Virus record (IMG/VR): IMGVR_UViG_3300010158_000027
Location: 1 to 64,000 of that record
Length of the DNA: 64,000 nucleotides
Reading direction: 5' to 3' (one strand)
Shown: piece by piece, positions 1-64,000 of the stretch
How positions within the stretch are numbered: the first letter of the stretch is position 1
Layout: each line of letters opens with the position of its first letter
The notes under the pieces: generated by a model
The model's database searches: none
The model's input: the letters and a program-made list of their open reading frames with translations, nothing else
Told to the model about the DNA's origin: nothing
Translations under genes and position numbers: made by a program

Positions 1-103
1 CTCCAAAGGGTGTTGTTCCCCCAGCCCGTCTAAGTGTTCCCCACCGACCATACAAAGATATAAAATATTTATGATTTAACCTAACATTTTATAAGATGAC
101 ACA

Positions 104-110
104 TATTTAT
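104..110 (+). promoter_or_regulatory. TATTTAT motif (representative of more than 25 copies), putative phage late promoter
   Basis: Lies about 4-45 nt upstream of starts on the coding strand on both strands (e.g. 931, 1511, 2141, 27157, 40704, 59908; minus 51392-51398, 57953-57959, 58297-58303). Confidence 0.7.
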
Positions 111-141
111 ATTAAAATAAAAGAATTAAAATGATATTAAA

Positions 142-552
142 ATGAAAAGAGTAATAAGATTAACTGAATCTGATTTAACAAGAATTGTTAAACGAGTAAT
201 AAAAGAACAATCTTCAGGGGTAGTTAAAGTTAGGGGTTGGGACACGTTAGATGGAATGACTAAAGAAACACATGGTGGGTGGATGCTTGACATCACTAAC
301 ATTCATTTAGAGAATATGGTACTTAAATTTAATTATGCGATTCCTGGAACAACCTCAAAAGGTACTGGACTTACTATGTGTCGTAAGAGTTCAACTCCCG
401 AATACGATTCGATAGCTCTCACAATTAATAATCAAACTCATCAATTATTTTTAACACCAGTAGGCTATAAAAACTTAACTCAGCTGTGTCGCACATATGC
501 AGGTAGAACTCCATCACCTACCGAGACACCAACGAATGGTGACTACGCATAA
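142..552 (+). CDS. Hypothetical protein with conserved N-terminal leader (MKRVIRLTESDLTRIVKRVIKEQ)
   Basis: ORF; TATTTAT at 104-110; leader nearly identical to that of 58376..58939. Confidence 0.85.
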   Translation: MKRVIRLTESDLTRIVKRVIKEQSSGVVKVRGWDTLDGMTKETHGGWMLDITNIHLENMVLKFNYAIPGTTSKGTGLTMCRKSSTPEYDSIALTINNQTHQLFLTPVGYKNLTQLCRTYAGRTPSPTETPTNGDYA

Positions 553-573
553 CTAATATAACATTATACTATT

Positions 574-600
574 GTCCCCATCTCTAATACAGGTGGGGAC
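574..600. terminator. Hairpin terminator downstream of 142..552
   Basis: Inverted repeat GTCCCCA...TGGGGAC followed by TTTC. Confidence 0.7.
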
Positions 601-613
601 TTTCTATGCCATA

Positions 614-722
614 AAGTTATTAACATGACAACTTGTCAATGGGGAATCATATATAAGTTATTAACATGACAACTTATTAAGGTAGGGGATAGATAAAGTT
701 ATTAACCTGACAACTTGTCAAT
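614..722. repeat. Three direct repeats AAGTTATTAAC(A/C)TGACAACTT at a 41-bp period
   Basis: Copies start at 614, 655 and 696. Confidence 0.9.
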
Positions 723-953
723 AGGGGGGTGCCTATCATATAAACCCCCTCCCTACGTATTTGGCATACCCCCCTCCCCCTTTATGTGTCCCGTATCCCC
801 CCTCCCCTCCTGACATTATGACAGGGTCAAAAGGGGGGACGATACCCAAAACGATGTGTATATATTAAAACCCCCTTTTAGGGTCATATCCTTAAAATAA
901 ATTTCCAGAAAAATTTTAAGAAAATCGGAGTATTTATTAATAAACAATATACT

Positions 954-1463
954 ATGGGAAAATTTATAATAACTGAATCAGAGAAAAATAACATTCGTTT
1001 ACAATATGGGATAATTAAAGAATCGGATGAGATTGATTTAATTAAAACGGAATTATCTGATAGTGGGGTTTCTATACCTGTTGAAAAAATGATTGATTCA
1101 ACTGAACCATTATGTACATCACCTGAAACGGGTGACCCTATGGAAGATTCTATTTTATCTAAAGTGTGGGAATGGGCTCAGACACAAAGTGTGGAAACAT
1201 TAAAGGATATGAAATCAAAAATTAGAGAGTCTATTAATGTGGCAAAAACTTTAATCAAAAATAAAAGGGTGGATGAACAATCGGCACCCATTCTTATTAT
1301 TGGGGGAATTGGTATTAGTGCTAGTTTATTAATATCCATTGGGGTATTATTGATATTTATAGTAGTTATTGCCATTGTATCAAGATCTTCAAAACGAAAA
1401 AGTCCTTGTCAACGTAGACGTAAGTTAACCAAACGTTACGGTATAGATGGGAACTTTATGTAA
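954..1463 (+). CDS. Leader-bearing protein with a C-terminal transmembrane helix
   Basis: MGKFIITESE...IIKES leader; long hydrophobic stretch followed by a basic tail. Confidence 0.8.
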   Translation: MGKFIITESEKNNIRLQYGIIKESDEIDLIKTELSDSGVSIPVEKMIDSTEPLCTSPETGDPMEDSILSKVWEWAQTQSVETLKDMKSKIRESINVAKTLIKNKRVDEQSAPILIIGGIGISASLLISIGVLLIFIVVIAIVSRSSKRKSPCQRRRKLTKRYGIDGNFM

Positions 1464-1522
1464 ACCATATTAATCCCCTCCCACAAAGAGGGGTTTTTTA
1501 TTTTATCGTATATTTATATCAT

Positions 1523-2068
1523 ATGAAAATCATTATTACAGAGGACCAATACGGACAATTAACTGAAATGATTAAACTTGACATCAAGGTTGGTGATACC
1601 ATAATGGGTGGCAAGTTTAAAAATAAGAAGGTTGTTGTAAAAACAATTGGAAAAAATGATAAGGGAGATATTACAATTAACGGTAAACCTTTATTAAGAT
1701 TCAGAATTATAAAAGAATCCACATCAATTGATAAAAACAAAAATAAGGACTTTTTGACTAATCTCATGGGAATTGACTTTACTGATAAGATTCAGATGAT
1801 AACCTCATCATCTGATGTTCCAAATAGTTTTGATGATGGTATTGCTCCATCAACTATCAAAACATATTTGAATCATTGGGGTCCGATGTATCTTTTTGAA
1901 CTTGATGGTGTAAAATATCTTTATCAAAATAGAGGTGATTTTGAAATGTTTATTGATGAGGACGGATATTGGCATAAAGATGAAATACCTGAAAAACTTG
2001 GTATTGGTATATTGGGGTTAAAGTTCTCAGATATTATTGATATGTATTTTGATGAGGAAAACATGTGA
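1523..2068 (+). CDS. Hypothetical protein with MKIIITE leader
   Basis: ORF; TATTTAT at 1511-1517. Confidence 0.8.
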   Translation: MKIIITEDQYGQLTEMIKLDIKVGDTIMGGKFKNKKVVVKTIGKNDKGDITINGKPLLRFRIIKESTSIDKNKNKDFLTNLMGIDFTDKIQMITSSSDVPNSFDDGIAPSTIKTYLNHWGPMYLFELDGVKYLYQNRGDFEMFIDEDGYWHKDEIPEKLGIGILGLKFSDIIDMYFDEENM

Positions 2069-2164
2069 AAACCTTTTCATATATATATTAACCCCCATTT
2101 ACAAAAATAAATTTCCAGAAAAATTTTAGAAATATCGAAGTATTTATTAAATAACAAATATACT

Positions 2165-2749
2165 ATGGGACTTATTATAACGGAAGAAGAAAAAAAATCT
2201 ATTAGGGGAATGTATCTTTTAAATGAAAACCGTACCATACCTCATCTTACAGAGTTATTAAAGAGTTTAGTTTTCAAGGATTTTGATTTGGACTTTAAAC
2301 TCACCCATAAAGGGTTGTTTGGTTATAATAGTTATTTCTTAAAAATTTATCTTGATCCAGAAGTTATGTGTATGTCGGGGGATATGTATGATTCTGATGC
2401 AATCGATTTTTTAGATAACGTGGAGGAAAATATTCATGGGGTATTACCTTATGTTGGTTTGTCCGATTCGGAACTTATGTTGGAGTTTGAGTTTTTAAAC
2501 GATAAAGAATTTTCAAATAAACTTGTTGGTATGGTTAATGGGATTTTTCCCACGTTATATGATAGGATTGAAGATTTGCCCAAGTTGGTTAATATGAAAT
2601 CAAATCAAAATGGTGGTAAACCTGAGTTTAAGATTTCGTTTCGATTTGATAATCGTCCAAAGATGGGTCAAATACAAAGGATGTATGAATATATCCACGA
2701 ATTACTTCCAACCTTTGAGGATGTGTATTTGGATTTTGGGGTGATATAG
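2165..2749 (+). CDS. Hypothetical protein with leader
   Basis: MGLIITEEE...LLNEN; TATTTAT at 2141-2147. Confidence 0.8.
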   Translation: MGLIITEEEKKSIRGMYLLNENRTIPHLTELLKSLVFKDFDLDFKLTHKGLFGYNSYFLKIYLDPEVMCMSGDMYDSDAIDFLDNVEENIHGVLPYVGLSDSELMLEFEFLNDKEFSNKLVGMVNGIFPTLYDRIEDLPKLVNMKSNQNGGKPEFKISFRFDNRPKMGQIQRMYEYIHELLPTFEDVYLDFGVI

Positions 2750-2972
2750 AATGTTCCCAACAACTATCCCTCATATACAAAAATAAATTTCCAGAAAAAT
2801 TTATATGTAAAATGAAATCCTTATAATATGTAAAGTATCTCCCCATTTCTAAAACAGGTGGGGATTTTTTGTATATTGTTATGGAATTTCTAAAAAAATT
2901 TTTAACACAAAATCTCCCCCCTACCCCCCTCTTTATTAATGTGCCTTGTATTTATAATTAAACGAATAAACT

Positions 2973-3647
2973 ATGAAAAGAATTATAAGACTTACTGAAT
3001 CACAATTGATTAGTATGGTTAACAATGTTATAAAGGAAATAAATACCGAAAACTCATATATCAATAATCAAGATACCGAACAATATCAAACAAAAAATAC
3101 AAATGTATTTGGTAATTCACCACATTCTAATTTTATTGATTATGGTATTCAATTTATGGGTTCACGTACTAAGGGAATGTATCAGGCTGTTTTTATGAAA
3201 ACCATGCCAGACGAATTCTATTCTTTTGTTAATCAATTTGATGATGAAATCAAAAGTGAAATTTTTGATTCTTTATCTAAAATTTATATTGAATCGAGTG
3301 GCGAATATAATCGCATACATTTTAGAGAAGGGATTCACCCATATTTAAAAGGTATCGGATTGGGGTATATAATATATGAAGCCTTTATCAAATACTTGGG
3401 GTTCGCATCTTCATCTGAAAGCGCAACATCTGATGCTAGAAAAATTTGGGAAAAACTTTTAAATGATCCTGACTTTCATGGTATTGTTTGTGGGGATGAA
3501 AAACAAGGTGGGGTTTTAATATTTGATAAGTCTTATAATGAAAATGTTGAGGGCATTGCAAAAAAATTCTTATCTGAAAGATGTAAACAAAACGCAAAAA
3601 TTGACGATTCATTAATTAAGATGTATCCTAATTTAAATAATATATGA
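2973..3647 (+). CDS. Leader-bearing GNAT-like acetyltransferase (putative)
   Basis: IHPYLKGIGLGYIIY resembles the acetyl-CoA binding loop; followed by ATSDARKIWEKL. Confidence 0.5.
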   Translation: MKRIIRLTESQLISMVNNVIKEINTENSYINNQDTEQYQTKNTNVFGNSPHSNFIDYGIQFMGSRTKGMYQAVFMKTMPDEFYSFVNQFDDEIKSEIFDSLSKIYIESSGEYNRIHFREGIHPYLKGIGLGYIIYEAFIKYLGFASSSESATSDARKIWEKLLNDPDFHGIVCGDEKQGGVLIFDKSYNENVEGIAKKFLSERCKQNAKIDDSLIKMYPNLNNI

Positions 3648-3982
3648 AACGATTTAATTTTTTATTGGAACTTTTGGAAACTTATAATTTACCTCATGGT
3701 GAATATGCCATATTTGGTTCAGCTCCCCTTGTTGTTACGGGAATGATTAAAGATGTAAATGATCTTGATGTAATTATAAAACCTAAATCTTGGGAGTTTG
3801 GACCCAGTGGTGAATATCGAACTGAGGATATTGAGTTCTTTAATAATTGGCCAGGTTTTGATGTTGATGATTTAATTGATAATCATACATTCGAATATAG
3901 GGGGTTTTTATTTGTGTACCCCGAAAAGGTTATTGAATATAAGAGATCGTTAAATCGGGATAAGGATCAAGATTTGATTTAA
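3644..3982 (+). CDS. Minimal nucleotidyltransferase-like protein
   Basis: AIFGSAPL...VNDLDVII (GS...DxD motif). Confidence 0.55.
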   Translation: MKRFNFLLELLETYNLPHGEYAIFGSAPLVVTGMIKDVNDLDVIIKPKSWEFGPSGEYRTEDIEFFNNWPGFDVDDLIDNHTFEYRGFLFVYPEKVIEYKRSLNRDKDQDLI

Positions 3983-3993
3983 CCCTTTGATAA

Positions 3994-4215
3994 TTATAGT
4001 GGGGGATTTTTTGTTTTATGATTGTTAATAATGTCGATTATTTTGTCATCTAATTCATTCATCATATCTTGTCTAACATAATTGGCGTAAATTGTTTTTG
4101 TATCGGTTTCGATATGAATCACCCCTCTATCTAACAATCCGTTAACATATCCTTGTTGTTTTATTCCGTGTAACGCCAATACTTCTTTAAGAAGTTCTAT
4201 TAATTCATTTTCCAT
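3994..4215 (-). CDS. Hypothetical protein
   Basis: ORF; TATCTTTG promoter at 4220-4227 on the minus strand. Confidence 0.75.
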   Translation of the reverse strand: MENELIELLKEVLALHGIKQQGYVNGLLDRGVIHIETDTKTIYANYVRQDMMNELDDKIIDIINNHKTKNPPL

Positions 4216-4335
4216 AATACAAAGATAACGTTTAACTTTATATTGAACGCGGAATTTCTAAAAAAAATTTTAACACAAAATCACCCCCTACCCCCTCTTT
4301 ATTGTTTTGTCTTGTATTTATTAATAAAAGAAACT

Positions 4336-4992
4336 ATGAAACATTTATTAAATGACTTAAGCGAAGAAGAAAAGAATAATATTCGTGAACAACATGCTGG
4401 TGGCATGAAAGTGAGTAACGCTAGATTTAACACATTATTGGAAACAAAATCGGGTGACGTTAAACCTTTTATTTCGGAACAATCTGGATCAATGAAACTC
4501 TCTTCATCTCCTGACTATATAAAGTTAAAACAATATTTTACTGTTGAATATGGTAAAGATAACGAATCACCTACATATGTCGGAAGTGATTACATTATTT
4601 GGAATGAGACACCTATTGGTAATTTTGATAATACAGTTAGATATAATTTGACAGTGGTTAAGTTAAAAACTGTAACAATGAAAGGTGGTCTGGCGGTTCT
4701 ACCCATAAGGGTTGGTACCGTCGACTTTGATTTTATGTCAAAGACTTTTATAAACGAGAAATATGACACTTTTAATGATTATAGCGGGATTAAATATTCA
4801 GTACAAGAAATTAACGATGCGTATTCATCATTCCCCAATGGACTTGACAAATTAGTTCCATCTTATAAGAAAACACAAGAAGGACAACTTATGGTTCAAA
4901 CCTTAAATAAAAATCCAGAATCTTTAAAGTTATTAAAATCGCAACTCACAGGTCAAGCTTTGGAAGTTTATAATGCCTTAACATCATCATAA
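4336..4992 (+). CDS. Hypothetical protein with leader (ATG at 4336 preferred over the track start)
   Basis: MKHLLNDLSEEEKNNIREQH; TATTTAT at 4315-4321. Confidence 0.8.
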   Translation: MKHLLNDLSEEEKNNIREQHAGGMKVSNARFNTLLETKSGDVKPFISEQSGSMKLSSSPDYIKLKQYFTVEYGKDNESPTYVGSDYIIWNETPIGNFDNTVRYNLTVVKLKTVTMKGGLAVLPIRVGTVDFDFMSKTFINEKYDTFNDYSGIKYSVQEINDAYSSFPNGLDKLVPSYKKTQEGQLMVQTLNKNPESLKLLKSQLTGQALEVYNALTSS

Positions 4993-4997
4993 TAAAA

Positions 4998-5024
4998 AGG
5001 GGGGTGTTATTACCCCCCCCTTTA
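4998..5024. terminator. Bidirectional terminator between convergent genes
   Basis: AAAGGGGGG...CCCCCCCTTT stem with A/T flanks. Confidence 0.7.
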
Positions 5025-5027
5025 TTT

Positions 5028-5567
5028 TTATTCAGTTGTACACCAAGGACACGTCAAATCCGTATCGTCGTCATTGCCGAAAAATAAATCCCATCTACCC
5101 TCACTATCTTCAACCATAATCAACGTTTGAACCAAGTCTCGATAACTATTGACTTCTAAAATCTCAATAGAATTAATTCCATCTTGATGAATCTCTTTAT
5201 GGTATAATGATAATATTTTGGTAGTTTCCCTGAAGTCCATTCCAAGCCATTCATTTCTATTTGGTTTAAGGCTAAGATAATCGGAACCTGACATTAAAAC
5301 GACCCTATCAGGAACCACTTTGAATGATCCGTCATTCCATAACATAAATCGATTATATGCGTTAACCATAGAATCTGCAATACTATCGCAGAGCCTATTT
5401 ACCCTACCTGTCGATACCATATACCTACAGTGGGCACCTGTGAAATCTATGCCGTATTTATCTAGTAGTTTATTTTGAGATTGGTTAATTTCGTCAAAAT
5501 ATAATTTTTGACCTAATACATTTAATTGAATTAATAATACCGATAAAAATAAAATTACGTTTTTCAT
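5028..5567 (-). CDS. Secreted protein with Sec signal peptide
   Basis: MKNVILFLSVLLIQLNVLG|Q. Confidence 0.75.
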   Translation of the reverse strand: MKNVILFLSVLLIQLNVLGQKLYFDEINQSQNKLLDKYGIDFTGAHCRYMVSTGRVNRLCDSIADSMVNAYNRFMLWNDGSFKVVPDRVVLMSGSDYLSLKPNRNEWLGMDFRETTKILSLYHKEIHQDGINSIEILEVNSYRDLVQTLIMVEDSEGRWDLFFGNDDDTDLTCPWCTTE

Positions 5568-5681
5568 ATGTTTCCTGTTTTAATTAATAATATAAAGATA
5601 GTCAAATTATTTGATTATCTAATTAAATAATGAAAATAAATTAAACTAAGACGGTTTTTGTTTCCCGTATATTTATAGTAT

Positions 5682-6083
5682 ATGAAAATCATTATTACAA
5701 AAAAACAATATAGATCTTTGGTATTTACCCTTTTGGAAACATTGGTGGGTGATATCACCATCGGTGAGTCGACAGGAGATTACTACACTATTTTAGATCA
5801 AGATGGTGAGGATATAATTACCATATGGACTAACATGGATAATGGATGTAAAAATGATTTAACTTTGGGTTTTAGTTTTAGTGAAAGTCTGGAGGTATAC
5901 GTTCCCTACTTTAGAAAAAAGATATTTTCTGAAGTTTTAATTGAATATGTCTATGATCATACCAATATTAAATGTGACTGTATAGATTATCACTATGGAT
6001 TTACTGAGGATGATGGTGGTACAATGGCGAAGGGTCAGTTTTTGTATAACCTTAAAAAGAAAAAAAAGCTTAAATCACCTTAA
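5682..6083 (+). CDS. Hypothetical protein (MKIIIT leader)
   Basis: ORF; TATTTAT at 5670-5676. Confidence 0.75.
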   Translation: MKIIITKKQYRSLVFTLLETLVGDITIGESTGDYYTILDQDGEDIITIWTNMDNGCKNDLTLGFSFSESLEVYVPYFRKKIFSEVLIEYVYDHTNIKCDCIDYHYGFTEDDGGTMAKGQFLYNLKKKKKLKSP

Positions 6084-6159
6084 AAGTATGTATTTCTAAA
6101 AAATTTAACTCAACCACCCGATTTATTGAATTACCTTATATTTATTAATAAAAGAAACT

Positions 6160-6399
6160 ATGAAAAAAGTAATAAGATTAACTGAAAGTGAATTATCTCG
6201 TATAATTAAACGAGTAATAAATGAAGCGGAAGAACCTGCAAACGATAATAGTAAAAACGGAACTATAAGTTGCGCAGAAAGACTGAAATCAGAATTTCAG
6301 CCTTTTCGTGCAAATAATGTTGCTTATGGAAATATTAAAGCGGAAAACGGTGGTTTTTCTTTATATAGAGGTTCTGAATTTTTTTGTAAAATTAAGTAA
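6160..6399 (+). CDS. Small leader-bearing protein
   Basis: MKKVIRLTESELSRIIKRVINE. Confidence 0.8.
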   Translation: MKKVIRLTESELSRIIKRVINEAEEPANDNSKNGTISCAERLKSEFQPFRANNVAYGNIKAENGGFSLYRGSEFFCKIK

Positions 6400-6460
6400 A
6401 CTATCATTGTGAAAATTAACCGATTAATTATTACCGTATATTTATAATTAAAACAATACT

Positions 6461-6958
6461 ATGGATCAAAATATACTAAATGAGATTAACCAAATGAAAT
6501 TTATGTTTGGTTATAAACCAGGGCTCGTGATATCCGAACAAGTTGAATTACCAAAATCAGATACTAACCCGGTGAATGTGATTCCGGACGCTCGTAAGAT
6601 ATCGGAACTTGAGGCAACTATATCTGTAGCTACCAGATCATTGGATGCTATTAAGACCCAAAAAGATGAGCAGTCTAAGAAGGAACAAATATCTGATCTC
6701 CAAACCCGACTGGACGACACTGTAAATAAGATTATAACCCCCGAGTTTAATAAAATGTCAAAGGAACAACAAAAAGTTTTAATGGGGGTGAAAACTCAGA
6801 TAGATACAGAATTAAATAAACTTAAAGGTATTGAGGTATCGGCACCAACCCAAACTAGAACTCCAGATGCTAAGGTGTCCGCGTGGGTTTCGGTGGCTGC
6901 AAGTCTTTTAGCGTTATGCACCAACGTGATAGACAAAATTAAAAAACCATTACAATAA
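6461..6958 (+). CDS. Leader-bearing coiled-coil protein with hydrophobic C-terminus
   Basis: MKFMFGYKPGLVISEQ leader, paralogous to the leader of 11458..11937. Confidence 0.8.
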   Translation: MDQNILNEINQMKFMFGYKPGLVISEQVELPKSDTNPVNVIPDARKISELEATISVATRSLDAIKTQKDEQSKKEQISDLQTRLDDTVNKIITPEFNKMSKEQQKVLMGVKTQIDTELNKLKGIEVSAPTQTRTPDAKVSAWVSVAASLLALCTNVIDKIKKPLQ

Positions 6959-7049
6959 CCTCGAAAGGTTATAATAAAATAAAAAACCCCATCTCTAATA
7001 CAGGTGGGTTTTTTATTTCCTTTTTAGATTTGTGAACTACATTAACAGT

Positions 7050-7229
7050 ATGGACAATCAACAGAAAGCAGAAATGTATAATCAACTAATGTATGAGTAT
7101 ACAAAAACACAAAATCAAATTTCATCAATAAAGGGAGAATCTATCGATTTGAACGAAAGACAATTAAAAAGTGTCAGTGAGTTGGAAAGTAAATTGAAAT
7201 TTCTAATGGATAAGGTGACTCGTTTGTAA
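7050..7229 (+). CDS. Small coiled-coil protein
   Basis: ATG at 7050; TAGATTTG at 7025-7032. Confidence 0.7.
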   Translation: MDNQQKAEMYNQLMYEYTKTQNQISSIKGESIDLNERQLKSVSELESKLKFLMDKVTRL

Positions 7230-7280
7230 TCTTTATATTGTTTTTTGAACATTCGTGGTATTTATAATAAAATATATATT

Positions 7281-7574
7281 ATGAACTTAAACAACAAATT
7301 AGTTTCAAGAATTGTAAAATCAATTCTTAAAGAACAGGAAGAAGATAAATCAGTTGAGACTTTATTTAACGATAACTCTGTTGAGGTACCTGCGGCTTGC
7401 AAGGCGGACACAAGTAAAGTCCCTTCAGTAGATATAAAGGCATGTGTAAAAGAAACGTTTACAAAGGCTCAAGGTTATTTAAAGGTGTTGGAATTGTTAT
7501 CAGACATGGAACCAGGTTTGAAGACACAAACTTTTGACTTACCAATAGGTGAATCAAAAAAAAGACGATATTAA
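7281..7574 (+). CDS. Leader-bearing hypothetical protein
   Basis: SRIVKSILKEQ; TATTTAT at 7259-7265. Confidence 0.75.
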   Translation: MNLNNKLVSRIVKSILKEQEEDKSVETLFNDNSVEVPAACKADTSKVPSVDIKACVKETFTKAQGYLKVLELLSDMEPGLKTQTFDLPIGESKKRRY

Positions 7575-7599
7575 AAGACTTATTATTTTTTGAACTGTA

Positions 7600-8022
7600 A
7601 TGTTTAACGAAAAAGAAAGGGAACAGGTAAATAGGTTTTTATCTAATCAAACATTTGAATGTTCTGCTCCGATGCTTGGTCTGACTAATCTTGATATTGA
7701 ATTTGAATATCGATTTGAAGTTGTTGGTGAGAGAAAAATGATTTCCGTTGGTGAGTATTACATGTATGCTGAAGTTAGTGTTGAAATTTTAAATATCGAA
7801 GAAAAAATTAAACCTTTACTTAAACTGATGGGTGAACATTTTAATAACTCGGAAATGTCTAAAGTCTTTTTCCTCGAGGATTGGCAGTTCAAGCATAGAC
7901 TAGATAACTGTATTAGTGAAAATTTAAAATACGTGAATAATGGGGATTACCCAAGAATTACATTTAATGAAATTATAATGACGGACGATTTATATGACGA
8001 TATAATGAGTAATCTTAAATAA
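7600..8022 (+). CDS. Hypothetical protein
   Basis: ORF only. Confidence 0.7.
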   Translation: MFNEKEREQVNRFLSNQTFECSAPMLGLTNLDIEFEYRFEVVGERKMISVGEYYMYAEVSVEILNIEEKIKPLLKLMGEHFNNSEMSKVFFLEDWQFKHRLDNCISENLKYVNNGDYPRITFNEIIMTDDLYDDIMSNLK

Positions 8023-8067
8023 GAAATTTAAAATACGGCTTAGGACCGATATTGCTACGGCAATAGG

Positions 8068-8099
8068 AACCCCCATGTGTATCGCTACCTATGGGGGTT
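8068..8099. terminator. Bidirectional terminator
   Basis: AACCCCCAT...ATGGGGGTT stem between convergent genes. Confidence 0.7.
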
Positions 8100-8106
8100 T
8101 ATTTTT

Positions 8107-8532
8107 TTATTCAAAATCAATAACCTCTAAATCGAAGATAAGTTTTTTTCCTGCTAGTGGATGATTACCATCTAACACTACCGTATCCTCTTTTACTTCC
8201 TTTACCAACAACTGAATCGGTCCCATGTCTGTGTGAGCCTCTAAATGCATTCCGATTTCAACTTCACCTGGCATTTGAACTTTAGGAACCTCTTGAACCA
8301 TATAGTCCAGATGTTCTCCGTATGCGTCAACGGGTTCAATTTCAATCGTTTTTTTATCGCCAACCGACATCTCTAAAAGTCCATTTTCAAATCCTTTTAT
8401 AAGATTTCCTTCACCTAATTTGGTTTTAATTGGTTCTCTACCTTCATCCGTTGATGAATCAAAAATTGTCCCATCAGTAAACTTCCCTGTGTAATGTACT
8501 GTTACAGTATCACCATTTTTAACTTTTGTCAT
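8107..8532 (-). CDS. slyD: FKBP-type peptidyl-prolyl cis-trans isomerase (SlyD/FkpB-like, no His tail)
   Basis: VTVHYTG...FDSS...LIKGFE...VVLDGNHPLAGKKLIFDLEV. Confidence 0.9.
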   Translation of the reverse strand: MTKVKNGDTVTVHYTGKFTDGTIFDSSTDEGREPIKTKLGEGNLIKGFENGLLEMSVGDKKTIEIEPVDAYGEHLDYMVQEVPKVQMPGEVEIGMHLEAHTDMGPIQLLVKEVKEDTVVLDGNHPLAGKKLIFDLEVIDFE

Positions 8533-8611
8533 AATTTTAATTTTTTATAATTATAATTTATTTTATTCGTATTGTAAAACTATTTATTAAAATATATATG
8601 TAAAATCCAAT

Positions 8612-8911
8612 ATGAAAAGTAGAAAACAAAAACTAATGGTATCCGTTAACGTATTATCAGAACAAAGATATTTGTATGATAAGTTCTTAAAGAAGGACGA
8701 AGAAAAAAATGACATACCAAAATTACAAGTCTCTTTAATTGAAGGTAGGTTTAGTAAATATAAAGTTAATTTATTTCAAAACGATATTCTAAAAGATAAC
8801 ATGACTGACGAGATATTACAAAAATTAAATCTAAAACGTGAATATGCTAGTCGGGTATCGGCTATGATGGATGTGGATAAAGTCACTTCTGAACAATTAA
8901 AAAACATTTAA
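8612..8911 (+). CDS. Hypothetical protein with leader (VLSEQ)
   Basis: ORF; TATTTAT at 8581-8587. Confidence 0.7.
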   Translation: MKSRKQKLMVSVNVLSEQRYLYDKFLKKDEEKNDIPKLQVSLIEGRFSKYKVNLFQNDILKDNMTDEILQKLNLKREYASRVSAMMDVDKVTSEQLKNI

Positions 8912-8912
8912 A

Positions 8913-9323
8913 ATGGACGTAAACGAAATTAAACAAAACGCATTAGATGGACTTGAAACTCTAAAATACATTTTAGAAATTAAGATCGGGGAAGGGTTAA
9001 ATGATATTTCATACGATAATATCGATTTTTCAATATCAAAGGATGAGGGACTTTTTGATGTAACTGGTGAGATTATTATTGATATGGTGTGTGACGGGGA
9101 TTTAGGTATGATATCAAATATGTTTAAAAAATTGGATGTATCATTTGATGTCGTCTTCAGATCTTACCTTTTTACCGATGAAGGTAAACTTTCAAAAATT
9201 AAATCAGACACCCCACCTAATAATTCGCTAGGTCTTGGTTATATGTTGTTTGAACTTCGTCCAGATTTTATTGATAAAGAAAAAATATCAATAATTATGG
9301 GGTTTAATTCGTATGACTATTAA
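8913..9323 (+). CDS. Hypothetical protein
   Basis: ORF only. Confidence 0.7.
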   Translation: MDVNEIKQNALDGLETLKYILEIKIGEGLNDISYDNIDFSISKDEGLFDVTGEIIIDMVCDGDLGMISNMFKKLDVSFDVVFRSYLFTDEGKLSKIKSDTPPNNSLGLGYMLFELRPDFIDKEKISIIMGFNSYDY

Positions 9324-9359
9324 AAATTGACTATCTTTGTATTATACTCTTTTTATAAT

Positions 9360-9656
9360 ATGGAAAAATTAGAAACTTTAGAACTTGCCGAAATTAAATT
9401 ACTATGTAAAAAACATGGTGTTAGTATTATTGGTGATAAGAAAACTTTAATTAAGAAACTTAACTATTTTTTGGTTCCAGTTTCTGATACAATCAATACC
9501 CATCCGGGTCGGAAACTATCTGATGATAAAAAAATCATTGCTGTCAAAACCACCGAAAAAGAAAAGTTAAATCTTATTCTTAAAAATAAAGTATCATTTC
9601 TTTATTACTCTTTTGGGTACCATTACTATTTAGTTAATAAACAATTAGAAGTATAA
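9360..9656 (+). CDS. SAP/HeH-like domain protein
   Basis: LELAEIKLLCKKHGVSIIGDKKTLIKKL matches the SAP pattern; TATCTTTG at 9332-9339. Confidence 0.6.
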   Translation: MEKLETLELAEIKLLCKKHGVSIIGDKKTLIKKLNYFLVPVSDTINTHPGRKLSDDKKIIAVKTTEKEKLNLILKNKVSFLYYSFGYHYYLVNKQLEV

Positions 9657-9671
9657 AGTATTTATATAGGT

Positions 9672-10148
9672 ATGAGAGATTTATCAAAACAATTTAGTGA
9701 TAGAATATTAAGGTCAATATTGAAGCAACTTGGAGATGCATTCCATGATGAACATAACGGATATAGTGCTCGTGAAAGATACGAAAATGGATATTGTGAT
9801 ATAATCGATGATGTGGTTAAATATTTTGGGGTTAACGATTTAGACTGGGAGGAATATGGATTCTTTTTTAAATTAATAGAATTAAACCCTGACTATGAGA
9901 ATGACGATATCGTCATCAAATTACCAAAATTAGGTTTGTATGATGTTTTTTATGATGTGGAAGAAAGACAATGGATAACATCAACATATAGACACCGAAT
10001 CTACAGTTACGACCAGGGCATGATAAGTGACCAACTACATGGTGACGAAAATTTTGATGTCTTCGACGGCCGTGAGGTTAATACGGAGGTTAGAGATTCG
10101 CAACCGACGGATCAAACCCTTGTTGAGATAATTAAAGTTGAAATGTAA
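9672..10148 (+). CDS. Hypothetical protein
   Basis: ORF; TATTTAT at 9659-9665. Confidence 0.75.
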   Translation: MRDLSKQFSDRILRSILKQLGDAFHDEHNGYSARERYENGYCDIIDDVVKYFGVNDLDWEEYGFFFKLIELNPDYENDDIVIKLPKLGLYDVFYDVEERQWITSTYRHRIYSYDQGMISDQLHGDENFDVFDGREVNTEVRDSQPTDQTLVEIIKVEM

Positions 10149-11431
10149 TGATAAAAAAAATTAATATATCGGAGAATGATAGACAAACCATTTTGTCTAT
10201 GCATAAACTCATTGTTGAACAGTCGGGCGGGATAACTATACAAGGAACGGTTAAAGAAGATACAGAATCTCATGACCCATACCTTAACCTTAATGTAACA
10301 CTATACGATTCAAAGGGGGTTATAGTTGATAAGGGTCGGGCACGAACAGACGAAAATGGGGAATATAAAATGACTATACCTAATTTAGTTCCAGGTAACT
10401 ATACTCTTAAGTTTGGTGGTGGTGACAAGACGAATAATAGACCCATTAAAATCACCTCAGAGACCACTTCCCCCGTTGTTGTTAACATAGACTACAAATT
10501 CACAAGTCAGGAATTAGAACCGGTAACGGTAGAGGCGAAGTCTTACCGTGTCCCAATTTTTAACATTAAAGTTGTGACACCAAGTGGTGAAAATATAGTG
10601 GGTGCGGAAATAGAAATTTACCATAAGAATATCCTTATGAATTACTCAACATTTGTGGGTGGGGGTAATGAGGGCGTAACATTCGACGCAACTACCGATA
10701 CTGTTAATAAAAAAACGTCAGAGGATGGTTTAAAAAATATATGGATTGATTCGGATAAATACCCATACTTTAGTAGTGACAAAGACGACGAAGTGTGTGG
10801 TGAGGAAGAGCGGATTAAAATTGTTGTAAAATACCAAAATGTCCCTGTAGCGAAGGATGTTGAAACTTGTTTAAATAATGGTATGTATATTATTCCTACC
10901 GACGATTCTAAAACCATTAGAGTAAAAATTAAAAAACTACAAGATTTTGAAATCATAATACAACCATCATCACCAGAATCGTTAGATGACACACAAACAA
11001 CAAAGGTAGATTCTCCAAACATCATTTATTCAAAGATAGGGTTTAGAGAATTAATTAAAAAATCAACAGATGAGGGGAAACCCGCCTTTATTTTATTTTC
11101 TAGCAAGGGAGATAGGTTAAGTGATGATTTAATAACCAGACTTAACACAAATGAAGAAACCATTAGTAAACTTAACAATTACTATATACCCGTTAATTAC
11201 GTTGGTAGTGGGTCGGACCCTGAAGGATTTACTTTGGCTGCCGATTCACTAGGGATTTCACAAATACCAGCAATAGTGATAATAGAAGGAAACCCTGATA
11301 ATCGACCAAACAACACTACCCCTCGACCAATTAAAGGTAGTTATACGGAAATAAAAAAAGTCATCGATTTAACAAGTTTTTTTACGAGTCCCAAAAATTA
11401 CTTAACTATAATAAATGATTTATTGAAGTAA
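10148..11431 (+). CDS. Leader-bearing protein with carboxypeptidase-regulatory-like (prealbumin-fold) domain(s) and a C-terminal thioredoxin-like domain lacking CxxC
   Basis: ITIQGTVKE...RTDENGEYKM...PGNYTLKF; KKSTDEGKPAFILF...GISQIPAIVII. Confidence 0.55.
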   Translation: MIKKINISENDRQTILSMHKLIVEQSGGITIQGTVKEDTESHDPYLNLNVTLYDSKGVIVDKGRARTDENGEYKMTIPNLVPGNYTLKFGGGDKTNNRPIKITSETTSPVVVNIDYKFTSQELEPVTVEAKSYRVPIFNIKVVTPSGENIVGAEIEIYHKNILMNYSTFVGGGNEGVTFDATTDTVNKKTSEDGLKNIWIDSDKYPYFSSDKDDEVCGEEERIKIVVKYQNVPVAKDVETCLNNGMYIIPTDDSKTIRVKIKKLQDFEIIIQPSSPESLDDTQTTKVDSPNIIYSKIGFRELIKKSTDEGKPAFILFSSKGDRLSDDLITRLNTNEETISKLNNYYIPVNYVGSGSDPEGFTLAADSLGISQIPAIVIIEGNPDNRPNNTTPRPIKGSYTEIKKVIDLTSFFTSPKNYLTIINDLLK

Positions 11432-11457
11432 CATTGTATTTATATAAAAAAGAAATT

Positions 11458-11937
11458 ATGAAAAAAGATTTAAAAAACGAATTACAAGAAATGAAATTTT
11501 TATTTGGGTATAAACCAGGTAGAGTAATTTCGGAACAAGATATGTCAAAAATGGATATCGATTTAGAAATGGACGATGAGTACGATGTTGATTTTGCTAA
11601 TCCAGATGTTGCTCCGGCTCCATCAAGAGAAAAGGAAAAAGAAAGAGAAAGAACTGCTCCCGATACTGACCCATTCCCTAACCCATTCGATCCTGAACGT
11701 TCTAAAGAATTTAACCCTCTTCCAGATTTACAACCACAAGGTAAAGATAGATTTAGTGATGATGACGATGACGATTATAAAGATCGAAGTATGTATAGTC
11801 CATACTATGGTGATGATGACAATGAGGATATAAATGAACCATTCACTGACGAAGTAGAAAGCGATGAAATCGATAGTGACGACACTAGTAAATCTTTAGA
11901 GGACTTAGTTAGCAAATATTTGAACAAATTAAAATAA
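11458..11937 (+). CDS. Acidic, Pro-rich leader-bearing protein
   Basis: MKFLFGYKPGRVISEQ; low-complexity D/E/P content. Confidence 0.8.
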   Translation: MKKDLKNELQEMKFLFGYKPGRVISEQDMSKMDIDLEMDDEYDVDFANPDVAPAPSREKEKERERTAPDTDPFPNPFDPERSKEFNPLPDLQPQGKDRFSDDDDDDYKDRSMYSPYYGDDDNEDINEPFTDEVESDEIDSDDTSKSLEDLVSKYLNKLK

Positions 11938-11938
11938 T

Positions 11939-12934
11939 ATGAAAAAATGGCAACTATTATACGAATCCCCACCTGTGGGTGATTATTTACCTGATGAATT
12001 CAAGCAACAGGCAAAATTAGCGGGAACAACTCAAGACAGGGATGAAAAATCTCAAAGAAGAAATAAGTTAATGAGTGTTATGCAAAACTTACCTAACCTT
12101 GAGAGAGAAAATAAGGAGGAGCTTCAAGATTTAGCTGTTGAGGCTATTTTTAGAATCTACCCATCGTTAAAAAAGATGGTTGATTCGGGTAAAGTAATTA
12201 TCGACGCTAAATTAGTTTCAAATCCAGGTGGTAGACAAACCCCACAAAACTTTCCATCAAAGGAAATCGAAAAAGTTAAGGAAAAAACACCTAACTTCTC
12301 AGCATTGGAAAAGAAAAGACACTTTCAAAACGCACAAACACAAGCAAGAGCTTGGATTGATGGTTTTAATTACGTTTCAAACTTTATGGATGAGGAATTG
12401 GACGCTATTGACCCACAACTATATGATAAGTATAGAGATTTCACTAAAGGTATCTCCGATTTTTATTGGGACAATGCTGATATGTTAGAAAGGATGGCAT
12501 CAAACGGTGCTGGAAGAATTGCATATTGTGATGTCCTACCAATGGAAGATGGAAAAGTTAAAATTGAGGCTAGAGCCCCACATTTCCCATTACTTGTTCA
12601 CGAATTAGTTAAAGGTGCTGAATATTATAAGACAGCGGCTAGTTTACCAAAGGATCCTGAGGTAAGACAAGCAATAATTAAAAGTACAGACACACATAAG
12701 CACGAAATTCAAAATATGAACTACGGTCGAGAGATTGTTAATAGAATGAGAGGGATTTTAGCCAAAAGAGTGGAAGGATATTTACCAAATATGGAAATTC
12801 AAATCTCAACACAGATGGATATGTTACCTGAAGATAAATATAACGAATATATGGATGCGATTGTTAATAATGATAACGATGGTATACTTGGATTCATAAT
12901 TTTTGCAGAAAAAATAGTAAAACAATTACGATGA
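11939..12934 (+). CDS. Hypothetical protein (331 aa)
   Basis: ORF; starts MKKWQLLYES. Confidence 0.8.
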   Translation: MKKWQLLYESPPVGDYLPDEFKQQAKLAGTTQDRDEKSQRRNKLMSVMQNLPNLERENKEELQDLAVEAIFRIYPSLKKMVDSGKVIIDAKLVSNPGGRQTPQNFPSKEIEKVKEKTPNFSALEKKRHFQNAQTQARAWIDGFNYVSNFMDEELDAIDPQLYDKYRDFTKGISDFYWDNADMLERMASNGAGRIAYCDVLPMEDGKVKIEARAPHFPLLVHELVKGAEYYKTAASLPKDPEVRQAIIKSTDTHKHEIQNMNYGREIVNRMRGILAKRVEGYLPNMEIQISTQMDMLPEDKYNEYMDAIVNNDNDGILGFIIFAEKIVKQLR

Positions 12935-13209
12935 GAATAACAGAATCAGATATTAGAAGAATTATTAAAAATGTAGTCAACGAAAACAGTGGATACGTTA
13001 CTGGATTAGCACCATCAGAAAGAACTGAACTTGTTGATGACGTAATTAATAGAATTAATGAGCACGGTACGAAATATATCGTTGAACTTAACAAACTTAA
13101 CTCGGAATTTCCTGTTGAAAAATACAAAAGACAAGACAGAATCAAAAGAAAAGATTTTGAGCTACCTAAAGGGGTTAGAGTTCAGAGTTCTTACTTCAGT
13201 GAAGACTAA
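12931..13209 (+). CDS. Leader-bearing small protein
   Basis: MRITESDIRRIIKNVVNEN. Confidence 0.8.
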   Translation: MRITESDIRRIIKNVVNENSGYVTGLAPSERTELVDDVINRINEHGTKYIVELNKLNSEFPVEKYKRQDRIKRKDFELPKGVRVQSSYFSED

Positions 13210-13212
13210 ATT

Positions 13213-13851
13213 ATGGATAAATCTAAGGTTTATCGGTTATTTTTAGACTTTATTGGTGGGAACTCAATAGAAATTAATGGAATTCACTTAAAACCTGAAA
13301 GAATGGGTAGGGATACTCGCACAATTGAGTTCTCAATTCAAAATTTTAACGATGTTCCCTACTATTCGGAGATTATTCTCGAATATTTGAAGGATGTTAT
13401 GGATGATTTTAGTAAATACACCAATATTTATTTCAAACCCCGTTTATTGGATGAATATATGGGGGTATATTTAAATGAAACGGTAAAAAATCAAATACAA
13501 TCCGTATTTGATGGTAAAACTACCCTACAGTTGTCCACTTATAACAAAACGGTTAAGATAATGGGTAGTAGTACTGGTTTTAATATTGAGAGTCACGACG
13601 ATACCATCATGATATGGAACGAATTCGATGCAAAACGTGGAATTTGGTATTATTCTAACACTAATGAAGAAATAAGTCGTGATTTAGGTGAATGTATATC
13701 AGAATATTTTGATATTATTGAAAATGATAGTCGTGGGACAGAGTCTGAACGAGTTTATGTGGAATTGGACGACATTCTAAGTAAATATCCCTTAATTTCG
13801 GCCGAATGGACGGTATTATACTACCACACTGGGTTCAATAACCTATCCTAA
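13213..13851 (+). CDS. Hypothetical protein
   Basis: ORF only. Confidence 0.75.
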   Translation: MDKSKVYRLFLDFIGGNSIEINGIHLKPERMGRDTRTIEFSIQNFNDVPYYSEIILEYLKDVMDDFSKYTNIYFKPRLLDEYMGVYLNETVKNQIQSVFDGKTTLQLSTYNKTVKIMGSSTGFNIESHDDTIMIWNEFDAKRGIWYYSNTNEEISRDLGECISEYFDIIENDSRGTESERVYVELDDILSKYPLISAEWTVLYYHTGFNNLS

Positions 13852-14149
13852 CATAGATTCACTACTTTTTACACAAATTAAGGTGTTTTGAGTCCAAAGT
13901 TATGTCACTTTTAAGAAAAATGGAGGTATTTTTGTCAAAGTGGTTAAAAAATCAACATTTGACACAGTTTTTACCGATATTTTAATCTTTTCTGTGTGAT
14001 TTTTACTAAAAAAGTACTATTTTACCTTTTTTTATCTTTAAAAGGTAACAATCAATAGATTTTTGGGTATTTTTAAGTTTTTATTTTATTATTTAAACTA
14101 AAATAGTTATTTTTTAGGTATAAATTGACATTTTAGACTATTTATTTGT

Positions 14150-14722
14150 ATGAAAATCATTATAACAGAGTCACAATACCGTTTTTTAATGGAAAATACC
14201 GCTGAAATCGACCATATTTTAGATAAAGTAAGCGAAATAGGGTACGAAAACCTTGAAAATGACGAAAAAAGTACCCTAAATAGGTACTCAGAGTGGTTAA
14301 ATTCGGGTAAAAAGGGAGACTTTATACCCCAAAATACGTCTAAAAGTAACAATTTAGGGGGTGCAGATGACGATTCTGACGACAAATCAGGTAACGAATA
14401 CACCACATATTTACCCGATGGTAGTGGGTTTTCATTCAGATATGACTATTCTGACGTATTAACGGAAGAAATACTTCATTACGGGGTAGTAAAATACCAT
14501 GGAGAGGACTGGTCGGGGTTAATTGCCACCAATAACAATGGTAAAATCACTGAAATTGACTTTGTTTTGGAGTCAAATGGGTTCCAATCTTATGATTCTA
14601 ACGATGAATTGGGTAGATATGACGAAGAAAAAGAAGTTAGACTACAAGATGTGTTAGGTAATGATTTACATCAAGTTAAATACTTCCTACAAGAAGAGGT
14701 AATTTCCGATTTAATGGATTAA
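14150..14722 (+). CDS. Leader-bearing hypothetical protein
   Basis: MKIIITESQYRFLMEN; TATTTAT at 14139-14145. Confidence 0.8.
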   Translation: MKIIITESQYRFLMENTAEIDHILDKVSEIGYENLENDEKSTLNRYSEWLNSGKKGDFIPQNTSKSNNLGGADDDSDDKSGNEYTTYLPDGSGFSFRYDYSDVLTEEILHYGVVKYHGEDWSGLIATNNNGKITEIDFVLESNGFQSYDSNDELGRYDEEKEVRLQDVLGNDLHQVKYFLQEEVISDLMD

Positions 14723-15337
14723 ATCATTGTCTTTTAAGTAATCAAACATTGTTTTAGCCAACTTTTTACCTGCCTTTATATCTGAAGGGTAGTGTGCTTT
14801 AGCCATTTGTCTGGATTGTGTGATATCCTTCACTATCTTTTTAAAGTCTTTCTCGTATTTAGGGTAAAACTTAGTTAGAATTAACCCTAAAAGGTTAGAT
14901 TGGGTTGAATGTCCTGACGGATATGCGTAACCACTCATCGATTTCATCGACATATCATCTAATTTATCATCTAATTTAAATGGTCTGGGTCTTTTAAAGT
15001 GCTTTTTTAGTATACGTATTACTTTAGTCGCGTCCTGTTTAATCTTTTTTAATAATTCCTTATCGTACTTTATACTTTTACTATCTAAAAAATCAAAAAA
15101 GTTACCCACCACGTCATCCTTCTCTTGAACGAACTTTTTATCTAAATCCAAAGTGCTTAAATGTTCTATTTCTTTTTTAGTTTCTTCACTATCGTCTTCA
15201 GGTGGTGTTTGATTTTTAAATGAATCCACATCAAAATCTTTAAATATGTTATCTTCGGGTACGTCATTATTTATTGATTTACCTTCATTTAACAACATTA
15301 ATAATTTAATTCTATTTATTTCTTGGAGTATGTACAT
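14711..15337 (-). CDS. PAP2-family (acid phosphatase/haloperoxidase) protein with leader
   Basis: KKHFKRPRP, AYPSGHS and SRQMAKAHYPSD are the three PAP2 motifs. Confidence 0.85.
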   Translation of the reverse strand: MYILQEINRIKLLMLLNEGKSINNDVPEDNIFKDFDVDSFKNQTPPEDDSEETKKEIEHLSTLDLDKKFVQEKDDVVGNFFDFLDSKSIKYDKELLKKIKQDATKVIRILKKHFKRPRPFKLDDKLDDMSMKSMSGYAYPSGHSTQSNLLGLILTKFYPKYEKDFKKIVKDITQSRQMAKAHYPSDIKAGKKLAKTMFDYLKDNDLIH

Positions 15338-15349
15338 ATTTATAAATAT
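15336..15349. promoter_or_regulatory. Palindromic double TATTTAT site between divergent genes
   Basis: ATATTTATAAATAT is a perfect palindrome. Confidence 0.6.
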
Positions 15350-15363
15350 AAACTAAAAAGATT

Positions 15364-15954
15364 ATGATAACAAAAAAAGATTTACTAAATAAGAAGTTCT
15401 ATAATTCTCCAATTTTAGAACAAGAAGAGTCTGAGGAAAACGACGAAAAAAATGAAGGAGGTAGAGTTAAACTTTATAAATTAAGTGAAAGTGTAATTAA
15501 CATTTTAACTGATAGAATTAAAGACGAATACACTGCACATTATTACTATAGAGCGGCAACTAATTGGTGTGAAGATATGAATTATAAAAAAGCTGCGGAA
15601 TTCTTTAAAAATGAGGCTAAAGACGAACTGAAACATTCACAGAAAATTCAAGAGTACATGGTTGGGTTTAATATTATTCCAGAAATCCCTCAAGCACCAA
15701 CAAAACATACGTTTAATAGTTTAATTGATATTATTAATGGAGCATATAAAATGGAGTTAGATTTAATGAATGAATATAATAAAAACTCACAAGACTTAAT
15801 ATCTGAAGACATTACAACATTTGATTTTTTAACTGAATTTAGAGAAATTCAAAAAGGTGCTGTTGTTGAATACAATGATTTAATTAATGCAAGTGAATTG
15901 GTTAATATGAAAGATAAATTCCAAGTACTTTATTTCGAGCAAACTTATTTTTAA
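15364..15954 (+). CDS. ftnA: Ferritin (FtnA-like) with N-terminal extension
   Basis: EYTAHYYY...EAKDELKHSQKI...AYKME...FREIQ ferroxidase-type pattern. Confidence 0.8.
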   Translation: MITKKDLLNKKFYNSPILEQEESEENDEKNEGGRVKLYKLSESVINILTDRIKDEYTAHYYYRAATNWCEDMNYKKAAEFFKNEAKDELKHSQKIQEYMVGFNIIPEIPQAPTKHTFNSLIDIINGAYKMELDLMNEYNKNSQDLISEDITTFDFLTEFREIQKGAVVEYNDLINASELVNMKDKFQVLYFEQTYF

Positions 15955-15959
15955 ATTAC

Positions 15960-16859
15960 ATGATTTCAGACTCACAACTTAATGGTTATGGTGAAAGATA
16001 CTTAACGTTCGCTGAGAATAGTTCGGACATTGAGGTGATTACTCTACGATCTCTTTATAATTTATTCAAACATGATCATATGGTAAAAATGTTTTTTTCA
16101 AAACTTACCAAATATGATATTATAAGAGTTATTTATTATACATACTTTTTAAGTGAGGGATATAATCAAGATGATATATTCCTAACCCTAAATAAGATTT
16201 ATATGTTTACCATTCTTGATTATGAAGGTCCAGGGACAATTGATATTGAGTGTTCTGACTGTTACGGCGATGGTCTTGATGATTGTAGGCGTTGTGGTGG
16301 TAGCGGTAATGAAGACTGTTACAATTGCGGAGGTGATGGGTCAATAGATTGTGACACATGTAATGGTGATGGTAAACAGGAGTGTAATGAATGTGGCGGC
16401 ACAGGTGGCGATTCGGATGATGAATGTAGTCATTGTGATGGTACCGGTGAAGAGTCATGCGATGATTGTGGTGGTGTTGGTCATTACGAGTGCCATGCTT
16501 GTAGTAATTCTGGTAATCAAGACTGTTTGAGTTGTGAGGGGGCTGGTCAACAATCTTGCGAAAATTGTGGTGGGGATGGAATAGTTCAATCAGATGAAAA
16601 CCATTATACCGACACCTACTCCTCCCATTATGTCACTTTAGATGATTTTATATTAAGTGTAGATGAGAATGATCCTATGACAAATGAAGACATAGTGGAT
16701 GACATGGAAAATACTCTTTTATTGGTAGTCATACGTACCAATACTGAACCTGATGTTTATGATATAGATCAAAAATACGGGACTGATGAGTGGGATAGAG
16801 TTGTTGTAATCACTGATGTTGCAGAATTTACGGAGTCAACCACACATACCCCATTCTAA
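15960..16859 (+). CDS. Protein with ten CxxCxGxG (DnaJ-type zinc finger) repeats
   Basis: Repeats run from CSDCYGDG to CENCGGDG. Confidence 0.8.
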   Translation: MISDSQLNGYGERYLTFAENSSDIEVITLRSLYNLFKHDHMVKMFFSKLTKYDIIRVIYYTYFLSEGYNQDDIFLTLNKIYMFTILDYEGPGTIDIECSDCYGDGLDDCRRCGGSGNEDCYNCGGDGSIDCDTCNGDGKQECNECGGTGGDSDDECSHCDGTGEESCDDCGGVGHYECHACSNSGNQDCLSCEGAGQQSCENCGGDGIVQSDENHYTDTYSSHYVTLDDFILSVDENDPMTNEDIVDDMENTLLLVVIRTNTEPDVYDIDQKYGTDEWDRVVVITDVAEFTESTTHTPF

Positions 16860-17458
16860 TCCCACCAACCGTCGATACGACTTTCCATAATTTTAAATAC
16901 TAATTTACGACATCTATCTTGGTTTTCGTGAGCAATCTCCATAGCAATTAACTGTTTATCTTTTTCTTCGATAGGTTTTCTGTATAAATCAATCTCACCC
17001 GACATTACCCGTTTGTATTGACGAGGATATTTTTTGAAGTACTCATCGAAGTTTTCACTAACAAGTTCAAGATCCAATTCTTTCAAACCAAGTCTACCTT
17101 CAACATCTAACCAATTAACCTTAGATTCGTGATAATCCATAAATTCACTATCGTAGTAATCATCTTGGCAACGTTCAATTAAACGGGAAGTCAATCTCAT
17201 TAATTCGGCATCACGTTTAGCTCTTTGGTGTCTATTATGACTACCAATATATTCTGCTTGGCTATTTAATTTAACTTTAATTATTTCATAAATGAAACTA
17301 TTATCCCAATCTCGGTCTCTCCATATTACTGGAAACCATTTGATTAGATTTTTACATCCCGTTAAGAATTCGATTAACCAATTGGGTAATTTATCGTATA
17401 ACGATTTTTTACTCCAAAACGAGTCTTTATGTATTGAAACTTTATCGTAGTTTTCCAT
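16856..17458 (-). CDS. Hypothetical protein
   Basis: ORF; TATCTTTG at 17486-17493 on the minus strand. Confidence 0.8.
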   Translation of the reverse strand: MENYDKVSIHKDSFWSKKSLYDKLPNWLIEFLTGCKNLIKWFPVIWRDRDWDNSFIYEIIKVKLNSQAEYIGSHNRHQRAKRDAELMRLTSRLIERCQDDYYDSEFMDYHESKVNWLDVEGRLGLKELDLELVSENFDEYFKKYPRQYKRVMSGEIDLYRKPIEEKDKQLIAMEIAHENQDRCRKLVFKIMESRIDGWWD

Positions 17459-17530
17459 ATAACAAAATTATTTACTTATTTAATACAAAGATATAAAACT
17501 TATTTAATATAACAAACATATTTATTACAT

Positions 17531-18256
17531 ATGGAAAAAAACCTTAATGAGATGAATCCGGAACTATCCCCTAATGATCGGATAGTTTTGATACATATGG
17601 ATGACTACCGTCCGGTACCGATTTTATCGAAAGGTGTCGTTGAAAGTGACCCTCTAAAATATAAACAACAACAACCTAAGTTTTCAAAAAATGATTGTGG
17701 GTATGCTTATAAAGTGGCATGGTATGATCAAGACACTGGGGAACCTATAAGTACTCTACCATTAATGCCAGATACAGACTCGTGGTTATATGATAAAGAA
17801 TATTATGAATCAAATGTGGATTCACTAAATGAGTCTATGTTTAATAATGTGGATGATATTATTAGATGGGGGGATTTTTTAAATGTGTTTAGTAAAAGTG
17901 AACTCGAGTATGTATGTGAATTTTTTGAACTTGAGAGAAGGACAGGATTTTTTAATATGGTATTAGATGGTGGTAAATTTTTATTAGTTGGTTCTGATTT
18001 TATAAAGGACTACATTAAGTTAAAATCTTATGAAACCGAATTTGATAGTGAAGATAAAGAAATTCATGATGCGATAATTTCGAGAGCAGAAAAAGTTAGG
18101 ATGATATTTATAAGTAATGCTATGGAGCTTTTAGAAAACAACGACATGGATACTGAAATAGATGATGTAAAACATGCGATGATAAAACTGGCAAAATTAG
18201 CAAAAGAATATTGGGTGGAGAACTCAAATAAATTTTTAGATAAAGAAATAGAATGA
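17531..18256 (+). CDS. Hypothetical protein
   Basis: ORF; TATTTAT at 17519-17525. Confidence 0.8.
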   Translation: MEKNLNEMNPELSPNDRIVLIHMDDYRPVPILSKGVVESDPLKYKQQQPKFSKNDCGYAYKVAWYDQDTGEPISTLPLMPDTDSWLYDKEYYESNVDSLNESMFNNVDDIIRWGDFLNVFSKSELEYVCEFFELERRTGFFNMVLDGGKFLLVGSDFIKDYIKLKSYETEFDSEDKEIHDAIISRAEKVRMIFISNAMELLENNDMDTEIDDVKHAMIKLAKLAKEYWVENSNKFLDKEIE

Positions 18257-18762
18257 GAGGATTTTCAAGTATGTCTGATGAAGAAAGACAACAAATCAAA
18301 CAACAACATAGTAAAGTATACGATGGGTATGCTACCAATAACGTAACTTCCAACATGACACCGTTAATGGTTTATGATGCTGCTCAAGACAAGGCGGGGA
18401 TTACAGTAAATGCTAAAGGTGAGGTAAAACCATACCATAACCATAACGTTAATGAGATTGCAGCTAAAAACTTACATTACGATGAGATAGATGCGGCATA
18501 CGACTTTGACTCTCCTGGACCTCAACAAAGTATGGTACAACCAAACCCAGGAACGAAGCCGTACGAGTTTGATACTCACGGACCAATAGATTCTTATGGT
18601 GGTGGACTGTATGATACTACGACGTCTAATTTTGAGGGTGAACCTGAATTTAACGTTGATAACGAAGAGGATGAAGAAGTCGAAGAGGAAAAAATTGAGG
18701 ACATTAAAGAAAGTGTATCTAAATCTTTAGATATGTTTAAAAGGTTTCAAAAATTTAACTAA
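18253..18762 (+). CDS. Acidic hypothetical protein with leader-like N-terminus
   Basis: MSDEERQQIKQQH resembles the start of the 4336 protein. Confidence 0.75.
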   Translation: MRGFSSMSDEERQQIKQQHSKVYDGYATNNVTSNMTPLMVYDAAQDKAGITVNAKGEVKPYHNHNVNEIAAKNLHYDEIDAAYDFDSPGPQQSMVQPNPGTKPYEFDTHGPIDSYGGGLYDTTTSNFEGEPEFNVDNEEDEEVEEEKIEDIKESVSKSLDMFKRFQKFN

Positions 18763-19076
18763 TGGAAATTGTTGAAATTATATCTCATTATGTTGATAAA
18801 CAACAAAATATAATAAACGTCGAATTTAGAATCTTCGGTGATGATGACGACGTAATTAGAGAGGATATTATCGAATACACTTATTTTGAAGAATTTGGGT
18901 TTGACGATAAAAAGGACTTACATATCTTTGAAGAGATAATGGATGAAGATGAGGATGGGGATGAGTGGGATGACGATGATTTTGATTATATTCAAAATGA
19001 GGATACTCTCACGGCATTTTTAAATGAATACTACGTCGTATATCCAAAAAAACTACCTAAATCGGAATATAGATAA
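18762..19076 (+). CDS. Small acidic protein
   Basis: ORF, coupled to its neighbours. Confidence 0.75.
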   Translation: MEIVEIISHYVDKQQNIINVEFRIFGDDDDVIREDIIEYTYFEEFGFDDKKDLHIFEEIMDEDEDGDEWDDDDFDYIQNEDTLTAFLNEYYVVYPKKLPKSEYR

Positions 19077-19077
19077 T

Positions 19078-20658
19078 ATGAAATTAATTAATGAAATAAA
19101 AGAGATTAGAAGATTAATTAACTTAATTGAGAATGTTGACGATAATAATAGTAATGTTATAGTCATTGGTGATAGAATTGCCATGATGTTACAGGACGAA
19201 TATTTATATGTAAACGAAAATTTGTTGAACCCATCATTTACGGTGGATACCTTAATTAATAGGGTTTCCAAACAGGAGATAAATGACGATATAGATGAGG
19301 TATTTATTTCAGTCGGGTCAAACGAAATGTTCGACACCAATCAAAATATCTCAGCTTTGGTTGACTCTTTAAATGACATATACCCTAACGCTAGACTACA
19401 CCTTATTAAAGGTTATGTGAATGCCAATAAATTTGGTCTTGAACCTGAAGAGGTTGACGAAATAAAAAATGAATCAATAACGTTCTTTGATTTATTTAGA
19501 AAGGATAACGTAAAAATTGTTGGTGAGGAAATCACCGGTAAGTTTGAAGTTGTTGGTTACGACATTGTAAAACCGACATCAAACTTTGTTGAAAAAATAA
19601 GAAACTATATTAAACGATTCGTAATTAAATCTCCATTCGATATGGAGGATGTGGAGGATGACCAAAATATTGACTTTACCGATATGGATATTGATGATAA
19701 AACTGATTTCGATACCATATATGAATTTTTAGATGTTTTTGAAAAAATATCAAAATCAACTAACGTTTATGATATATCATTAAGTAATCATTATTTAGGT
19801 GAAGTAGAAATTATACAAATAGCGTTAATGTTTTTGGGTCATTCTGAAGTTTTAAATAACGGACACTACGATAAAAAAACCGAAGACGCGATAAAATCAT
19901 TCCAATCGCAAAACCAATTAACTGTTAATGGTAAATCCGATAAAGTTACATTGACTGAACTTTTATGGGAATTAAAAGGTAAGGGTTTTGAGGATGACGA
20001 TTTGGCTAAGTTTATTGGTGGATTAGAAGAAACCAAAAAACAATACGAGGTGGACACTTACAATCTTGAGGATTTATGTGATAAAGTTATTGATAATTTT
20101 GAGGGTGGTTATGCGAATGAGGTACACTTTGCGGCAGCGGCTAAAAATGCTACCAATCCCGATATGAAGGCGGCACTTAAAAACTCATCGGAAACCATGT
20201 TCGGTATAGATAGAATGGCGGGTAATTGGGATAGTGATCCCGTTGGTTCTGAATTTTGGGATCTGATAGATAAAAATAGTGGTTGGTCGGTTGAGTCCAC
20301 AGGTAAACCGAAATGGAGTCACGGATACATGGGTGGATCGATAGAGGGTCAGTTAAGGGATTACATCTATGAAATGATGATACCGAGATATGAAACATTG
20401 AAAAGTCAAAACCTATCTCCAGAAGCTAAAAAACTGGTGGAGGAAGATAAAAGACTAACATTACATTTATTATATGGTGTTTGGAATGGTCCTGGATTCT
20501 TTCAAAAATTTGCTGACGTTATCAACTCTGAAGTCGCTAGTGGTAACATTGATAGAGATTCTTTATATGAGGTATCGATAGACTCTAGAATACATAACGG
20601 TAATGGGGCGATTGCTAGTACGGGAGGTAAAGTAAAAAATGTGATAGAAAGTCTTTAA
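19078..20658 (+). CDS. Putative virion-associated peptidoglycan hydrolase (degenerate SGNH-like, PG-binding and lysozyme/GH108-like domains)
   Basis: IQIALMFLG...YDKKTEDAIKSFQSQNQL (PG_binding_1); IDNFEGGY...ETMFGID. Confidence 0.6.
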   Translation: MKLINEIKEIRRLINLIENVDDNNSNVIVIGDRIAMMLQDEYLYVNENLLNPSFTVDTLINRVSKQEINDDIDEVFISVGSNEMFDTNQNISALVDSLNDIYPNARLHLIKGYVNANKFGLEPEEVDEIKNESITFFDLFRKDNVKIVGEEITGKFEVVGYDIVKPTSNFVEKIRNYIKRFVIKSPFDMEDVEDDQNIDFTDMDIDDKTDFDTIYEFLDVFEKISKSTNVYDISLSNHYLGEVEIIQIALMFLGHSEVLNNGHYDKKTEDAIKSFQSQNQLTVNGKSDKVTLTELLWELKGKGFEDDDLAKFIGGLEETKKQYEVDTYNLEDLCDKVIDNFEGGYANEVHFAAAAKNATNPDMKAALKNSSETMFGIDRMAGNWDSDPVGSEFWDLIDKNSGWSVESTGKPKWSHGYMGGSIEGQLRDYIYEMMIPRYETLKSQNLSPEAKKLVEEDKRLTLHLLYGVWNGPGFFQKFADVINSEVASGNIDRDSLYEVSIDSRIHNGNGAIASTGGKVKNVIESL

Positions 20659-20685
20659 ATAAAAATAAGTTTAATACTTATTTTT

Positions 20686-20961
20686 ATGGTGAACAACATA
20701 ACATTTGATCATATCACAGCTAAGATAACTTTAAAAAAAGTTTATTTTTTTGGTATTTTTAAACGTTACGCCATTATCATTATTGTACCATCATTAAAAA
20801 TCGCAAAAATCAAAACAAATATTTCAAATTTTAATTTTAAAGAGTCGCACCCTTTAAATATTAATGAGTTATTGTTATACGTTAAAAAAGAAAAATATAA
20901 AATTTCTTACACAACTAAAAACTCAAAATTAAAAATAATTTTAGATTATTATATTAATTAA
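20686..20961 (+). CDS. Small basic hypothetical protein
   Basis: ORF only. Confidence 0.55.
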   Translation: MVNNITFDHITAKITLKKVYFFGIFKRYAIIIIVPSLKIAKIKTNISNFNFKESHPLNINELLLYVKKEKYKISYTTKNSKLKIILDYYIN

Positions 20962-20993
20962 CGTTTTATATTTTTTAAAGTATTTATATTATT

Positions 20994-21260
20994 ATGAATA
21001 AGCTCAGAAACGATATTAAAAAAATACTTAAACTAATGGAGGTTGAAAAAACCGATGAGGAATTGGATGAAGAATCTGAGGTTAATGAAGAGGGTGAAGA
21101 AACAAGTACCGAAACGGAAACAACTACTCCTGACTCTGGAGCTCCAGGTATTTGGACAGCGGGACTGACAAGGGGACCAGCTAACCAATTAGGAAATACT
21201 AAATGGGCGGACACTGTCGGGGCACAATTAAAAAGAGGAAAGGGTAACATGTTAAAATGA
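20994..21260 (+). CDS. Small leader-bearing protein
   Basis: TATTTAT at 20981-20987. Confidence 0.75.
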   Translation: MNKLRNDIKKILKLMEVEKTDEELDEESEVNEEGEETSTETETTTPDSGAPGIWTAGLTRGPANQLGNTKWADTVGAQLKRGKGNMLK

Positions 21261-23299
21261 AAAAACTAAATGAAGAGTTAATAAGACAACTACTATTAAT
21301 GAATTTTGATAGTAGTAAAGTATTATCAGAACAATACGAAGTACCGAGCGATAGGTTAGGGACTAAAGGGGATTTCCAACCATCGAGAACGGCACCTAAA
21401 TTTAACCCCAATAAAACGGAGGATGAAATCTATGAGGATGATAAACAATCTGCTATTCGTTCATATAACAAAATCGTAAATGAAATTGATGGTGGGTGGG
21501 CACCATGGAAGTGGGGTACTGATGAGCAAGGTATGTCAGACGCAATACTTTCAATAAAAAACAAACAACAATATCAAATACTAAGAAACTTATTATCAAA
21601 AAAATATAAAGATTCGGCATACCCTAACACTCTTTTAGGGTTCATACAAGAACAAGAATTTTCTCTTGGTGAGGACCCGTGGTTAAATGATACGATTAGA
21701 AAAAGTCCCTCGGGACTTGGTCAAGAGTACCAATACCAAACTAATGATAAATTTTTAAGACAGATAGAGTCACATTTAGAAAAGTTTAATACAGAAGAAA
21801 AATTTTCAAGAGCGGGGCTCATGAATAGGAGTCTAACATCGTTAATAATTCCATCAACTGCGAGTCAAGTATTACACACCATAATACCCGTTCTTTCAAT
21901 AGTAACTATGATGATACCACCAGCGTCGATAGCCTTTGAGTTGTTGGATGCAGGTCTTTATTTAGCCGAAGGAGATAAATACTCCGCAGGTTTAGGGTTT
22001 TGTTTTGCGTTTATACCAGCAGGGCAATTTGCGATGTTAAGTAGAACCCTCAGTAAGGGTGAGAAGTTAATATTAATGAAAAAGGTTCAAAAAGAAGCTG
22101 CGGGTGAGGTGTTTGAAAAATACACAGAAAAGGAAGTAAAGATTTTAGCTTCGTTAGGCGATGAAGGCACTAAAAAAATGTTAAAAAAAGAAGTCGCAAA
22201 AAGGGCAATCACCGAAACAATAGATGAAATGACATCGATTAATGTGTTATATAAGAGTATTTGGTGGATGGTTAAAAAAGGGTATTTACCTGCGAAATTT
22301 TTAACACAAATGGGGGTAACCATTGGTGGTGTATTCCGTTCGTGGGACTATATCGCGTCGGTACTTAAGGTTTGTAACCCTATGGGTTTAACCAAGTTAA
22401 GTGATACCGAAAAAGGGTATTTACAAATGATAGGTGGAGTTGCGAAATTCCTACAAAAATATTCAACTGATTGCGAAGATCAAAGGGCGTTGAAAAATTT
22501 TCAAGATCAAGTTAGGGGGTTAGAAAAAGACGTTAAATCTTTGGTATTGAAACGTTTGCAAAATATTATTGACTCGAACATAAACTTGACTATGTCTAAA
22601 TATCAATCAACATATACATTAGAAACATTATCGATACAGTTAGCGTTAAGAAATTTAGGGTACACTAAATTTACAGAAATTAAGACCACCTTCGGGACTT
22701 TTAATGAACCATTGCCTGCCAAATCACCAACAAACGTTCCACCACTACCACAACAACAGACATACGACCCAACGGGAGGTATCGGTGCGTCAAGAAAGGT
22801 ATCGGGACTTCCATCAACAGGAACCCCCACATTAGATACAAAATTATCACTGAAATCGTCACCAATAACAGAAAAAAAAGTGGTTGACGTCGTTTTTAAG
22901 TGGGGTTATTATGATTATAATACTTCGATGGTAGTGAAAGATTTTCAAAAAAAGAATAATTTAAAAATAGATGGCGAGACTGGGGCTAACACAACTAAAA
23001 AAATTATGGAGAAGATTAAAGTCATGTCGGGTGTAAATCCTTACGATTCTAAAATTGATAAATTAACGAAAGATGAAATATTAAAAATAGAGGAGAGTAT
23101 AGTAAAAAAAATACAGTCAGAAAATCAAAACCCATTAAAGGAGTCCGATTTAGAGAAAAAATTAGACCCATCACAAATGGTTAAAATAAAAAAAGATGTT
23201 GGGGAAAATATGACTGACAAAATTCAGGATATGGACCCAAACAGTTGGAACATAAATTTTATATCGGATGAGTATGACTCTGAATACCCAAAAGATTAA
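21257..23299 (+). CDS. Leader-bearing protein with hydrophobic hairpin and PG-binding-like domain (ejection protein candidate)
   Basis: VLSEQ leader; LDAGLYLAEGDKYSAGLG segment; VKDFQKKNNLKIDGETGANT. Confidence 0.65.
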   Translation: MKKLNEELIRQLLLMNFDSSKVLSEQYEVPSDRLGTKGDFQPSRTAPKFNPNKTEDEIYEDDKQSAIRSYNKIVNEIDGGWAPWKWGTDEQGMSDAILSIKNKQQYQILRNLLSKKYKDSAYPNTLLGFIQEQEFSLGEDPWLNDTIRKSPSGLGQEYQYQTNDKFLRQIESHLEKFNTEEKFSRAGLMNRSLTSLIIPSTASQVLHTIIPVLSIVTMMIPPASIAFELLDAGLYLAEGDKYSAGLGFCFAFIPAGQFAMLSRTLSKGEKLILMKKVQKEAAGEVFEKYTEKEVKILASLGDEGTKKMLKKEVAKRAITETIDEMTSINVLYKSIWWMVKKGYLPAKFLTQMGVTIGGVFRSWDYIASVLKVCNPMGLTKLSDTEKGYLQMIGGVAKFLQKYSTDCEDQRALKNFQDQVRGLEKDVKSLVLKRLQNIIDSNINLTMSKYQSTYTLETLSIQLALRNLGYTKFTEIKTTFGTFNEPLPAKSPTNVPPLPQQQTYDPTGGIGASRKVSGLPSTGTPTLDTKLSLKSSPITEKKVVDVVFKWGYYDYNTSMVVKDFQKKNNLKIDGETGANTTKKIMEKIKVMSGVNPYDSKIDKLTKDEILKIEESIVKKIQSENQNPLKESDLEKKLDPSQMVKIKKDVGENMTDKIQDMDPNSWNINFISDEYDSEYPKD

Positions 23300-23337
23300 T
23301 TATTTTGAATAAAATTATATTTATATATTAAAAGACT

Positions 23338-26052
23338 ATGGAAGATAAACTATTAAATGAAATTAATAGATTTCGAGAAATTACTAAATTACCTTTATTG
23401 ACTGAACAAATGGGTTGGTTAGATGATTTAATACGTGCAGGTACAAAAAGATTTACTAGTTTAGATGATGTCATTAAAAGATTAGGATACCAAAATGAAA
23501 AATTAACCGATAATGAGATTGATGATTTAGTGGACGAATTAAAGGCGTCAGGATTAGAACCTATTAGGGCAGAAAACGTCAGAAATGTTTTAAAAAATGA
23601 CGCAAACGTTAGAAAGGCATTAACCACACCTAGTGATGATTTTGTAACTGCGTTAAAAAATGCATCTAAGACAAAAAACGTAAAGGGATTTGGAGTTGTG
23701 GAAAGTCTTACCTCAGCCCAAACACAACTGATAGCAAAAAATTTAGTCACTAAATTTTTAAATGATCCAACAAGTGTTCTTTCTAAATCACTTGGTAATT
23801 TAGACTACAGTATCAGTGGGGCTTTACAAAAGATTTACGATAAAGGAGAAGTCCTTAATAATGTTGATGAGATGTATGACGTTTTTGATGGGTTTATAAA
23901 TAAGATATTATCTGAAAATAAAGTAGATGATGAATTGGCTGAACAGATACTACAATCGTTTAAAACCAAATATAGATCAAATTCAAAAACTAAAGATTTA
24001 TTAGAAAAATTTAAATCTGAAGGTAGGGTTTTAAATAAACCAAAAACCACAAAAACCATAAGTAAATTTAATAAGTCAGACATATTACCTAATGAATGGT
24101 TAAATCCAAAAAAATGGAAAGGTATCGATGATGCTGGAATACCGATTAAACATGTACCACCAGTTGTGGATGATGTTGTGGATAATGTTGCAGATGAGGT
24201 AAGAATACAGGATGAGTTATTTCCACCATCAAACGGGGGTAATGGTGACGAACTCATTGAGGAAACCGCAACTGAAATTATTTCACCTAGAAATAACCCC
24301 TTCAATTTAGAAAGTAAAGGTGGATTTGCAACTGTGGAGTTGAATTTTAAATTTTTTGATGCGTTTAATCAATTAAAATATATATCCACAAAGGCGAGTC
24401 CTGAAATTCGAAAAACATTAGAAAAAATAACTAAATCCATTCGTGAGGGTCAAAAACTAACTTGGACGGTTGACGAGATGGCTACTCTACGCACATCCGG
24501 ATTGGGTCCAGACGATGTGGATTTAATTATTGAACGATTAAAATACCCTGTAAAAACTAAAATGGGGATATTGGGTGAAATCTTTTGGAAGTGGATAGAA
24601 CCGTTTGTTAGAAAGTATAGAGAATCCATGTTAAATTTTGATTACTTTAGAAATTTAGCAAATAAATATGGTGCTAAATTACCGGATAAAACCGCATCTG
24701 GATATTTTGATAATTTTTTAAAAACTTTAGAATTAAGGTTAACAAAAATGAATGTAACGACAGGGATTTCAGGAGGTGAAATTAAACAGTTAAAAGATAA
24801 ATTTTTAAGATTACGTTCAGAACTTGGAGAATCCGATCAGTATTATTCCCAACTTTGGGAAGATCTAAATACCTATATGGTAAAGAATTTAGACACTAAA
24901 AGTTTAAAATCGTGGGGAGATATTACTAAAAAATTAATGTCTGAAAATCCGAGTGGTTGGAGATTTTCTAGTTGGAAGGAGATTATTAATGATAGTACTT
25001 TCACAAAAATGGCGGATGATGCTGTTATAAAAAAAGCACCCAAAGAAAGTCAAGATATATTCCAAGATATTATGGAAACATCACTTTTAAAAAGTTCTGA
25101 AGATTTAACAAAAGGTATTTTTAATTGGATTAAAAGAAATGGGGCAAAGATTTGGACGTTTTTTATGACGGGTACTTTTAAAACACCAAAAGAGATGATG
25201 GAATACATGGTATCGAAGGGTTACGCAACAAAATCTAAGGGATTTTTAGGTATAACTATGACGGCTGGAGGGGCAAATTATATCCAAACTCAACTATATA
25301 AGTACATATATATGCCGTTGGTGTACGCTGCAGGAACAACTTTGGTGGAATCTATAGGTGAGGCCTTTTCGGGATTAGATTTGGACGGAAAACCTTTTTT
25401 TGATGGTTTATTTAGTAATTTATATAAATCACTTATCTCTAAAGATATTATCGGTTATTTTATGAATAGCGATTCTTTTAAGTCCCAATACCCTGATTGG
25501 TATAAATTTATAGAACCCTTATATGACGTTGCTTTTAGTTCCATGAGTAACAAAATCGTAAAAAGAGTTGTTGAGTCTCAATTTATTGTTGATCAGTTAA
25601 CACCACAAGAGGTGGCTCATAGGGATTTGGACGAACTAGTTACCACAACTAACACAAAATTAGCAGCCAATCAAACAATTAAAGATGAGTTTGAATCTTG
25701 GAAGCAATTCATTAATGGATACATGGTGGAACGTGGTTTAATACAATACGAAACCGCAACAAATGTGACAAAAAATATGTATATAAAATTGGGTGTGGAT
25801 CCAGAAATAACTAAAAGAGGACATGAGGCGATTGACAACGTTTATAAACAAGTCGGAATACTTGATAAGTTAAAATCAACTAAGGATAGTGCGATTGAAA
25901 TTAAATCCGAATTGGAGAAAGCTCCGATTGTAAGTTACATGGTTAAATCAAATGGTGGTGATTTTAAAGTGGTAAATAGTGGAGGTGAAGGTGGATTTGT
26001 ATATGAGGATAAGGATGGTAACCAACACCCATTAAATGAATTAAAATTTTAA
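23338..26052 (+). CDS. Large helical leader-bearing protein (ejection protein candidate)
   Basis: MEDKLLNEINRFREITKLPLLTEQ; 904 aa. Confidence 0.65.
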   Translation: MEDKLLNEINRFREITKLPLLTEQMGWLDDLIRAGTKRFTSLDDVIKRLGYQNEKLTDNEIDDLVDELKASGLEPIRAENVRNVLKNDANVRKALTTPSDDFVTALKNASKTKNVKGFGVVESLTSAQTQLIAKNLVTKFLNDPTSVLSKSLGNLDYSISGALQKIYDKGEVLNNVDEMYDVFDGFINKILSENKVDDELAEQILQSFKTKYRSNSKTKDLLEKFKSEGRVLNKPKTTKTISKFNKSDILPNEWLNPKKWKGIDDAGIPIKHVPPVVDDVVDNVADEVRIQDELFPPSNGGNGDELIEETATEIISPRNNPFNLESKGGFATVELNFKFFDAFNQLKYISTKASPEIRKTLEKITKSIREGQKLTWTVDEMATLRTSGLGPDDVDLIIERLKYPVKTKMGILGEIFWKWIEPFVRKYRESMLNFDYFRNLANKYGAKLPDKTASGYFDNFLKTLELRLTKMNVTTGISGGEIKQLKDKFLRLRSELGESDQYYSQLWEDLNTYMVKNLDTKSLKSWGDITKKLMSENPSGWRFSSWKEIINDSTFTKMADDAVIKKAPKESQDIFQDIMETSLLKSSEDLTKGIFNWIKRNGAKIWTFFMTGTFKTPKEMMEYMVSKGYATKSKGFLGITMTAGGANYIQTQLYKYIYMPLVYAAGTTLVESIGEAFSGLDLDGKPFFDGLFSNLYKSLISKDIIGYFMNSDSFKSQYPDWYKFIEPLYDVAFSSMSNKIVKRVVESQFIVDQLTPQEVAHRDLDELVTTTNTKLAANQTIKDEFESWKQFINGYMVERGLIQYETATNVTKNMYIKLGVDPEITKRGHEAIDNVYKQVGILDKLKSTKDSAIEIKSELEKAPIVSYMVKSNGGDFKVVNSGGEGGFVYEDKDGNQHPLNELKF

Positions 26053-26063
26053 TATAATAAATT

Positions 26064-26924
26064 ATGAGTAAAAGATTTGACGAAGATAACTTTAAACATT
26101 GGAAAGACACGTTTAAGTTCCAATCTTACAATGAAGAAACTGGGGAATACAAAGACGTTAAAATAAAAATGGAAGACATTATGGATCGTATTGATCATTA
26201 CAGAAAAAAATACGATGAGGATGACTCCTTTGTTCGTGCGGTTGTGGATACTCATGATGATGTTGTTAAAATTATGTTCACCAAAGATTTGGCACACTTA
26301 ACTGAGTCAACTAAATTGGTTGGTTTAGTGAATGTATTGAAAATGGTTAGAGAGTCTCGTGGTGAAATGGAAATATGGTCTGTTGCTCGACCGGCTGACG
26401 GTAACTGGTTTTTAGTAAAGGGTTCTTTTAATAAAGGAGAAATGTCTAATCTGGATCTTCACAAAAAAGAAAGAAAAGGTAAAGAAGTAGAAAGAAACGA
26501 AAAACCTGAAGAGGGATTAAAAAAAAAAGAGGAAACAGCAATACAAAGACTAAAAACTGATGAGGTTTCAGGGTTAGAATACTTACCCGTTAGAATTAAA
26601 CAAAAGATTAGAGAAAAGATGTCACAAGGATGGACAACGGAACTTCCCTTTTCCTTTTTTAATGAATTCTACACTGAAAGTGATATTAATTCCGTATTTA
26701 ATGATAAAATTAAAATATATAAACTTAAATCAACACAGGAGTTTTTTGAATCTTTAAAAGAAAATTCACCAAAGGTTAATTTAAAAAGAGGGTTTTGCCG
26801 ATCAATATATTTGGCAAAATCAGATTCGGATATTGATGAGGATTCAAGAAAAGTTGTCGATCATATTTTAGATAAATGTGATAATAGGTATAACGGTAAA
26901 CTAGGAATTTACTCAAAATTCTAA
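26064..26924 (+). CDS. Hypothetical protein
   Basis: ORF only. Confidence 0.75.
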   Translation: MSKRFDEDNFKHWKDTFKFQSYNEETGEYKDVKIKMEDIMDRIDHYRKKYDEDDSFVRAVVDTHDDVVKIMFTKDLAHLTESTKLVGLVNVLKMVRESRGEMEIWSVARPADGNWFLVKGSFNKGEMSNLDLHKKERKGKEVERNEKPEEGLKKKEETAIQRLKTDEVSGLEYLPVRIKQKIREKMSQGWTTELPFSFFNEFYTESDINSVFNDKIKIYKLKSTQEFFESLKENSPKVNLKRGFCRSIYLAKSDSDIDEDSRKVVDHILDKCDNRYNGKLGIYSKF

Positions 26925-27116
26925 TTTAATAAAACAACGAGATATTTATAATAAAAATAACATGAGACTGAATGATAGAATTTATAATAGACTTATAAAA
27001 AATAAATTCTAAAGAGTTTGCATAGTCGTTGGCAAATTAAATAATAACGGCAGAAACATAGTGTAGTAACTTAGTTTCATAAACCTTTAAAGAAAGGGGG
27101 GTGTTCTAAAATCTAA

Positions 27117-27148
27117 GAAAGGTGTCCCATTAGGGATACCTTTTCTTT
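27117..27148 (+). terminator. Intrinsic terminator
   Basis: AGGTGTCCC-ATTA-GGGATACCT followed by TTTCTTTT. Confidence 0.75.
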
Positions 27149-27167
27149 TATACAAGTATTTATTAAT

Positions 27168-27893
27168 ATGGAATTTTTCATTAGAAAAAAAAGTACTTTA
27201 CCAATTTTAGAAGTTGATTTAGTTAAAGACGGAGGATTGGATTTTAATTACGTTAATACTAACCTAAACGGGTATACAATATATTTTTCAATGAAAAATA
27301 TTGATACTCAGGTTTATAAGGTTTTAAATGGTGTTTGTGTATTAGATCAAGCAACTAATTCAATATACTATCAGTTCACAAAAAAAAACACAGTCAACGA
27401 TGGTAGATTTATTTGTGAGTTTAGTTTCAGTGGTGATCAAGGATTAGTGAAACTACCTTTAAGGGATAATTTATATGTTAATGTTTTGGAATCCTTTAGT
27501 AATAGTGATTTTTGTTGTGTGGGTGGACAAACGCCAGCACCAACACCAATACCGCAACCTGAAAACCCAAAATTGTATTTTGGTAAATATGCTTCACCAA
27601 CTATTACGTTATCAGGAATTACCTCATTAAGTAGTATTTATAGAAATGTTGCGGTTAATAGTTATGTGGATATAGTTGTGGGTAATGGATACTCATATAT
27701 TCTAATTCCTGTTGGGTTTGCACAGCCTACTGAATTTAGAGAAAGTACCAACGGTTGTTATGGGTCGATAATTCCTATGAATAACATTGGTCAAATAGTA
27801 ATAAACGACATAAACGGATATCCAACAACCTATAATATTTATAGATCATTTTTTAGTTTCTATGGTCATATAAATTCTTGGATGTGTGTTTAA
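27168..27893 (+). CDS. Putative baseplate/fibre-attachment protein (BppU-N-like N-terminus)
   Basis: First gene of the fibre cluster; Ig-like beta-rich N-terminus followed by a Pro-rich linker. Confidence 0.45.
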   Translation: MEFFIRKKSTLPILEVDLVKDGGLDFNYVNTNLNGYTIYFSMKNIDTQVYKVLNGVCVLDQATNSIYYQFTKKNTVNDGRFICEFSFSGDQGLVKLPLRDNLYVNVLESFSNSDFCCVGGQTPAPTPIPQPENPKLYFGKYASPTITLSGITSLSSIYRNVAVNSYVDIVVGNGYSYILIPVGFAQPTEFRESTNGCYGSIIPMNNIGQIVINDINGYPTTYNIYRSFFSFYGHINSWMCV

Positions 27894-27906
27894 TAATAAA
27901 TAAAGT

Positions 27907-30447
27907 ATGGGAGATTTTAAATATTCGGGTGGTGTTGAGATTGTAGGGTTTATATCCCCTACCGATTCTACCGATTTATATCCAGTTATTGACCCTTTAT
28001 ATGGTATTGATGGATTTAGAAACGTTGATACTATATCCGATTTAAATAATATACCAAATCTTAGAAGACGATCAGGAATGGTTGTCGGGGTAAGTGGTGG
28101 TACAACTTATTATAAATTAAATTCAAGTCCGTGGGTTGGGGACATAACCGATTGGAGTGACTTTTTTGGTTCTTTCACTGGTAGTTCGGGAACTAGCGGT
28201 GTGAATGGGACTTCTGGCACTAGCGGAATCGATGGAACTTCTGGAGTTAATGGTACTTCTGGTACTAGCGGAATATCAGGGACTAGTGGTGTTAGCGGTA
28301 CTAGCGGTATCGATGGGACATCTGGAATGGACGGCACTTCTGGGGTTAACGGAACTTCGGGAATAGACGGAACGTCAGGTATTTCTGGAACTAGCGGAAT
28401 TGATGGTACATCAGGTACTAGCGGAATTGATGGTACATCAGGCATTAATGGAACAAGTGGAATTAATGGTACTAGTGGGTTATCAGGAACATCCGGAACA
28501 TCAGGTATCGATGGATTAAACGGTACGTCTGGAATAAATGGTACTTCAGGTACTAGTGGAACGTCAGGTATTAACGGTACATCAGGTACTAGTGGTATTA
28601 ATGGGTTAAATGGTACATCAGGAACTAGCGGAGTTAATGGATTAAATGGGACATCTGGAACCAGCGGTATTAATGGTACTAGCGGAACATCAGGGGTTAA
28701 TGGATTAAATGGGACATCTGGAACTTCGGGAATAAACGGAACATCTGGTATCAACGGAACATCTGGGACTTCAGGTTTAAATGGTACATCCGGAACTAGT
28801 GGAACATCTGGAATATCAGGTACAAGTGGAATAAATGGTACATCAGGTATTGACGGAACGTCTGGCGTTAATGGTACTTCTGGAACTAGTGGAATATCAG
28901 GAACTAGTGGAATATCAGGAACTAGTGGTGTTAGTGGAACTAGCGGAACGTCTGGGGTTAACGGTACAAGTGGAACATCAGGATTATCTGGCAGTTCAGG
29001 TACTAGTGGTGTAGATGGTACTTCTGGTGTTAGTGGGACAAGCGGAACGAGTGGAATAGATGGTACATCGGGAATAAATGGTAGTTCGGGAACTAGCGGT
29101 ATAAACGGCACATCAGGCATAGATGGATCCAGTGGGACAAGCGGTATTGGCGGAACGTCAGGTACTAGCGGATTAGATGGTTCATCGGGCACATCAGGAA
29201 TTAACGGTACTAGTGGAATCAATGGTACGTCTGGTATTGATGGTACATCAGGTATAGACGGGACTAATGGGACAAGTGGCGTTAGTGGTAGTTCAGGTAC
29301 TAGCGGTGTTGACGGATCATCGGGTACAAGTGGTGTAGATGGTACATCAGGTATTAACGGTTCTAATGGGACTAGCGGTACTTCAGGCACTAGCGGTATA
29401 AATGGAACTTCTGGAACAAGCGGAATTAATGGTACGTCCGGCATATCAGGAACAAGTGGCGTGGATGGGACATCAGGAATTAACGGCACTAGCGGAATTG
29501 ATGGTACATCTGGGATTGATGGGTCATCAGGTACCAGTGGGGTTAATGGTACAAGCGGCGTTAGTGGTAGTTCAGGTACTAGCGGTATTGATGGGACATC
29601 AGGTACTAGTGGGGTAAATGGGTCTTCCGGTACGTCAGGAATAAGCGGAACATCGGGAATTGATGGGACGTCTGGAGTAAATGGAACCAACGGAACTTCA
29701 GGTATCAACGGTACAAGTGGAATTAATGGAACATCAGGTGTGGATGGATCTTCAGGTACTAGCGGAACATCAGGTACTAGTGGTATAGATGGTACATCTG
29801 GAATTAACGGCACTAGTGGTATAGATGGTACATCAGGATTAAACGGAACTTCTGGAACTAGCGGAATAGATGGAACTTCTGGAACTAGCGGAATAGATGG
29901 AACTTCTGGAACTAGCGGAATAGATGGAACTTCTGGAACTAGCGGCACAAGTGGACTTGATGGGGTATTTACGGGAGGAACAATAAGTGCATCGACAATA
30001 TTCTTAAGTGGACTAACAGCAAATACGATTTCCGCGACTACATATTACAACCTACCAATAAAGATTAATATTGATTTTGGATTCGATGCGACGTACTCAA
30101 CAACAAGTAATACTTTCGCTCAAATACCATTAAACGTTGTTATACAAAGTGCTAGCACTTATAACGACACATACACAGGTATAAACGCAACTTTAATTTG
30201 TGATGTTAGCCAATCCGACGCTGGAATCGCTGGGGAGTTTGAATTATATGATTTAACAAATTCAACATCAATTGCGACATCAACAACATCATTTATCGAT
30301 ACGGACGATTTAAAAATGTCATCACTCTTTTCAATATTAGATTCAAATTTTGATGATTCCTTTAGAATAAGGGTAAGAAGAACGGGGGGTACCGGTTCTG
30401 ATAATGTTAGAATTAGATCAGCACAATTACTTTTAACTTTAATATAA
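27907..30447 (+). CDS. Collagen-like (Gly-X-Y, proline-free) fibre protein
   Basis: About 200 [12 protein letters not shown] triplets between globular ends. Confidence 0.85.
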   Translation: MGDFKYSGGVEIVGFISPTDSTDLYPVIDPLYGIDGFRNVDTISDLNNIPNLRRRSGMVVGVSGGTTYYKLNSSPWVGDITDWSDFFGSFTGSSGTSGVNGTSGTSGIDGTSGVNGTSGTSGISGTSGVSGTSGIDGTSGMDGTSGVNGTSGIDGTSGISGTSGIDGTSGTSGIDGTSGINGTSGINGTSGLSGTSGTSGIDGLNGTSGINGTSGTSGTSGINGTSGTSGINGLNGTSGTSGVNGLNGTSGTSGINGTSGTSGVNGLNGTSGTSGINGTSGINGTSGTSGLNGTSGTSGTSGISGTSGINGTSGIDGTSGVNGTSGTSGISGTSGISGTSGVSGTSGTSGVNGTSGTSGLSGSSGTSGVDGTSGVSGTSGTSGIDGTSGINGSSGTSGINGTSGIDGSSGTSGIGGTSGTSGLDGSSGTSGINGTSGINGTSGIDGTSGIDGTNGTSGVSGSSGTSGVDGSSGTSGVDGTSGINGSNGTSGTSGTSGINGTSGTSGINGTSGISGTSGVDGTSGINGTSGIDGTSGIDGSSGTSGVNGTSGVSGSSGTSGIDGTSGTSGVNGSSGTSGISGTSGIDGTSGVNGTNGTSGINGTSGINGTSGVDGSSGTSGTSGTSGIDGTSGINGTSGIDGTSGLNGTSGTSGIDGTSGTSGIDGTSGTSGIDGTSGTSGTSGLDGVFTGGTISASTIFLSGLTANTISATTYYNLPIKINIDFGFDATYSTTSNTFAQIPLNVVIQSASTYNDTYTGINATLICDVSQSDAGIAGEFELYDLTNSTSIATSTTSFIDTDDLKMSSLFSILDSNFDDSFRIRVRRTGGTGSDNVRIRSAQLLLTLI

Positions 30448-30448
30448 T

Positions 30449-33400
30449 ATGGAAATAAAAATTTACGGTGAAGATTCACCATTAAGTGGGGGAACAAGAT
30501 ATGTAACAGCCATAAGTGCCGAAACGGGGTTTTTTGATTCTTTTACCATCACCGACATTCAATCGGGATCGTCAGTTGCTAGTTTATTTATAACGGAATC
30601 GGGATCCGTTATATCGGGAGAAACTAATAATTTTACGGGAGACACGTATTGGACATCAGGAACTACAGGAACTACATCAATTAAAGCAATTAATAGTACG
30701 GGGTTAGACTCTACGGGTAATCGGTCAGTGGCTTGGGGTAATCAAACTTTAGCTCTGGGGGATGATTCTACAGCTTGGGGTTATCTTACAACTGCCGGAT
30801 GGAAAGGATTTACAGTATCATCGGTAGTTGCCGGTTTAATTACCATATCAGATAACGTAGATTATTCTACTGAATTTACAAGTGGAACCGTACTGTTAGA
30901 CAGTACTCAATACACATATAACACAGTTACATTTAGTTCTCCAAATTTTACGATTCAATTAAACGATACTACCGTTAATACTGGAACATATGTATCCGAT
31001 TTATCAAATTTAAATAGTCCGTTAGCCACAGTTACTGTAGGTAATGGTGCTCACTCCGCTGGGGACAGTACTAAATCGTTAGGTAATTACTCCCACGCAG
31101 AAGGTCAAAATACTTTAGCCTCAGGAGATTATTCACACGCAGAAGGATATTATGCAATATCATCTGGCGATTATTCTCACGCAGAAGGTTCTGGTACAAT
31201 AGCATCTGGTAGTTATTCACACGCCGAAGGTGACAATACCGTAGCTATTGGAAATAATTCTCACGCAGAAGGTACTAGTACAACAGCATCTGGAAAATCA
31301 TCACATGCTGAAGGTAATACCACAACAGCAGTTGCGGATTATTCACACGCAGAAGGTGGTAATACAACAGCATCTGGTGTCTATTCTCATGCAGAAGGTA
31401 ATAATACTACCGCATCTGGAATTAGTTCACACGCAGAAGGTGACAGTACAACGGCATCCGGTGATTATTCTCACGCAGAAGGTAATAATACTACCGCATC
31501 TGGAATTGGTTCACACGCAGAAGGTGCTAGTACAATATCTTCCGGTGATTTTTCCCACACAGAAGGATTTCAAACCAAAACCGGTGGTAACAACGGATAT
31601 TTAGCAATATCAGTATCGGCTGGGTTAGTTACTTTAGATGCGTCATATGGAGACGTATCCGCAGATTACCCTACAGGAAATTATTTATATCTTAATGATT
31701 ACGCATATAATAATAGTTACACGACAGTTGCATTAATAATCGACTCAACATCGTTTAATGGAACCGAAACTGAAATTCTATTAATAGACACTAGCATAAC
31801 AACTACAACCGCGGTTGTTGGAAACATAAACCTAAACCCTGCTAACTGGACCGGTGACCAGGTATATGGTGCACCAAATTCACACGCAGAAGGTGATAAT
31901 ACATTAGCATCTGGATATGCGTCACACGCAGAAGGTGTATCTGCAATTGCCGCTGGTGGTAATTCACATGCTGAAGGAAACTTCGCAATCGCGATTGGTG
32001 GTTATTCACACGCAGAAGGTACCAATACTAAATCAACCGGAGATGGTTCTCATGCAGAGGGTATTACCACTCAATCATCGGGTCTGTATTCACACGCAGA
32101 AGGCCAAGATACACTCACAATTGGACAATATTCTCACGCTGAAGGTAATTTAACGACGGCCGGGTGGCGAGCATTTACTGTAACATCAGTAGTGGCAGGT
32201 TTAATTACTATATCAGATAACGTAGATTATACAGCAGCATTTACTAGCGGTGAAGTACTATTAGATACTCGAGTGTATACATATAATACCATTGCATTTA
32301 CTTCCCCAGATTTCACAATTCAATTAGATGATACTACAGTTAATTCTGGAACATATGTAGCTGATTTCTCAAATTTAAATAGTCCATTAGCTAGTTATAT
32401 TGCTGGAACTGGTGCTCATTCAACAGGTAATGGTACTAAAGCATTAGGTGATTTTTCCGAAACGGGTGGTGATATTACGTTAGCGTCTGGTTATGGGTCA
32501 CATGCAGAAGGGTCTTCGACTCAAGCCACAGGAGATGCTTCCCATTCAGAAGGTGTTAATACACGAGCAGAAGGTCCACATGCACACTCCGAAGGTTATC
32601 TTACAAGAGCATCTGGTGATGCGGCACACGCAGAAGGTAAAACATCTATAGCTCATGGTTACTATTCTCACGCCGAAGGCCAACAAACAACAGCATATGG
32701 TCAATCTTCTCATGCAGAAGGCAACAGTACAACGGCATCTGGATCATATTCGCATGCTGAAGGTGCCGGTACTGAAACTAGAGGTAATGCCGCACACGCT
32801 GAAGGGTCTTCGACTATTGCAATTGGTGATTATTCACACACAGAAGGTAATACTACTCAATCAGGTTGGAGAGGGTTCGGCGTATCATCAGTAGTCGCTG
32901 GATTAATCACTATTAATGATGATATAGATTATTCAGCCGAATTCCCTGGTAGTGATGTATTATTAGATAATATAATTTATTCTTATAACTCAATTTCGTT
33001 TAGTTCTCCTAGTTTTACTATACAATTAGATGACATTACAATTAATACAGGAACGTATGTAGCTGATTTAACTAATTTAACTAGTACCGCATATCTAGCA
33101 ACCACACTTGGTGCTTATTCCCATGCAGAAGGTGAAAATACATTGGCATCTGGTCCGGCATCACACGCAGAAGGTGAAAGTACATCAGCTACTAGTGATT
33201 ATTCCCACGCAGAAGGTTTTAATACTTTAGCATCTGGTAGTTACTCTCACGCTGAAGGTGGTGGCACAACGGCATCCGGAGAGTATTCTCACGCTGAAGG
33301 TGGTGGCACAACGGCATCTGGTGGTGCATCACACGCAGAAGGTCAAGCAACTCAAGCATCTGGTCAATCATCTCACGCAGAAGGTGAAAGTACAACGGCA

Positions 33401-36400
33401 TCTGGCGATTATTCGCACGCAGAAGGTGCTGGTACCGTAGCATCTGGATATGCGGCACACGCAGAAGGTGATGGAACAATATCATCTGGTAACTATTCCC
33501 ACTCAGAAGGTGATGGAACAATATCATCTGGTAACTATTCCCACGCAGAAGGTACGTCAACGATTGCTGGATGGCGAGCATTTACTGTAACATCAGTAGT
33601 GTCTGGTTTAATAACTATATCAGATAACGTAGATTACTCTTCTGTATTTAATAGTAATATTGTTATATTAGATAACAATGAATACGGATATAACACAATT
33701 GCGTTCAGTTCACCAAATTTTACAATTCAATTAAATGATACTAACGTCAATACTGGAACATATGTTGCCGATTTCTTAAATTTAAATAGTCCATTAGCGA
33801 CCACCACCTTAGGGAATGGTACCCACTCCGCCGGGGATGGTACTAAAGCATTTGGTAATTATTCACACGCAGAAGGAACGGGAACGGTATCATATGGGGT
33901 ATCATCACACTCCGAAGGTTACGGATCATACACTTATGGGGATTATAGTCACTCAGAAGGTTATGCATCATCAACATATGGAAATCAGAGCCACGCTGAA
34001 GGTGGATCGACAGCAACATTTGGAAATTACAGCCACGCTGAAGGTTATGGTACGCAATCAGGTTGGAGAGCGTTTCCAGTATCCTCAGTAGTTGCTGGGT
34101 TAATAACCATATCGAATAATGTTGATTACACTTCTCAATTTACTTTGGGTGGGGGTAAAGTCATATTAGACAATAATTTATACACTTATAATACAATTTC
34201 ATACTCAGCGCCAAACTTTACAATACAATTAGATAACATCACGGTTAGTACTGGTAGTTATGTTGCGGATTATACTAATTTAAGTAGCTCGTGGGCGACA
34301 ATAGTCTTAGGTACTGCTTCTCACTCTGAAGGAACTGGAAATATATCGACGGGTGATTATAGTCACGCCGAAGGACAAGGAACGACTTCTATCGGTCAAA
34401 GTTCGCATTCTGAAGGGTTTTTAACAAAATCAATTGGAATTGCATCTCACTCTGAAGGTTATAGTACGACATCTATTGGTTCGTATTCCCATTCTGCTGG
34501 TTATAACGCAATCGCCAGCGGTAATACATCATTTATCCATTCAACTAATTCAGTTGTTGGTGGAGATAGAAGTGTGGTGTTAGGTGGACAAAACATTACA
34601 GGATTAACAAACGATACGGTTTATGTTCCTTATTTTAATTTAAATTATACCCCAATATTCAGTAATTCAAATACGGAAATTTTAAGTAGAAATTCATCAA
34701 ATGGTGATGTCGAATATACGCCACTAAGCGCATTTACAAGTCTTGATACGTATGTCACTGGATATACATATTCACCAACCACAAATACATTCACTATTAA
34801 ACAAAATCAAGGACAACCTAACATATCGGCATCGTTTGATAGTGTATCTGGTTTGACAGTTAACGGTTTATTGGAAGCAAATTCAATGTCGGCTAACACT
34901 TTTAGTGCCACAAGTATAGATAAAGTAGATTATATCATATTCAATACTGGAACAACAAGTGCAGCAACTGTTGCTGGTATGGTTTATTTTGATAATACAG
35001 AAAAATCGTTATCATATAATACATCAATTAATCAAGGAGTTACCGTTAACTTAGGACAACAAAACTATATTAGAGTGTTTAATAATAGTGGTGTTGATAT
35101 TCAAAGAGGTAAAGCTTTGGAGGTTTTATCTGCTTATAGTGGGTTACCATCAGTAACTCTCGCAGTTAATAAACATACGGGTTTTAATATTATTGGTGTT
35201 TCATCTGAAATCATACCTAACAACACCGAAGGTATTGCTATCACAAACGGAATTATTTCAGATATTCAATTAACCGGTATAACGGTTGGTTCTTTAGTTT
35301 ACGCATCAGATACCGTACCAGGTAAATTAGATGATGTTACAAATTATCTAAACTTCCCTCTTACGGCAAGAACAAATAGTGTTGGTTATGTGGTTCAAAC
35401 TGGAATCACAACTGGTAAATTATTCGTTAATATTAACAATGAGAATTCAGTATTATCTTTAACCGATTTAGAACGAAATGTATTGGAAGGAAATACATTA
35501 TCAACCGGTTTATTTGGGTTTACTGGGATGACAACTGGATCAACAACAACTTTTAATGTTGCTCCGTTGAAAGGTTGGTTGATTAAAAATACATATGAAT
35601 ATGCTACATTACCAGATGTTCAGAGTGTTAATTATACTGGTGGTACAAACATATCAGTCACTAATATTGCTTCAGCAGATTCAACATTTATTTTAATCAA
35701 TAGTGCTATAACTATTACACAACAAACAACATTTCCAACACCACAACAGAGAAGAGAAAATATCTATCTGGGTAAGATTAATCACCCAAATAGAACGAGT
35801 ATATTAAATATAAACAATACAGCTGATTATGATGTATCACCAATGTCATCTTTGCGTGATTTATGGTCACCTATAAGATTGATAAATCAAGGAATCGTAC
35901 CTTCACCAAATGGTGCTAATCTAAGTTTTAACACATCGGCCGGTATACTGTGGGGTAATGGTATTAATTGGCATAATAATCAATTAAGTCCTAATAATGT
36001 TAGTATTGCAGCAAAAGTTCCAGTATCGTTTAATTATAGAACACAAACTGGTGGAACTTCCACTAGTGTCACAGTTATTGACCCTCGTAATTATGATGTT
36101 GGTGGTGTAATAACTAGTATTGGTAATGCTGGTCTTGATGATGCAACTAATCAACGAATATATATGTACCCTACTGGTGTTATTAATGTTCTTTATGGTC
36201 AAACAGTATATACCAATTTAACTGCCGCTGTTGCTGCTGTACAGTCAGAGTCATTTATACCTTACCCTAATGCTGATAGCAGTGGTATACTTATTGGTGT
36301 ACTTTCGGTTAGAAATGATATTGGTACTGATGGACAATCATTAACCAATACGAGTTATGCTAAATTCACTTTTGTTTCTAAGTTTGGTGAAAGTTTTGGT

Positions 36401-38692
36401 GGAACTGGTGGTTTGTCAACAACAACACTTCAACAAGCGTATGATAATTCAACAACCCCAGAAATAACTACCAACGCAACGTTAGGTGGTTTATCGATAA
36501 AAAATGGTACTGGAAATGCCGATAACGTAACAAATTTAATAGAAGGTTTAAATGCCGCTGGTAACACAACATCATTTATTAGAGCTGATGGTGATATTTC
36601 TGGTACAACAATACAAACAAATGGTTTTACAGCAAATACTGGTGGAATGACAGCCACAACAGTTTCTGCCACAACAATTAATACTAATGGTGTTACCGCA
36701 ACAACAATTAATACAGGGGGGTTTAGTGCTAACGGAAATGGTTTAACCGCAACAACAATATCAGCAACAACATTACAAACGGGTGGGTTTTCCGCTAACA
36801 CTACAGGACTATCAGCATCAACTGTTAATATAAGAACAATCGGTAGTGGGTCCTCAGTTACCAACTTAGGTGTCGATTCTTCGGGTAATGTTGTCAGTGG
36901 TAGTACCCCTTCAATACCACAAGCTAATAAAATTTATGTTGATTCAATTAATGGGACTAATTCAACAGGTCAAGGAAATATTAACGCACCATACTTAACA
37001 GTAGAATACGCATTATCAGACATAACTAATACGGGAACGGTTACCGCAACCACTGCGAATGGTAGTGCGACATTAACATCCGTAAGTTCTACGGCTAATA
37101 TTGTTATAGGACAATTTATTACTGGTACTGGCATCCCATATAATTCAGTGGTTGTTAGTAAGACACCCAACACAATTGTATTAAGTCAATTATGTACAGC
37201 ATCAGCCACTATTACTGCAACTTGGTGGACTATTTATGAACTTATTCTGAACGGTAATTTTGTATGGGTTTCTAATTGGTTTAAACAAGGTTTTTTTATA
37301 AATGCTCAAACTTCAACTATATCATTCTCAGGAGTATTGTTATCACCAACTAGTCCTGTAGTACCAATAGTATTTAAAGGTGGTTTTTTATACGGAACAT
37401 CCGCATCAAGTAAATTTTTATCTATAAATGGGAGTTCAGTTGTAAAAGTATTTTTAAATCCAACAACTTATTCGAGTAGTGGTACTGGATATCAAATAGA
37501 TTGTAATCAAAATGGTAGTTCAAAATTTGATTCATTATATTTATTATGTGATAGTTTCTTAGCGAATTTTGGGTCAATTGCGGATATTGAAAGTGGTGGA
37601 GTATCTACCATAAAGGGTAATTATTATGGACTTTTGAGTGGTATTAGACTAAGATTCGCTACTATATTTTTTGATGGTGATTTAATTTGTCCAACTTCGG
37701 TTGCAGCATTTACGTCCGTAACTAGCGGTTATTTATTCACTAACGGTAGAATAACGGGAAATCTTTCAATACAAAGTAGTGGTGGTGTAGTTAATAGTAC
37801 CGTTACGGGTACTGCTCACTCATTGGGTTCAATTAGTACGGATTTGTTACAAACATTTAATGGTAAAATATTAGGAACTGTATCTGTACAAGGAATTTGC
37901 ACATTTAATGGAGTTGTTTATGGTAATATAACGGTGGTTGGTGGAACATCAATTTTTTTGGGTGTTTCAACTACAGTTGCAACTGTTACAACTAGCATAT
38001 CTGTTTCTAACGCAAAAGTGATAGCAACGGGTATGGCATCGATAGTTTCAGGAATTAATGGTATTGGGAATATAACTCTAACAAATTCAGCAACTTTAGA
38101 TATATTAGATAATGTAATAGGGGTTTCATACACCACTTATTCATCTGTACCCTTTATTTCTGTGGACGCAACATCAACATTAAATTTATATAAAACTAAT
38201 TTTGGAAACATATCTAGTTGTGCGGGAACGATTAACGTGTATGGTATATTTTCACATATTAATAAATCCGCAGACATAACGGGGTCATTAAACAATAAAG
38301 GTGGGACAATACAATTATTAAGATCTACCACAGAATCTGCAACTAGCACACCAACATTATTAATCTCTGGAGGTACATACCAACAAAACGGTGGTAAATT
38401 GTTATGTGCGGTATCAGATTCTAAATCGGGATTATTAAGAAAAACGGCAACGGGAGGTAAAATACAATTAATTAATCAGGCATATTTAAAGGTCGCAAAT
38501 GGGTTAGCTCCAATACAAATAATATCAAATACGGGGACAGCTCAAGATGTTGAAGTTTATTCGGTAATCGATAATTGTGCGGTTGGATTTAGAATTTCAA
38601 ACACATTTACCGATACAACATATGGAACAGCATATTCTCCAAATATTTTAGTGGGGGGTACGATGTTAGAAGATACAACTTATTTATTATAA
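30449..38692 (+). CDS. Giant adhesin/tail fibre with YadA-head-like 14-aa SHAEG repeats and a beta-helical C-terminus
   Basis: About 50 SHAEG-type repeats in six blocks; Gly/Ser/Thr-rich beta-strand C-terminal half. Confidence 0.8.
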   Translation: MEIKIYGEDSPLSGGTRYVTAISAETGFFDSFTITDIQSGSSVASLFITESGSVISGETNNFTGDTYWTSGTTGTTSIKAINSTGLDSTGNRSVAWGNQTLALGDDSTAWGYLTTAGWKGFTVSSVVAGLITISDNVDYSTEFTSGTVLLDSTQYTYNTVTFSSPNFTIQLNDTTVNTGTYVSDLSNLNSPLATVTVGNGAHSAGDSTKSLGNYSHAEGQNTLASGDYSHAEGYYAISSGDYSHAEGSGTIASGSYSHAEGDNTVAIGNNSHAEGTSTTASGKSSHAEGNTTTAVADYSHAEGGNTTASGVYSHAEGNNTTASGISSHAEGDSTTASGDYSHAEGNNTTASGIGSHAEGASTISSGDFSHTEGFQTKTGGNNGYLAISVSAGLVTLDASYGDVSADYPTGNYLYLNDYAYNNSYTTVALIIDSTSFNGTETEILLIDTSITTTTAVVGNINLNPANWTGDQVYGAPNSHAEGDNTLASGYASHAEGVSAIAAGGNSHAEGNFAIAIGGYSHAEGTNTKSTGDGSHAEGITTQSSGLYSHAEGQDTLTIGQYSHAEGNLTTAGWRAFTVTSVVAGLITISDNVDYTAAFTSGEVLLDTRVYTYNTIAFTSPDFTIQLDDTTVNSGTYVADFSNLNSPLASYIAGTGAHSTGNGTKALGDFSETGGDITLASGYGSHAEGSSTQATGDASHSEGVNTRAEGPHAHSEGYLTRASGDAAHAEGKTSIAHGYYSHAEGQQTTAYGQSSHAEGNSTTASGSYSHAEGAGTETRGNAAHAEGSSTIAIGDYSHTEGNTTQSGWRGFGVSSVVAGLITINDDIDYSAEFPGSDVLLDNIIYSYNSISFSSPSFTIQLDDITINTGTYVADLTNLTSTAYLATTLGAYSHAEGENTLASGPASHAEGESTSATSDYSHAEGFNTLASGSYSHAEGGGTTASGEYSHAEGGGTTASGGASHAEGQATQASGQSSHAEGESTTASGDYSHAEGAGTVASGYAAHAEGDGTISSGNYSHSEGDGTISSGNYSHAEGTSTIAGWRAFTVTSVVSGLITISDNVDYSSVFNSNIVILDNNEYGYNTIAFSSPNFTIQLNDTNVNTGTYVADFLNLNSPLATTTLGNGTHSAGDGTKAFGNYSHAEGTGTVSYGVSSHSEGYGSYTYGDYSHSEGYASSTYGNQSHAEGGSTATFGNYSHAEGYGTQSGWRAFPVSSVVAGLITISNNVDYTSQFTLGGGKVILDNNLYTYNTISYSAPNFTIQLDNITVSTGSYVADYTNLSSSWATIVLGTASHSEGTGNISTGDYSHAEGQGTTSIGQSSHSEGFLTKSIGIASHSEGYSTTSIGSYSHSAGYNAIASGNTSFIHSTNSVVGGDRSVVLGGQNITGLTNDTVYVPYFNLNYTPIFSNSNTEILSRNSSNGDVEYTPLSAFTSLDTYVTGYTYSPTTNTFTIKQNQGQPNISASFDSVSGLTVNGLLEANSMSANTFSATSIDKVDYIIFNTGTTSAATVAGMVYFDNTEKSLSYNTSINQGVTVNLGQQNYIRVFNNSGVDIQRGKALEVLSAYSGLPSVTLAVNKHTGFNIIGVSSEIIPNNTEGIAITNGIISDIQLTGITVGSLVYASDTVPGKLDDVTNYLNFPLTARTNSVGYVVQTGITTGKLFVNINNENSVLSLTDLERNVLEGNTLSTGLFGFTGMTTGSTTTFNVAPLKGWLIKNTYEYATLPDVQSVNYTGGTNISVTNIASADSTFILINSAITITQQTTFPTPQQRRENIYLGKINHPNRTSILNINNTADYDVSPMSSLRDLWSPIRLINQGIVPSPNGANLSFNTSAGILWGNGINWHNNQLSPNNVSIAAKVPVSFNYRTQTGGTSTSVTVIDPRNYDVGGVITSIGNAGLDDATNQRIYMYPTGVINVLYGQTVYTNLTAAVAAVQSESFIPYPNADSSGILIGVLSVRNDIGTDGQSLTNTSYAKFTFVSKFGESFGGTGGLSTTTLQQAYDNSTTPEITTNATLGGLSIKNGTGNADNVTNLIEGLNAAGNTTSFIRADGDISGTTIQTNGFTANTGGMTATTVSATTINTNGVTATTINTGGFSANGNGLTATTISATTLQTGGFSANTTGLSASTVNIRTIGSGSSVTNLGVDSSGNVVSGSTPSIPQANKIYVDSINGTNSTGQGNINAPYLTVEYALSDITNTGTVTATTANGSATLTSVSSTANIVIGQFITGTGIPYNSVVVSKTPNTIVLSQLCTASATITATWWTIYELILNGNFVWVSNWFKQGFFINAQTSTISFSGVLLSPTSPVVPIVFKGGFLYGTSASSKFLSINGSSVVKVFLNPTTYSSSGTGYQIDCNQNGSSKFDSLYLLCDSFLANFGSIADIESGGVSTIKGNYYGLLSGIRLRFATIFFDGDLICPTSVAAFTSVTSGYLFTNGRITGNLSIQSSGGVVNSTVTGTAHSLGSISTDLLQTFNGKILGTVSVQGICTFNGVVYGNITVVGGTSIFLGVSTTVATVTTSISVSNAKVIATGMASIVSGINGIGNITLTNSATLDILDNVIGVSYTTYSSVPFISVDATSTLNLYKTNFGNISSCAGTINVYGIFSHINKSADITGSLNNKGGTIQLLRSTTESATSTPTLLISGGTYQQNGGKLLCAVSDSKSGLLRKTATGGKIQLINQAYLKVANGLAPIQIISNTGTAQDVEVYSVIDNCAVGFRISNTFTDTTYGTAYSPNILVGGTMLEDTTYLL

Positions 38693-38696
38693 AATT

Positions 38697-39020
38697 ATGG
38701 AAAATGTTAAACAAATAATATATAGACATTCAGATCAAGCTCTGATGATTATACCAGAAAACAATGAAATTGAGGTTACACCAAGATTTATATTTGAATT
38801 AACTAAAGAACAACAAATTTCATTCTTGGAACTTGAGATATTTTGTTTAACCCAAAAAAACCCATTGGTATATGTAGTATATACCTCTGATGTAAATAGA
38901 TTAGATATACAAGGCGATAATGATGAGGTAACATGTTTACTTGTTTCTGAAATGAGTTCTGAAGATAGACTAATAGTTGATCAAGTAAAAATAATATGTA
39001 CAGAATTAATAAATAATTAG
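38697..39020 (+). CDS. Small acidic protein after fibre (assembly chaperone candidate)
   Basis: Position and size only. Confidence 0.6.
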   Translation: MENVKQIIYRHSDQALMIIPENNEIEVTPRFIFELTKEQQISFLELEIFCLTQKNPLVYVVYTSDVNRLDIQGDNDEVTCLLVSEMSSEDRLIVDQVKIICTELINN

Positions 39021-39023
39021 AAG

Positions 39024-40535
39024 ATGGCGATAATATATACAAAAACCGATCAAGGATTAATAGTTACAACAGGAACAGGAGCACCAACTCACACAGCTGT
39101 TGCTGGAGATAGATACACTAACACTTCAAATGGTAATACGTATCAATACACTACTGGATGGAATTTAATGGCATTAAGTGGCGACTTTACCGGTGGAACC
39201 GTAAGTGGTGCTACTAATTTTACAAATGGATTAACAGCAACAACAATATCAGCAACAACAATATCGGGTACAACATTTTATGGTAGTGGAATAAACTTAA
39301 CAGGTGTGGTTAAAGGTTCAGGAACAACAAATTATTTACCAAAATGGACGGGAACAACAGGTTTGGGTAATAGTCAAATTTATGATGATGGAACTAATGT
39401 TGGTATCGGTATAGGACCTCAATCAGGTTATAAATTATATGTTCAAGGTAGAATATATGGTGTTGGTAGTATTGGTACTTATGGTGTTTATGGTCAGAAT
39501 ATCGGAGATAATACGGGAACTTATGTTGGTGTTTATGGTGAAGGCACTTCAGTTGAGCCATACGTTGATTCAATATATGTTGGAGGTAAATTTCTCGCTA
39601 ATGGTAGTTCGTATAATTTAAACTACGCGGCTTGGTTACAAGACGGAACTGAAGGTATAAATAAAGTTTTAATATCAGCAACGGCTGACGGTAAATCCAA
39701 TTGGAGTTCAAATTTAACAGGATTAACATCAGTGTCGGCAACAACAATAAATGCAACTAATTTATATGTTACTGGGGGAACACAATCAATTTTTTCAGGT
39801 AATAGTTCCGTAGAATTAGTTAGAATAACGCAGACAGGATCGGGAGACGCATTTGTTGTTGAAGACAGCACCAATGTTGATGCATCACATTTCGTGATAA
39901 ATGCTAGTGGTAACACAGCTATCGGTTTAACTCAACCAATAGGTAATGATAAATTAACGGTATCTGGAAACACAACAGTATATGGGACAGTAAGTGCGAC
40001 CACATATGATGGTGGTAGAATAAATAATGGTAAACTTATAGCCATAACCGAATTAACGGCTTCAACACTTGCGACACATACTGTAGCCAGTTCAACAGTG
40101 TTTACCGCAATTAATTGTAATTCAGACGCCACTAATAGATATGCTAAAATAACATTTACAGCACCACCAAGTGGTATTGTTGAAATCACATTTGAAGCGG
40201 ATATTGTATTTACAAATAGTGCCGCTGTTCAAATGGTAGGTTTAAACACAACAACAGGATCAACAACTACCCCAGATAACGGTTGGTTTAGAATAAATGG
40301 CGATGCTGATGGTAGTTCAGCTACATATAGAGCTTCATTTATAATAAGTAGTTTAACTCCATCTACAATATATTCATATTATGTTATGACAGTATGTGAT
40401 TTTAGTGGTAATATAGTTAGATGTGGTAGTAGACAAACTGGGGTCTATGTTGCTAGTGCTGATAGGCCATCTCCATTAAGAATTTATGCGAGAGATTTAG
40501 GTACAACAGTTATAACAACAAATCCATCATCTTAA
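39024..40535 (+). CDS. Tail fibre/spike-like protein
   Basis: Beta-rich; SGTTNYLPKWTG and NVGIG motifs; shares a module with 43449..45338. Confidence 0.7.
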   Translation: MAIIYTKTDQGLIVTTGTGAPTHTAVAGDRYTNTSNGNTYQYTTGWNLMALSGDFTGGTVSGATNFTNGLTATTISATTISGTTFYGSGINLTGVVKGSGTTNYLPKWTGTTGLGNSQIYDDGTNVGIGIGPQSGYKLYVQGRIYGVGSIGTYGVYGQNIGDNTGTYVGVYGEGTSVEPYVDSIYVGGKFLANGSSYNLNYAAWLQDGTEGINKVLISATADGKSNWSSNLTGLTSVSATTINATNLYVTGGTQSIFSGNSSVELVRITQTGSGDAFVVEDSTNVDASHFVINASGNTAIGLTQPIGNDKLTVSGNTTVYGTVSATTYDGGRINNGKLIAITELTASTLATHTVASSTVFTAINCNSDATNRYAKITFTAPPSGIVEITFEADIVFTNSAAVQMVGLNTTTGSTTTPDNGWFRINGDADGSSATYRASFIISSLTPSTIYSYYVMTVCDFSGNIVRCGSRQTGVYVASADRPSPLRIYARDLGTTVITTNPSS

Positions 40536-40722
40536 AATTAATTCAGATTGGTAATGAGATGTAGTGTTTTTTATTGATACAATCGGAAATGTGGTTAATA
40601 CCCCTACTTAATGTTATTTGACATTCATTTAAATTTGAATCGTACACTAGATTAACTAATCCTGTTTTTCTATAATTAAATCTATTTAATTCGATTATTA
40701 GGATATTTATTAAATAAAGCTA

Positions 40723-43122
40723 ATGTCGAATAAAAGAATTTCACAGTTACCATATATAGGTGCAGATAAAATTTCGGGCAATACCTTAGTCCCTTTAGTC
40801 ACTTACTATTCAGCGACTACAGGAACTACCGTACACTCAAATCTCGGTGATGTACAATCGTTTATACTAAGCGGACAGACATTAACGGGAGGAACGTATA
40901 ACTCAACATCGGGTAATCTTACGTTAGTTAATAATAGTGGTGGAACCATAATAATTTCAGGAATAACTTCATCAGCGGGTACTAGTGGGACATCTGGTAC
41001 GTCAGGTATTAATGGTATAAATGGTACTAGCGGTATTGACGGCACTAGTGGAATATCAGGAACTAGCGGTATTGACGGAACTTCAGGGTTAAGCGGAACT
41101 AGCGGTATTGACGGAACTTCAGGGTTAAGCGGAACTAGTGGTATCGATGGAACGTCAGGTGTAAACGGTACTAGCGGCACATCAGGAACGAGCGGTATTG
41201 ATGGGACTTCAGGTGTAAGTGGAACTAGCGGAAGTAGTGGTACGTCGGGAATTAACGGAACTAGCGGGGTAAGTGGTACATCAGGTATTAACGGAACGTC
41301 AGGAACGAGTGGAATAAATGGTACTAGTGGTATTAACGGCACTAGTGGAGAGTCGGGATCATCAGGGACTAGCGGAATAAACGGTAGTTCAGGTACGTCA
41401 GGTACAAGTGGAATAATTTATATTACAAATCAAACCACAGGTTCGGTGACGTATTACACAACATTGGAACTTGCGAGAGATGGATCTGTTTCTGGAGATA
41501 CTATATATGTAAATACTGGAACATATATAGTAACTACAACCGCAGCTAACGGATTAAGTAAAAGTGGAGTGAATTGGTATTTTCAACCAGGTACGGTAGT
41601 GTCTAAAGTAACATCAGGTCACATATTTAGTGATAATGGTTTTGCTCTTAATGCGAATGTGTATGGAAATGGAACTTTTACTAAATCAACAACCACAGGT
41701 AATATATTTTATAATACATTATCAAACGCAATATTTGAAGCAAAATCAGTTACATCAAGTATAGATGATTGTTTTTTAACAACAACAGCTTCAAATTTAT
41801 ATTTCAATGTTAAATTTGCCGTATCAAGTGGTGGTAGAGTTTTACATATAGCCGGTTATTCAACAAGTCTTATAAAAATTGATATGATATCTTGGAGATC
41901 CACAGCGTCTAATTGTATCGGAGGAACTACCTGGTGGTATAATACTGATGTTCAAGTAACTGGGGAATTATTAGAATCTACAACGGCACAAGCTGTGGGT
42001 AATTATAATAGTGGAGCCGTATTAAATTTAAATATTACAAAAATACTTGGAGTAACTTATGCTTTATCTTCAGGTGATGGAAGTAATGGATATCCAAATA
42101 TTATAAATTGTGCTTATTGTACAGGTATATCAGATATTGGTAAAAATTATATCCTTAATGGTCAATTTGGGGTATTAAATTATGTTGGTAGTAATGGTGC
42201 CTTTGTTAATGGTGGAAGATTTGCAACAATTACTTTAACAGGTGGTGGACATGTAATTACAACTCTTGGGGCTAATTTTACACTACCTTCTACTGGTACA
42301 ATAACACAAAGTTCTGGGGTATTAGACGTAACTATTGATACTTTTCATTATGGTATTGGATTTACCATAACAGGAGGTGTTTGTAATATTAGGAATCAAT
42401 CAGTATCAAACCAATTATCAGGAGCTTTAGATAGAATAGTAAATGGTGGAACATTAAACTTATATACTAATTTTATTCATGGTGGAAATCCTGATTCTGG
42501 AGTATGGTATGCGATGAAATTACAATCAGGAACATTAAGACTATTAGCTTCAGTACAAAATAACTTTAATGTTGCATCAAGTAATTTAGCGGCACACGGA
42601 ATAGTATGGGTTGGTGGTAAATTAATTATTGATAGATCAACTATTTTTATAACAGATACCGTTGCATTACCGATACAAGCAACAACCGCTGGTTTATCTT
42701 TAAGAGTTCTTACAGGTGGATTAAGCACAAATATTACGGCGGATGGGGGAGTATTACCAGGTAAAAAAATGAAATATAAATTTACCATAAGCGCAGTTGC
42801 AGCAACAGGAATAAATATTTTAATACCAACCTCTTATAACATTTCAGAATCAAACACTGGGGTGTATAATACTAAAGCTCTTTTAGCTCAACGAATGGCT
42901 TCATTAATTAATGGTAGTCCATTTTTAAATGTTGCGGTAATTGCTACACAAGACATACCAGGAACTGATGAATACTTTTATATAGAAACATTAACCGCGG
43001 GCCCCACATTTTCATATAATACTCCTGTTAATTTTTCAGCTATTAATATTCAAAGATGGAATAGTTATACTATAACGAACATAACTGGAGGATCAATTTT
43101 AGAAAACTCAAACGTAGAATAA
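40723..43122 (+). CDS. Fibre protein with GTS collagen-like stalk and beta-helix-like C-terminal domain
   Basis: [10 protein letters not shown] start; GTS block; [11 protein letters not shown] beta-helix cap motif. Confidence 0.75.
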
Positions 43123-43123
43123 G

Positions 43124-43459
43124 ATGGAATTACAAAACATAGTAGTAGACTTTAAAGAAATCACAACAACCACAATGTATAAAGACGTACATTATGATGT
43201 GGATGTTATGTCGGAGATTGAACCCGTTAAAATTGAGTTTGAGATTGCTTATGGTATCACATTCGATAGAGCAATAATACAATTAACTGAGGATCAACAT
43301 TTATGTGAACCAAGAATACTTTGTCAAAAAGAAGATGAACAAACGATTATAACTATTGTAGATATAAGAGATAATCATCCATCACTTATGTTGGAATTAG
43401 ATAAAATAAAATTATTAATTGAAGAACAATTACTTAATAATACGAATAATGGCGATTAG
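43124..43459 (+). CDS. Small acidic protein after fibre (chaperone candidate)
   Basis: Position and size only. Confidence 0.6.
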
Positions 43460-45338
43460 AGATAAGATAATAAGTGGGGGTAATGGTATAAATTTTACTA
43501 AGGAGACGGATTCTAGTACTGACTGGACTGGAATTACCAATAACACATATTTTAGAGATGTTGCGGACGGATTAATACATTATAAAAATTCGTCTGGATC
43601 AATATTAGAAATATATAATCTAAGTACTTCGGGGACTAGTGGAACATCAGGTACTTCCGGAATAAATGGTATTAACGGAACGTCAGGAACGAGTGGTGTA
43701 AATGGTTTAAACGGAACTAGCGGAACATCGGGTATAAATGGGACGTCTGGAACAAGCGGTATAAATGGGACGTCAGGAATCAACGGTACAATCGGTTTAA
43801 GTGGAACATCAGGAACAAGTGGTACCAATGGGTTAAACGGCACATCTGGAACGAGCGGATCATCAGGGACTAGTGGAATTAATGGAACATCAGGTACTAG
43901 CGGTAGAAATGGGACATCTGGTATAGATGGAACGTCTGGTACGTCAGGTAGAAATGGTACTTCAGGGACTAGCGGGATATCACCAACAGTATCAGGGTCT
44001 AATGACCAAATACTGACTTCAAATGGTGCTGGTGGAATTATTGCCGAATCTCTTTTAACATTTGACGGTACAAAATTAAGCGTATTGTATCAAGCCGGTG
44101 ATGAAGGTGGTGAAATATTATTAAATAAACCTGAAACCAACACTACCATTTCAGGTACAGGGGTTACTTTTGATGTATGGCAAAATAGAATTAGGTTTTT
44201 TGAACAAGGTGGAACGGCAAGAGGTGCGTATATTGATATAACTGAATGTGCTGCCGGTGTCGGTACAAACCTTTTAACTGGTGGGTCAACTTCATCAGGA
44301 ACCAGTGGCACATCGGGTAGAAATGGTACATCTGGTATTAACGGAACTAGCGGGACATCCGGAACAAGTGGTGTTAATGGTAGTAGTGGAACTAGTGGAG
44401 TTAATGGTACTTCAGGAATAAACGGCACTAGTGGTACGTCAGGTAGAAATGGAACATCAGGAATTGATGGTACGTCGGGTACAAGTGGTATTAACGGTAC
44501 ATCAGGAACTAGTGGTGTTAACGGCACATCTGGTACTTCAGGAATCAATGGACAAAATGGAACATCTGGAACATCTGGAACATCTGGAACTTCAGGAACG
44601 AGCGGTATAGCACTTATATTAAATAATACCAACAATTACGTTTTAACCGCGACAGGTACTTCAGGGGTTATAAATGGTGAATCTAACTTAACTTTTGATG
44701 GTACAACTGCAATTATAACAGGAAATCTAAATGTATCCGGAGGTACACAATCTATCTTCTCTGGAAATAGTACTTTAGAGTTAGTTAAGATAATTCAAAC
44801 GGGAACAGGGGATGCACTTGTTGTTGAGGATTCATCAAATGGTGACACTTCACATTTCGTTATCGACGCTAGTGGTAATACGTCAATAGGAACATCTACA
44901 ACGGGAAGAAAGTTAACAGTGTCTGGAGATTCAACATTCATTCATAATCCATTAACTCTTTTAACCGCATCAGTTACCGCATATGGGGATATAGTAACTT
45001 TTGGTAGTGGGTCATTAACTGCGGGTAGTTTATATTACCTAGGTAGTGGAGGATCATGGACAGCTGCAGATGCCAGTTCAAGTACATCATCAACTGGGTT
45101 ATTAGGTATCGCTTTAGGTACAACCGCTTCATCAGGGTTATTAATAAAGGGGTACGCCAGATCCACCACATACTCAGCAACAACAGGTCAGATATTATAC
45201 GTATCAACAACCGCCGGTTCAATCACTCCAACCGCGCCATCAGCCGCTACCGAAATAATTAGAATAATTGGGTATCAGTTATCCACAAATGATGATGTCA
45301 TATACTTTACCCCTTCAAATGATTGGATAGAATTATAA
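43449..45338 (+). CDS. Fibre protein with two GTS collagen-like blocks
   Basis: GTS blocks at about 43623-43980 and 44290-44607. Confidence 0.75.
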
Positions 45339-45344
45339 TATATT

Positions 45345-45854
45345 ATGGGATATTTAAGAAAAAAAAATGGTGTAAGTGTTTATGGACCTAGTCAGATTTT
45401 AATTAATAGTGGCGGAACCCTAAACGTTTCTGTTAGTAACGTAGAAAAGGTGCTAACATCATTAACCGTTCCGGCAAATACTTTCGTAACTGGTGATTCC
45501 ATAAACATTATTAGTAGGATAGTTAAAACGACGACTAACGGAATAACGGAGATAAGAATGAGAATAGGTACTACAGGTACGATTTCAGATACATTGGTTG
45601 GTTCGTATAGCGCAACATCGGCGACTCATACGATAATACCAATTTTTAGAACGATAAGTTACTATAGTGGAACGACTAATTATTTAATGGATCCAACAGA
45701 TAACTTGGCATCCATTGACGTGACGAGCGACAGTACTATTAGCTCAATAACTATAGATTGGACTACGAATCAAATTATCACAATAAGTGGTATAAACGCA
45801 ATATCTGGTACCGATAGTATGAATGGTATGTTTATAAAAACAAAGGTGATATGA
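45345..45854 (+). CDS. About 170-aa beta-rich paralogue 1
   Basis: SIDWTTNQIITISG C-terminal motif. Confidence 0.75.
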   Translation: MGYLRKKNGVSVYGPSQILINSGGTLNVSVSNVEKVLTSLTVPANTFVTGDSINIISRIVKTTTNGITEIRMRIGTTGTISDTLVGSYSATSATHTIIPIFRTISYYSGTTNYLMDPTDNLASIDVTSDSTISSITIDWTTNQIITISGINAISGTDSMNGMFIKTKVI

Positions 45855-46369
45855 TAAACAAATTAAACGGAATTAAATTTGGTGTTGAAAGTAAAACACT
45901 ATCAAGTGTATCGGTATCCGGAACTACTACCACACTAATAGATAGTACTTATATACCTGCAAATACTTTAATTCCTAGATATGCCGACGTCGCAATTGTT
46001 AAGTTCATGTCTTCAATAACTATTACTTTAGGTACCCCTGATTTTACGTACTACCTGTATTGGAATACGTCATCAAGTTTAACAGGGGCAATCCAATTAG
46101 GTACATTTACAACCGCAGCGAGTAGTAACGGAGTTTCATTTTTAAGGCATTTTTATCTTAAATATGACCCACCAAGTTTAAATGGGTTTTATGTGTTTGA
46201 TCCCACAGTATCGTTAATTTATGATTACGGAGACATAACCTCCGGACTTTTAACTGCAGTCACTGGAATTGACTTTACAATCGATGGGTATTTAATATAT
46301 GCAGCAAATAAAAATCTTAGTAAGTCTACAGCATACACCACAGGATCCCAATTTAATGTTAACATATGA
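45851..46369 (+). CDS. About 170-aa beta-rich paralogue 2
   Basis: GIDFTIDGYLIYAA motif. Confidence 0.75.
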   Translation: MINKLNGIKFGVESKTLSSVSVSGTTTTLIDSTYIPANTLIPRYADVAIVKFMSSITITLGTPDFTYYLYWNTSSSLTGAIQLGTFTTAASSNGVSFLRHFYLKYDPPSLNGFYVFDPTVSLIYDYGDITSGLLTAVTGIDFTIDGYLIYAANKNLSKSTAYTTGSQFNVNI

Positions 46370-46875
46370 TAAGATACGGAAACAACATACCAATTAATTT
46401 CACAACTAACGGTGTTAATCGTGCGTCAGGAACGACAACGGAAACCGTTTTATGTAGTGTTTCGATTTCTGGTGGTTCCTTTAAGTCAGGTGATGTTGTT
46501 TTTATTGAAGGTATGTTTGATAGTAAAACGACATTGGGTGTAACCACAAAAATATACGTAAATACGGGATCAACGATTACTGCGGCAACCCAAATTATGT
46601 CTAGGGCAATAAGTGCTGGTGATACATGGCAAATACAAGAAAGGGTTTTACATATTGTTAGAGGTGATGGGTCAATGACAGGAACTACCCCCGATAGAGG
46701 GACAATATTTGCCGCGTCAGGTACCGCCAATTTTACCGATTTTAGATCAACAACTAATAGTATAGCATCGATTGATTGGACTACCGATAAAGTAATATTT
46801 TTTACAGGAAAGCTGAATTCGGCAGCTGCAGGTAATTATATTGATCAATATTTTATGAAAGTATGGACATATTAG
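46366..46875 (+). CDS. About 170-aa beta-rich paralogue 3
   Basis: SIDWTTDKVIFFTG motif. Confidence 0.75.
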   Translation: MIRYGNNIPINFTTNGVNRASGTTTETVLCSVSISGGSFKSGDVVFIEGMFDSKTTLGVTTKIYVNTGSTITAATQIMSRAISAGDTWQIQERVLHIVRGDGSMTGTTPDRGTIFAASGTANFTDFRSTTNSIASIDWTTDKVIFFTGKLNSAAAGNYIDQYFMKVWTY

Positions 46876-47090
46876 CTATATCTAAAATTAAAAATGGGTT
46901 ATCATGGAATAATCAGGATAAATTTTTTACAACTAATTTTTATTCAGACGGTTACACCATTCCAGATATTATCCACATAGTATTGGAATTAAATCAAACA
47001 ATATATTGGTTTAATTGCCAAGAAATAACAATCGATGGATTAAGATTTAATGACCCAATAGAAGTTAGAAACTATTTATTTGTACCGTGA
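46863..47090 (+). CDS. Small hypothetical protein
   Basis: ORF coupled to its neighbours. Confidence 0.6.
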   Translation: MDILAISKIKNGLSWNNQDKFFTTNFYSDGYTIPDIIHIVLELNQTIYWFNCQEITIDGLRFNDPIEVRNYLFVP

Positions 47091-47695
47091 GATACTTTAA
47101 AAATATAAAAGACATATACCCAAAATACGATAAGTTTGGTGACTATTTTATTTTAACAAAAAAAATAGAAAGGGGTATTGGTAATGAAAATTTTGATTCG
47201 GAGTTTGAATTAAGTTATTCCGGATTAGTTGAAGACACAACTTACGAAACCAATAAAGAGTTCATCGCACTATTAAATAAAAACGGAGACTTGGTAATGT
47301 CGAATTCGAATTCAATGTTGAGACATTACAAACCATATTTAGATTCATCAAATGGTGAAGTTTTAATATCAGGATTAGGTTTAGGGTTATCACTATTACC
47401 CCTATTAGAGGATAGTGCCGTAACTAAAATCGACATTATAGAAATGGATATGGATATAATAGAATATGTTTACATTAATAGATTAAAAAAGTTAGACATT
47501 AATAATAAAATTAATATTATCAACCACGACATTTTTACATTCGAAACGACAAACACCTACGATTATATTTTATTAGATACGTGGTCGTCCCCAGATGAAA
47601 CATCAATATCGGAAGCGAACACATTAAAACTTAAGTTCACATCAAATTTAAAAAGTGGTGGATCAATTGATGTTCCTATTTTAGATTTTAATTAA
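47087..47695 (+). CDS. Class I SAM-dependent methyltransferase (spermidine-synthase-like fold)
   Basis: VLISGLGLG motif I, IDIIEMD, IINHDIF, YDYILLD. Confidence 0.75.
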   Translation: MRYFKNIKDIYPKYDKFGDYFILTKKIERGIGNENFDSEFELSYSGLVEDTTYETNKEFIALLNKNGDLVMSNSNSMLRHYKPYLDSSNGEVLISGLGLGLSLLPLLEDSAVTKIDIIEMDMDIIEYVYINRLKKLDINNKINIINHDIFTFETTNTYDYILLDTWSSPDETSISEANTLKLKFTSNLKSGGSIDVPILDFN

Positions 47696-47728
47696 TTACT
47701 TTTCATAAAAAACTAAATACATTTATTC

Positions 47729-50700
47729 ATGTTAAAAGATGAAAAGTGTTATGTTTATTACGCAACTGAAAAGTATTTTGAAATCGCAAAAAAATCCATT
47801 GAATCAATTCGTAAATATTCTGATTTACCCATATACCTTTATTTATTAAACTCCGATTTAAAGTTGGAGATTGATAATACGTTCACAATAAAATGGGAAT
47901 GTGATGTTGATTTTGATTCGGATATGTTCGAGTCGTTTGAAAACAAAAATTTCTACATTAATAGGAGAAATAAAAATATCTATAAAATTTTAATACAACG
48001 TCCATTAATTGTTAAACATTGTTTAGAGAATTATTCGAAGGTGGTTTGTTATGTTGACTCGGATTCCATATCCACCCCCTATGTTGATAATATATTTGAC
48101 TTTTATAACAAGGATTCAAACCACCCCTATTTTACTCAAGGAGTTTATGATTATTTAAATTTTTATGGTAGAGGTGGAATCCCAATCGATGAAAACAGTA
48201 CAAACACATTAGAGTACCCACTATGTGAGTTATTAAACACCAATCAAAAAAATAGAATCACATATAGACAAACGGGATATTTCGTTTCAAATGAAAAGTG
48301 CATTGATTTTTTAAATGAATGGTCGGAAGTCTGTAATCACCCGAAGGTTTTGGAGAACCCAGAACACTACGCTCCCTATCATGAAGAAACTGTTATGAAT
48401 GTACTTTTATGGAAATATAACTATCAGGATGGTTTACCCTATATGTATGTTAATGGTTCATTAGAAAGAGTGGATGAAATATATAATACCATTAAATTTA
48501 ATGGTGAGGATAATTTGGTATCCGAGTTATATAAAATACCAAAAAATAAAGAAACCTTATTATTTTTTCACGGAGAAAAAAGAGTGGAGGTTATGGAACA
48601 GATGATTCGGAGTATTGAAAAAAATTATAAAATGAAACTCCTATTTTTGGCTCCACATTTATCCACAGGTGGTATGCCGTCATTTCTTTTAAAAAGAATT
48701 CAGGAACTTATTAAATATAATAAAGACATTGAAATTTTTGTTATTGAATATTCATATTATGGTCCATCGTACGTTGTCCAAAGAAACCAAATTATAGATA
48801 TTATAGGGGATGATCATTTTTTTGAATTGGGTTCAAATAAAGATAGGGTAATTGATATAATAAAAGAAAACAATATTGATATTGTTCACATTGATGAAAA
48901 CGTTGAGATGTTAAATGAACCTATGTCAACAAATGTTTTAAACTTATTATATTCAGATGATCGAACATGGAGAATGGTGGAGACGTGTCATAATATTTGG
49001 TTTAATGCAAATCAAAATAAAATATATAACCCCGACTCTTATATATTTTGCACATCATGGCATGAGTCAAATACGTTTTCAGATTTACCCTCACCAAAAA
49101 CAACCATACAATTTCCTTTGGAGAATAAAAAACCAACATTGGATGACAGGTTGGAATCCAAAAGACAATTAAATTTTGAATCAGATAAAATCCATATAAT
49201 TAATGTTGGGCTTTGGACAAGTGGCAAAAACCAAAAAGAGGGTGTTGGGGTTGCAAAACTTTTATATGAGACAAATCCTGAAATAGTATTTCATTTCATT
49301 GGAAACCAAGCCCCCAATTTTAAAGACTATTGGGAACCCATAATGTGCGATATCCCACCAAACGTTAAGGTGTGGGGTGAAATGGATAATGTTGATTTAT
49401 TTATGCAATCTTCGGATATTTTAATGTTTAATTCAACATTAGAGTGTAATCCGCTAGTAGTTAGAGAGGCGATTTCACATGAATTAAAAATTATCACAAG
49501 AACATTACCCCAATACATGGGAATTTATGATAGGTACGTATACCCAATTGAATCCTCGAATGTTAATGAACTAAAAGATTTAATTTTAAAGGTAATTAAA
49601 TCTGAAAACAAATATAAAAATGTTATCGATGAGAATTATGAGTTTTCAAAAACTCACATCGACACATATAAACAAACATTACTTAATTCACCAATAAAAC
49701 AAAATAAAATGGAAAACAAAATTCAAATAGTGACTCATTTTGTCGAAGCCCCCTTTATTGAAATAAAAGGTCAGAGTTCGGCAGACTATAAAATTAAGGT
49801 ATATAATGAAAACGATAGTTGTATTTACGAGAATACCATAAAGGTTAACCATTGGGTAAAATTAAATAGGGGATACTACACAAAATGGCGAACTGAAATA
49901 TATGAAGATAATGAATTAATCTATAATGAAACTATAAACTTAAAAGATAAAAGGGTTTATGTATCTTTTGAAAGTAAATCATTGGGGGACACACTCTCTT
50001 GGATTCCGTATGTGGAGGAATTTAGAAAAAAACACGAATGTAAAGTTATTGTCTCCACGTTTTTAAATAATATACTCGAAAACCAATACCCAGAAATTGA
50101 GTTTGTTAACCCCAACTCGGAGGTTCACAATTTACATGCACTCTATAGAATAGGTTGGTTTTATAAACCCGACGGTAATTTTGATTCAAATAGACACCCA
50201 TATGATCCGAAATCACAACCACTTCAAAAAACCGCATCAGACATTTTAGGTTTAGAATTTAAAGAAATAAAACCAAACATAAAATACCCAAGACTTTCAA
50301 AAAAGAAAAAGGTGGGAATTGGTTTACACGGAACTGCGCAATCAAAATATTGGAACAATCCTGATGGATGGCAAGAGGTGGTGAATTACCTTACCGGAAA
50401 GGGATATGAGGTGGTTTTATACTCTAAAGAGGAAAACGGTTACATGGGGAATAAACATCCGTATGGTGTCACTAAATTTAAGGAAGGATCATTAAATAAT
50501 TTAATTTATGATATGTCAACTTGTGAGTTTTTCATAGGTATTGGGTCGGGACTTAGTTGGCTCGCTTGGTCGATAGATTTGCCCATCGTTTTAATATCGG
50601 GGTTTAGTGAAAAATGGACGGAGACTCAATCTAATACGTATCGAGTTTTAAATGATAACGTTTGTCATGGGTGTTTTAATATGTGTAGATTAAACCCTTC

Positions 50701-50815
50701 AGATTGGAATTGGTGTCCAATGTTAAAAGATACGGATAGAATGTTTGAATGCACAAAATCAATCACATCTAAAATGGTAATTAATCAAATCGATCAACTA
50801 ATAATATCGCAATAA
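47729..50815 (+). CDS. Three-domain glycosyltransferase: GT-A (DxD), GT-B (GT4-like) and a TibC/Aah-like heptosyltransferase domain
   Basis: YVDSDS; FLAPHLSTGG (from 48632); from about 49709 SLGD, KYWNN, SGLSWLAW, ISGFS and the Cys cluster CHGC..WCP..FECT. Confidence 0.85.
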   Translation: MLKDEKCYVYYATEKYFEIAKKSIESIRKYSDLPIYLYLLNSDLKLEIDNTFTIKWECDVDFDSDMFESFENKNFYINRRNKNIYKILIQRPLIVKHCLENYSKVVCYVDSDSISTPYVDNIFDFYNKDSNHPYFTQGVYDYLNFYGRGGIPIDENSTNTLEYPLCELLNTNQKNRITYRQTGYFVSNEKCIDFLNEWSEVCNHPKVLENPEHYAPYHEETVMNVLLWKYNYQDGLPYMYVNGSLERVDEIYNTIKFNGEDNLVSELYKIPKNKETLLFFHGEKRVEVMEQMIRSIEKNYKMKLLFLAPHLSTGGMPSFLLKRIQELIKYNKDIEIFVIEYSYYGPSYVVQRNQIIDIIGDDHFFELGSNKDRVIDIIKENNIDIVHIDENVEMLNEPMSTNVLNLLYSDDRTWRMVETCHNIWFNANQNKIYNPDSYIFCTSWHESNTFSDLPSPKTTIQFPLENKKPTLDDRLESKRQLNFESDKIHIINVGLWTSGKNQKEGVGVAKLLYETNPEIVFHFIGNQAPNFKDYWEPIMCDIPPNVKVWGEMDNVDLFMQSSDILMFNSTLECNPLVVREAISHELKIITRTLPQYMGIYDRYVYPIESSNVNELKDLILKVIKSENKYKNVIDENYEFSKTHIDTYKQTLLNSPIKQNKMENKIQIVTHFVEAPFIEIKGQSSADYKIKVYNENDSCIYENTIKVNHWVKLNRGYYTKWRTEIYEDNELIYNETINLKDKRVYVSFESKSLGDTLSWIPYVEEFRKKHECKVIVSTFLNNILENQYPEIEFVNPNSEVHNLHALYRIGWFYKPDGNFDSNRHPYDPKSQPLQKTASDILGLEFKEIKPNIKYPRLSKKKKVGIGLHGTAQSKYWNNPDGWQEVVNYLTGKGYEVVLYSKEENGYMGNKHPYGVTKFKEGSLNNLIYDMSTCEFFIGIGSGLSWLAWSIDLPIVLISGFSEKWTETQSNTYRVLNDNVCHGCFNMCRLNPSDWNWCPMLKDTDRMFECTKSITSKMVINQIDQLIISQ

Positions 50816-50848
50816 AAAACCCCCACTATTTCTAATGGGGGGTCAATA

Positions 50849-51379
50849 TTAATTGTTAGACATTATTTTACAAAATTCTAACATCTGGTTATGGGTTAAA
50901 TTATTTTTAGCGTGATTACAAGTGATACTAATAAATTGAATATTACCTTTAACATAACCTTTATCACTATCAATCCGATCTAAAGATGCGGTGTTTAAAT
51001 TAGTCCTATCACCATTATGGTTGGGGTGTAATAATTGTATATGACTATAAACACAGATACCATTTTGCTTATTCCATTGATCTAAAATATCGTCCAAAGT
51101 TACACCTATCTCGTGTTTTCTTTTTTTTAGTCTACGGTAATGTTCTCTTAATCCTGTGTAGTTGTCCTTTCTATTATTAGACATACCCAATAAGAATTTT
51201 ACATTCCCTTCAACATATTTAAGTAAATGTTTATTATTTATTTTACCACTACACGTTAATGAACAATAGTTTTTTCTACCAATCTTTTCATTTCGATTAA
51301 TCTCTGATTTGTCCTTAAGAAATGTTATATTACATTCAGGGTTGGAGCAAATTGTTAGTTCTTTTTTTCTTTTTTCCAT
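50849..51379 (-). CDS. Free-standing HNH-like (His-Me finger) endonuclease
   Basis: N-terminal CxxxxC...CSLTC zinc finger; CVYS...ASLDRIDSDKGYVKGNIQFISITCNHAKN. Confidence 0.75.
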   Translation of the reverse strand: MEKRKKELTICSNPECNITFLKDKSEINRNEKIGRKNYCSLTCSGKINNKHLLKYVEGNVKFLLGMSNNRKDNYTGLREHYRRLKKRKHEIGVTLDDILDQWNKQNGICVYSHIQLLHPNHNGDRTNLNTASLDRIDSDKGYVKGNIQFISITCNHAKNNLTHNQMLEFCKIMSNN

Positions 51380-51480
51380 AATCCTTTTATTATAAATATA
51401 TACATCTCCACAAAAAACCCATCTCCACAAAAAAATACATAAAAAAATTACCACTATTTCTAATGGTAAATCTTTTGTCT

Positions 51481-51520
51481 TCTAGCGATGTTTATAGTTT
51501 TACTTATAAACACCGCTAGA
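51481..51520 (-). terminator. Hairpin 3' of the tmRNA gene
   Basis: TCTAGCG-A-TGTTTATA...TATAAACA-C-CGCTAGA inverted repeat. Confidence 0.6.
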
Positions 51521-51539
51521 AGGTACAAAAGATCCAGGG

Positions 51540-52156
51540 TGGAGGTGCGGGGACTCGCAAAATCAATAATTTTCATTACTGCGTGGACTATATCATCATC
51601 TCATTGAGATGTCGGACGCTCTAGCTGGTTATTAAGTATATCGCTATACTCCAGTAGTCTCTGCACCTTCTTACTCTGTAAGCTTGGCTCAGGATTGCCA
51701 CCACCATTACGTGCTGAGGTTTCCCTGAGTTCATCCGATTTTTAATCTATTGTCACCAATAGATGGGTCCGACATTAAACCCCGGTCCATAACATCCTGT
51801 AAAACAAGGACTACACGTTTAGGTTAACGTTTTCTAACGTTCCAAAATATTTGATTTTTCACACCGACCAACAAACGGTGATAGTCCTTTCGGGGGACCA
51901 TACCCGTTTTGTTTTCTTTTAGAGTGTAAACTAACTCATCAACGACTTCTGTTGCTAGGTTGAATGTCTGACCGACCCCCGTTTCCGAACTTAAATTAAG
52001 CTACAGTAACTTCAGATTCTCTTACTAAACCAAGAGTTTCCATTTTCGATAATACGTCGCCGATTGTTTTTTGTGAATCAGTTTTTAAAGAGATTAACTC
52101 AGTCTCTACGTGCCCTTTATTCTCAGCCGACATCTGTCAAATCCAAAAACACCCCC
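51540..52156 (-). ncRNA. ssrA: tmRNA, intron-containing (exon 1 52156-51778, exon 2 51557-51540; CCA not encoded)
   Basis: 5' GGGGGTG..GGATTTGAC; 3' CACCTCCA with G3-U; T-arm CGGGG-TT|CGAGT-CCCCG restored on splicing; tag ORF 52061-51996. Confidence 0.92.
51558..51777 (-). mobile_element. ORF-less group I intron (IC3-like, 220 nt) in the tmRNA T-loop
   Basis: P1 GGGUU/GACCC with U-G at the 5' splice site; P3 UCGGAUG/CGUCCGA; P4 CUCAGG/CCUGAG; P7 GACUA/UAGUC; P9 GAAA hairpin; terminal G. Confidence 0.9.
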
Positions 52157-52175
52157 ATAAATCAAAGAACTTTAA

Positions 52176-52183
52176 CAAAGATA
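52176..52183 (-). promoter_or_regulatory. Bacteroidota-type -7 promoter element TAnnTTTG (representative of 8 sites)
   Basis: Also minus 53-60, 4220-4227, 17486-17493, 54446-54453, 59558-59565; plus 7025-7032, 9332-9339. Confidence 0.7.
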
Positions 52184-52221
52184 ATACAACAATTCCGATT
52201 ATCCAATATATTTATATAAAT

Positions 52222-53406
52222 ATGTTTAAAAAAAGGTTTATATACGAACAAGAGGAAGAGGAAGTCGAATTAAATGACTTTCAAAAAATCCTAGCACTTC
52301 ATAAAAAAAGAATGCATCCAAATCAGGTTGAGTTTTTTAATTCGGAAGGTAAGGATTTTTCAGATATTATATCAATCAATTACGATGGGATTACCTTCAA
52401 TTTTAATGATTTACAGGAATATTTAGAGTTCTTTTTTCCAGAAATATATGGTGTGGATGGTTCCGATGGGGCCTACGAGGCTGAGTACTTCCAACAGATG
52501 TATAATGGAAATTGGAGCTGGCATAACGAATATTGGGATAGATCTACTGATGATTGGAATGAGGGGTATATTGTTGGAGCAATGAAAAGTCAAAGTTTAG
52601 AGACATTAAAAGAAATTATAGATGCGGTTTCGCCTGGTGATAGTAAATGTATTGTCTTTAAAGATGGGGAGTATGTATTGGATAACTCTAGCGATAAGTC
52701 TAACGCCGAAACAACCATTACGTCAATTTTAGAAGGTTTGGGGGTTGAGGATAAGATAAAGGAAGCATATGTTGATGCTCAAGTGGACGCTGTGAGTGAT
52801 GAAGTCTCTAAATATATTGAAGACACCTATGGTGATTGTTTTTCTGAACTTGGAATTGAAAACGATTCGGCAAGACACTTTTTTTGGAAATATTCAATGG
52901 ATTGGGGTTCTATGGTTTTATTGTTTGCTCGTTTTGGTACTGAAAACGATAGTTTTTTAGACTTACTTTTTGAAGCGATTAACGCCACAGCGATTAAACA
53001 TCTTCCAGAATATTATGAAATGCAATATAACGTTTGGAATGAAGAAAAGTTCACTAAAACATATGTCAATGAACTAAGTACCATTTTTGATAAACTATTA
53101 ATTGAGGTATCTGAAAACCACAATAAAGGGTATTATGAAGCTATTTCAAAGATTACAAAAATCGGTGGGTTTAATACCTGGATAACCTCTAAAAATGAAA
53201 AAGTTAAACTTATGATTAGAAATCTTGATCCCGAAACCCTAAAAGTTGATTTTTCTGTTATCAATGGTAATTATGGTTCTTGGCATTCAAAAAAAGGTAG
53301 ATCTACCGTTGATGAAATAATCAACCTACTCTATAATGAAAGTATGTTTGATGTTGAGGATTTCAGGGAACATTATTTAAGATTTATTCAAAAGACGATT
53401 CTTTAA
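52222..53406 (+). CDS. Acidic hypothetical protein with short leader (MFKKRFIYEQ)
   Basis: ORF; TATTTAT at 52209-52215. Confidence 0.8.
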   Translation: MFKKRFIYEQEEEEVELNDFQKILALHKKRMHPNQVEFFNSEGKDFSDIISINYDGITFNFNDLQEYLEFFFPEIYGVDGSDGAYEAEYFQQMYNGNWSWHNEYWDRSTDDWNEGYIVGAMKSQSLETLKEIIDAVSPGDSKCIVFKDGEYVLDNSSDKSNAETTITSILEGLGVEDKIKEAYVDAQVDAVSDEVSKYIEDTYGDCFSELGIENDSARHFFWKYSMDWGSMVLLFARFGTENDSFLDLLFEAINATAIKHLPEYYEMQYNVWNEEKFTKTYVNELSTIFDKLLIEVSENHNKGYYEAISKITKIGGFNTWITSKNEKVKLMIRNLDPETLKVDFSVINGNYGSWHSKKGRSTVDEIINLLYNESMFDVEDFREHYLRFIQKTIL

Positions 53407-54429
53407 TATATCATAAAGGTAGGGTAAGTCGTCGTCAGAAATAAAAACGGTGCCACCCCCAAAAATATCTGAAATCGTAACTCCACTTTTTTCTTCCATA
53501 ACATCGATTGTTTCTAATTGGTGGAATTCCTCCGATTCAATATAGAAATCATCATCGTCAAATCCAATTAAAGAATTCATAACCGTTTGTTGTGTATATA
53601 CTATGGGTTTATAAACATATTCGTATTTTTTATAACCAAGAACCTTTACCATGTTTTTTCCAGCATCGATTGAGTTTTTAACATCATCAATTGAGATGAA
53701 CTCTTGGTTTGAGTGCATATTATAGTAACCACAAGACATGTTGATACAAGAAACGTCCGATTTCTTTTTTAGTTGCGATATGTCAGTATATGGGTGAGAT
53801 TGAACTAACATTTCATTTCCAAAAGATTCCTCAATCACCTTTAATGTTTTTGTGAAAAATTCACTATCACGATCAAACAATCGAACTCCCGAACATATCT
53901 CGGATATTAAATGGTTCCCTGGCGCATCGTATTGGGCGATGTAACCAACATCCTTTAAAAAATTCTCATCACATTTTGACGATCCGTGACAACCCGTCTC
54001 TTCTGAAACAAAAAGTCCAATTTTTACCTTATCTAATTGTTTTAAAAGTTCCAAACAAATAAAAATACCACATTTATCATCACCACCAATACCCGTTGGG
54101 TTTCCGTCTTCATCGTAAGCTTTCAAACAATCAACCTCACTTTTATCGAAAGTTTTTCCGAACGTATTTGGTCGAGGTAGTTTTTCTTCTTTAACTATAA
54201 TTTTATCAATCATGTTATGAACCGTATCGGTGTGGGCAATAAACATCGGGTAAGACTCATTCTCAGTAAGTGTACCTTTAGTTGCGTATACATTCATCAT
54301 AATATCCCTGTAATATGAGACACCCTCAATCTTGTCCAATTCAGAGCAAATATATTCCACCATATCCTCCTCTTGGTATGTTTTTGATGGTACTGATAAT
54401 AAATCTTTGAATTTCTCTAAATCGAACAT
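53377..54429 (-). CDS. Dinuclear zinc peptidase (M20/M28/M42 clan)
   Basis: AHTDTVH, GGDDKCG, SEETG, YD, NMHSNQE; TATCTTTG at 54446-54453. Confidence 0.85.
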   Translation of the reverse strand: MFDLEKFKDLLSVPSKTYQEEDMVEYICSELDKIEGVSYYRDIMMNVYATKGTLTENESYPMFIAHTDTVHNMIDKIIVKEEKLPRPNTFGKTFDKSEVDCLKAYDEDGNPTGIGGDDKCGIFICLELLKQLDKVKIGLFVSEETGCHGSSKCDENFLKDVGYIAQYDAPGNHLISEICSGVRLFDRDSEFFTKTLKVIEESFGNEMLVQSHPYTDISQLKKKSDVSCINMSCGYYNMHSNQEFISIDDVKNSIDAGKNMVKVLGYKKYEYVYKPIVYTQQTVMNSLIGFDDDDFYIESEEFHQLETIDVMEEKSGVTISDIFGGGTVFISDDDLPYLYDILKNRLLNKS

Positions 54430-54522
54430 AGTATACGTTTTTCAACAAAGATAATAAACTTTTTGGGTTATTGGTATATTTTTTATAAAATAAAAATCCC
54501 CACCTTTTGAGTGGGGATTGTA

Positions 54523-56745
54523 TCATGGTTTAAGTCTTCTTTTTGTTGGTTTTTTTATCTTTACCTCCGTTTTCTTATCCGTCTCATTATATGAGAGAAT
54601 AAATTTGGATCCCTTTTCTGGGTTATTTGTTAATATGGATTCGGTTATCGCATCATCAACCCACTTTTGTACTGTACGTTTTAATATACGAGCCCCAAAT
54701 CTAGTGTCTGTCCCTACGGTAATTAAATGTTTTTTTAATGTGTCGTCCACCTCAACATCGAACTCAATATTTTTAACTCTCTCAAAAACCTTATTAAGTT
54801 CTAATTCTACGATTTTTAATAAATCATCCTCATTCAAATCTTTAAAATAGATAATCTCATCAAATCTATTAATGAATTCTGGTGCGAACCTTTTAAACAA
54901 TTCCTTTTCAAGTAGAGATTTTACCTCATCGTCTTTCTTTTCGATTTTAGTTGTCGTTGTGAATCCAACTCCCCCACCAAAATCTTGAATAACTTTGGTT
55001 CCAACATTGGATGTCATTAAAATTATACAATTTTTAAAATTGATTTTTCTCCCATGCCCATCCGTTAGATATCCTTCATCTAACATTTGTAAAAATACGT
55101 TAAAAATTTCAGGGTGAGCCTTTTCTATCTCGTCTAAAAGTATTACCGAATATGGGTTATTTTTAATTTTGTTTAAAAATGGTGATCCATCTTCATACCC
55201 AACATACCCTGGTGATGTTCCCGTAAGTTTTGATGTTGACACTTTATCTGAGAATTCACTCATGTCTAATCTAATTAACGAATCTTCGCTATTAAACATA
55301 TGTTTAGCTAATTGTTTGGCTAACTCCGTTTTACCGACACCAGAATTACCAATAAGTAACCCACTAAATATTGGTCGTTTAGGGTCGTTTAGTCCTATCT
55401 TGTTTCTTTGAATTGATCTTGCAATTTTAGCAACCGCATCATCCTGACCAATAACTTTACTACATAAAGTTTCTTTTAATACTCTTAACTGTTCAGTCTC
55501 ATCCGTATTGATTTTACTAATTGGAATTTTTGTCATCAACGAAACAACATCATAAACTACATCTTCAGTGACTTCACGTTTGTTTAAGTTTCTATTTTTT
55601 TCAAACTCCTCTTTTTCTCTCTGTAAATCTAATAGGATTTTTCTTTCCTTATCTCTAAGGTTGGCTGCCTCCTCATATTTTTGGCTATTAATTACTTTTA
55701 TTTTTTCCTCTTTAATATCCTGAGCTAACTTTTTAAGATCCTCAATTATTTCAGGTAATTTAATTTCTACTTGTGATCTCGCCCCAACCTCATCGATTAT
55801 ATCAAATGCCTTATCTGGAAATTCTCTATCAGTGATATATCTATCAGCCAACTCAACACAAAGTTTTAATATTTCGTCGGTGTATCTTACTTTGTGGTGT
55901 TCCTCATACCTATCTTTGGAATTTTGAAGGATTTGTAATGTTTCTTCTTTAGTTGATGGATCCACCATGACTTTTTGGAATCTTCTTTCAAGAGCTCCGT
56001 CCTTTTCAATATTTTTTCTATATTCCTCTAAGGTAGTTGCCCCAATACATTGTAGTTCCCCACGAGATAATGCGGGTTTAAATATATTAGACGCGTCCAT
56101 CGAACCAGATGAATTACCCGCACCTATCATCGTATGTATTTCATCAATAAAAATAATAATATCGGGATTGGCATATAATTCCTCAATTATCACTTTCATC
56201 CTTTCCTCGAATTGTCCTCTATATTTTGTTCCCGCAACTATTGATGTCATGTCTAAAGACACTATCCTTTTGCCGGTTAAGTTTTGGGGACAATCACCCT
56301 CAAATATTTTTTTAGCCAACCCCTCGACTATAGCTGTTTTACCACAATTATGGGATACTACCCCATTGGATATATATTTCCTTTCGTTATCTAAAACCTC
56401 CAAATCGTAGGTGTTGTGAACCCCAATTTCAGATTTTTCAATAACCTCATAAATATTATTGTCCTCACAATATACAAAATCCCCCACGTTAATGGTTTTT
56501 AATTTAACCCAAAACGAATCATTAATATACTCAACAGTTTCGTTGGTTGTATTGACATCAACTTCAACTAAATGATCTTCAGACCCAGACAACCCTAACC
56601 CGTTTGAAAGTTTTATTTCAAAACAGTTTTTATTTTGTTTTTTATATAAATTACCGATTAATTTATATCCAGATGGCGTTTTAACTTTATACGTCCCACC
56701 CTCACTCTCGATTAAATTAAAAAACTCCTCAATTTTGATCTTCAT
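54523..56745 (-). CDS. clpC: IntC (133 aa, 56745-56347) fused to the C-terminal part of a ClpC-like AAA+ unfoldase
   Basis: SEDH, TYDLEV, SHN|CGKT; then IFIDE, UVR-like YEEAANLRDKE, GNSGVGKT, LLDEIEKAH and a VGF loop. Confidence 0.92.
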   Translation of the reverse strand: MKIKIEEFFNLIESEGGTYKVKTPSGYKLIGNLYKKQNKNCFEIKLSNGLGLSGSEDHLVEVDVNTTNETVEYINDSFWVKLKTINVGDFVYCEDNNIYEVIEKSEIGVHNTYDLEVLDNERKYISNGVVSHNCGKTAIVEGLAKKIFEGDCPQNLTGKRIVSLDMTSIVAGTKYRGQFEERMKVIIEELYANPDIIIFIDEIHTMIGAGNSSGSMDASNIFKPALSRGELQCIGATTLEEYRKNIEKDGALERRFQKVMVDPSTKEETLQILQNSKDRYEEHHKVRYTDEILKLCVELADRYITDREFPDKAFDIIDEVGARSQVEIKLPEIIEDLKKLAQDIKEEKIKVINSQKYEEAANLRDKERKILLDLQREKEEFEKNRNLNKREVTEDVVYDVVSLMTKIPISKINTDETEQLRVLKETLCSKVIGQDDAVAKIARSIQRNKIGLNDPKRPIFSGLLIGNSGVGKTELAKQLAKHMFNSEDSLIRLDMSEFSDKVSTSKLTGTSPGYVGYEDGSPFLNKIKNNPYSVILLDEIEKAHPEIFNVFLQMLDEGYLTDGHGRKINFKNCIILMTSNVGTKVIQDFGGGVGFTTTTKIEKKDDEVKSLLEKELFKRFAPEFINRFDEIIYFKDLNEDDLLKIVELELNKVFERVKNIEFDVEVDDTLKKHLITVGTDTRFGARILKRTVQKWVDDAITESILTNNPEKGSKFILSYNETDKKTEVKIKKPTKRRLKP

Positions 56746-57914
56746 AATAACTTTTTATTTTTACAATTAGTTTATTTTCATTTAAATCATATATTAAATT
56801 AATATTATTATCTACACAAAATTTAATTTTATAATCCATTTTTTCTTTATATCCTCCCAAAACCCGATCCAATTTATCCATATTTTTACCATTTAATAAC
56901 CCAAAAAACTCAATGTAAATATCTTCTTTAGGTAAGTAAAAATCACATTTCATATTACTATTGGGGTAGTTAGTCTCATAAACAAAATTTAAGTTATTTT
57001 TTTCTAAAAATAAAGCCACCCGATACTCACCCACACTTTTATATCTTATACCGTTATGGTAAGTTGGTATTCCATAATATTGTCTATTTTGGTTTAAGTT
57101 AATTTTACTATAAATAGTATTTTTTAATTCTTTACTTGTTGATTGATAAAAATTCTGTATTATTTTACTACTAATATACGGGGATAAATCCGAATATCTT
57201 TTAATGTCATCTTTAGATAATACACAATCAATAAAATCATTAATATTTTTATTTGTGGTACAATGTGTAACAATATTATTAATTTTTTCTTTAAACCCAG
57301 AATGCTTTAAAATGTCTGATTGACTTTTTTCATTATATTTAAACCCACTTTTACTTCTTTGTATTTCGGAATAATTCGATTTGTTTTTTAAACTCTCAAT
57401 CCACTTATTTTGCCTTTCGTCAAACACTACCCTCCCTTTATCCTTACCGTACTTTTCTATACATTTTTCCAAACTAAATGTGCTCTGCCTTTGTTTAATT
57501 TGGTTTTTAGACTCCTCAATAGAATACCCCTTTTTAATCCAATACTCAACGTTGGTTGTTGTCTTATCTTTATAATGTTCTGGATTATCTTTTTTTAAAT
57601 CGGATAATTTTTTACTGTTTTGTTTTTGTTTTTTAACAATAAAATTTTTAATGTCTTCATCCCCCCCAACCCATACACTTTAAAAATTTTTTATCATATA
57701 TAGTATCGGGGTATTTTAAAATGGATTTAATTGTGGGTTTAACTTGTTTGTAATTTACAAAATCCGTTTTTTCGATAAAATCTTGAATTTCTTTTTTATG
57801 CGAAACATCAAACTTTATAAAGTACTTATAAAATCCACCATTAACTATAAAGTTTTCAAAATCTTCTATAGTTAAAACCTCAAATATCGGTTTACTTCTT
57901 TTTTTAATTAACAT
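56729..57914 (-). pseudogene. Homing-endonuclease-like gene (PD-(D/E)XK/Vsr-like), frameshifted at a G7 run (57661-57667)
   Basis: The 85-aa ORF joins a frame that stays open to 56729 if one G is removed (394 aa); KSVGEYRV...CDFYLPKEDIYIEFFG. Confidence 0.7.
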
Positions 57915-57959
57915 AACACTATACAGGATGTGGGAAATACCACACCCTGACTATAAATA

Positions 57960-58253
57960 TCACATAGTTTCAATATTGTGAGTATTCACATCTGAAATTT
58001 TTTCTACCTCAATCCAAGTATCCCCTAAAACACATCCAGGTTCCCCTAAGATGATTGGGTTATTTTTTTTTCTTCTCGAAAGTATTTGGGCGATTCTATT
58101 AATCTCATCTTCTCTACCGACAACTGGGTCTAATTTACCTTCTTCTGCTAATTTTATTAAATCTCTTGAAAAATTATCTAACACAGGTGTTTTCGTTGAT
58201 CCTTCTTGGTTTTTATTTTTTGATTTGTCACTTCCGTCTGCAGATTCGATCAT
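57960..58253 (-). CDS. clpC: N-terminal ClpC extein (73 aa) plus IntN (24 aa, 58034-57963)
   Basis: [10 protein letters not shown]...[11 protein letters not shown]...[14 protein letters not shown]|[10 protein letters not shown]...stop. Confidence 0.92.
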
Positions 58254-58375
58254 ACCGATATTGATTTTTTATTTTTTATTTTTTCAAAGTTTAATTATAA
58301 ATAGACAAAAAATCAATTATTTAGTAGATAATACGTCTTTTTTAATCTTTGTTGTATTTATATATAAAATTGTAT

Positions 58376-58939
58376 ATGACTAGAATAATAAGATTAACAG
58401 AATCCGATTTAACAAGAATTGTTAAACGAGTAATAAAAGAACAAACCACTATGCCCCCAGTAACGGTTACCGCTCAGAGAACACAAAAACTGGAAGACAC
58501 TAAATTCACACCAAAACTATTTAACAAAATAACCGCGGCGAAGGGATTGGAGGTTACGGCATCAATAAAAAGTACTGACCCTACTACACGTAAACTTGAT
58601 ATTAAGCCTATTATGTGGAAAATAACACCATCGATAGTTAAAATTAAAGACAATAACGCTAAAGTGGTTAGAGTTCCTGGTATGTTAAACTTAAATATCG
58701 AACTAGAGGGTATTAAAGATACTTTTGTTATAGTTAAACTTAATTGTAGAACTGGTCAGATTGATTATGTAAATAAATTAATCCAAAACACGTATGATAA
58801 ATCACTGTCATTAGTTGCTGCAAATATGCCACCTTTTACAACCACAGTTAACGGATTCGCACAAACATTTAATAACAGTGGTTGGAAATACGTTGGTGCG
58901 ATTAAAGAGGTTGGTGATATGTATTGTAAATCTGTTTAA
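58376..58939 (+). CDS. Leader-bearing hypothetical protein
   Basis: MTRIIRLTESDLTRIVKRVIKEQ; TATTTAT at 58355-58361. Confidence 0.85.
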   Translation: MTRIIRLTESDLTRIVKRVIKEQTTMPPVTVTAQRTQKLEDTKFTPKLFNKITAAKGLEVTASIKSTDPTTRKLDIKPIMWKITPSIVKIKDNNAKVVRVPGMLNLNIELEGIKDTFVIVKLNCRTGQIDYVNKLIQNTYDKSLSLVAANMPPFTTTVNGFAQTFNNSGWKYVGAIKEVGDMYCKSV

Positions 58940-58964
58940 TAAAAAAATATTATATAATAAAAAA

Positions 58965-58990
58965 AGGGACATTATGTCCCTTTTTTTATT
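58965..58990. terminator. Bidirectional terminator
   Basis: AAAAAGGGACA-TTA-TGTCCCTTTTT. Confidence 0.75.
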
Positions 58991-59432
58991 TCGTAGCGAT
59001 AGTGCCATTTGTTGTGTTAGTGTCAGGACTTAAGAATAAATGTACATATTTTGGGTACCGTTTATTATTTTTATTTGTGTTGATGACGATGGTAGATACG
59101 ACTTTAGTTCCTGTAAGGAATAGTTCATCGTTGAATGTTACGTAAACCAAGTCTCCGACTTTTTTAGATGTGATAATAGTTGCTGACTCCATAAGATGTC
59201 CACCAGAGTAATACTTAATCGTCTTATTCGTTAAGTCAATAACATACTTATGAATAACACTATCAGACTTGTCCACACGACCGCAGTAATTCGCAGAATC
59301 AATAACCTCCTCATACTTACCATGACTACATGAGTTAAATTTAGTATACTCACTAAACCCAACTTCATATAGTTGTGAGAAAGACACGAATGAAGATACC
59401 AATAATACCAAAGACAAAATTAAGTTTTTCAT
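58986..59432 (-). CDS. Secreted protein with Sec signal peptide
   Basis: MKNLILSLVLLVSSFVSFS|Q. Confidence 0.75.
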   Translation of the reverse strand: MKNLILSLVLLVSSFVSFSQLYEVGFSEYTKFNSCSHGKYEEVIDSANYCGRVDKSDSVIHKYVIDLTNKTIKYYSGGHLMESATIITSKKVGDLVYVTFNDELFLTGTKVVSTIVINTNKNNKRYPKYVHLFLSPDTNTTNGTIATK

Positions 59433-59647
59433 AGTTTTTATTTTTTAAGGGTTTATGTTTATATTACGAATTTAATGTTTTTATTTTAATCTGACAAACT
59501 TTTTTAAAATATTTTTTTTGTTTATCTTATTTTGAATTACGTATTCAATTCATACAACAAATATAATACATTTATTTAATATGTAATACTTATAAGTGTA
59601 AAACCATGGAAAAAAATAATGTCACAACACCTTTAAATAATTAAATT

Positions 59648-59896
59648 ATGGCAATAAAAAGCACAACAATAGACGGAACAAAAATAGTTTGTGAAATAGT
59701 ATCAAGTAATTTGATAAAAACCACTTACGATAGTGAGAAAAATTCACTTGTGGTTGAATTTAAAAACGGTATGAATTACGAATATGATGATGTACCCCAC
59801 AACATATATGCTCAATTCAGATTATCAGAATCTCAAGGGAAGTTTTTCAATTCTAAGATATCTAAAACATATAAATACAAAAAATTGGATAATTAA
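59648..59896 (+). CDS. KTSC domain protein
   Basis: SSNL...YD...LVVEFKNG..YEYDDVP..IY..F..SESQGKFFNSKI. Confidence 0.85.
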   Translation: MAIKSTTIDGTKIVCEIVSSNLIKTTYDSEKNSLVVEFKNGMNYEYDDVPHNIYAQFRLSESQGKFFNSKISKTYKYKKLDN

Positions 59897-59920
59897 AAAG
59901 TACGGCATATTTATATTTAC

Positions 59921-60673
59921 ATGTCTAACACTCAAAAAATAATAAATAGTTTTTATCTCCAAGATGAATTAAATCCGGAAATATGGGATTCACCTGAACA
60001 CCCAAAATCTGCCAAGTTAAAACCTGAAATTAGAAATAGACTATTAAAAGTCGCTCAAATTTTTATAGATTATTTGGACGATGATTTTTTTGTACACGAT
60101 ATAATTTTTATTGGGTCGTTAGTTGGGTATAACTGGAGTGAGTTTTCAGATTTTGATATTCATATTTTATATGATTCAAGTGAATTCAGTGGTGACGTTG
60201 AACTACATAAGGAACTATTCAGACTTAAAAAGACGGTGTTCAATGCTGCTCACGATATAAGAATCAAAGGGTATGAAACTGAGTTATTCGCTCAAGACAC
60301 TAACGAACCAGAAAAAAGTGCCGGATCATACTCAATTTTAAACAATGAATGGATTAGAGTTCCGGAAAAAGAAAACTTCACAATCGACGAAAAAAAATTA
60401 AAAGATAAATCCCAACAATGGATGGATATTATTGATGGAGTTTTAGAGAATGCTGAAGATGAAGATTTAGAGGACGCAATTAAACTTGTTAAGAAGTATA
60501 AGGAAAAAATAAGAAAGTATAGAACCTGCGGTTTAAAAAAAGAAGGTGAGTTTTCTTATGAGAATTTAGTGTTTAAATTCCTAAGAAGAAACGGATATAT
60601 AAGTAAATTAGAGAACTTCAAAAACAAAATTGCAGATAAAAAATTGTCATTAGAGCAAGAAAATTTTGAATAA
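59921..60673 (+). CDS. Pol-beta-superfamily nucleotidyltransferase-like protein
   Basis: FIGSLVGYNWSEFSDFDIH (GS...DxD motif); GYETELF. Confidence 0.7.
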   Translation: MSNTQKIINSFYLQDELNPEIWDSPEHPKSAKLKPEIRNRLLKVAQIFIDYLDDDFFVHDIIFIGSLVGYNWSEFSDFDIHILYDSSEFSGDVELHKELFRLKKTVFNAAHDIRIKGYETELFAQDTNEPEKSAGSYSILNNEWIRVPEKENFTIDEKKLKDKSQQWMDIIDGVLENAEDEDLEDAIKLVKKYKEKIRKYRTCGLKKEGEFSYENLVFKFLRRNGYISKLENFKNKIADKKLSLEQENFE

Positions 60674-60716
60674 TTAGTAAATTACTAAATTACAATATAT
60701 TTATATATAAAAAAAT

Positions 60717-60908
60717 ATGCCAACAACAGCTTGTACTGACAATTATTATAATACCGTTTTGGTGGGTTACGTACCCGGCACCGGTAATACTACGGGTAAT
60801 ATAGTAACATTTAAAACCCCTAAACCCGAATGGACAGACGAAACAGGACAACAATCAAAACAATGTAATGGTATTGCTCTTGGTGGCTTTGATGGACTAA
60901 ACAATTAA
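60717..60908 (+). CDS. Small hypothetical protein
   Basis: ORF; TATTTAT at 60698-60704. Confidence 0.7.
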   Translation: MPTTACTDNYYNTVLVGYVPGTGNTTGNIVTFKTPKPEWTDETGQQSKQCNGIALGGFDGLNN

Positions 60909-60921
60909 AAAATAAAATAAA

Positions 60922-62181
60922 ATGGCAGATTTAAGACCCTTAGGTAGTGAAAAATTACAAGGTATGGATAAAATAAAACGTATAATGGAAATTGCACGTT
61001 ATAACGAATCACCTAAACAGGAAATTAACGAACTTTCAACTACGAACTATACAATTAAATTATCTGATGGTAATACATATGCTATAGTAAAAGAAAAATT
61101 AGGGTATATCATTAAAAATGGTTTAAATGAATCAACTTTTGAATATTCAGAACCTATTAGACATAGAAAATACTATCGTTCATATTCTGAAGCGATGAAA
61201 AAACTAAACCTAATGGTTGTTGAAATTAATAGAACTACAGGTTTTGAGGAAAACGTACCACTTATCGGAGAACAACAATCTGATACAAAAAAAAAATTCA
61301 TTTTAAAAACACCTAAACCAAAAAACGACGCGTCAATACCCTCACCGGTAGCCGCTTCTGAACCACCAATGGCTCCACCAATGGCTCCAACACCACCTGC
61401 TGATGATATGGGAACAACTCCACCACCAGCTGATGATATGGGAATGTCACCAGCAGATGATATGGGTGTTCCTCCTTCTGATGATATGGGAACGCCACCA
61501 GCAGATGATATGGGAATGGATCCTTCTGATGATATGGGAATGGATCCTTCTGACGATATGGGTGAAGACGATGAGGAAGCTCAAGGACCAATGGGGTTAA
61601 AGTCAATTCAAAAATTGACAGGAAAGTTAAGTCAAAAAATTAGAGCCTTCGATAAAGAAAAAGGTTTAGATTCTCAAGACATTAAATACGTTTTAAACTC
61701 AATCATTTCGGCTTTAGATTTAGAGAATTTAGATGAAGACGATAAAGATGACGTTCTTTCAAAATTTGATGAGTCAGATGAATATGGTGAAGAAGGGCCT
61801 GGAGACTTAGATTTTAAAGACACAGATACGGAAATGGGTGTGGAAGGTGATGAACCTACAGACGAAGAGTACCCACAACCACCAGTTAGTGAATCTTCAG
61901 TAGATAAAGTTTTAACTAGTTACTTCAATATTAAATCAACTGAAAAACCACTAATAGAAGAAAAAAGAAAAAAAGATTATTTAAAAAACAAATTAAATAA
62001 ACTATCAGTTAAGTCTGAAATCGGAAGGCTTAGTGAAAGTAATTCACAATCGGACGCAGCGTTATCCATTATGGAAAACTATGAAGGGGCTAAGTTCATT
62101 GGAAAAACGAATAAAGATAATTTAATATTTGTGATTGAAGATAAACAATACAAAGTAACACCAGCAGGAAGAATTTTATGA
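60922..62181 (+). CDS. Prohead core/scaffold-like protein with Pro/Asp/Met repeats
   Basis: Seven P(A/S)DDMG repeats, acidic linkers, several hydrophobic-x-E sites, upstream of terL. Confidence 0.5.
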   Translation: MADLRPLGSEKLQGMDKIKRIMEIARYNESPKQEINELSTTNYTIKLSDGNTYAIVKEKLGYIIKNGLNESTFEYSEPIRHRKYYRSYSEAMKKLNLMVVEINRTTGFEENVPLIGEQQSDTKKKFILKTPKPKNDASIPSPVAASEPPMAPPMAPTPPADDMGTTPPPADDMGMSPADDMGVPPSDDMGTPPADDMGMDPSDDMGMDPSDDMGEDDEEAQGPMGLKSIQKLTGKLSQKIRAFDKEKGLDSQDIKYVLNSIISALDLENLDEDDKDDVLSKFDESDEYGEEGPGDLDFKDTDTEMGVEGDEPTDEEYPQPPVSESSVDKVLTSYFNIKSTEKPLIEEKRKKDYLKNKLNKLSVKSEIGRLSESNSQSDAALSIMENYEGAKFIGKTNKDNLIFVIEDKQYKVTPAGRIL

Positions 62182-62597
62182 TTTTAGTTTATGTAAACGA
62201 GTTAGGACCAAACTATAAAGGCGATAATATATATGAATTTATATTTTCAGATTTAGATGATGTTTGGGGTGAGGATTGGGATTCGGAACCAGCAGCTGGA
62301 AAACCGTTACCTCCTGAAATGAATTACATAAAAAAAGTTGGGGTTTTAAAGAACTCAGAAATTGAGTTAAACCTTATACAAAATTCAGATTTTTTTGGGG
62401 TTTATGATGCAATTGATGGAGTTATATCGTTGGCGTGGGAAAGATCCGATAGTGATGATATATTAATACATAAAAGAAAACGATTAGTATTTCAATATGG
62501 AGATAGTGTTGAAATAGTTGAGAATAAATTATACGAAAGAGATATCGTATTAAAATGGGAAAAAAACTTAGTACAAGATGAAACATATGAATCCTAA
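62178..62597 (+). CDS. Hypothetical protein
   Basis: ORF only. Confidence 0.75.
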   Translation: MILVYVNELGPNYKGDNIYEFIFSDLDDVWGEDWDSEPAAGKPLPPEMNYIKKVGVLKNSEIELNLIQNSDFFGVYDAIDGVISLAWERSDSDDILIHKRKRLVFQYGDSVEIVENKLYERDIVLKWEKNLVQDETYES

Positions 62598-63135
62598 ATT
62601 ATCAAAACTTCTTCATGAAGGTTTTTCAATTAATACACTTGAGTCGTTAAATGACTCTCAATTGAATGTTTTATACGAAAGAGTTAAAGGTTCAAAAAAA
62701 GAAACAAAGGAGGAGGTAACTAAAACTACCACAACGACTTCATATAACCCACAAGAAGTCAAAGGTAAGACATTCTCTAAAACTGATGATGTTAATGTTA
62801 CCATAAAACAAGATGGTTCTGTCGACGTAACTAAAGAAGGTGAGGTAACTGAAAAGGCAATATCCAAAAAACAACAAGAATTTTTTGGACTCGTTAGAGG
62901 AATGCAAAAAGGAACTACACCAAAAAAAGGTAAAGCTGGTGAAGCGGCAAAAGAAATGAAAAAGAAAGATGTGAAAGATTTCGCATCAACAAAACACAAA
63001 GGGTTACCAACTAAAGTTAAAGAAAAGGATAACGTAAAAAAATTAGAGGAAAGTATTTTACGTTTAATCGAATCACACTTACCTCCCCACACAACTAAAG
63101 GGGAACTTTTAAGTGTGATAAATAAAAAAAAGTGA
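62578..63135 (+). CDS. Hypothetical virion/head-associated protein
   Basis: SKKQQEFFGLV...KDVKDFASTKHKGLP, a motif I recall from T4-like myoviruses. Confidence 0.6.
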   Translation: MKHMNPKLSKLLHEGFSINTLESLNDSQLNVLYERVKGSKKETKEEVTKTTTTTSYNPQEVKGKTFSKTDDVNVTIKQDGSVDVTKEGEVTEKAISKKQQEFFGLVRGMQKGTTPKKGKAGEAAKEMKKKDVKDFASTKHKGLPTKVKEKDNVKKLEESILRLIESHLPPHTTKGELLSVINKKK

Positions 63136-63138
63136 TGA

Positions 63139-64000
63139 ATGAGTCTTACAAGGGAGCAAGCATTATTAGAATACGCTAAATGTGTAAAAGATACCCCTTA
63201 CGCACTTAAAACTTATTTACAAACTTACGATAATACCCAATCACAATACGTACCCTTAGAGTTATTTAATGATCAAGTAACGTTAGTTAATGACTATGAT
63301 ACTTGTGAAGAGAATATCGCATTAAAATACAGACAAGCTGGAGTATCAACCGTAACGTCAGCATGGGCATCCAAAAGATTGGTATTCGCCAGTAAAAAGA
63401 AACCTGAAAAAATTCTAATCATTGCAAACAAAATGGATACCGCCCAAGAGATGGGAAATAAGGTTCGAGCGTTTGTTGATCAATGGCCAAAATGGTTGGG
63501 TGTTGGTTTTTCTGTAGAAAAAAACTCCCAGAGACATTTTAAACTAACTAACGGTTGTGAAGTAAAGGCGGTTGCAACATCTAAAGATGCTTTACGTGGA
63601 TATACCCCAACGATATTAATATTCGATGAGGCGGCATATATCAATGCCGATGAGGACTTTTGGTCAGCATGTATGGCTTCCCTATCTACAGGGGGTAAAG
63701 TTATCGTAATATCAACACCAAATGGATTTGATCCAATTTACTATTCAATTTATAGTCAAGCGGTAAAAGGAATGAACGACTTTAAGATTACAGAAATGTA
63801 TTGGTTTAGAGATCCGAGATATTCTAAAGATTTAAAACTAATTAAATGTAATGATATTATTCATTACATGCTAAATAGAGGTGATTACGTCGATTCTGAC
63901 ATTACATTAGATTATAGTAACATTAAAGTTAGTGATCGTGATTTTAAAGAAATAAAAAATAGAGTAGAAAACGAAGGATACAAAGCCTATAGTTCGTGGT
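63139..64000 (+). CDS. terL: Terminase large subunit (T4 gp17-like), truncated by the window end
   Basis: Not in the ORF track; MSLTREQ... LKYRQAGVST (Walker A), ILIFDEAA (Walker B), ISTPNG (motif III). Confidence 0.92.
   Translation, partial: MSLTREQALLEYAKCVKDTPYALKTYLQTYDNTQSQYVPLELFNDQVTLVNDYDTCEENIALKYRQAGVSTVTSAWASKRLVFASKKKPEKILIIANKMDTAQEMGNKVRAFVDQWPKWLGVGFSVEKNSQRHFKLTNGCEVKAVATSKDALRGYTPTILIFDEAAYINADEDFWSACMASLSTGGKVIVISTPNGFDPIYYSIYSQAVKGMNDFKITEMYWFRDPRYSKDLKLIKCNDIIHYMLNRGDYVDSDITLDYSNIKVSDRDFKEIKNRVENEGYKAYSSW

What the first reader, a model, noticed from the sequence alone, without database searches (positions are those of the whole stretch)
142..58444. Portable N-terminal leader on more than 20 unrelated proteins: candidate capsid-targeting propeptide system
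Seen: families such as MKRVIRLTESDLTRIVKRVIKEQ (142, 2973, 6160, 12931, 58376), MKIIITE (1523, 5682, 14150), MKF(M/L)FGYKPG.VISEQ (6461, 11458) and N..LLNEI.R (15337-, 19078, 23338). Most end in hydrophobic-x-E followed by Q/S/N, after which the sequences are unrelated. The leaders at 152-210 and 58386-58444 are identical at 57 of 59 nt despite being 58 kb apart. Known: T4 internal proteins use a short capsid-targeting sequence that gp21 removes at (I/L)-x-E. Inference: a mobile leader cassette recruits diverse cargo (ferritin, phosphatase, GNAT-like, muramidase-like) into the head for injection.
Basis: partly seen in the sequence, partly recalled or inferred. Interest (0 to 1): 0.78.

Follow-up and report, generated by a model that had tools for sequence, protein, structure and literature searches.

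The report
Portable protein leaders in jumbo phage
A 281-kb freshwater jumbo phage puts a few highly conserved 10-25-residue N-terminal peptides on about 46 otherwise unrelated proteins, and each peptide ends in the cutting motif of the phage's T4-type head protease, so they are most likely tags that load a large, fast-changing set of proteins into the capsid; this is inferred from sequence, not shown.

Summary
The window is bases 1-64000 of a 281,269-bp IMG/VR phage. I found five leader classes on 46 of about 326 genes:
- A: MKIIITExQYxxLxE
- B: MKRIIRLTESDLTRIVKRVIKE
- C: MKQLIKQILKE
- D: LxxEIxRIKxLM...LxE
- F: IITEsEKxxIxxxY/H...LxE

Twenty strong and three weak cases lie in the window. 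All sit at the first Met. The 46 cargo sequences fall into 43 unrelated BLAST clusters. Selection acts on the peptide (pN/pS 0.2-0.4). In 82 IMG/VR proteins carrying leader B, conservation ends at an invariant Glu in [VI]-[IL]-x-E.

The genome encodes a gp21-family (Peptidase_S77) prohead protease. Its gp23-like capsid protein aligns RB69's maturation site LTE|A with INE|A. Leader genes share a TATTTAT(A) promoter-like motif with structural genes. Their cargo turns over quickly between relatives.

The best reading is a T4-style capsid-targeting propeptide system, expanded about ten-fold and using new leader sequences. A cultured relative, Flavobacterium phage immuto, has analogous leaders and could be used for the test.

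The parts
142..552 (+). Class B leader gene. Leader is 142-207 (MKRVIRLTESDLTRIVKRVIKE|Q). Cargo is a 114-aa beta-sandwich of unknown function.
   Evidence: HMM E 2e-15. Orthologues keep the leader almost invariant while cargo identity is 35-69%. In the AF2 model the leader has pLDDT 45-49 and the cargo 84-90.
954..1463 (+). Class F leader gene. Leader is 954-1022 (MGKFIITESEKNNIRLQYGIIKE|S).
   Evidence: TATTTAT motif 23 nt upstream of the ATG.
1523..2068 (+). Class A leader gene. Leader is 1523-1567 (MKIIITEDQYGQLTE|M).
   Evidence: A terminator-like hairpin and a TATTTAT motif lie 12 nt upstream. In relative G001 the cargo domain occurs both with and without a leader.
2165..2749 (+). Class F leader gene. 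Leader is about 2165-2227 (MGLIITEEEKKSIRGMYLLNE|N).
2973..3647 (+). Class B leader gene. Leader is 2973-3038 (MKRIIRLTESQLISMVNNVIKE|I).
   Evidence: HMM E 3e-12.
4336..4992 (+). Class F leader gene (MKHLLNDLSEEEKNNIRE|Q...).
   Evidence: RNA-library contigs match only 4335-4412 and then diverge.
5682..6083 (+). Class A leader gene (MKIIITKKQYRSLVFTLLE|T).
6160..6399 (+). Class B leader gene. Leader is 6160-6225 (MKKVIRLTESELSRIIKRVINE|A), followed by an acidic linker.
   Evidence: HMM E 5e-14.
6461..6958 (+). Class D/E leader gene. Leader is 6461-6538 (MDQNILNEINQMKFMFGYKPGLVISE|Q).
7281..7574 (+). Weak C-like leader (MNLNNKLVSRIVKSILKE|Q).
   Evidence: Sub-threshold HMM hit. TATTTAT motif 22 nt upstream.
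9672..10148 (+). Weak C-like N-terminus (MRDLSKQFSDRILRSILKQL). It has no [LIV]xE site, so membership is doubtful.
10148..11431 (+). Class F leader gene. Leader is 10148-10219 (MIKKINISENDRQTILSMHKLIVE|Q). Cargo carries a CarboxypepD_reg / Ig-like domain.
11458..11937 (+). Class D/E leader gene. Leader is 11458-11535 (MKKDLKNELQEMKFLFGYKPGRVISE|Q).
12931..13209 (+). Class B leader gene with a shortened leader, 12931-12984 (MRITESDIRRIIKNVVNE|N).
   Evidence: HMM E 1e-9.
14150..14722 (+). Class A leader gene (MKIIITESQYRFLME|N), followed by a DUF6576-like segment.
14711..15337 (-). Class D leader gene (MYILQEINRIKLLMLLNE|G). Cargo is a PAP2-superfamily phosphatase domain with no predicted TM segment.
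15364..15954 (+). Ferritin-like protein with a weak leader-like N-terminus (…NSPILE|QEESEE) and an acidic linker before the ferritin domain, which starts at residue 46.
   Evidence: It does not match any leader HMM.
18253..18762 (+). Class F-like N-terminus (MRGFSSMSDEERQQIKQQH). It has no [LI]xE site.
19078..20658 (+). Class D leader gene (MKLINEIKEIRRLINLIE|N). The 526-aa cargo has a PG_binding_1 domain.
20994..21260 (+). Class D leader gene (MNKLRNDIKKILKLME|V) with a very acidic 88-aa product.
21257..23299 (+). Class D leader gene (MKKLNEELIRQLLLMNFDSSKVLSE|Q). The 680-aa cargo has a PG_binding_1 domain.
23338..26052 (+). Class D leader gene (MEDKLLNEINRFREITKLPLLTE|Q). The 904-aa cargo lies just upstream of the tail/fibre genes.
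58376..58939 (+). Class B leader gene. Leader is 58376-58441 (MTRIIRLTESDLTRIVKRVIKE|Q). 64 of its 69 nt are identical to the copy at 142, and the cargo is unrelated.

Best explanation
The leaders are most likely capsid-targeting propeptides of the T4 kind.

Proposed mechanism:
1. Each leader is a short N-terminal strand-plus-amphipathic-helix peptide that docks a newly made protein onto the scaffolding core of the assembling prohead.
2. Once the shell closes, the phage's gp21-family (Peptidase_S77) protease cuts after the Glu of the [LIV]-x-E site at the leader/cargo junction. It often also cuts at a second site inside the leader, such as I-T-E or L-T-E.
3. The mature cargo stays in the head and is delivered with the DNA.

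At least five leader classes (A, B, C, D, F) serve about 46 mostly small, soluble proteins that turn over quickly.

What is shown by sequence:
- The leaders exist and sit at the N-terminus.
- They are portable between unrelated cargo.
- Selection acts on the peptide.
- The junction motif is conserved.
- The protease family is present, and the capsid protein has a conserved maturation site.

What is inferred:
- Binding to the prohead core.
- Cleavage of the leaders.
- Packaging and injection of the cargo.
For: 1. The genome encodes a Peptidase_S77 protease at 69583-70293 (81.6 bits, over the cut-off). It sits in a T4-like head module with terminase, portal, an acidic scaffold candidate and a gp23-like capsid protein.
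2. In the alignment with RB69 gp23, the maturation site FLTE|AEIGG aligns with HLINE|ASS, and the Glu column is invariant. Five of the eight [LI]xE sites of the capsid protein lie in residues 1-60. This is the multiple cutting of propeptides described for T4 (PMC5694885).
3. In 82 unique IMG/VR proteins with leader B, the unconstrained columns read [VI](78/82)-[IL](77/82)-x(variable)-E(82/82). After that no column is conserved. That pattern is the gp21 motif, with a free P2 position.
4. 44 of 46 leader proteins carry [LI]xE in residues 6-30 against 36% of the others. Site density is 4-10 times background inside the leaders and falls to about or below background after them.
5. Selection is on the peptide. 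pN/pS is 0.22-0.44 with pS 0.5-0.78, and the invariant Ser of leader B uses six codons from both codon families.
6. The leader is more conserved than its cargo among orthologues. In the AF2 model it is a low-confidence helix detached from a confident cargo fold.
7. 25 of 46 leader genes have TATTTAT 11-24 nt upstream of the ATG. The same motif precedes the protease, scaffold candidate, baseplate wedge and fibre-like genes.
8. Only 16% of leader cargo is conserved in a relative with 76% capsid-protein identity, against 52% of other genes (p=7e-6). T4 internal proteins vary in the same way (PMC3012670).
9. One orthologue pair keeps the junction while the leader length differs: MKIIITESQYKQLIKE|SGIR in this genome and MRKIISE|SGIR in G001.
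10. T4 IPII and IPIII share MKTYQEFIAE|A followed by unrelated sequence. That leader is sufficient for packaging (PMC9026906).
Against: - There is no proteomic, structural or genetic evidence for packaging or cleavage in this clade.
- The leaders have no detectable sequence homology to the T4 CTS.
- 46 different packaged proteins is about ten times the T4 number.
- Some cargo is not an obvious injected protein (ferritin-like, PAP2, FKBP-neighbourhood proteins).
- [LI]xE is common in this K/E/I-rich proteome (36% of N-termini). Because members of a class are related, the effective sample is about five classes, not 46.
- The TATTTAT motif also lies 35 nt upstream of two helicase genes, so late timing is not established.
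- Two F-class members lack the site.
- The protease-leader complex prediction gave no answer.
Confidence: 0.58

Rival explanations
1. The leaders are uncleaved docking or oligomerisation peptides. They would attach many proteins to some other common hub, such as a tail or baseplate part, a membrane complex or a replication compartment. The terminal Glu would then be structural, for example a helix cap or salt bridge.
For: The leaders are amphipathic, with a predicted helix at residues 9-20. Several large class D proteins lie next to the tail genes and carry PG-binding domains. Nothing here shows cleavage.
Against: This does not explain why five unrelated leader classes all end in [LIV]-x-E with a free P2 position, why conservation stops exactly at the Glu, or why the same motif marks the capsid propeptide.
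Confidence: 0.2
2. The leaders are recognition tags for a phage-encoded chaperone or unfoldase. Candidates are the ClpB/ClpC-like AAA+ protein at 54523-58253(-), the FKBP isomerase at 8107-8532(-) and the M42 peptidase. The tags would control folding or timed degradation of accessory proteins.
For: The window encodes a two-ring Clp-type AAA+ ATPase, an M42 peptidase and an FKBP. Clp systems are known to read terminal tags (general knowledge).
Against: I found no co-variation or known tag resemblance. It would be odd for 14% of the genes to carry a degradation tag. It also does not explain the match to the capsid maturation site.
Confidence: 0.07
3. The conserved 5' coding block works at the RNA or DNA level. 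It could be a translation-initiation enhancer for near-leaderless mRNAs in a Bacteroidota host, or a recombination site that shuffles gene cassettes, like the PeSL cassettes of T4-type phages (recalled from memory).
For: The promoter-like motif often lies only 11-13 nt before the ATG, so the 5' UTRs must be very short. Many leader genes sit in terminator-promoter cassettes. One pair shares 64 of 69 nt.
Against: Synonymous sites are close to saturated while the amino acids are kept (pN/pS 0.2-0.4). Ser and Arg switch between codon families. The leader has stayed nearly invariant as a peptide across hundreds of contigs.
Confidence: 0.06
4. The shared N-termini are leftovers of gene duplication and gene conversion in a hyperplastic region and have no common function.
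For: 41 of the 46 genes cluster at the two genome ends. Some C-class genes are true paralogues with identical upstream DNA.
Against: 43 of 46 cargo sequences are unrelated. The leaders are under stronger constraint than the cargo. They are kept across relatives that share few cargo genes.
Confidence: 0.04

Closest known systems
Bacteriophage T4 capsid-targeting sequence (CTS) of the internal proteins IPI/IPII/IPIII and Alt, removed by gp21
   Same: Both are short N-terminal peptides shared by otherwise unrelated proteins that vary quickly. Both end in hydrophobic-x-Glu. The protease family (Peptidase_S77) and the gp23-type capsid with a propeptide cut at the same aligned site are the same. T4 IPII and IPIII share MKTYQEFIAE|A (PMC3012670, PMC9026906).
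   Different: There is no sequence similarity to the T4 CTS. There are at least five leader classes rather than one. The leaders are 11-26 residues long and often have two candidate sites. About 46 carriers per genome compare with about 4-8 in T-even phages. The host is a freshwater Bacteroidota, and function is untested.
Propeptides of ejection / inner-body proteins in phiKZ-like giant phages (phiKZ, 201phi2-1, SPN3US)
   Same: These are jumbo phages with many head-internal proteins processed by a gp21-related protease after Glu. The paralogues gp53/gp54 of SPN3US keep identical N-termini, which the authors call 'reminiscent of T4 CTSs' (PMC5694885).
   Different: Those propeptides are mostly 80-130 residues long, the motif is A/S/G-x-E, and the cargo belongs to paralogous families. 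Here P3 is L/I/V, the leaders are short, and the cargo is unrelated.
Encapsulin cargo-loading peptides
   Same: A short portable peptide directs diverse cargo, including ferritin-like proteins, into an HK97-fold shell (general knowledge).
   Different: Encapsulin peptides are usually C-terminal, are not cleaved and bind the shell protein. No homology was found.
PeSL (promoter-early stem-loop) mobile cassettes of T4-type hyperplastic regions (recalled from memory, not checked in a paper here)
   Same: Many leader genes are single-gene units with a hairpin and T-run terminator followed by a promoter-like motif, and they lie in a highly variable genome arm.
   Different: The conserved element here is inside the coding region and is selected as a peptide. 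The promoter motif is shared with structural genes.

Membership tests
T4-type CTS / internal-protein system | The phage encodes a gp21-family (Peptidase_S77) prohead protease within a T4-like head module. | tested here: met
   PF03420 scores 81.6 bits at 69745-70164. PHROG calls for head maturation protease, portal, terminase and gp23-like capsid protein agree.
T4-type CTS / internal-protein system | A short (10-20 aa) N-terminal peptide is conserved among otherwise unrelated proteins. | tested here: met
   46 genes give 43 cargo clusters. 82 IMG/VR proteins give 58 cargo clusters.
T4-type CTS / internal-protein system | The peptide ends in the gp21 cleavage motif (L/I)-x-E. | tested here: met
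   44 of 46 carry it. The Glu is invariant in 82 of 82 proteins, with a free P2 and I/L at P3. The capsid maturation site INE|A aligns with RB69's LTE|A.
T4-type CTS / internal-protein system | The leader is sequence-homologous to the T4 CTS (MKTYQEFIAE). | tested here: not met
   The leader A and B profiles find nothing in the T4 genome. The resemblance is only in pattern.
T4-type CTS / internal-protein system | Carriers are incorporated into the prohead core and found in virions. | not testable with these tools
   No virion proteome exists for this clade. The complex prediction gave no answer.
T4-type CTS / internal-protein system | The protease removes the leader in vivo. | not testable with these tools
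   This needs N-terminomics or an in-vitro cleavage assay.
phiKZ-like giant-phage propeptide system | The cleavage motif is S/A/G-x-E and the propeptides are long (about 80-130 aa). | tested here: not met
   P3 is L/I/V and the leaders are 11-26 aa.
Encapsulin cargo-loading peptide | A C-terminal, uncleaved peptide binds an encapsulin shell. | tested here: not met
   The leaders are strictly N-terminal: 92 of 92 lie within 7 residues of a Met.

The most novel reading that the evidence does not exclude
A clade of abundant freshwater Bacteroidota jumbo phages (at least 599 IMG/VR contigs) uses a multi-class capsid-loading code. At least five interchangeable N-terminal address peptides, all read and removed by one T4-type protease, would load 40-50 different, rapidly exchanged proteins (about 14% of the genes) into the head for co-injection. 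That would be the largest predicted injected-protein arsenal of any phage. The different classes might set copy number or position in the head.
Probability: 0.45. Interest if true: 0.82.

Novelty: new variant of a known kind. Interest (0 to 1): 0.68.

Why it matters
If the leaders are capsid-targeting propeptides, several things follow.
- Anyone could read the packaged and injected proteome of an uncultured jumbo-phage clade straight from sequence.
- Dozens of unknown small proteins would become candidate first-minute effectors such as anti-defence, cell-wall or nucleotide-signal enzymes.
- T4's three or four internal proteins would turn out to be the small end of a much larger, modular strategy.
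- The leaders would be new portable packaging tags for phage engineering in Bacteroidota.
- The analysis gives a simple search rule for other genomes with an S77 protease: look for N-terminal families that end in [LI]-x-E.

Tried and rejected
- Pfam and PHROG scans of leader proteins found no family covering any leader.
- tblastn of leader B against 50,697 GenBank phages found nothing. A control with an immuto leader found only immuto at E 1e-9, so the negative result is meaningful.
- The leader A and B profiles find no significant match in Flavobacterium phage immuto, Microcystis phage Mel-JY01, huge phage LR756508 or T4; the only hit is an 8-residue partial A match in immuto at E 0.03.
- The full-text search for leader strings returned zero papers. 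I found no paper describing these leaders.
- The protease plus leader complex prediction returned 'no answer', which is not evidence either way.
- The fold search of the class B cargo at 142-552 gave no match above TM 0.5.
- I rejected a DNA-level mobile cassette or RNA element because synonymous sites are saturated.
- I rejected signal peptides and membrane anchors because the leaders are charged and most cargo has no TM segment.
- I tested whether this phage belongs to the published bS21 huge phages. It has no bS21 gene, although the head-module layout and habitat match.
- I tried to assign the TATTTAT motif strictly to late genes. This was only partly successful because two helicase genes have it at 35 nt.
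- No RNA run holds this exact phage. Only relatives' contigs could be laid on the window, so no transcription start sites were obtained.
Full report
**Context.** The window is bases 1-64000 of a single 281,269-bp contig with 33% G+C. IMG/VR holds it as a 96%-complete virus record. DNA runs that hold it are freshwater lake metagenomes.

It is a distant member of the T4 superfamily. Just beyond the window lie the following genes:
- a large terminase (63139-64917);
- a portal with an HNH insertion (64957-67734);
- a Peptidase_S77 / gp21-type prohead protease (69583-70293; PF03420, 81.6 bits);
- a very acidic 495-aa scaffold candidate (70666-72153);
- a gp23-like major capsid protein (72180-73982).

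The capsid protein is 42-43% identical to those of Flavobacterium phage vB_FspM_immuto, Microcystis phage Mel-JY01 and a 484-kb uncultured phage. At least 599 IMG/VR contigs encode relatives of the capsid protein; the 80 best are 74% or more identical, and several of those contigs are 230-320 kb long.

The head-module layout, the FKBP gene, the genome size and the habitat resemble the freshwater Bacteroidetes 'bS21 huge phages' (PMC9723584). This genome has no bS21 gene. Signal peptides ending in ...FSQ / ...SHSQ fit a Bacteroidota host; that is my inference.

**The observation.** Clustering the first 70 residues of about 326 crudely called genes, followed by seed HMMs scanned over all six frames, gives five classes.

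| Class | Consensus | Members |
|---|---|---|
| A | MKIIITExQYxxLxE | 13 |
| B | MKRIIRLTESDLTRIVKRVIKE | 9 |
| C | MKQLIKQILKE | 9 |
| D | LxxEIxRIKxLM...LxE | 8 (two carry FGYKPGxVISE) |
| F | (I)ITE(S/E)EKxxIxxx(Y/H)...LxE | 7 |

For classes A, B and C the score distributions are bimodal: members score E 1e-15 to 4e-4 and noise scores E>1. Classes D and F separate less cleanly, and their weakest counted members score E about 0.05. Every counted hit begins at the initiator Met.

Of the 46 genes, 19 lie at 0-24 kb and 24 at 219-280 kb. The other three lie at 58, 84 and 190 kb. If the genome is circularly permuted, as T4-type genomes are, the two ends form one accessory arm of about 85 kb; that is inference. 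The window holds 20 strong and 3 weak cases.

With the first 30 residues removed, the 46 proteins form 43 BLAST clusters. The cargo is therefore unrelated, apart from one four-member paralogue group in class C.

**The peptide is what selection keeps.** Within classes, pN/pS is 0.22-0.44 while pS is 0.50-0.78. The invariant Ser of class B is encoded by TCT, TCC, TCG, TCA, AGC and AGT, and the Arg codons switch between AGA and CGN.

The copies at 142 and 58376 are an exception. That points to a recent transfer of the leader alone.

Among 17 orthologues of the protein at 142-552, cargo identity is 35-69% while 13 leader positions are invariant. In the AlphaFold2 model built on that alignment, the leader is a low-confidence helix (pLDDT 45-49) and the cargo is a confident beta-sandwich (pLDDT 84-90). 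The leader is therefore not an integral part of the fold.

**Portability in independent data.**
- A database search with the 142-552 protein returned many metagenomic proteins that share only the first 22-23 residues.
- An exact scan of IMG/VR for the back-translated core LTESDLTRIV hit at least 118 stretches. All 92 occurrences I could read lie 5-7 residues after a Met. The 82 unique proteins (median 140 aa) fall into 58 cargo clusters.
- Five relatives carry up to seven B leaders each.
- A complete 293,850-bp relative (G001, capsid protein 76% identical) has the same classes in its own variants, such as MKYLITESQ..., MNLQExIRKVLKEE...EINRFREILGLSLLKE and MGKFIITEEE....
- Only 16% of this genome's leader cargo has a homologue in G001, against 52% of other genes (Fisher p=7e-6).
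- The same cargo domain occurs with different leader junctions, or without a leader.
- Contigs from four lake RNA libraries match the window only over about 142-210, and likewise 4335-4412. They then run on into many different sequences, with break points at 207-210, the Glu or Glu+1 codon. These libraries can contain DNA, so this shows portability but does not prove transcription.

**Why the capsid-targeting reading is the best one.**
- *Junction motif.* In the 82 IMG/VR proteins, the columns my search pattern did not fix read V/I (78/82), I/L (77/82), a variable residue (N, K, S, R, E, M...) and then Glu in 82 of 82. After that no column is conserved. This is the (L/I)-x-E motif of T4 gp21 with its free P2 position.
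- *All classes share it.* 44 of 46 proteins have [LI]xE with the Glu at residues 6-30, against 36% of other proteins. Most classes also have an earlier site, ITE or LTE. T4-type propeptides are known to be cut more than once (PMC5694885).
- *The protease probably keeps this specificity.* RB69 gp23's maturation site ...FLTE|AEIGG aligns with ...HLINE|ASS in this phage, and the Glu column is invariant. Five of the capsid protein's eight [LI]xE sites lie in the 60-residue predicted propeptide. Two small head-module proteins have three times the background site density.
- *Shared promoter-like motif.* TATTTAT(A) is ten-fold enriched upstream of genes and lies 11-13 or 19-24 nt before the ATG. It precedes 25 of 46 leader genes, and also the protease, the scaffold candidate, a baseplate wedge gene and fibre-like genes. 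The sheath gene has it at 40 nt.
- *The T4 precedent is exact in form.* IPII and IPIII both start MKTYQEFIAE|A and then diverge. Those ten residues suffice to package foreign proteins. [quoted passage not shown]
- *One orthologue pair keeps the junction.* MKIIITESQYKQLIKE|SGIR in this genome corresponds to MRKIISE|SGIR in G001.

**Cargo.** Most cargo has no recognisable family. The recognisable items are:
- a phage lysozyme (254488, class A);
- two large PG_binding_1 proteins and a 904-aa protein directly upstream of the tail genes (class D, 19078-26052);
- a PAP2-type phosphatase domain without TM segments (15337-);
- a CarboxypepD_reg / Ig-like protein (10148);
- a weak DHH phosphoesterase match (224433);
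- a ferritin-like protein whose N-terminus only loosely resembles a leader (15364).

Wall-binding or wall-cutting proteins and small soluble proteins are plausible ejected proteins. Ferritin is less obvious.

**Weaknesses.**
- Nothing here shows binding, cleavage or packaging.
- The complex prediction returned no answer.
- [LI]xE is frequent in this proteome, and the classes, not the genes, are the independent units (about five).
- Two class F members lack a site.
- The promoter-like motif also occurs 35 nt upstream of two helicase genes, so late timing is suggested but not established.
- The leaders are not homologous to the T4 CTS.

I therefore put 0.58 on the CTS-propeptide mechanism. The rivals are uncleaved docking peptides (0.20), tags for the phage's Clp-like AAA+ or chaperone proteins (0.07), an RNA/DNA-level element (0.06) and functionless duplication remnants (0.04).

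**Comparison and novelty.** It works like the T4 CTS / internal-protein system, and it meets the family's sequence-testable criteria: the protease family, a shared N-terminal peptide on unrelated proteins, the (L/I)-x-E end and the aligned capsid maturation site.

It differs in four ways. The leader sequences are different. There are at least five classes. The leaders are longer and have two candidate sites. The scale is about ten times larger (about 46 genes, 14% of the genome).

It does not fit the phiKZ / SPN3US pattern of long propeptides with A/S/G-x-E, or encapsulin loading peptides. I found no description of these leaders in Pfam, PHROGs, GenBank phages or the searchable literature. My verdict is a new variant of a known kind.

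**A route to a test.** The cultured Flavobacterium phage vB_FspM_immuto has a T4-like head and an annotated prohead protease. It has its own multi-cargo N-terminal families, each ending in [LI]-x-E, and two of them resemble classes C and D here. One carrier is annotated as a cob(I)alamin adenosyltransferase and lies beside the terminase gene. Virion N-terminomics on that phage would decide the question.

Noticed in passing
window 53377-58253 (- strand): A ClpB/ClpC-like two-ring AAA+ ATPase (AAA, AAA_lid_9, AAA_2, ClpB_D2-small) appears to be split. A 97-aa ORF at 57960-58253 has an N-terminal sequence that looks Clp-like by eye (no Pfam match). The main body is at 54523-56745, and its first 120 or so residues are not AAA. 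Two unannotated ORFs lie between them (56729-57914). This could be an intein or homing-endonuclease interruption. An M42 aminopeptidase-like gene follows at 53377-54429.
   Followed up: partly
whole genome; in the window e.g. 1511, 2949, 5670, 6439, 23318, 58355: TATTTAT(A) lies upstream of 92 of 326 genes (ten-fold enrichment). It has two preferred spacings to the ATG, 11-13 and 19-24 nt, which implies leaderless or very short 5' UTRs. In the accessory arm it is often preceded by a hairpin and T-run, giving single-gene terminator-promoter cassettes. TATTTATA is the reverse complement of the T4 late promoter TATAAATA.
   Followed up: partly
G000 64957-67734 (L002:4957-7734): The 925-aa portal protein carries an HNH-endonuclease-like insertion at about residues 110-280, ahead of the portal domain at 412-806. 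A separate 591-aa homing endonuclease gene follows the capsid gene (74070-75845).
   Followed up: no
G000 134041-134178 (L005:14041-14178): A 45-aa ORF ends in an A-like leader sequence (NIVITEAQLEKLLEKLKK) just before the next gene starts at 134175. This is the only significant leader match that is not N-terminal. It may be an orphan leader, a frameshift or a mis-called start.
   Followed up: no
window 30449-38692: A 2747-aa ORF in the tail-fibre region has clearly higher G+C than the rest of the window (0.38-0.42 against 0.31-0.33).
   Followed up: no
window 14150-14722 and G001 74717(-): Directly after the leader, two proteins carry a DUF6576-like segment (…ILDKVSEIGYENLENDEKSTL…). It scores Pfam PF20216 E 1e-7, just over the cut-off. 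Its meaning is unknown.
   Followed up: no
window 8107-8532 (-) and 15364-15954: The phage encodes an FKBP-type peptidyl-prolyl isomerase and a ferritin/rubrerythrin-like protein. An FKBP gene is among the most highly transcribed genes in the related bS21 huge phages (PMC9723584).
   Followed up: partly
L232-L239 (Flavobacterium phage vB_FspM_immuto_3-5A, MW353176.1): 1803, 103762, 117587, 118588; 102250, 102836, 113144; 25470, 111631: This cultured T4-like Flavobacterium phage has three N-terminal families of its own, shared by otherwise different proteins and each ending in [LI]-x-E. It could serve as an experimental system for the question.
   Followed up: partly

What the first reader, a model, noticed from the sequence alone, without database searches (positions are those of the whole stretch)
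27907..30447. About 200 proline-free Gly-X-Y triplets built almost only from GTS, GIN, GID and GVN
Seen: about 595 aa with no register break that I noticed (about 28180-29965); shorter blocks in 40723 and 43449. X is T/I/V/L/S and Y is S/N/D, giving many N-G-T sequons. Known: collagen triple helices normally rely on Pro/Hyp or charge pairs, and glycosylated Thr can substitute. At about 0.29 nm per residue this would be a filament of about 170 nm. Inference: it folds only when glycosylated by the downstream GT, or adopts a polyglycine-II bundle or ice-binding-like surface.
Basis: partly seen in the sequence, partly recalled or inferred. Interest (0 to 1): 0.6.

Follow-up and report, generated by a model that had tools for sequence, protein, structure and literature searches.

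The report
Proline-free phage collagen fibre with dedicated glycosyltransferase
A freshwater jumbo phage encodes a fibre protein with 199 unbroken Gly-X-Y triplets that lack both proline and salt-bridge residues, and this sequence class travels with a phage-encoded TibC-like protein O-glycosyltransferase, so sugar rather than proline or charge may hold this collagen together.

Summary
ORF 27907..30447 (+, 846 aa) holds 199 uninterrupted Gly-X-Y triplets (window 28180-29970) with 0 Pro, 0 Lys/Arg/Glu and 42% Ser+Thr. Three more proline-free collagen-like ORFs lie in the same 281-kb genome, a T4-like-distant jumbo myovirus from lake metagenomes.

It belongs to a large, uncharacterised class, (G-[T/S]-[S/N/D])n. 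Relatives carry up to 861 unbroken triplets. Gly is exactly one third and there is no turn periodicity, which fits a collagen-type triple helix (about 170 nm) and not a polyglycine-II bundle.

The new result concerns the "downstream GT" (47729..50815, 1028 aa). It is a three-module enzyme whose C-terminal module belongs to the TibC/Aah family, which O-heptosylates serines of repeat adhesins (TIGR04414, 274 bits against a cut-off of 200; catalytic Asp and four iron-finger Cys conserved).

- 35 of 80 viral loci anchored on this module carry such a collagen-like gene, with a median gap of 1.1 kb.
- 0 of 80 capsid-anchored loci of the same clade do.
- At whole-genome level the split is 7/1 against 0/5.

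That folding depends on glycosylation is untested.

The parts
27907..30447 (+). Collagen-like fibre protein A, 846 aa, the finding itself
   Evidence: ORF. Pfam Collagen PF01391, E 4.2e-87. PHROG tail-fibre families; phrog_5073 at 3.7e-89 also covers the non-collagen C-terminus, residues 586-834.
27907..28179 (+). N-terminal domain (residues 1-91), presumed virion-attachment domain
   Evidence: 64% identical paralogue in a 164-aa ORF at genome 111285..111779. 48% identical stretch in huge phage LR756502. Only weak PHROG hits. Function inferred.
28180..29970 (+). 199 uninterrupted Gly-X-Y triplets, proline-free and Lys/Arg/Glu-free; presumed triple-helical shaft of about 170 nm
   Evidence: The triple helix is inferred from strict Gly periodicity, Gly at one third, and the absence of any turn periodicity.
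29845..29945 (+). Perfect 27-bp x3.7 tandem repeat (GTSGTSGID) at the C-terminal end of the array; recent duplication, assembly-uncertain copy number
   Evidence: TRF shows 100% matches. Public contigs break at 29874/29916.
29971..30444 (+). C-terminal part: about 30 aa of a widespread fibre-shaft motif (TGGTISASTIFLSGLTANTISATTYYNL), then a tip domain of about 125 aa
   Evidence: The whole tip is 76% and 66% identical in P0001 (a YadA-head-repeat protein without collagen) and P0002. The short motif recurs 731 times in 120 fibre-like proteins. No PDB relative by sequence profile.
30449..38692 (+). Neighbouring giant fibre protein, 2747 aa, with 46 YSHAEG-type repeats (YadA-head-like)
   Evidence: PF05658 YadA_head, 4.7e-07. 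Motif count. Not linked to the GT in other phages: 0 of 80 loci.
40723..43122 (+). Collagen-like fibre protein B, 799 aa; 49 proline-free triplets at 40978-41418, then a long non-collagen C-terminal region
43419..45338 (+). Collagen-like fibre protein C, 639 aa; proline-free blocks of 39 and 35 triplets (43632-43982 and 44298-44612)
47087..47695 (+). Methyltransferase-like protein, 202 aa, directly upstream of the GT
   Evidence: phrog_15480 methyltransferase, 7e-12. Weak Spermine_synth fold match. In relatives an FkbM methyltransferase is fused to, or adjacent to, the GT.
47729..50815 (+). Three-module glycosyltransferase, 1028 aa. Residues 1-300 are GT-A/GT8-like (47729-48628). Residues ~303-640 are GT4 (48635-49648). 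Residues 686-1023 are a TibC/Aah-type protein O-heptosyltransferase (49784-50797).
   Evidence: PF00534 6.3e-13 and PF01075 8.8e-06. TIGR04414 at 273.7 bits against a cut-off of 200. TibC PDB 4RAP/4RB4, E 1e-59 for the single sequence and 1.5e-75 for the profile. The N-terminal module is a look-alike lead only.

Best explanation
ORF 27907..30447 is a structural fibre protein of a freshwater jumbo myovirus.

Three chains are proposed to join through the end domains. The central 597 residues would then wind into a collagen-type triple helix, a thin rod of about 170 nm that holds a small C-terminal tip domain away from the virion.

The rod has none of the usual collagen stabilisers: no proline or hydroxyproline, and no Lys-Gly-Glu/Asp salt bridges. 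Instead every X/Y pair is either Thr/Ser-Ser or hydrophobic-Asn/Asp.

The proposed mechanism runs in four steps:
1. The chains are O-glycosylated in the host cytoplasm on Ser (perhaps also Thr) by the phage's own TibC/Aah-like module of the 1028-aa glycosyltransferase at 47729..50815.
2. The GT4 and GT-A-like modules of the same protein extend the sugar.
3. The neighbouring methyltransferase possibly caps it.
4. The sugar coat, together with hydroxyl and amide hydrogen bonding, supplies the stability and protease resistance that proline and charge give in other collagens.

Shown here: the sequence pattern, the GT family assignment, and the genomic linkage.
Inferred: the trimer, the triple helix, glycosylation of this protein, and any role of that glycosylation in stability.
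For: (1) Strict Gly at every third residue for 199 triplets, Gly 33.5%, no periodic turns, and selection at the protein level shown by the two Ser codon families.

(2) Phage fibre context.
- PHROG tail-fibre families match, including the non-collagen C-terminus.
- The genome has terminase, portal, gp23-like capsid, sheath and gp25 genes.
- Four modular paralogues carry the same triplet type on different end domains.

(3) The GT module is TibC/Aah family.
- TIGR04414 scores 273.7 bits against a cut-off of 200.
- TibC structures match at E 1e-59 to 1.5e-75.
- TibC's catalytic Asp110, iron-finger Cys339/342/358/370 and sugar-binding Thr226/Lys230/Trp305 are all conserved.
- TibC is a cytoplasmic Ser-O-heptosyltransferase of repeat adhesins (PMC4358343).

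(4) Linkage.
- 35 of 80 viral loci anchored on this module (48-78% identity) have a proline-free run of at least 10 triplets within 10 kb.
- 0 of 80 capsid-anchored loci of the same clade do (Fisher 5e-13, not corrected for relatedness).
- The median gap is 1.08 kb in 24 non-redundant loci.
- A divergent phage (GT modules 38-47% identical) has GT4+FkbM and GT4+TibC-like genes directly upstream of its GTS collagen gene.

(5) Whole genomes at least 82% complete.
- GT and GTS-collagen both present in 7: this genome, G001-G004, Microcystis phage Mel-JY01, and the 735-kb LR756501.
- Both absent in 5, including G007, a 100%-complete 296-kb close relative.
- GT only in 1. Collagen only in 0.
- Fisher 0.005.

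(6) The linked collagens form one sharp class. Over 6351 triplets there are 0.002 Pro and 0.006 Lys/Arg/Glu per triplet. X is T 71% and S 20%. Y is S 57% and N 34%.

(7) Precedent from the literature. Ac-(Gly-Pro-Thr)10 is a random coil, but becomes triple-helical when every Thr carries galactose (PMC11923368). BclA collagen-like regions are glycosylated (PMC8968730).
Against: - No structure prediction or experiment supports the triple helix here.
- From my own memory of host-guest peptide scales (Persikov et al. 2000, not checked here), Thr at X and Ser/Asn/Asp at Y are among the least favourable residues for a triple helix.
- The GT is 17 kb from this ORF. It lies next to collagen-like protein C, not A.
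- 45 of 80 GT-anchored loci show no collagen run within 10 kb. At least two of those genomes have such genes about 40 kb away.
- One GT-bearing huge phage, LR756504, has no such collagen.
- TibC's sugar-binding Arg286 is Leu here, and the phage has no ADP-heptose pathway genes. The donor sugar is therefore unknown.
- Known TibC/Aah substrates are beta-helix autotransporters, not Gly-X-Y chains.
- The co-occurrence statistics are not corrected for shared ancestry.
- Whether the fibre sits on the tail, neck or head is unknown.
Confidence: 0.55

Rival explanations
1. It is a collagen-type triple-helical phage fibre that folds without any modification. Stability would come from the flanking trimerising domains, from Thr/Ser/Asn/Asp side-chain and water-mediated hydrogen bonds, from its length, and from the cool lake habitat. 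The GT would act on something else, such as another fibre, the capsid or a host surface protein.
For: Strict Gly-X-Y pattern. Polar hydration networks stabilise hydroxyproline-free bacterial collagens such as Scl2 (PMC8968730). The phage comes from lake-water metagenomes. Two contig fragments carry such collagen genes without the GT, though both are only 34-41% complete and the genes lie at or near contig ends. The GT is 17 kb away from this ORF.
Against: The tight and specific linkage of the TibC-like GT to exactly this collagen class, and their joint absence in a complete close relative. Scl2 relies on charged residues, which are absent here.
Confidence: 0.22
2. It is not a triple helix. It would be a heavily O-glycosylated, extended, mucin-like or disordered Ser/Thr-rich spacer, a sugar 'bottle-brush', with the end domains alone providing oligomerisation.
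For: 42% Ser+Thr. Linked protein O-glycosyltransferase. Low expected triple-helix propensity of the residues used (my memory of host-guest scales, unchecked).
Against: A disordered or mucin-like spacer has no need for Gly at exactly every third position. That rule is kept without one break over 199 triplets here, and over up to 861 triplets in relatives. Natural indels come in whole triplets: an 18-bp insertion in a variant strain.
Confidence: 0.12
3. It folds back on itself into a polyglycine-II helix bundle, or presents an ice-binding or antifreeze-like surface.
For: Phage tail-fibre tips can use PPII bundles (S16 gp38), and snow-flea antifreeze proteins use Gly-X-X repeats (preprint 10.1101/2023.11.25.568672). 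The repeat is Thr-rich.
Against: Known PPII bundles need much more glycine than one third, with more Gly the more neighbours a helix has, and they use short helices joined by turns. Here Gly is 33.5%, 40% of X positions are Ile/Val/Leu/Met, there is no break in 597 residues, and the only autocorrelation is at lag 1.
Confidence: 0.03
4. The + strand frame is not the gene. The real product would be the Pro-rich antisense ORF 28110..29948, or the region would be non-coding repeat DNA.
For: The antisense frame is open for 612 aa. GenBank annotators of Microcystis phage Mel-JY01 called antisense ORFs over the homologous region.
Against: The + frame runs on into N- and C-terminal domains with homologues in other proteins. 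All neighbouring genes are on the + strand. Both Ser codon families are used in the + frame.
Confidence: 0.01

Closest known systems
Collagen-like tail-fibre and virion proteins of bacteriophages (PHROG tail-fibre families such as phrog_5073, 6320 and 1806; E. coli prophage EPclA; SPP1 gp12; staphylococcal 80alpha FibU)
   Same: Gly-X-Y block between non-collagen end domains, in a phage structural protein. The PHROG profiles match strongly, including part of the C-terminus. Modular exchange of end domains.
   Different: The characterised examples are short (8-40 triplets) or rely on Pro at X and about 22% charged residues (EPclA; PMC11923368). This one has 199 triplets with 0 Pro and 0 Lys/Arg/Glu, and it comes with a dedicated protein glycosyltransferase.
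BclA exosporium glycoprotein of the Bacillus cereus group, and Riftia cuticle collagen (glycosylated-threonine collagens)
   Same: Hydroxyproline-free collagen-like region rich in hydroxy amino acids. O-glycans on the repeat are thought to stabilise the helix (PMC8968730; PMC11923368).
   Different: Those have Gly-Pro-Thr with Pro at X and Thr at Y. Here Thr is at X, Ser/Asn/Asp is at Y, and there is no Pro. Different glycosyltransferase families; no sequence relation outside the repeat was shown.
TibC/Aah bacterial autotransporter heptosyltransferases (BAHT family, TIGR04414; PDB 4RAP/4RB4). This comparison concerns the linked GT.
   Same: The family model scores above the curated cut-off. 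The catalytic Asp, four iron-finger Cys and three of four sugar-binding residues are conserved. The family acts in the cytoplasm on Ser residues of long repetitive surface-adhesion proteins.
   Different: Here the module is phage-encoded, fused to GT4 and GT-A-like modules, and linked to Gly-X-Y collagen-like fibres instead of AIDA-I/TibA beta-helix autotransporters. Arg286 is replaced by Leu. No PHROG family covers it, and only 4 of 50,697 GenBank phage records carry it.
Salt-bridge 'folding code' collagens (KGE/KGD clamps), proposed as common to all domains of life and viruses (PMC11923368)
   Same: Long Gly-X-Y domains in viral proteins.
   Different: This class has essentially no Lys, Arg or Glu: KGE 0 and KGD 1 in 6351 triplets. 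It is an exception to that proposed rule.
Polyglycine-II/PPII helix bundles (snow-flea antifreeze protein, phage S16 gp38 tip)
   Same: Glycine-containing tripeptide periodicity. One example sits on a phage fibre.
   Different: Bundles need much higher Gly content and short helices joined by turns. Neither is met here.

Membership tests
Collagen triple-helix repeat proteins (Pfam PF01391 / InterPro IPR008160) | Gly at every third residue over at least 6 contiguous triplets | tested here: met
   199 contiguous triplets, residues 92-688.
Collagen triple-helix repeat proteins (Pfam PF01391 / InterPro IPR008160) | Family profile score above the curated cut-off | tested here: met
   PF01391 at 286.3 bits against a cut-off of 27.2. 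The score is largely driven by composition.
Collagen triple-helix repeat proteins (Pfam PF01391 / InterPro IPR008160) | Known sequence stabilisers: Pro/Hyp at X/Y, or Lys-Gly-Glu/Asp salt bridges | tested here: not met
   0 Pro and 0 Lys/Arg/Glu in 597 residues. The class average is 0.002 Pro and 0.006 Lys/Arg/Glu per triplet.
Collagen triple-helix repeat proteins (Pfam PF01391 / InterPro IPR008160) | Trimeric triple-helical structure (CD 225-nm band, cooperative melting, rod in EM) | not testable with these tools
Collagen triple-helix repeat proteins (Pfam PF01391 / InterPro IPR008160) | Adjacent non-collagen trimerisation or nucleation domain | tested here: inconclusive
   N-terminal (91 aa) and C-terminal (158 aa) domains exist and are conserved in other fibre proteins. 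Their oligomeric state is unknown and they have no PDB relative.
Phage tail-fibre proteins (PHROG phrog_5073 and related) | Profile match that extends beyond the low-complexity collagen block | tested here: met
   phrog_5073 at E 3.7e-89; the best stretch covers residues 586-834 against profile positions 266-507 of 519.
Phage tail-fibre proteins (PHROG phrog_5073 and related) | Location on the tail or baseplate of the virion | not testable with these tools
   The gene lies 18-36 kb upstream of terminase, portal and capsid, and far from the sheath (130.7 kb) and gp25 (159.7 kb). A head or neck fibre is not excluded.
BAHT / TibC-Aah protein O-heptosyltransferases (applies to the linked GT, 47729..50815) | NCBIfam equivalog model TIGR04414 above its cut-off | tested here: met
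   273.7 bits against 200, residues 686-1023.
BAHT / TibC-Aah protein O-heptosyltransferases (applies to the linked GT, 47729..50815) | Catalytic base Asp110 and iron-finger Cys339/342/358/370 of TibC | tested here: met
   All five align to identical residues (SLGDTLSW; CHGC...WCP...FEC). Alignment, residue roles from PMC4358343.
BAHT / TibC-Aah protein O-heptosyltransferases (applies to the linked GT, 47729..50815) | Heptose-binding residues Thr226, Lys230, Arg286, Trp305 | tested here: inconclusive
   Thr, Lys and Trp are conserved. Arg286 aligns to Leu. The donor sugar may differ.
BAHT / TibC-Aah protein O-heptosyltransferases (applies to the linked GT, 47729..50815) | Acceptor is an AIDA-I/TibA-type autotransporter beta-helix | tested here: not met
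   No autotransporter stood out in the annotation done here; I ran no dedicated search for autotransporter families. The linked partner across phages is the Gly-X-Y class (35 of 80 loci), not the YadA-like repeat protein (0 of 80).
Polyglycine-II / PPII helix bundle domains | Glycine well above one third, and short PPII helices joined by turns | tested here: not met
   Gly is 33.5%. The block is uninterrupted for 597 residues and the only autocorrelation is at lag 1. Criteria are taken from the preprint read.
BclA-type glycosylated exosporium collagen | Gly-Pro-Thr repeats, with Thr at Y as the glycan acceptor | tested here: not met
   No Pro. Thr is at X in 107 of 199 triplets, and Y is Ser/Asn/Asp.

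The most novel reading that the evidence does not exclude
Phages have recruited the TibC/Aah protein O-heptosyltransferase family, so far known only from autotransporter adhesins of Gram-negative pathogens, to build a third kind of collagen. This would be a proline-free, charge-free (G-[T/S]-[S/N])n triple helix whose folding or stability depends on dense O-glycosylation. It would allow sugar-coated fibres from 170 nm to about 740 nm (861 unbroken triplets in a relative, at 0.286 nm per residue) on jumbo and huge phages. It would also be a natural exception to the proposed universal salt-bridge folding code of collagens.
Probability: 0.3. Interest if true: 0.85.

Novelty: new variant of a known kind. 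Interest (0 to 1): 0.7.

Why it matters
Collagen stability is currently explained by imino acids, by hydroxyproline, or by Lys-Glu/Asp salt bridges. The salt bridges were recently proposed as a code common to all life and viruses (PMC11923368). This protein, and thousands of triplets in its relatives, use none of these.

If they do form triple helices, they show either a glycan-based or a purely hydroxyl/amide-based route to the fold. That is of interest for collagen biophysics and for recombinant collagen materials that need no prolyl hydroxylase.

The linked enzyme would widen the known range of the TibC/Aah family, both in where it is found (phages) and in what it modifies (collagen-like chains). 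It would also add a well-defined case of virion protein glycosylation in environmental jumbo phages.

A cultured phage, Microcystis phage Mel-JY01, carries the same gene pair, so the idea can be tested directly.

Tried and rejected
- **Trimer prediction.** I submitted residues 620-846 x3 to complex prediction. This is no evidence about the protein. I did not hand it or its parts to any other fold tool, so there is no structural model in this report.
- **PDB sequence search with the whole protein** returns only animal collagens and a generic modelled fibril (8zxl). These matches are driven by composition and say nothing about this class.
- **Tip-domain profile against PDB:** no hit.
- **DNA search of the region in GenBank phages:** no match. 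BLAST's low-complexity filter hides the repeat in protein mode.
- **YadA-head-like giant protein (30449..38692) as the real GT substrate.** It resembles known TibC substrates more closely, but such repeats occur in 0 of 80 GT-anchored loci, so this idea has no comparative support.
- **Phage-encoded ADP-heptose pathway.** I searched for CTP_transf_like, SIS_2 and PfkB families. None was found.
- **Literature.** I found no paper in the held library that links TibC-like enzymes to phages' own proteins or to collagen-like proteins, and none on Mel-JY01. The library lacks most subscription journals, so absence there is weak evidence.
- **Read and contig laying.** The many 'joints' inside the repeat are cross-matches from other collagen-like genes, and I did not interpret them.
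- **N-glycosylation reading of the N-G-T sequons.** No enzyme family was found to support it.
Full report

Yes. The + strand ORF 27907..30447 encodes 846 aa. Residues 92-688 (window 28180-29970) are 199 consecutive Gly-X-Y triplets without a register break.

- Triplets: GTS 105, GID 20, GIN 20, GSS 11, GVN 10, and minor ones.
- The block has no Pro, Lys, Arg or Glu. It has 28 Asp, 36 N-x-S/T sequons, 33.5% Gly and 41.7% Ser+Thr.
- Two triplet kinds alternate. G-[T/S]-S accounts for 116 of the 119 triplets with T or S at X. G-[I/V/L]-[N/D] accounts for 63 of the 79 triplets with a hydrophobic X.
- Hydrophobic-X triplets are separated by one or two polar ones. No longer period is present.
- Ser is encoded by both AGY (61) and TCN (81) codons. 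The DNA units are mostly only 60-90% alike. So the periodicity is kept by selection on the protein, not by a recent DNA repeat.
- The exception is a perfect 27-bp x3.7 repeat at 29845-29945.
- The antisense 612-aa ORF is a shadow frame.

A fourth gene lies outside the window at 183835..185139. All are proline-free.

An independent lake sample carries the array unchanged. A variant strain has an in-frame 18-bp (GTSGVN) insertion. No public contig bridges the perfect 27-bp repeat, so the exact count there is uncertain.

**2. What genome is this?**

The window is the first 64 kb of a 281,269-bp viral record, 33% G+C and 96% complete by CheckV.

- It encodes terminase, portal, a gp23-like major head protein, tail sheath, DNA polymerase and a gp25-like baseplate protein. 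It is therefore a tailed jumbo myovirus.
- The capsid protein is closest (42-43% identity) to an uncultured huge phage, Microcystis phage Mel-JY01 and Flavobacterium phage immuto.
- At least 593 viral contig stretches encode a capsid relative, and the 80 best kept are 72-85% identical.
- The phage is found in lake-water metagenomes from many studies.

**3. What is the protein?**

Pfam calls the block Collagen at 4e-87. PHROG tail-fibre families match, and phrog_5073 also covers the non-collagen C-terminus.

The architecture is modular.
- A 91-aa N-terminal domain has a 64% identical paralogue in a small ORF at genome 111285..111779.
- The collagen block follows.
- Then comes a short motif (TGGTIS..GLTANTISATT) that recurs hundreds of times in other fibre-like proteins.
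- Last is a tip of about 125 aa. It is 76% identical to the tip of a collagen-free YadA-head-repeat protein.

The four collagen-like paralogues of this genome put the same triplet type on different end domains. This is the usual build of phage fibres. Whether the fibre sits on the tail, neck or head cannot be told from the gene order.

**4. How common is the composition?**

A search with residues 1-420 found 1606 proteins at E<=0.001 among the 8000 candidates scored. Of the best 120, 48 are proline-free with at least 100 triplets, and none has an unbroken run above 150.

Viral loci fetched later hold far longer runs: 861, 695, 677, 566 and 421 unbroken triplets.

So the window's protein is one member of a large metagenomic class, and not the longest. 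I found no description of this class in the papers I could search.

- Reviews state that bacterial collagens typically have Pro at X and Thr at Y (PMC8968730).
- A 2025 survey proposes KGE/KGD salt bridges as a folding code shared by all domains and viruses (PMC11923368).
- This class has Thr at X, Ser/Asn at Y, and virtually no Pro or charge pairs.

**5. Triple helix or something else?**

Gly is exactly one third. X is bulky in 40% of triplets. There are no breaks and no turn periodicity.

Polyglycine-II/PPII bundles need much more glycine, arranged as short helices joined by turns (preprint read). That option is therefore unlikely.

A merely disordered, mucin-like spacer would not need Gly at every third residue over hundreds of triplets, nor indels in whole triplets.

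The collagen-type triple helix is therefore the best reading, but it is inferred.

**6. The glycosyltransferase.**

It lies at the end of the fibre module, directly after a methyltransferase-like ORF. It has three modules.

- Residues 1-300: a look-alike of viral GT-A/GT8-type transferases. This is a lead only.
- Residues ~303-640: GT4, Glycos_transf_1.
- Residues 686-1023: TIGR04414 'autotransporter strand-loop-strand O-heptosyltransferase' (Aah/TibC), at 273.7 bits against a cut-off of 200.

The third module aligns to the TibC crystal structures at E 1e-59 for the single sequence and 1.5e-75 for the profile.

- Conserved: TibC's catalytic Asp110, the four iron-finger cysteines, and sugar-binding Thr226, Lys230 and Trp305.
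- Not conserved: Arg286 aligns to Leu.

TibC and Aah heptosylate serines of long repetitive adhesins in the cytoplasm (PMC4358343). So this is a protein glycosyltransferase, not a DNA or polysaccharide enzyme.

No PHROG family covers it. Only 4 of 50,697 GenBank phage records encode the module: Mel-JY01, where it is annotated 'methyltransferase FkbM', and three huge-phage records.

**7. Is the GT linked to the collagen class?**

*Local linkage.*
- A scan of viral contigs with a profile of the TibC-like module found 497 relatives.
- Of the best 80 loci (48-78% identity, +-10 kb), 35 carry a proline-free run of at least 10 triplets.
- Of 80 loci anchored on the capsid gene of the same clade (864 kb), none does. 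Fisher gives 5e-13, uncorrected for relatedness.
- In 24 non-redundant positive loci the median gap between the GT and the collagen-like frame is 1.08 kb.
- The pooled 6351 triplets are one sharp class. X is T 71% and S 20%. Y is S 57%, N 34% and D 5%. Pro is 0.002 and Lys/Arg/Glu 0.006 per triplet. KGE occurs 0 times and KGD once.
- The YadA-like repeat protein next to ORF A is not linked to the GT elsewhere: 0 of 80 loci.
- A divergent contig, whose GT modules are only 38-47% identical, has GT4+FkbM-methyltransferase and GT4+TibC-like genes directly upstream of its GTS collagen gene.

*Whole genomes at least 82% complete.*

| GT | GTS-type collagen | Genomes |
|---|---|---|
| present | present | This genome, G001-G004, Mel-JY01, 735-kb LR756501 (7) |
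| absent | absent | G007, LR756508, immuto, RM378, LR756502 (5) |
| present | absent | LR756504 (1) |
| absent | present | none (0) |

- G007 is a 100%-complete 296-kb relative with a 73% identical capsid protein.
- LR756502 does have a collagen, but of the ordinary GAT/GSQ type.
- Fisher gives 0.005, again uncorrected for relatedness.

The phage has no ADP-heptose pathway genes. Together with the Arg286 change, this leaves the donor sugar open.

**8. Most likely mechanism.**

The fibre chains are made in the cytoplasm. The TibC-like module puts a first sugar on Ser (perhaps also Thr) of the Gly-X-Y chain. The GT4 and GT-A-like modules extend it, and a methyltransferase may cap it. Three chains then zip into a triple helix nucleated by an end domain.

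The glycans and the Thr/Ser/Asn hydrogen-bond network would replace proline and salt bridges.

There is chemical precedent. (Gly-Pro-Thr)10 is unfolded but becomes triple-helical when its threonines carry galactose (PMC11923368).

- Shown here: the sequence, the family assignment and the linkage.
- Inferred: the trimer, the helix, the modification and its role.

**9. Verdict.**

Its strong form ('folds only when glycosylated') is untested, and the polyglycine-II and ice-binding alternatives are unlikely.

As a gene, this is a new member of the known kind 'collagen-like phage fibre'. The proline- and charge-free composition, together with a dedicated TibC-like enzyme, makes it a new variant that deserves experiments.

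Noticed in passing
L037/L038 13304-21052 (- strand); L027 6003-12257; L023 13795-19887; L024 4025-9118; L044 14918-18706: Relatives carry far longer unbroken proline-free runs next to the TibC-like GT: 861, 695, 677 (GTN-rich), 566 and 421 triplets. At 0.286 nm per residue, 861 triplets would be about 740 nm if triple-helical.
   Followed up: partly
L107 (Microcystis phage Mel-JY01, PP395634.1) 1-2298 and 4750-8430: In this cultured phage the GenBank annotation calls two antisense ORFs (1-651 and 739-2298, - strand) over what is a + strand GTS/GSS collagen-like frame with a run of 149 triplets. The 1226-aa fusion protein with the TibC-like module (320 bits) is labelled only 'methyltransferase FkbM'. 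A 'cytidylyltransferase like protein' lies at 11243-13162.
   Followed up: partly
window 30449-38692: A 2747-aa ORF starts 2 bases after ORF A ends. It has 46 YSHAEG-type repeats (YadA-head-like), interspersed globular units, and many copies of the 'TANTxSATT' shaft motif. It is probably another giant fibre.
   Followed up: partly
genome 72180-73982 and 74070-75845 (L008:12180-13982, L008:14070-15845); genome 64957-67734 (L008:4957-7734): The gp23-like capsid gene is long (600 aa) and matches relatives in two pieces. It is followed by a homing-endonuclease gene. The portal ORF (925 aa) contains an HNH-endonuclease-like stretch at residues ~114-278. These may be inserted mobile elements or inteins in essential head genes.
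   Followed up: no
window 54523-56745 (-) and 53377-54429 (-): A Lon-like ATP-dependent protease (phrog_4871, E 4.6e-201) and a peptidase lie on the opposite strand just after the fibre/GT block.
   Followed up: no
window 45345-46875: Three tandem ORFs of 169-172 aa lie between collagen-like protein C and the methyltransferase/GT. None has a family match, apart from a weak hit to a virion structural PHROG for the third. They may be fibre chaperones or small fibre parts.
   Followed up: no
genome 111285-111779 (L010:11285-11779): A 164-aa ORF repeats the N-terminal domain of ORF A at 64% identity, without any collagen block. It sits between two large unannotated ORFs of 923 and 1127 aa.
   Followed up: partly
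window 28233 (run X5): A variant strain in a freshwater sediment metagenome has an in-frame 18-bp insertion encoding GTSGVN. Array length therefore varies in nature by whole triplets.
   Followed up: partly
G007 (record holding L175, 296,330 bp, 100% complete): A complete close relative (capsid 73% identical) lacks both the TibC-like GT and GTS-type collagen genes. It is a natural 'double-negative' for comparison.
   Followed up: partly
window 19024-20658 and 21257-23299: Two large ORFs upstream of the fibre block each carry a peptidoglycan-binding domain (PF01471). They are possibly virion-associated cell-wall-binding or lytic proteins.
   Followed up: no

What the first reader, a model, noticed from the sequence alone, without database searches (positions are those of the whole stretch)
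47729..50815. TibC/Aah-like protein O-glycosyltransferase directly after a Ser/Thr-rich fibre cluster: candidate phage virion glycosylation system
Seen: the C-terminal 368 aa (from about 49709) carry, in order, NETINLKDKRVYVSF..SLGD..W.PY.E.F..KH.C, QSKYWNN..GW.EV, FFIGIGSGLSWLAWS...LISGFS and CHGC...WCP..KDTDRMFECTKSIT. It is fused to GT-A and GT4-like domains and follows about 20 kb of fibre genes packed with TSG/SSG/ASG motifs. Known (from memory): these motifs and the four-Cys iron finger define the bacterial autotransporter heptosyltransferases TibC/Aah, which O-heptosylate serines in adhesin repeats; the LGD Asp is catalytic. Inference: the phage glycosylates its own fibres, and the two extra GT domains may extend the glycan, for stability, receptor binding or shielding. 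The donor may not be ADP-heptose in a Bacteroidota host.
Basis: partly seen in the sequence, partly recalled or inferred. Interest (0 to 1): 0.85.

Follow-up and report, generated by a model that had tools for sequence, protein, structure and literature searches.

The report
Phage sugar-adding enzyme beside collagen-like fibres
A giant T4-like phage carries a three-part sugar-transferring enzyme whose last part resembles the enzyme that E. coli uses to sugar-coat its adhesins. In phages and bacteria alike, this kind of enzyme sits next to proteins made of Gly-Thr-Ser repeats, so the phage probably glycosylates its own collagen-like tail fibres.

Summary
ORF 47729-50815 (1028 aa) has three modules:
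- a retaining GT-A module (aa 1-300, DxD motif);
- a GT4 module (about aa 303-650, EX7E motif);
- a C-terminal TibC/Aah-like module (aa 661-1028).

The C-terminal module scores 273.7 bits on NCBIfam TIGR04414 (cutoff 200), matches TibC in the PDB at E=1e-59, and its model superposes on TibC with TM 0.87. The catalytic Asp and all four iron-binding Cys are conserved.

It is not a canonical autotransporter heptosyltransferase. A tree of 113 domains splits in two with full support. The canonical clade is bacterial and stand-alone, and none of its 56 loci has a GTS-repeat ORF nearby. Two neighbours were tested and both are AIDA-I-like with TIGR04415 repeats. The sister clade holds the window's enzyme; 40 of its 57 loci carry a proline-free Gly-Thr-Ser/Gly-Ser-Ser repeat protein nearby. 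These include two-gene cassettes in Methylobacter, Methylomicrobium and Polaromonas.

In the window's subclade the Arg that contacts adenine in TibC is replaced by Leu/Val/Ile, with two correlated pocket changes. The donor is therefore probably not ADP-heptose.

Best reading: the enzyme starts and extends O-glycans on the phage's collagen-like fibres. Nothing biochemical has been shown. I rate it a new variant of a known kind, interest about 0.7.

The parts
47729..50815 (+). Three-module glycosyltransferase gene (1028 aa)
   Evidence: ORF. Pfam GT1 and GT9 hits. TIGR04414 above its cutoff. The same protein is found on a 296-kb contig from a second sample.
47729..48628 (+). Module 1: retaining GT-A fold, GT6/GT8-like, with DxD at aa 110-112
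   Evidence: AlphaFold model pLDDT 87.9, pTM 0.89. Foldseek best hits are ABO transferases, BoGT6a, glycogenin and UGGT, probability 1.0, TM 0.43-0.51. D110 and D112 are invariant in 28 homologues.
48635..49678 (+). Module 2: GT4-type GT-B glycosyltransferase with an EX7E motif at aa 572-580
   Evidence: Pfam PF00534 at aa 474-637, 49.1 bits against a cutoff of 26.4. The ECNPLVVRE motif is at aa 572-580 and is nearly invariant in alignment A1. PF00534 is listed for all 120 best full-length homologues.
49709..50812 (+). Module 3: TibC/Aah-like protein O-glycosyltransferase (beta-barrel, GT-B core, Cys4 iron finger)
   Evidence: TIGR04414 at aa 686-1023. PDB TibC E=1e-59. Model TM 0.87 to 4rap. 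Residues D754, T869, K873, W944 and C979/C982/C996/C1008 are conserved, while TibC R286 corresponds to L925.
47087..47695 (+). Separate SAM-methyltransferase-fold gene, 33 nt upstream of the glycosyltransferase
   Evidence: phrog_15480 methyltransferase, E=7e-12. Pfam Spermine_synth, E=3.5e-6. Two TAA stops separate it from the glycosyltransferase ATG. Its role in glycan tailoring is an inference.
27907..30447 (+). Collagen-like fibre protein (846 aa) with 199 G-X-Y triplets, 105 of them GTS; predicted substrate
   Evidence: Pfam Collagen E=4e-87. PHROG tail-fibre families. Triplet counts and 0.8% proline.
40723..43122 (+). Collagen-like fibre protein (799 aa) with 49 triplets, 26 of them GTS; predicted substrate
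   Evidence: Pfam Collagen E=3e-21. PHROG tail fibre. Triplet counts.
43419..45338 (+). Collagen-like fibre protein (639 aa; JGI aa) with 74 triplets, 44 of them GTS; the nearest predicted substrate, 2.4 kb upstream
   Evidence: Pfam Collagen E=8e-32. Triplet counts. Distance. JGI gene call.
30449..38692 (+). Giant fibre or adhesin-like protein (2747 aa) with 44 SH[AST]EG motifs at a 14-residue period; possible secondary substrate
   Evidence: Pfam YadA_head E=5e-7. Weak match to the trimeric autotransporter Ata. Period. Homologues lie near the enzyme in only 2 of 44 viral loci.
45345..47090 (+). Four small, tightly packed ORFs that link the fibre genes to the methyltransferase and glycosyltransferase genes in one + strand run
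   Evidence: Start and stop codons overlap or lie 6 nt apart. No family hits. No terminator-like site on the + strand between the last fibre gene (ends 45338) and 50.8 kb, apart from one weak 5-pair site inside the glycosyltransferase ORF at 48668. ORFs a and c are weakly similar, E=4e-6.
50820..50841 (.). GC-rich 9-bp hairpin between the glycosyltransferase gene and the convergent gene 50849-51454; likely end of the transcription unit
   Evidence: Terminator-like site.

Best explanation
The gene encodes a cytoplasmic, late-expressed, three-module protein O-glycosyltransferase. It decorates the phage's own proline-free collagen-like fibre proteins on the Ser/Thr of their Gly-Thr-Ser triplets. 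The TibC-like C-terminal module makes the first sugar-protein bond. It is an inverting GT-B enzyme, with Asp754 as the base and an iron-binding Cys4 knuckle. The GT4 and GT-A modules then add further sugars, and the adjacent methyltransferase may cap the glycan. The result would be a short oligosaccharide repeated hundreds of times along each fibre.

What is shown: domain identities, conserved catalytic residues, clade structure, gene order and co-occurrence.

What is inferred: the substrate, the order in which the modules act, and a nucleotide-sugar donor other than ADP-heptose. The likely benefits are also inferred: stabilising or hydrating a hydroxyproline-free triple helix, resisting proteases, or altering receptor binding.
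For: - Family assignment: TIGR04414 at 273.7 bits against a cutoff of 200; TibC E=1e-59; model TM 0.87 to TibC.
- Competence: the TibC catalytic base D110, phosphate and sugar contacts T226, K230 and W305, and iron ligands C339/342/358/370 are all conserved in the window. The Asp and the four Cys are invariant in 18 viral homologues. DxD and EX7E motifs are kept in the other two modules.
- Partner: the domain tree splits with 100% support. The canonical clade has 0 of 56 loci with a GTS-repeat ORF. Two of its neighbours were tested and both carry TIGR04415 target repeats and AIDA-I similarity. The window's clade has 40 of 57 loci with a GTS/GSS-repeat ORF.
- Arrangement: the GTS ORF lies upstream on the same strand, downstream on the same strand, or downstream on the opposite strand, so the link is not one frozen synteny.
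- Bacterial cassettes: 16 of 20 bacterial-genome loci of this clade have a GTS ORF. Nine lie within 180 bp of it, and it is usually a small signal-peptide or lipoprotein ORF. The other flanking genes differ between genomes. This mirrors the TibC-TibA and Aah-AIDA-I pairs.
- Control: 0 of 80 terminase-centred loci from phages with 83-89% identical terminase hold a GTS run, against 20 of 24 enzyme-centred viral loci of at least 15 kb.
- Gene order: the glycosyltransferase is the last gene of an uninterrupted + strand run that starts in the fibre cluster.
- Precedent: collagen-like regions of Bacillus BclA carry short O-glycans (PMC12357932).
Against: - There is no biochemical or proteomic evidence; everything rests on sequence and context.
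- GTS fibres are far commoner than the enzyme. Only 6 of 120 viral stretches found with a (GTS)6 DNA pattern hold the domain. Only 4 of 50,697 phage records have it. Such fibres can therefore function without it.
- 17 of 57 loci of the clade show no GTS ORF in the fetched flank, including some with long flanks (L029, L038, L042, L052).
- The co-occurrence statistic is not corrected for phylogeny.
- TibC and Aah modify Ser. In some relatives' fibres GTN triplets outnumber GTS, so the acceptor residue is unclear.
- The adenine-contact Arg is missing. No sugar-nucleotide synthesis gene is seen in about 72 kb around the gene, so the donor is unknown.
Confidence: 0.65

Rival explanations
1. The enzyme glycosylates a different virion protein. 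The main candidate is the 2747-aa SH[AST]EG beta-roll protein, whose short strand-turn repeats resemble autotransporter passengers more than a collagen helix does.
For: This protein has weak YadA-head and Ata similarity and is 27% Ser+Thr, with an ASG/SSG turn in each 14-residue repeat. TibC recognises beta-helical repeats.
Against: Homologues of this protein lie near the enzyme in only 2 of 44 viral loci and in none of the bacterial cassettes. It has no TIGR04415 match.
Confidence: 0.1
2. The enzyme acts on host molecules during infection, such as host surface proteins, LPS or capsule. The purpose would be superinfection exclusion or host takeover, and its position next to the fibres is only late-gene synteny.
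For: Phage glycosyltransferases that alter host surfaces are well known (general knowledge; discussed in PMC12619734). 17 of 57 clade loci lack a nearby GTS ORF. The enzyme is rare among phages with GTS fibres.
Against: The domain is not LPS-type: 15 bits on heptosyltransferase I against a cutoff of 185, and TM 0.46-0.56 to WaaC/WaaF. The GTS partner recurs in bacterial chromosomes with otherwise unrelated neighbours and in three different gene arrangements in phages. Synteny alone does not explain this.
Confidence: 0.1
3. The enzyme is a canonical ADP-heptose-dependent heptosyltransferase. It works exactly like TibC, as a dodecameric ring using host ADP-heptose, and has simply been retargeted to fibres.
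For: The TIGR04414 equivalog model is passed. The heptose-O4 contact W305, the phosphate contacts T226 and K230, and the thumb-like GYMGN segment are retained.
Against: TibC R286 contacts adenine N1, and R286A abolishes or strongly reduces activity. It corresponds to L925 here and is hydrophobic throughout the 43-row subclade. Q224 to His and D256 to Ser change together with it. The score is well below canonical members, which reach 443-615 bits. The domain is fused behind 660 aa, which may not fit the TibC ring.
Confidence: 0.12
4. The protein glycosylates phage DNA or a small molecule rather than a protein.
For: Jumbo and T4-like phages often glycosylate DNA with GT-B enzymes (general knowledge; cited in PMC12619734).
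Against: The only characterised relatives of module 3 are protein O-glycosyltransferases. The gene lies in the structural module, not the replication module. The bacterial homologues pair with secreted repeat proteins.
Confidence: 0.03

Closest known systems
TibC/Aah bacterial autotransporter heptosyltransferases (BAHT; NCBIfam TIGR04414; PDB 4RAP/4RB4)
   Same: Same fold and domain layout: beta-barrel, GT-B core and Cys4 iron finger, with TM 0.87. The catalytic Asp, phosphate and sugar contacts and all four Cys are conserved. The genetic logic is also the same, with the enzyme encoded beside a highly repetitive, Ser/Thr-rich surface protein.
   Different: It belongs to a sister clade (100% support) that scores 270-350 bits rather than 443-615. 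The partner is a Gly-Thr/Ser-Ser triplet-repeat protein, not a TIGR04415 strand-loop-strand autotransporter. The adenine-contact Arg286 is replaced, together with Q224 and D256. The domain is fused behind GT-A and GT4 modules and is encoded by a phage.
O-glycosylated collagen-like proteins of Bacillus exosporium (BclA family)
   Same: These are bacterial collagen-like Gly-X-Y stalks rich in Thr/Ser that carry many short O-glycans, with glycosyltransferase genes nearby (PMC12357932).
   Different: BclA repeats contain proline (GPT, from memory), whereas these are proline-free GTS. The BclA glycosyltransferases are not TibC-like. The setting is a spore surface, not a phage fibre.
Mycobacteriophage virion glycosylation (Freeman et al. 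2023, cited in PMC12619734)
   Same: Phage-encoded glycosyltransferases modify the phage's own structural proteins.
   Different: There the targets are the C-termini of the capsid and tail-tube subunits, and the enzymes are separate small glycosyltransferases. No TibC-like domain and no repeat target are involved (from the citation and from memory; not re-examined here).
Multi-domain viral glycan assembly enzymes such as chlorovirus PBCV-1 A064R (from memory)
   Same: One polypeptide combines several glycosyltransferase modules with a methyltransferase to build a virus-specific glycan on a structural protein.
   Different: That is a eukaryotic virus making an N-linked capsid glycan with unrelated domains. 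Here the methyltransferase is a separate gene in the window, although FkbM-type methyltransferases are fused in many relatives.

Membership tests
BAHT (TibC/Aah, TIGR04414) | Scores above the curated cutoff of the equivalog HMM | tested here: met
   273.7 bits against a cutoff of 200, aa 686-1023. This is clearly below canonical members, which reach 443-615 bits.
BAHT (TibC/Aah, TIGR04414) | Protomer fold: N-terminal beta-barrel, GT-B catalytic core and inserted iron-finger knuckle | tested here: met
   Model pLDDT 87.7 with eight N-terminal strands. Foldseek TM 0.87 and E=4e-35 to 4rap/4rb4 over about 385 columns.
BAHT (TibC/Aah, TIGR04414) | Catalytic base Asp110 in the LGD motif | tested here: met
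   D754 is aligned to TibC D110. It is invariant in 113 domains. Its role is described in PMC4358343.
BAHT (TibC/Aah, TIGR04414) | Four iron-coordinating cysteines (TibC C339, C342, C358, C370) | tested here: met
   C979, C982, C996 and C1008, conserved in all but one of 113 domains. Their roles are described in PMC4358343. Iron binding itself is not testable here.
BAHT (TibC/Aah, TIGR04414) | Donor contacts T226, K230 (beta-phosphate) and W305 (heptose O4) | tested here: met
   T869, K873 and W944.
BAHT (TibC/Aah, TIGR04414) | Arg286 contact to adenine N1, the stated basis of ADP-sugar specificity | tested here: not met
   The residue is L925 in the window, and L/V/I/M/T/A throughout the window's subclade. 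Arg is kept in 54 of 56 canonical domains. Q224 to His867 and D256 to Ser899 change with it.
BAHT (TibC/Aah, TIGR04414) | Adjacent substrate is an autotransporter with strand-loop-strand repeats (TIGR04415) | tested here: not met
   None of seven window fibre proteins matches TIGR04415 at E<=1. Two canonical-clade neighbours match strongly, at 97.9 and 408.5 bits.
BAHT (TibC/Aah, TIGR04414) | Stand-alone protein of about 400 aa that forms a dodecameric ring | tested here: not met
   The domain is the C-terminal third of a 1028-aa protein. The thumb-tip equivalents are Y905 and M906. The oligomeric state cannot be tested with these tools.
BAHT (TibC/Aah, TIGR04414) | Transfers heptose from ADP-heptose to Ser | not testable with these tools
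   This needs an enzyme assay or mass spectrometry. The sequence evidence argues against ADP as the nucleotide.
LPS heptosyltransferases (GT9: WaaC/WaaF/WaaQ) | Scores above the family HMM cutoffs, with closest fold match to WaaC/WaaF | tested here: not met
   heptsyl_trn_I gives 15 bits against a cutoff of 185.3. TM is 0.46-0.56 against 0.87 for TibC.
GT4 retaining GT-B glycosyltransferases (Pfam PF00534) | Pfam gathering score and the EX7E motif | tested here: met
   49.1 bits against 26.4. E572-x7-E580 is present and conserved in alignment A1.
Retaining GT-A glycosyltransferases (GT6/GT8-like) | GT-A fold with a DxD metal and nucleotide-binding motif | tested here: met
   Fold hits to ABO transferases, BoGT6a and glycogenin at probability 1.0 and TM 0.43-0.51. 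D110 and D112 are invariant. No Pfam family reaches significance for this protein itself, so the CAZy family is undetermined.
Collagen-like triple-helix proteins (substrate candidates) | Long uninterrupted Gly-X-Y tracts, with Pro/Hyp or another stabiliser | tested here: inconclusive
   The Pfam Collagen hit is strong (E=4e-87) and the tracts reach 199 triplets. Proline is only 0.8-1.6%, and triple-helix formation is not testable here.

The most novel reading that the evidence does not exclude
These enzymes are a previously unrecognised, widespread protein O-glycosylation system dedicated to Gly-Thr/Ser-Ser triplet repeats. Dense glycosylation would take the place of hydroxyproline in stabilising proline-free collagen-like helices. 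The interchangeable modules are GT2, GT8, GT25, GT32, pyruvyl-transferase and FkbM methyltransferase, with sulfotransferase and APS kinase genes alongside. They would give each jumbo phage lineage its own fibre glycan, which could affect host range or environmental persistence. The donor would be a nucleotide sugar other than ADP-heptose.
Probability: 0.3. Interest if true: 0.85.

Novelty: new variant of a known kind. Interest (0 to 1): 0.7.

Why it matters
The TibC/Aah family is known only as a virulence-associated modifier of autotransporter adhesins in Proteobacteria. This analysis points to an equally diverse sister branch. All of the 150 best-scoring 50%-identity clusters (each at least 303 bits) are 35-62% identical to the query, and most of them are multi-domain proteins. 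This branch is found mostly in large environmental phages and appears to be tied to a different repeat substrate.

If confirmed, three things would follow:
- It would add a second, mechanistically distinct case of phage virion glycosylation.
- It would give a concrete acceptor motif (G-T/S-S) and a simple two-gene bacterial model for studying it.
- It would offer an explanation for how proline-free collagen-like fibres, common in phage tail fibres, can be stabilised or diversified.

The remodelled nucleotide pocket would also make this a natural experiment in donor switching within the GT9-like fold.

Tried and rejected
- Read-through fusion of the upstream methyltransferase with the glycosyltransferase. 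The two ORFs are in the same frame, but two TAA stops lie between them and the glycosyltransferase has its own ATG. Rejected.
- PHROGs search of the glycosyltransferase: no family.
- Near-identity DNA search in cultured phages: no match.
- Sequence search of the N-terminal and middle modules against the PDB: nothing significant. The N-terminal module needed a structure prediction.
- Literature searches linking TibC, heptosyltransferase or O-heptosyltransferase with phage or collagen-like proteins gave only noise or unrelated papers. A search for Mel-JY01 found no paper. The jumbo-phage paper PMC12619734 and the cyanophage paper PMC12801897 mention glycosyltransferases only generically.
- Search for ADP-heptose or other sugar-nucleotide genes through precomputed Pfam hits over window 1-64000 plus 8 kb: none found. 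The remaining 210 kb or so of the contig was not examined.
- Bacterial cassette flanks were searched for sugar genes that might reveal the donor: none, only unrelated housekeeping genes.
Its clade was inferred from its 30% identity, its retained Arg286 and the TIGR04414 score pattern.
- Host assignment: no tRNAs. The only hints are weak: relatives in MAG bins labelled Bacteroidetes, Bacteroides and Saprospirales, and best matches of the neighbouring AAA+ gene to uncultured phage records of 634-642 kb.


Full report
**1. The observation**

ORF 47729-50815 (+) encodes 1028 aa. The C-terminal region matches NCBIfam TIGR04414 (autotransporter strand-loop-strand O-heptosyltransferase, Aah/TibC). 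The score is 273.7 bits, E=2.3e-81, against a curated cutoff of 200. LPS heptosyltransferase I reaches only 15 bits against a cutoff of 185. phmmer against the PDB finds only TibC (4rap, 4rb4) at E=1e-59.

An AlphaFold model of aa 661-1028 (pLDDT 87.7) superposes on TibC with TM 0.87. It superposes on WaaC, WaaF and a Veillonella GT9 enzyme with only TM 0.46-0.56.

Pfam places a GT4-type Glycos_transf_1 domain at aa 474-637, with an EX7E motif at aa 572-580. The first 304 aa gave no sequence hit. They fold confidently (pLDDT 87.9) into a GT-A domain. That domain matches retaining GT6, GT8 and GT24 enzymes and has an invariant DxD at aa 110-112.

**2. The setting**

The window is the first 64 kb of a 281-kb IMG/VR contig. 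The same genes occur on a 296-kb contig from another sample. Just beyond the window lie a terminase, a T4-type portal that carries an intein, an S77 prohead protease and a Gp23-type capsid gene. This is a T4-like jumbo phage.

Upstream of the enzyme are peptidoglycan-binding baseplate-like proteins and then a fibre cluster at 27907-45338:
- Three ORFs have strong Pfam Collagen hits and PHROG tail-fibre hits. Together they hold 322 G-X-Y triplets, 175 of them GTS, with only 0.8-1.6% proline.
- One 2747-aa ORF has 44 SH[AST]EG motifs at a 14-residue period and weak YadA-head similarity.

From the last fibre gene to the glycosyltransferase, the genes overlap or are separated by at most 33 nt. No convincing + strand terminator intervenes; the only + strand site in this stretch is a weak 5-pair hairpin inside the glycosyltransferase ORF (48668). 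A GC-rich hairpin follows the glycosyltransferase gene. The gene just upstream (47087-47695) has a methyltransferase fold. It is a separate gene, not a read-through fusion.

**3. Relatives**

A full-length search returned 3590 homologues. PF00534 (GT4) is listed for all of the 120 best, which were found through similarity that includes the TibC-like domain. The other modules vary: FkbM methyltransferase, GT25, GT32, GT8, GT2, polysaccharide pyruvyl-transferase and Methyltransf_23.

In a library of 1.84 billion representatives, 1475 clusters match the C-terminal module and 761 do so at E<=1e-30. The 150 best are mostly proteins of 500-2000 aa, some with two or three copies of the domain.

Forty-four IMG/VR loci carry it, many on contigs of 130-436 kb. 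Only 4 of 50,697 deposited phage records have it. These are Microcystis phage Mel-JY01, where it is the C-terminus of a 1226-aa protein annotated as a methyltransferase, and three uncultured phages of 636-735 kb. In two relatives the gene is followed by FkbM methyltransferase, sulfotransferase and APS-kinase genes, which suggests further glycan tailoring.

**4. Two clades with different partners**

I aligned 113 non-identical C-terminal domains from viral loci and from 80 loci in species-representative bacterial genomes and built a maximum-likelihood tree. It splits with 100% support.

| | Clade A | Clade B |
|---|---|---|
| Domains | 56 | 57 |
| Source | All bacterial: Burkholderia, Acetobacter, Bradyrhizobium, Victivallaceae and others | All viral sequences plus 20 bacterial-genome loci |
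| Form | Stand-alone proteins of 335-554 aa | Mostly multi-domain in phages; stand-alone in bacteria |
| TIGR04414 score (members sampled) | 443-615 bits | 270-350 bits |
| Neighbours | Two tested; both have TIGR04415 target repeats and AIDA-I similarity | GTS/GSS-repeat ORFs |
| Loci with a GTS-type run nearby | 0 of 56 | 40 of 57 |

A "GTS-type run" means an ORF within 8-10 kb with at least 8 consecutive G-X-Y triplets of which at least half of the X and Y positions are Ser or Thr. These are nearly always GTS, GSS or GTN with essentially no proline. The difference gives Fisher p=3e-17, uncorrected for phylogeny. None of the window's fibre proteins matches TIGR04415.

The link is not a single inherited gene order. 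In viral loci the repeat gene is upstream on the same strand (10 loci), downstream on the opposite strand (8) or downstream on the same strand (5).

The most telling cases are bacterial. In Methylobacter, Methylomicrobium, other Methylococcales, Polaromonas and other Beta- and Gammaproteobacteria, a stand-alone enzyme of 371-432 aa lies 14-180 bp from a small ORF. That ORF has a signal peptide or lipobox and a (GTS)n or (GSS)n tract. The remaining neighbours are unrelated housekeeping genes that differ from genome to genome. This is the same two-gene logic as TibC-TibA and Aah-AIDA-I, with a different repeat.

As a control, 80 loci centred on the terminase of phages with 83-89% identical terminase (0.95 Mb) contain no such run. 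By contrast, 20 of 24 enzyme-centred viral loci of at least 15 kb do.

**5. Catalytic competence and donor**

The TibC paper (PMC4358343) identifies these residues:
- Asp110 as the catalytic base;
- Thr226 and Lys230 as beta-phosphate contacts;
- Trp305 as the heptose-O4 contact;
- Arg286 as the adenine-N1 contact that explains ADP specificity (R286A abolishes or strongly reduces activity);
- Pro300 as the determinant of D,D-heptose selectivity;
- Cys339, 342, 358 and 370 as iron ligands.

The window has D754, T869, K873, W944 and C979/C982/C996/C1008 at the corresponding positions. It has Gly939 at the Pro300 position and Leu925 at the Arg286 position.

Arg is kept in 54 of 56 clade-A domains and in a basal part of clade B. 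It is replaced by Leu, Val, Ile, Met, Thr or Ala in the whole 43-row subclade that holds the window. Two further positions change together with it. TibC Gln224 becomes His867, two residues before the phosphate-binding Thr. TibC Asp256, at the end of a C-lobe strand, becomes Ser899. The Arg-retaining clade-B sequences mostly keep Gln and Asp.

I read this as a concerted remodelling of the nucleotide pocket and hence a donor other than ADP-heptose. That is an inference; only the role of Arg286 is documented. No sugar-nucleotide pathway gene is visible in about 72 kb around the gene.

**6. Mechanism proposed**

The TibC-like module starts O-glycosylation on Ser or Thr of the G-T-S triplets in newly made fibre chains in the cytoplasm. 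The GT4 and GT-A modules, both of retaining type, extend the glycan, and the adjacent methyltransferase may modify it. Since the three collagen-like proteins hold 322 triplets, a trimeric fibre could carry hundreds of glycans. O-glycosylated collagen-like regions are established for Bacillus BclA (PMC12357932). From memory, O-glycosylated Thr stabilises hydroxyproline-poor collagen in a vent worm cuticle, which makes a stabilising role plausible. Shielding or adhesion roles are equally open.

**7. Weaknesses**

- Nothing is shown biochemically.
- The reverse association is weak. Of 120 viral stretches retrieved with a (GTS)6 DNA pattern, only 6 hold the domain within the stored stretch. The enzyme is also very rare among cultured phages. 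GTS fibres therefore do not need it.
- Seventeen clade-B loci lack a GTS ORF in the fetched flank, some despite long flanks.
- In several relatives GTN triplets outnumber GTS, so it is unclear whether the acceptor is the X-position Thr or the Y-position Ser.
- The SHAEG protein cannot be excluded as an additional substrate, but it is not a conserved partner.
- The host is unknown.

**8. Comparison and verdict**

In sequence and fold, the C-terminal module is a member of the BAHT superfamily. It fails three features of the canonical family: the adenine-contact Arg, the TIGR04415 autotransporter partner and the stand-alone architecture. It is best described as a sister subfamily. It works like TibC, as a cytoplasmic enzyme that hyper-glycosylates a neighbouring repeat protein, but on a different repeat and probably with a different donor, inside a modular glycan-building polypeptide.

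I found no paper that connects this family with phages or collagen-like repeats. The only prior trace is automatic annotation, namely JGI's name for the homologues. I rate it a new variant of a known kind, with interest 0.7 and confidence 0.65 in the fibre-glycosylation reading.

Noticed in passing
window 30449-38692: The 2747-aa protein has five blocks of 14-residue SH[AST]EG repeats (YadA-head-like). They are separated by a recurring module of roughly 110-120 aa (GW[RK][AG]F.V.SVV.GLITI...). A long non-repetitive Ser/Thr-rich C-terminal half follows. It looks like a giant modular adhesin-like fibre.
   Followed up: partly
L255:14036-16813 (about 1 kb beyond the window's end): The T4-type portal gene carries an intein: Pfam Intein_splicing plus Portal_T4 in one 925-aa product.
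   Followed up: no
L046:14344-16309 and L131:13579-17644: In relatives, the multi-domain glycosyltransferase lies beside FkbM methyltransferase, sulfotransferase, APS-kinase and small nucleotidyltransferase genes. This suggests methylated and sulfated glycans on phage proteins. In L046 a GT25 gene and a GlcNAc-transferase-like gene (PF11397) lie just upstream.
   Followed up: partly
L048:7971-9941 (-): A 657-aa protein with 32 TPT motifs (a Thr-Pro repeat) lies directly upstream of the glycosyltransferase in one relative. It is a possible alternative acceptor type.
   Followed up: no
window 45345-46875: Three consecutive ORFs of 169-172 aa with 25-30% Ser+Thr lie between the last fibre gene and the methyltransferase. 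The first and third are weakly similar (28% identity, E=4e-6), and the third gives a weak virion-structural PHROG hit. They could be fibre accessory or chaperone proteins.
   Followed up: partly
window 54523-56745 (-) and 53377-54429 (-): A 740-aa double-AAA+ Clp/Hsp100-like ATPase (phrog_4871, E=4.5e-201) lies next to an M42-like aminopeptidase. The pair is syntenic with the glycosyltransferase in several relatives (L003-L005, L012, L016). The best database matches are uncultured phage records of 634-642 kb.
   Followed up: partly
window 28110-29948 (-): A 612-aa antisense ORF lies inside the GTS-repeat gene. It is almost certainly a shadow of the repeat. Local GC rises to 0.45 and GC skew to 0.35 because of the GGN-ACN-TCN codons.
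   Followed up: no
P0179, P0238, P0246: Some homologues contain two or three TibC-like stretches in one polypeptide. In others the domain is N-terminal rather than C-terminal.
   Followed up: no
The 80 best kept are 83-89% identical. The lineage therefore seems abundant in environmental metagenomes.
   Followed up: no
window 15364-15954, 14711-15337 (-), 8107-8532 (-): Ferritin/rubrerythrin-like, PAP2 phosphatase-like and FKBP-type isomerase genes lie among the early part of the window (precomputed Pfam hits).
   Followed up: no
L001:1-3052 (Microcystis phage Mel-JY01): A + strand ORF of over 1000 aa with 149 consecutive G-X-Y triplets (GTS/GSS) overlaps CDSs that are annotated on the opposite strand. 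The deposited annotation may have picked shadow ORFs. The glycosyltransferase there is annotated only as 'methyltransferase FkbM'.
   Followed up: no
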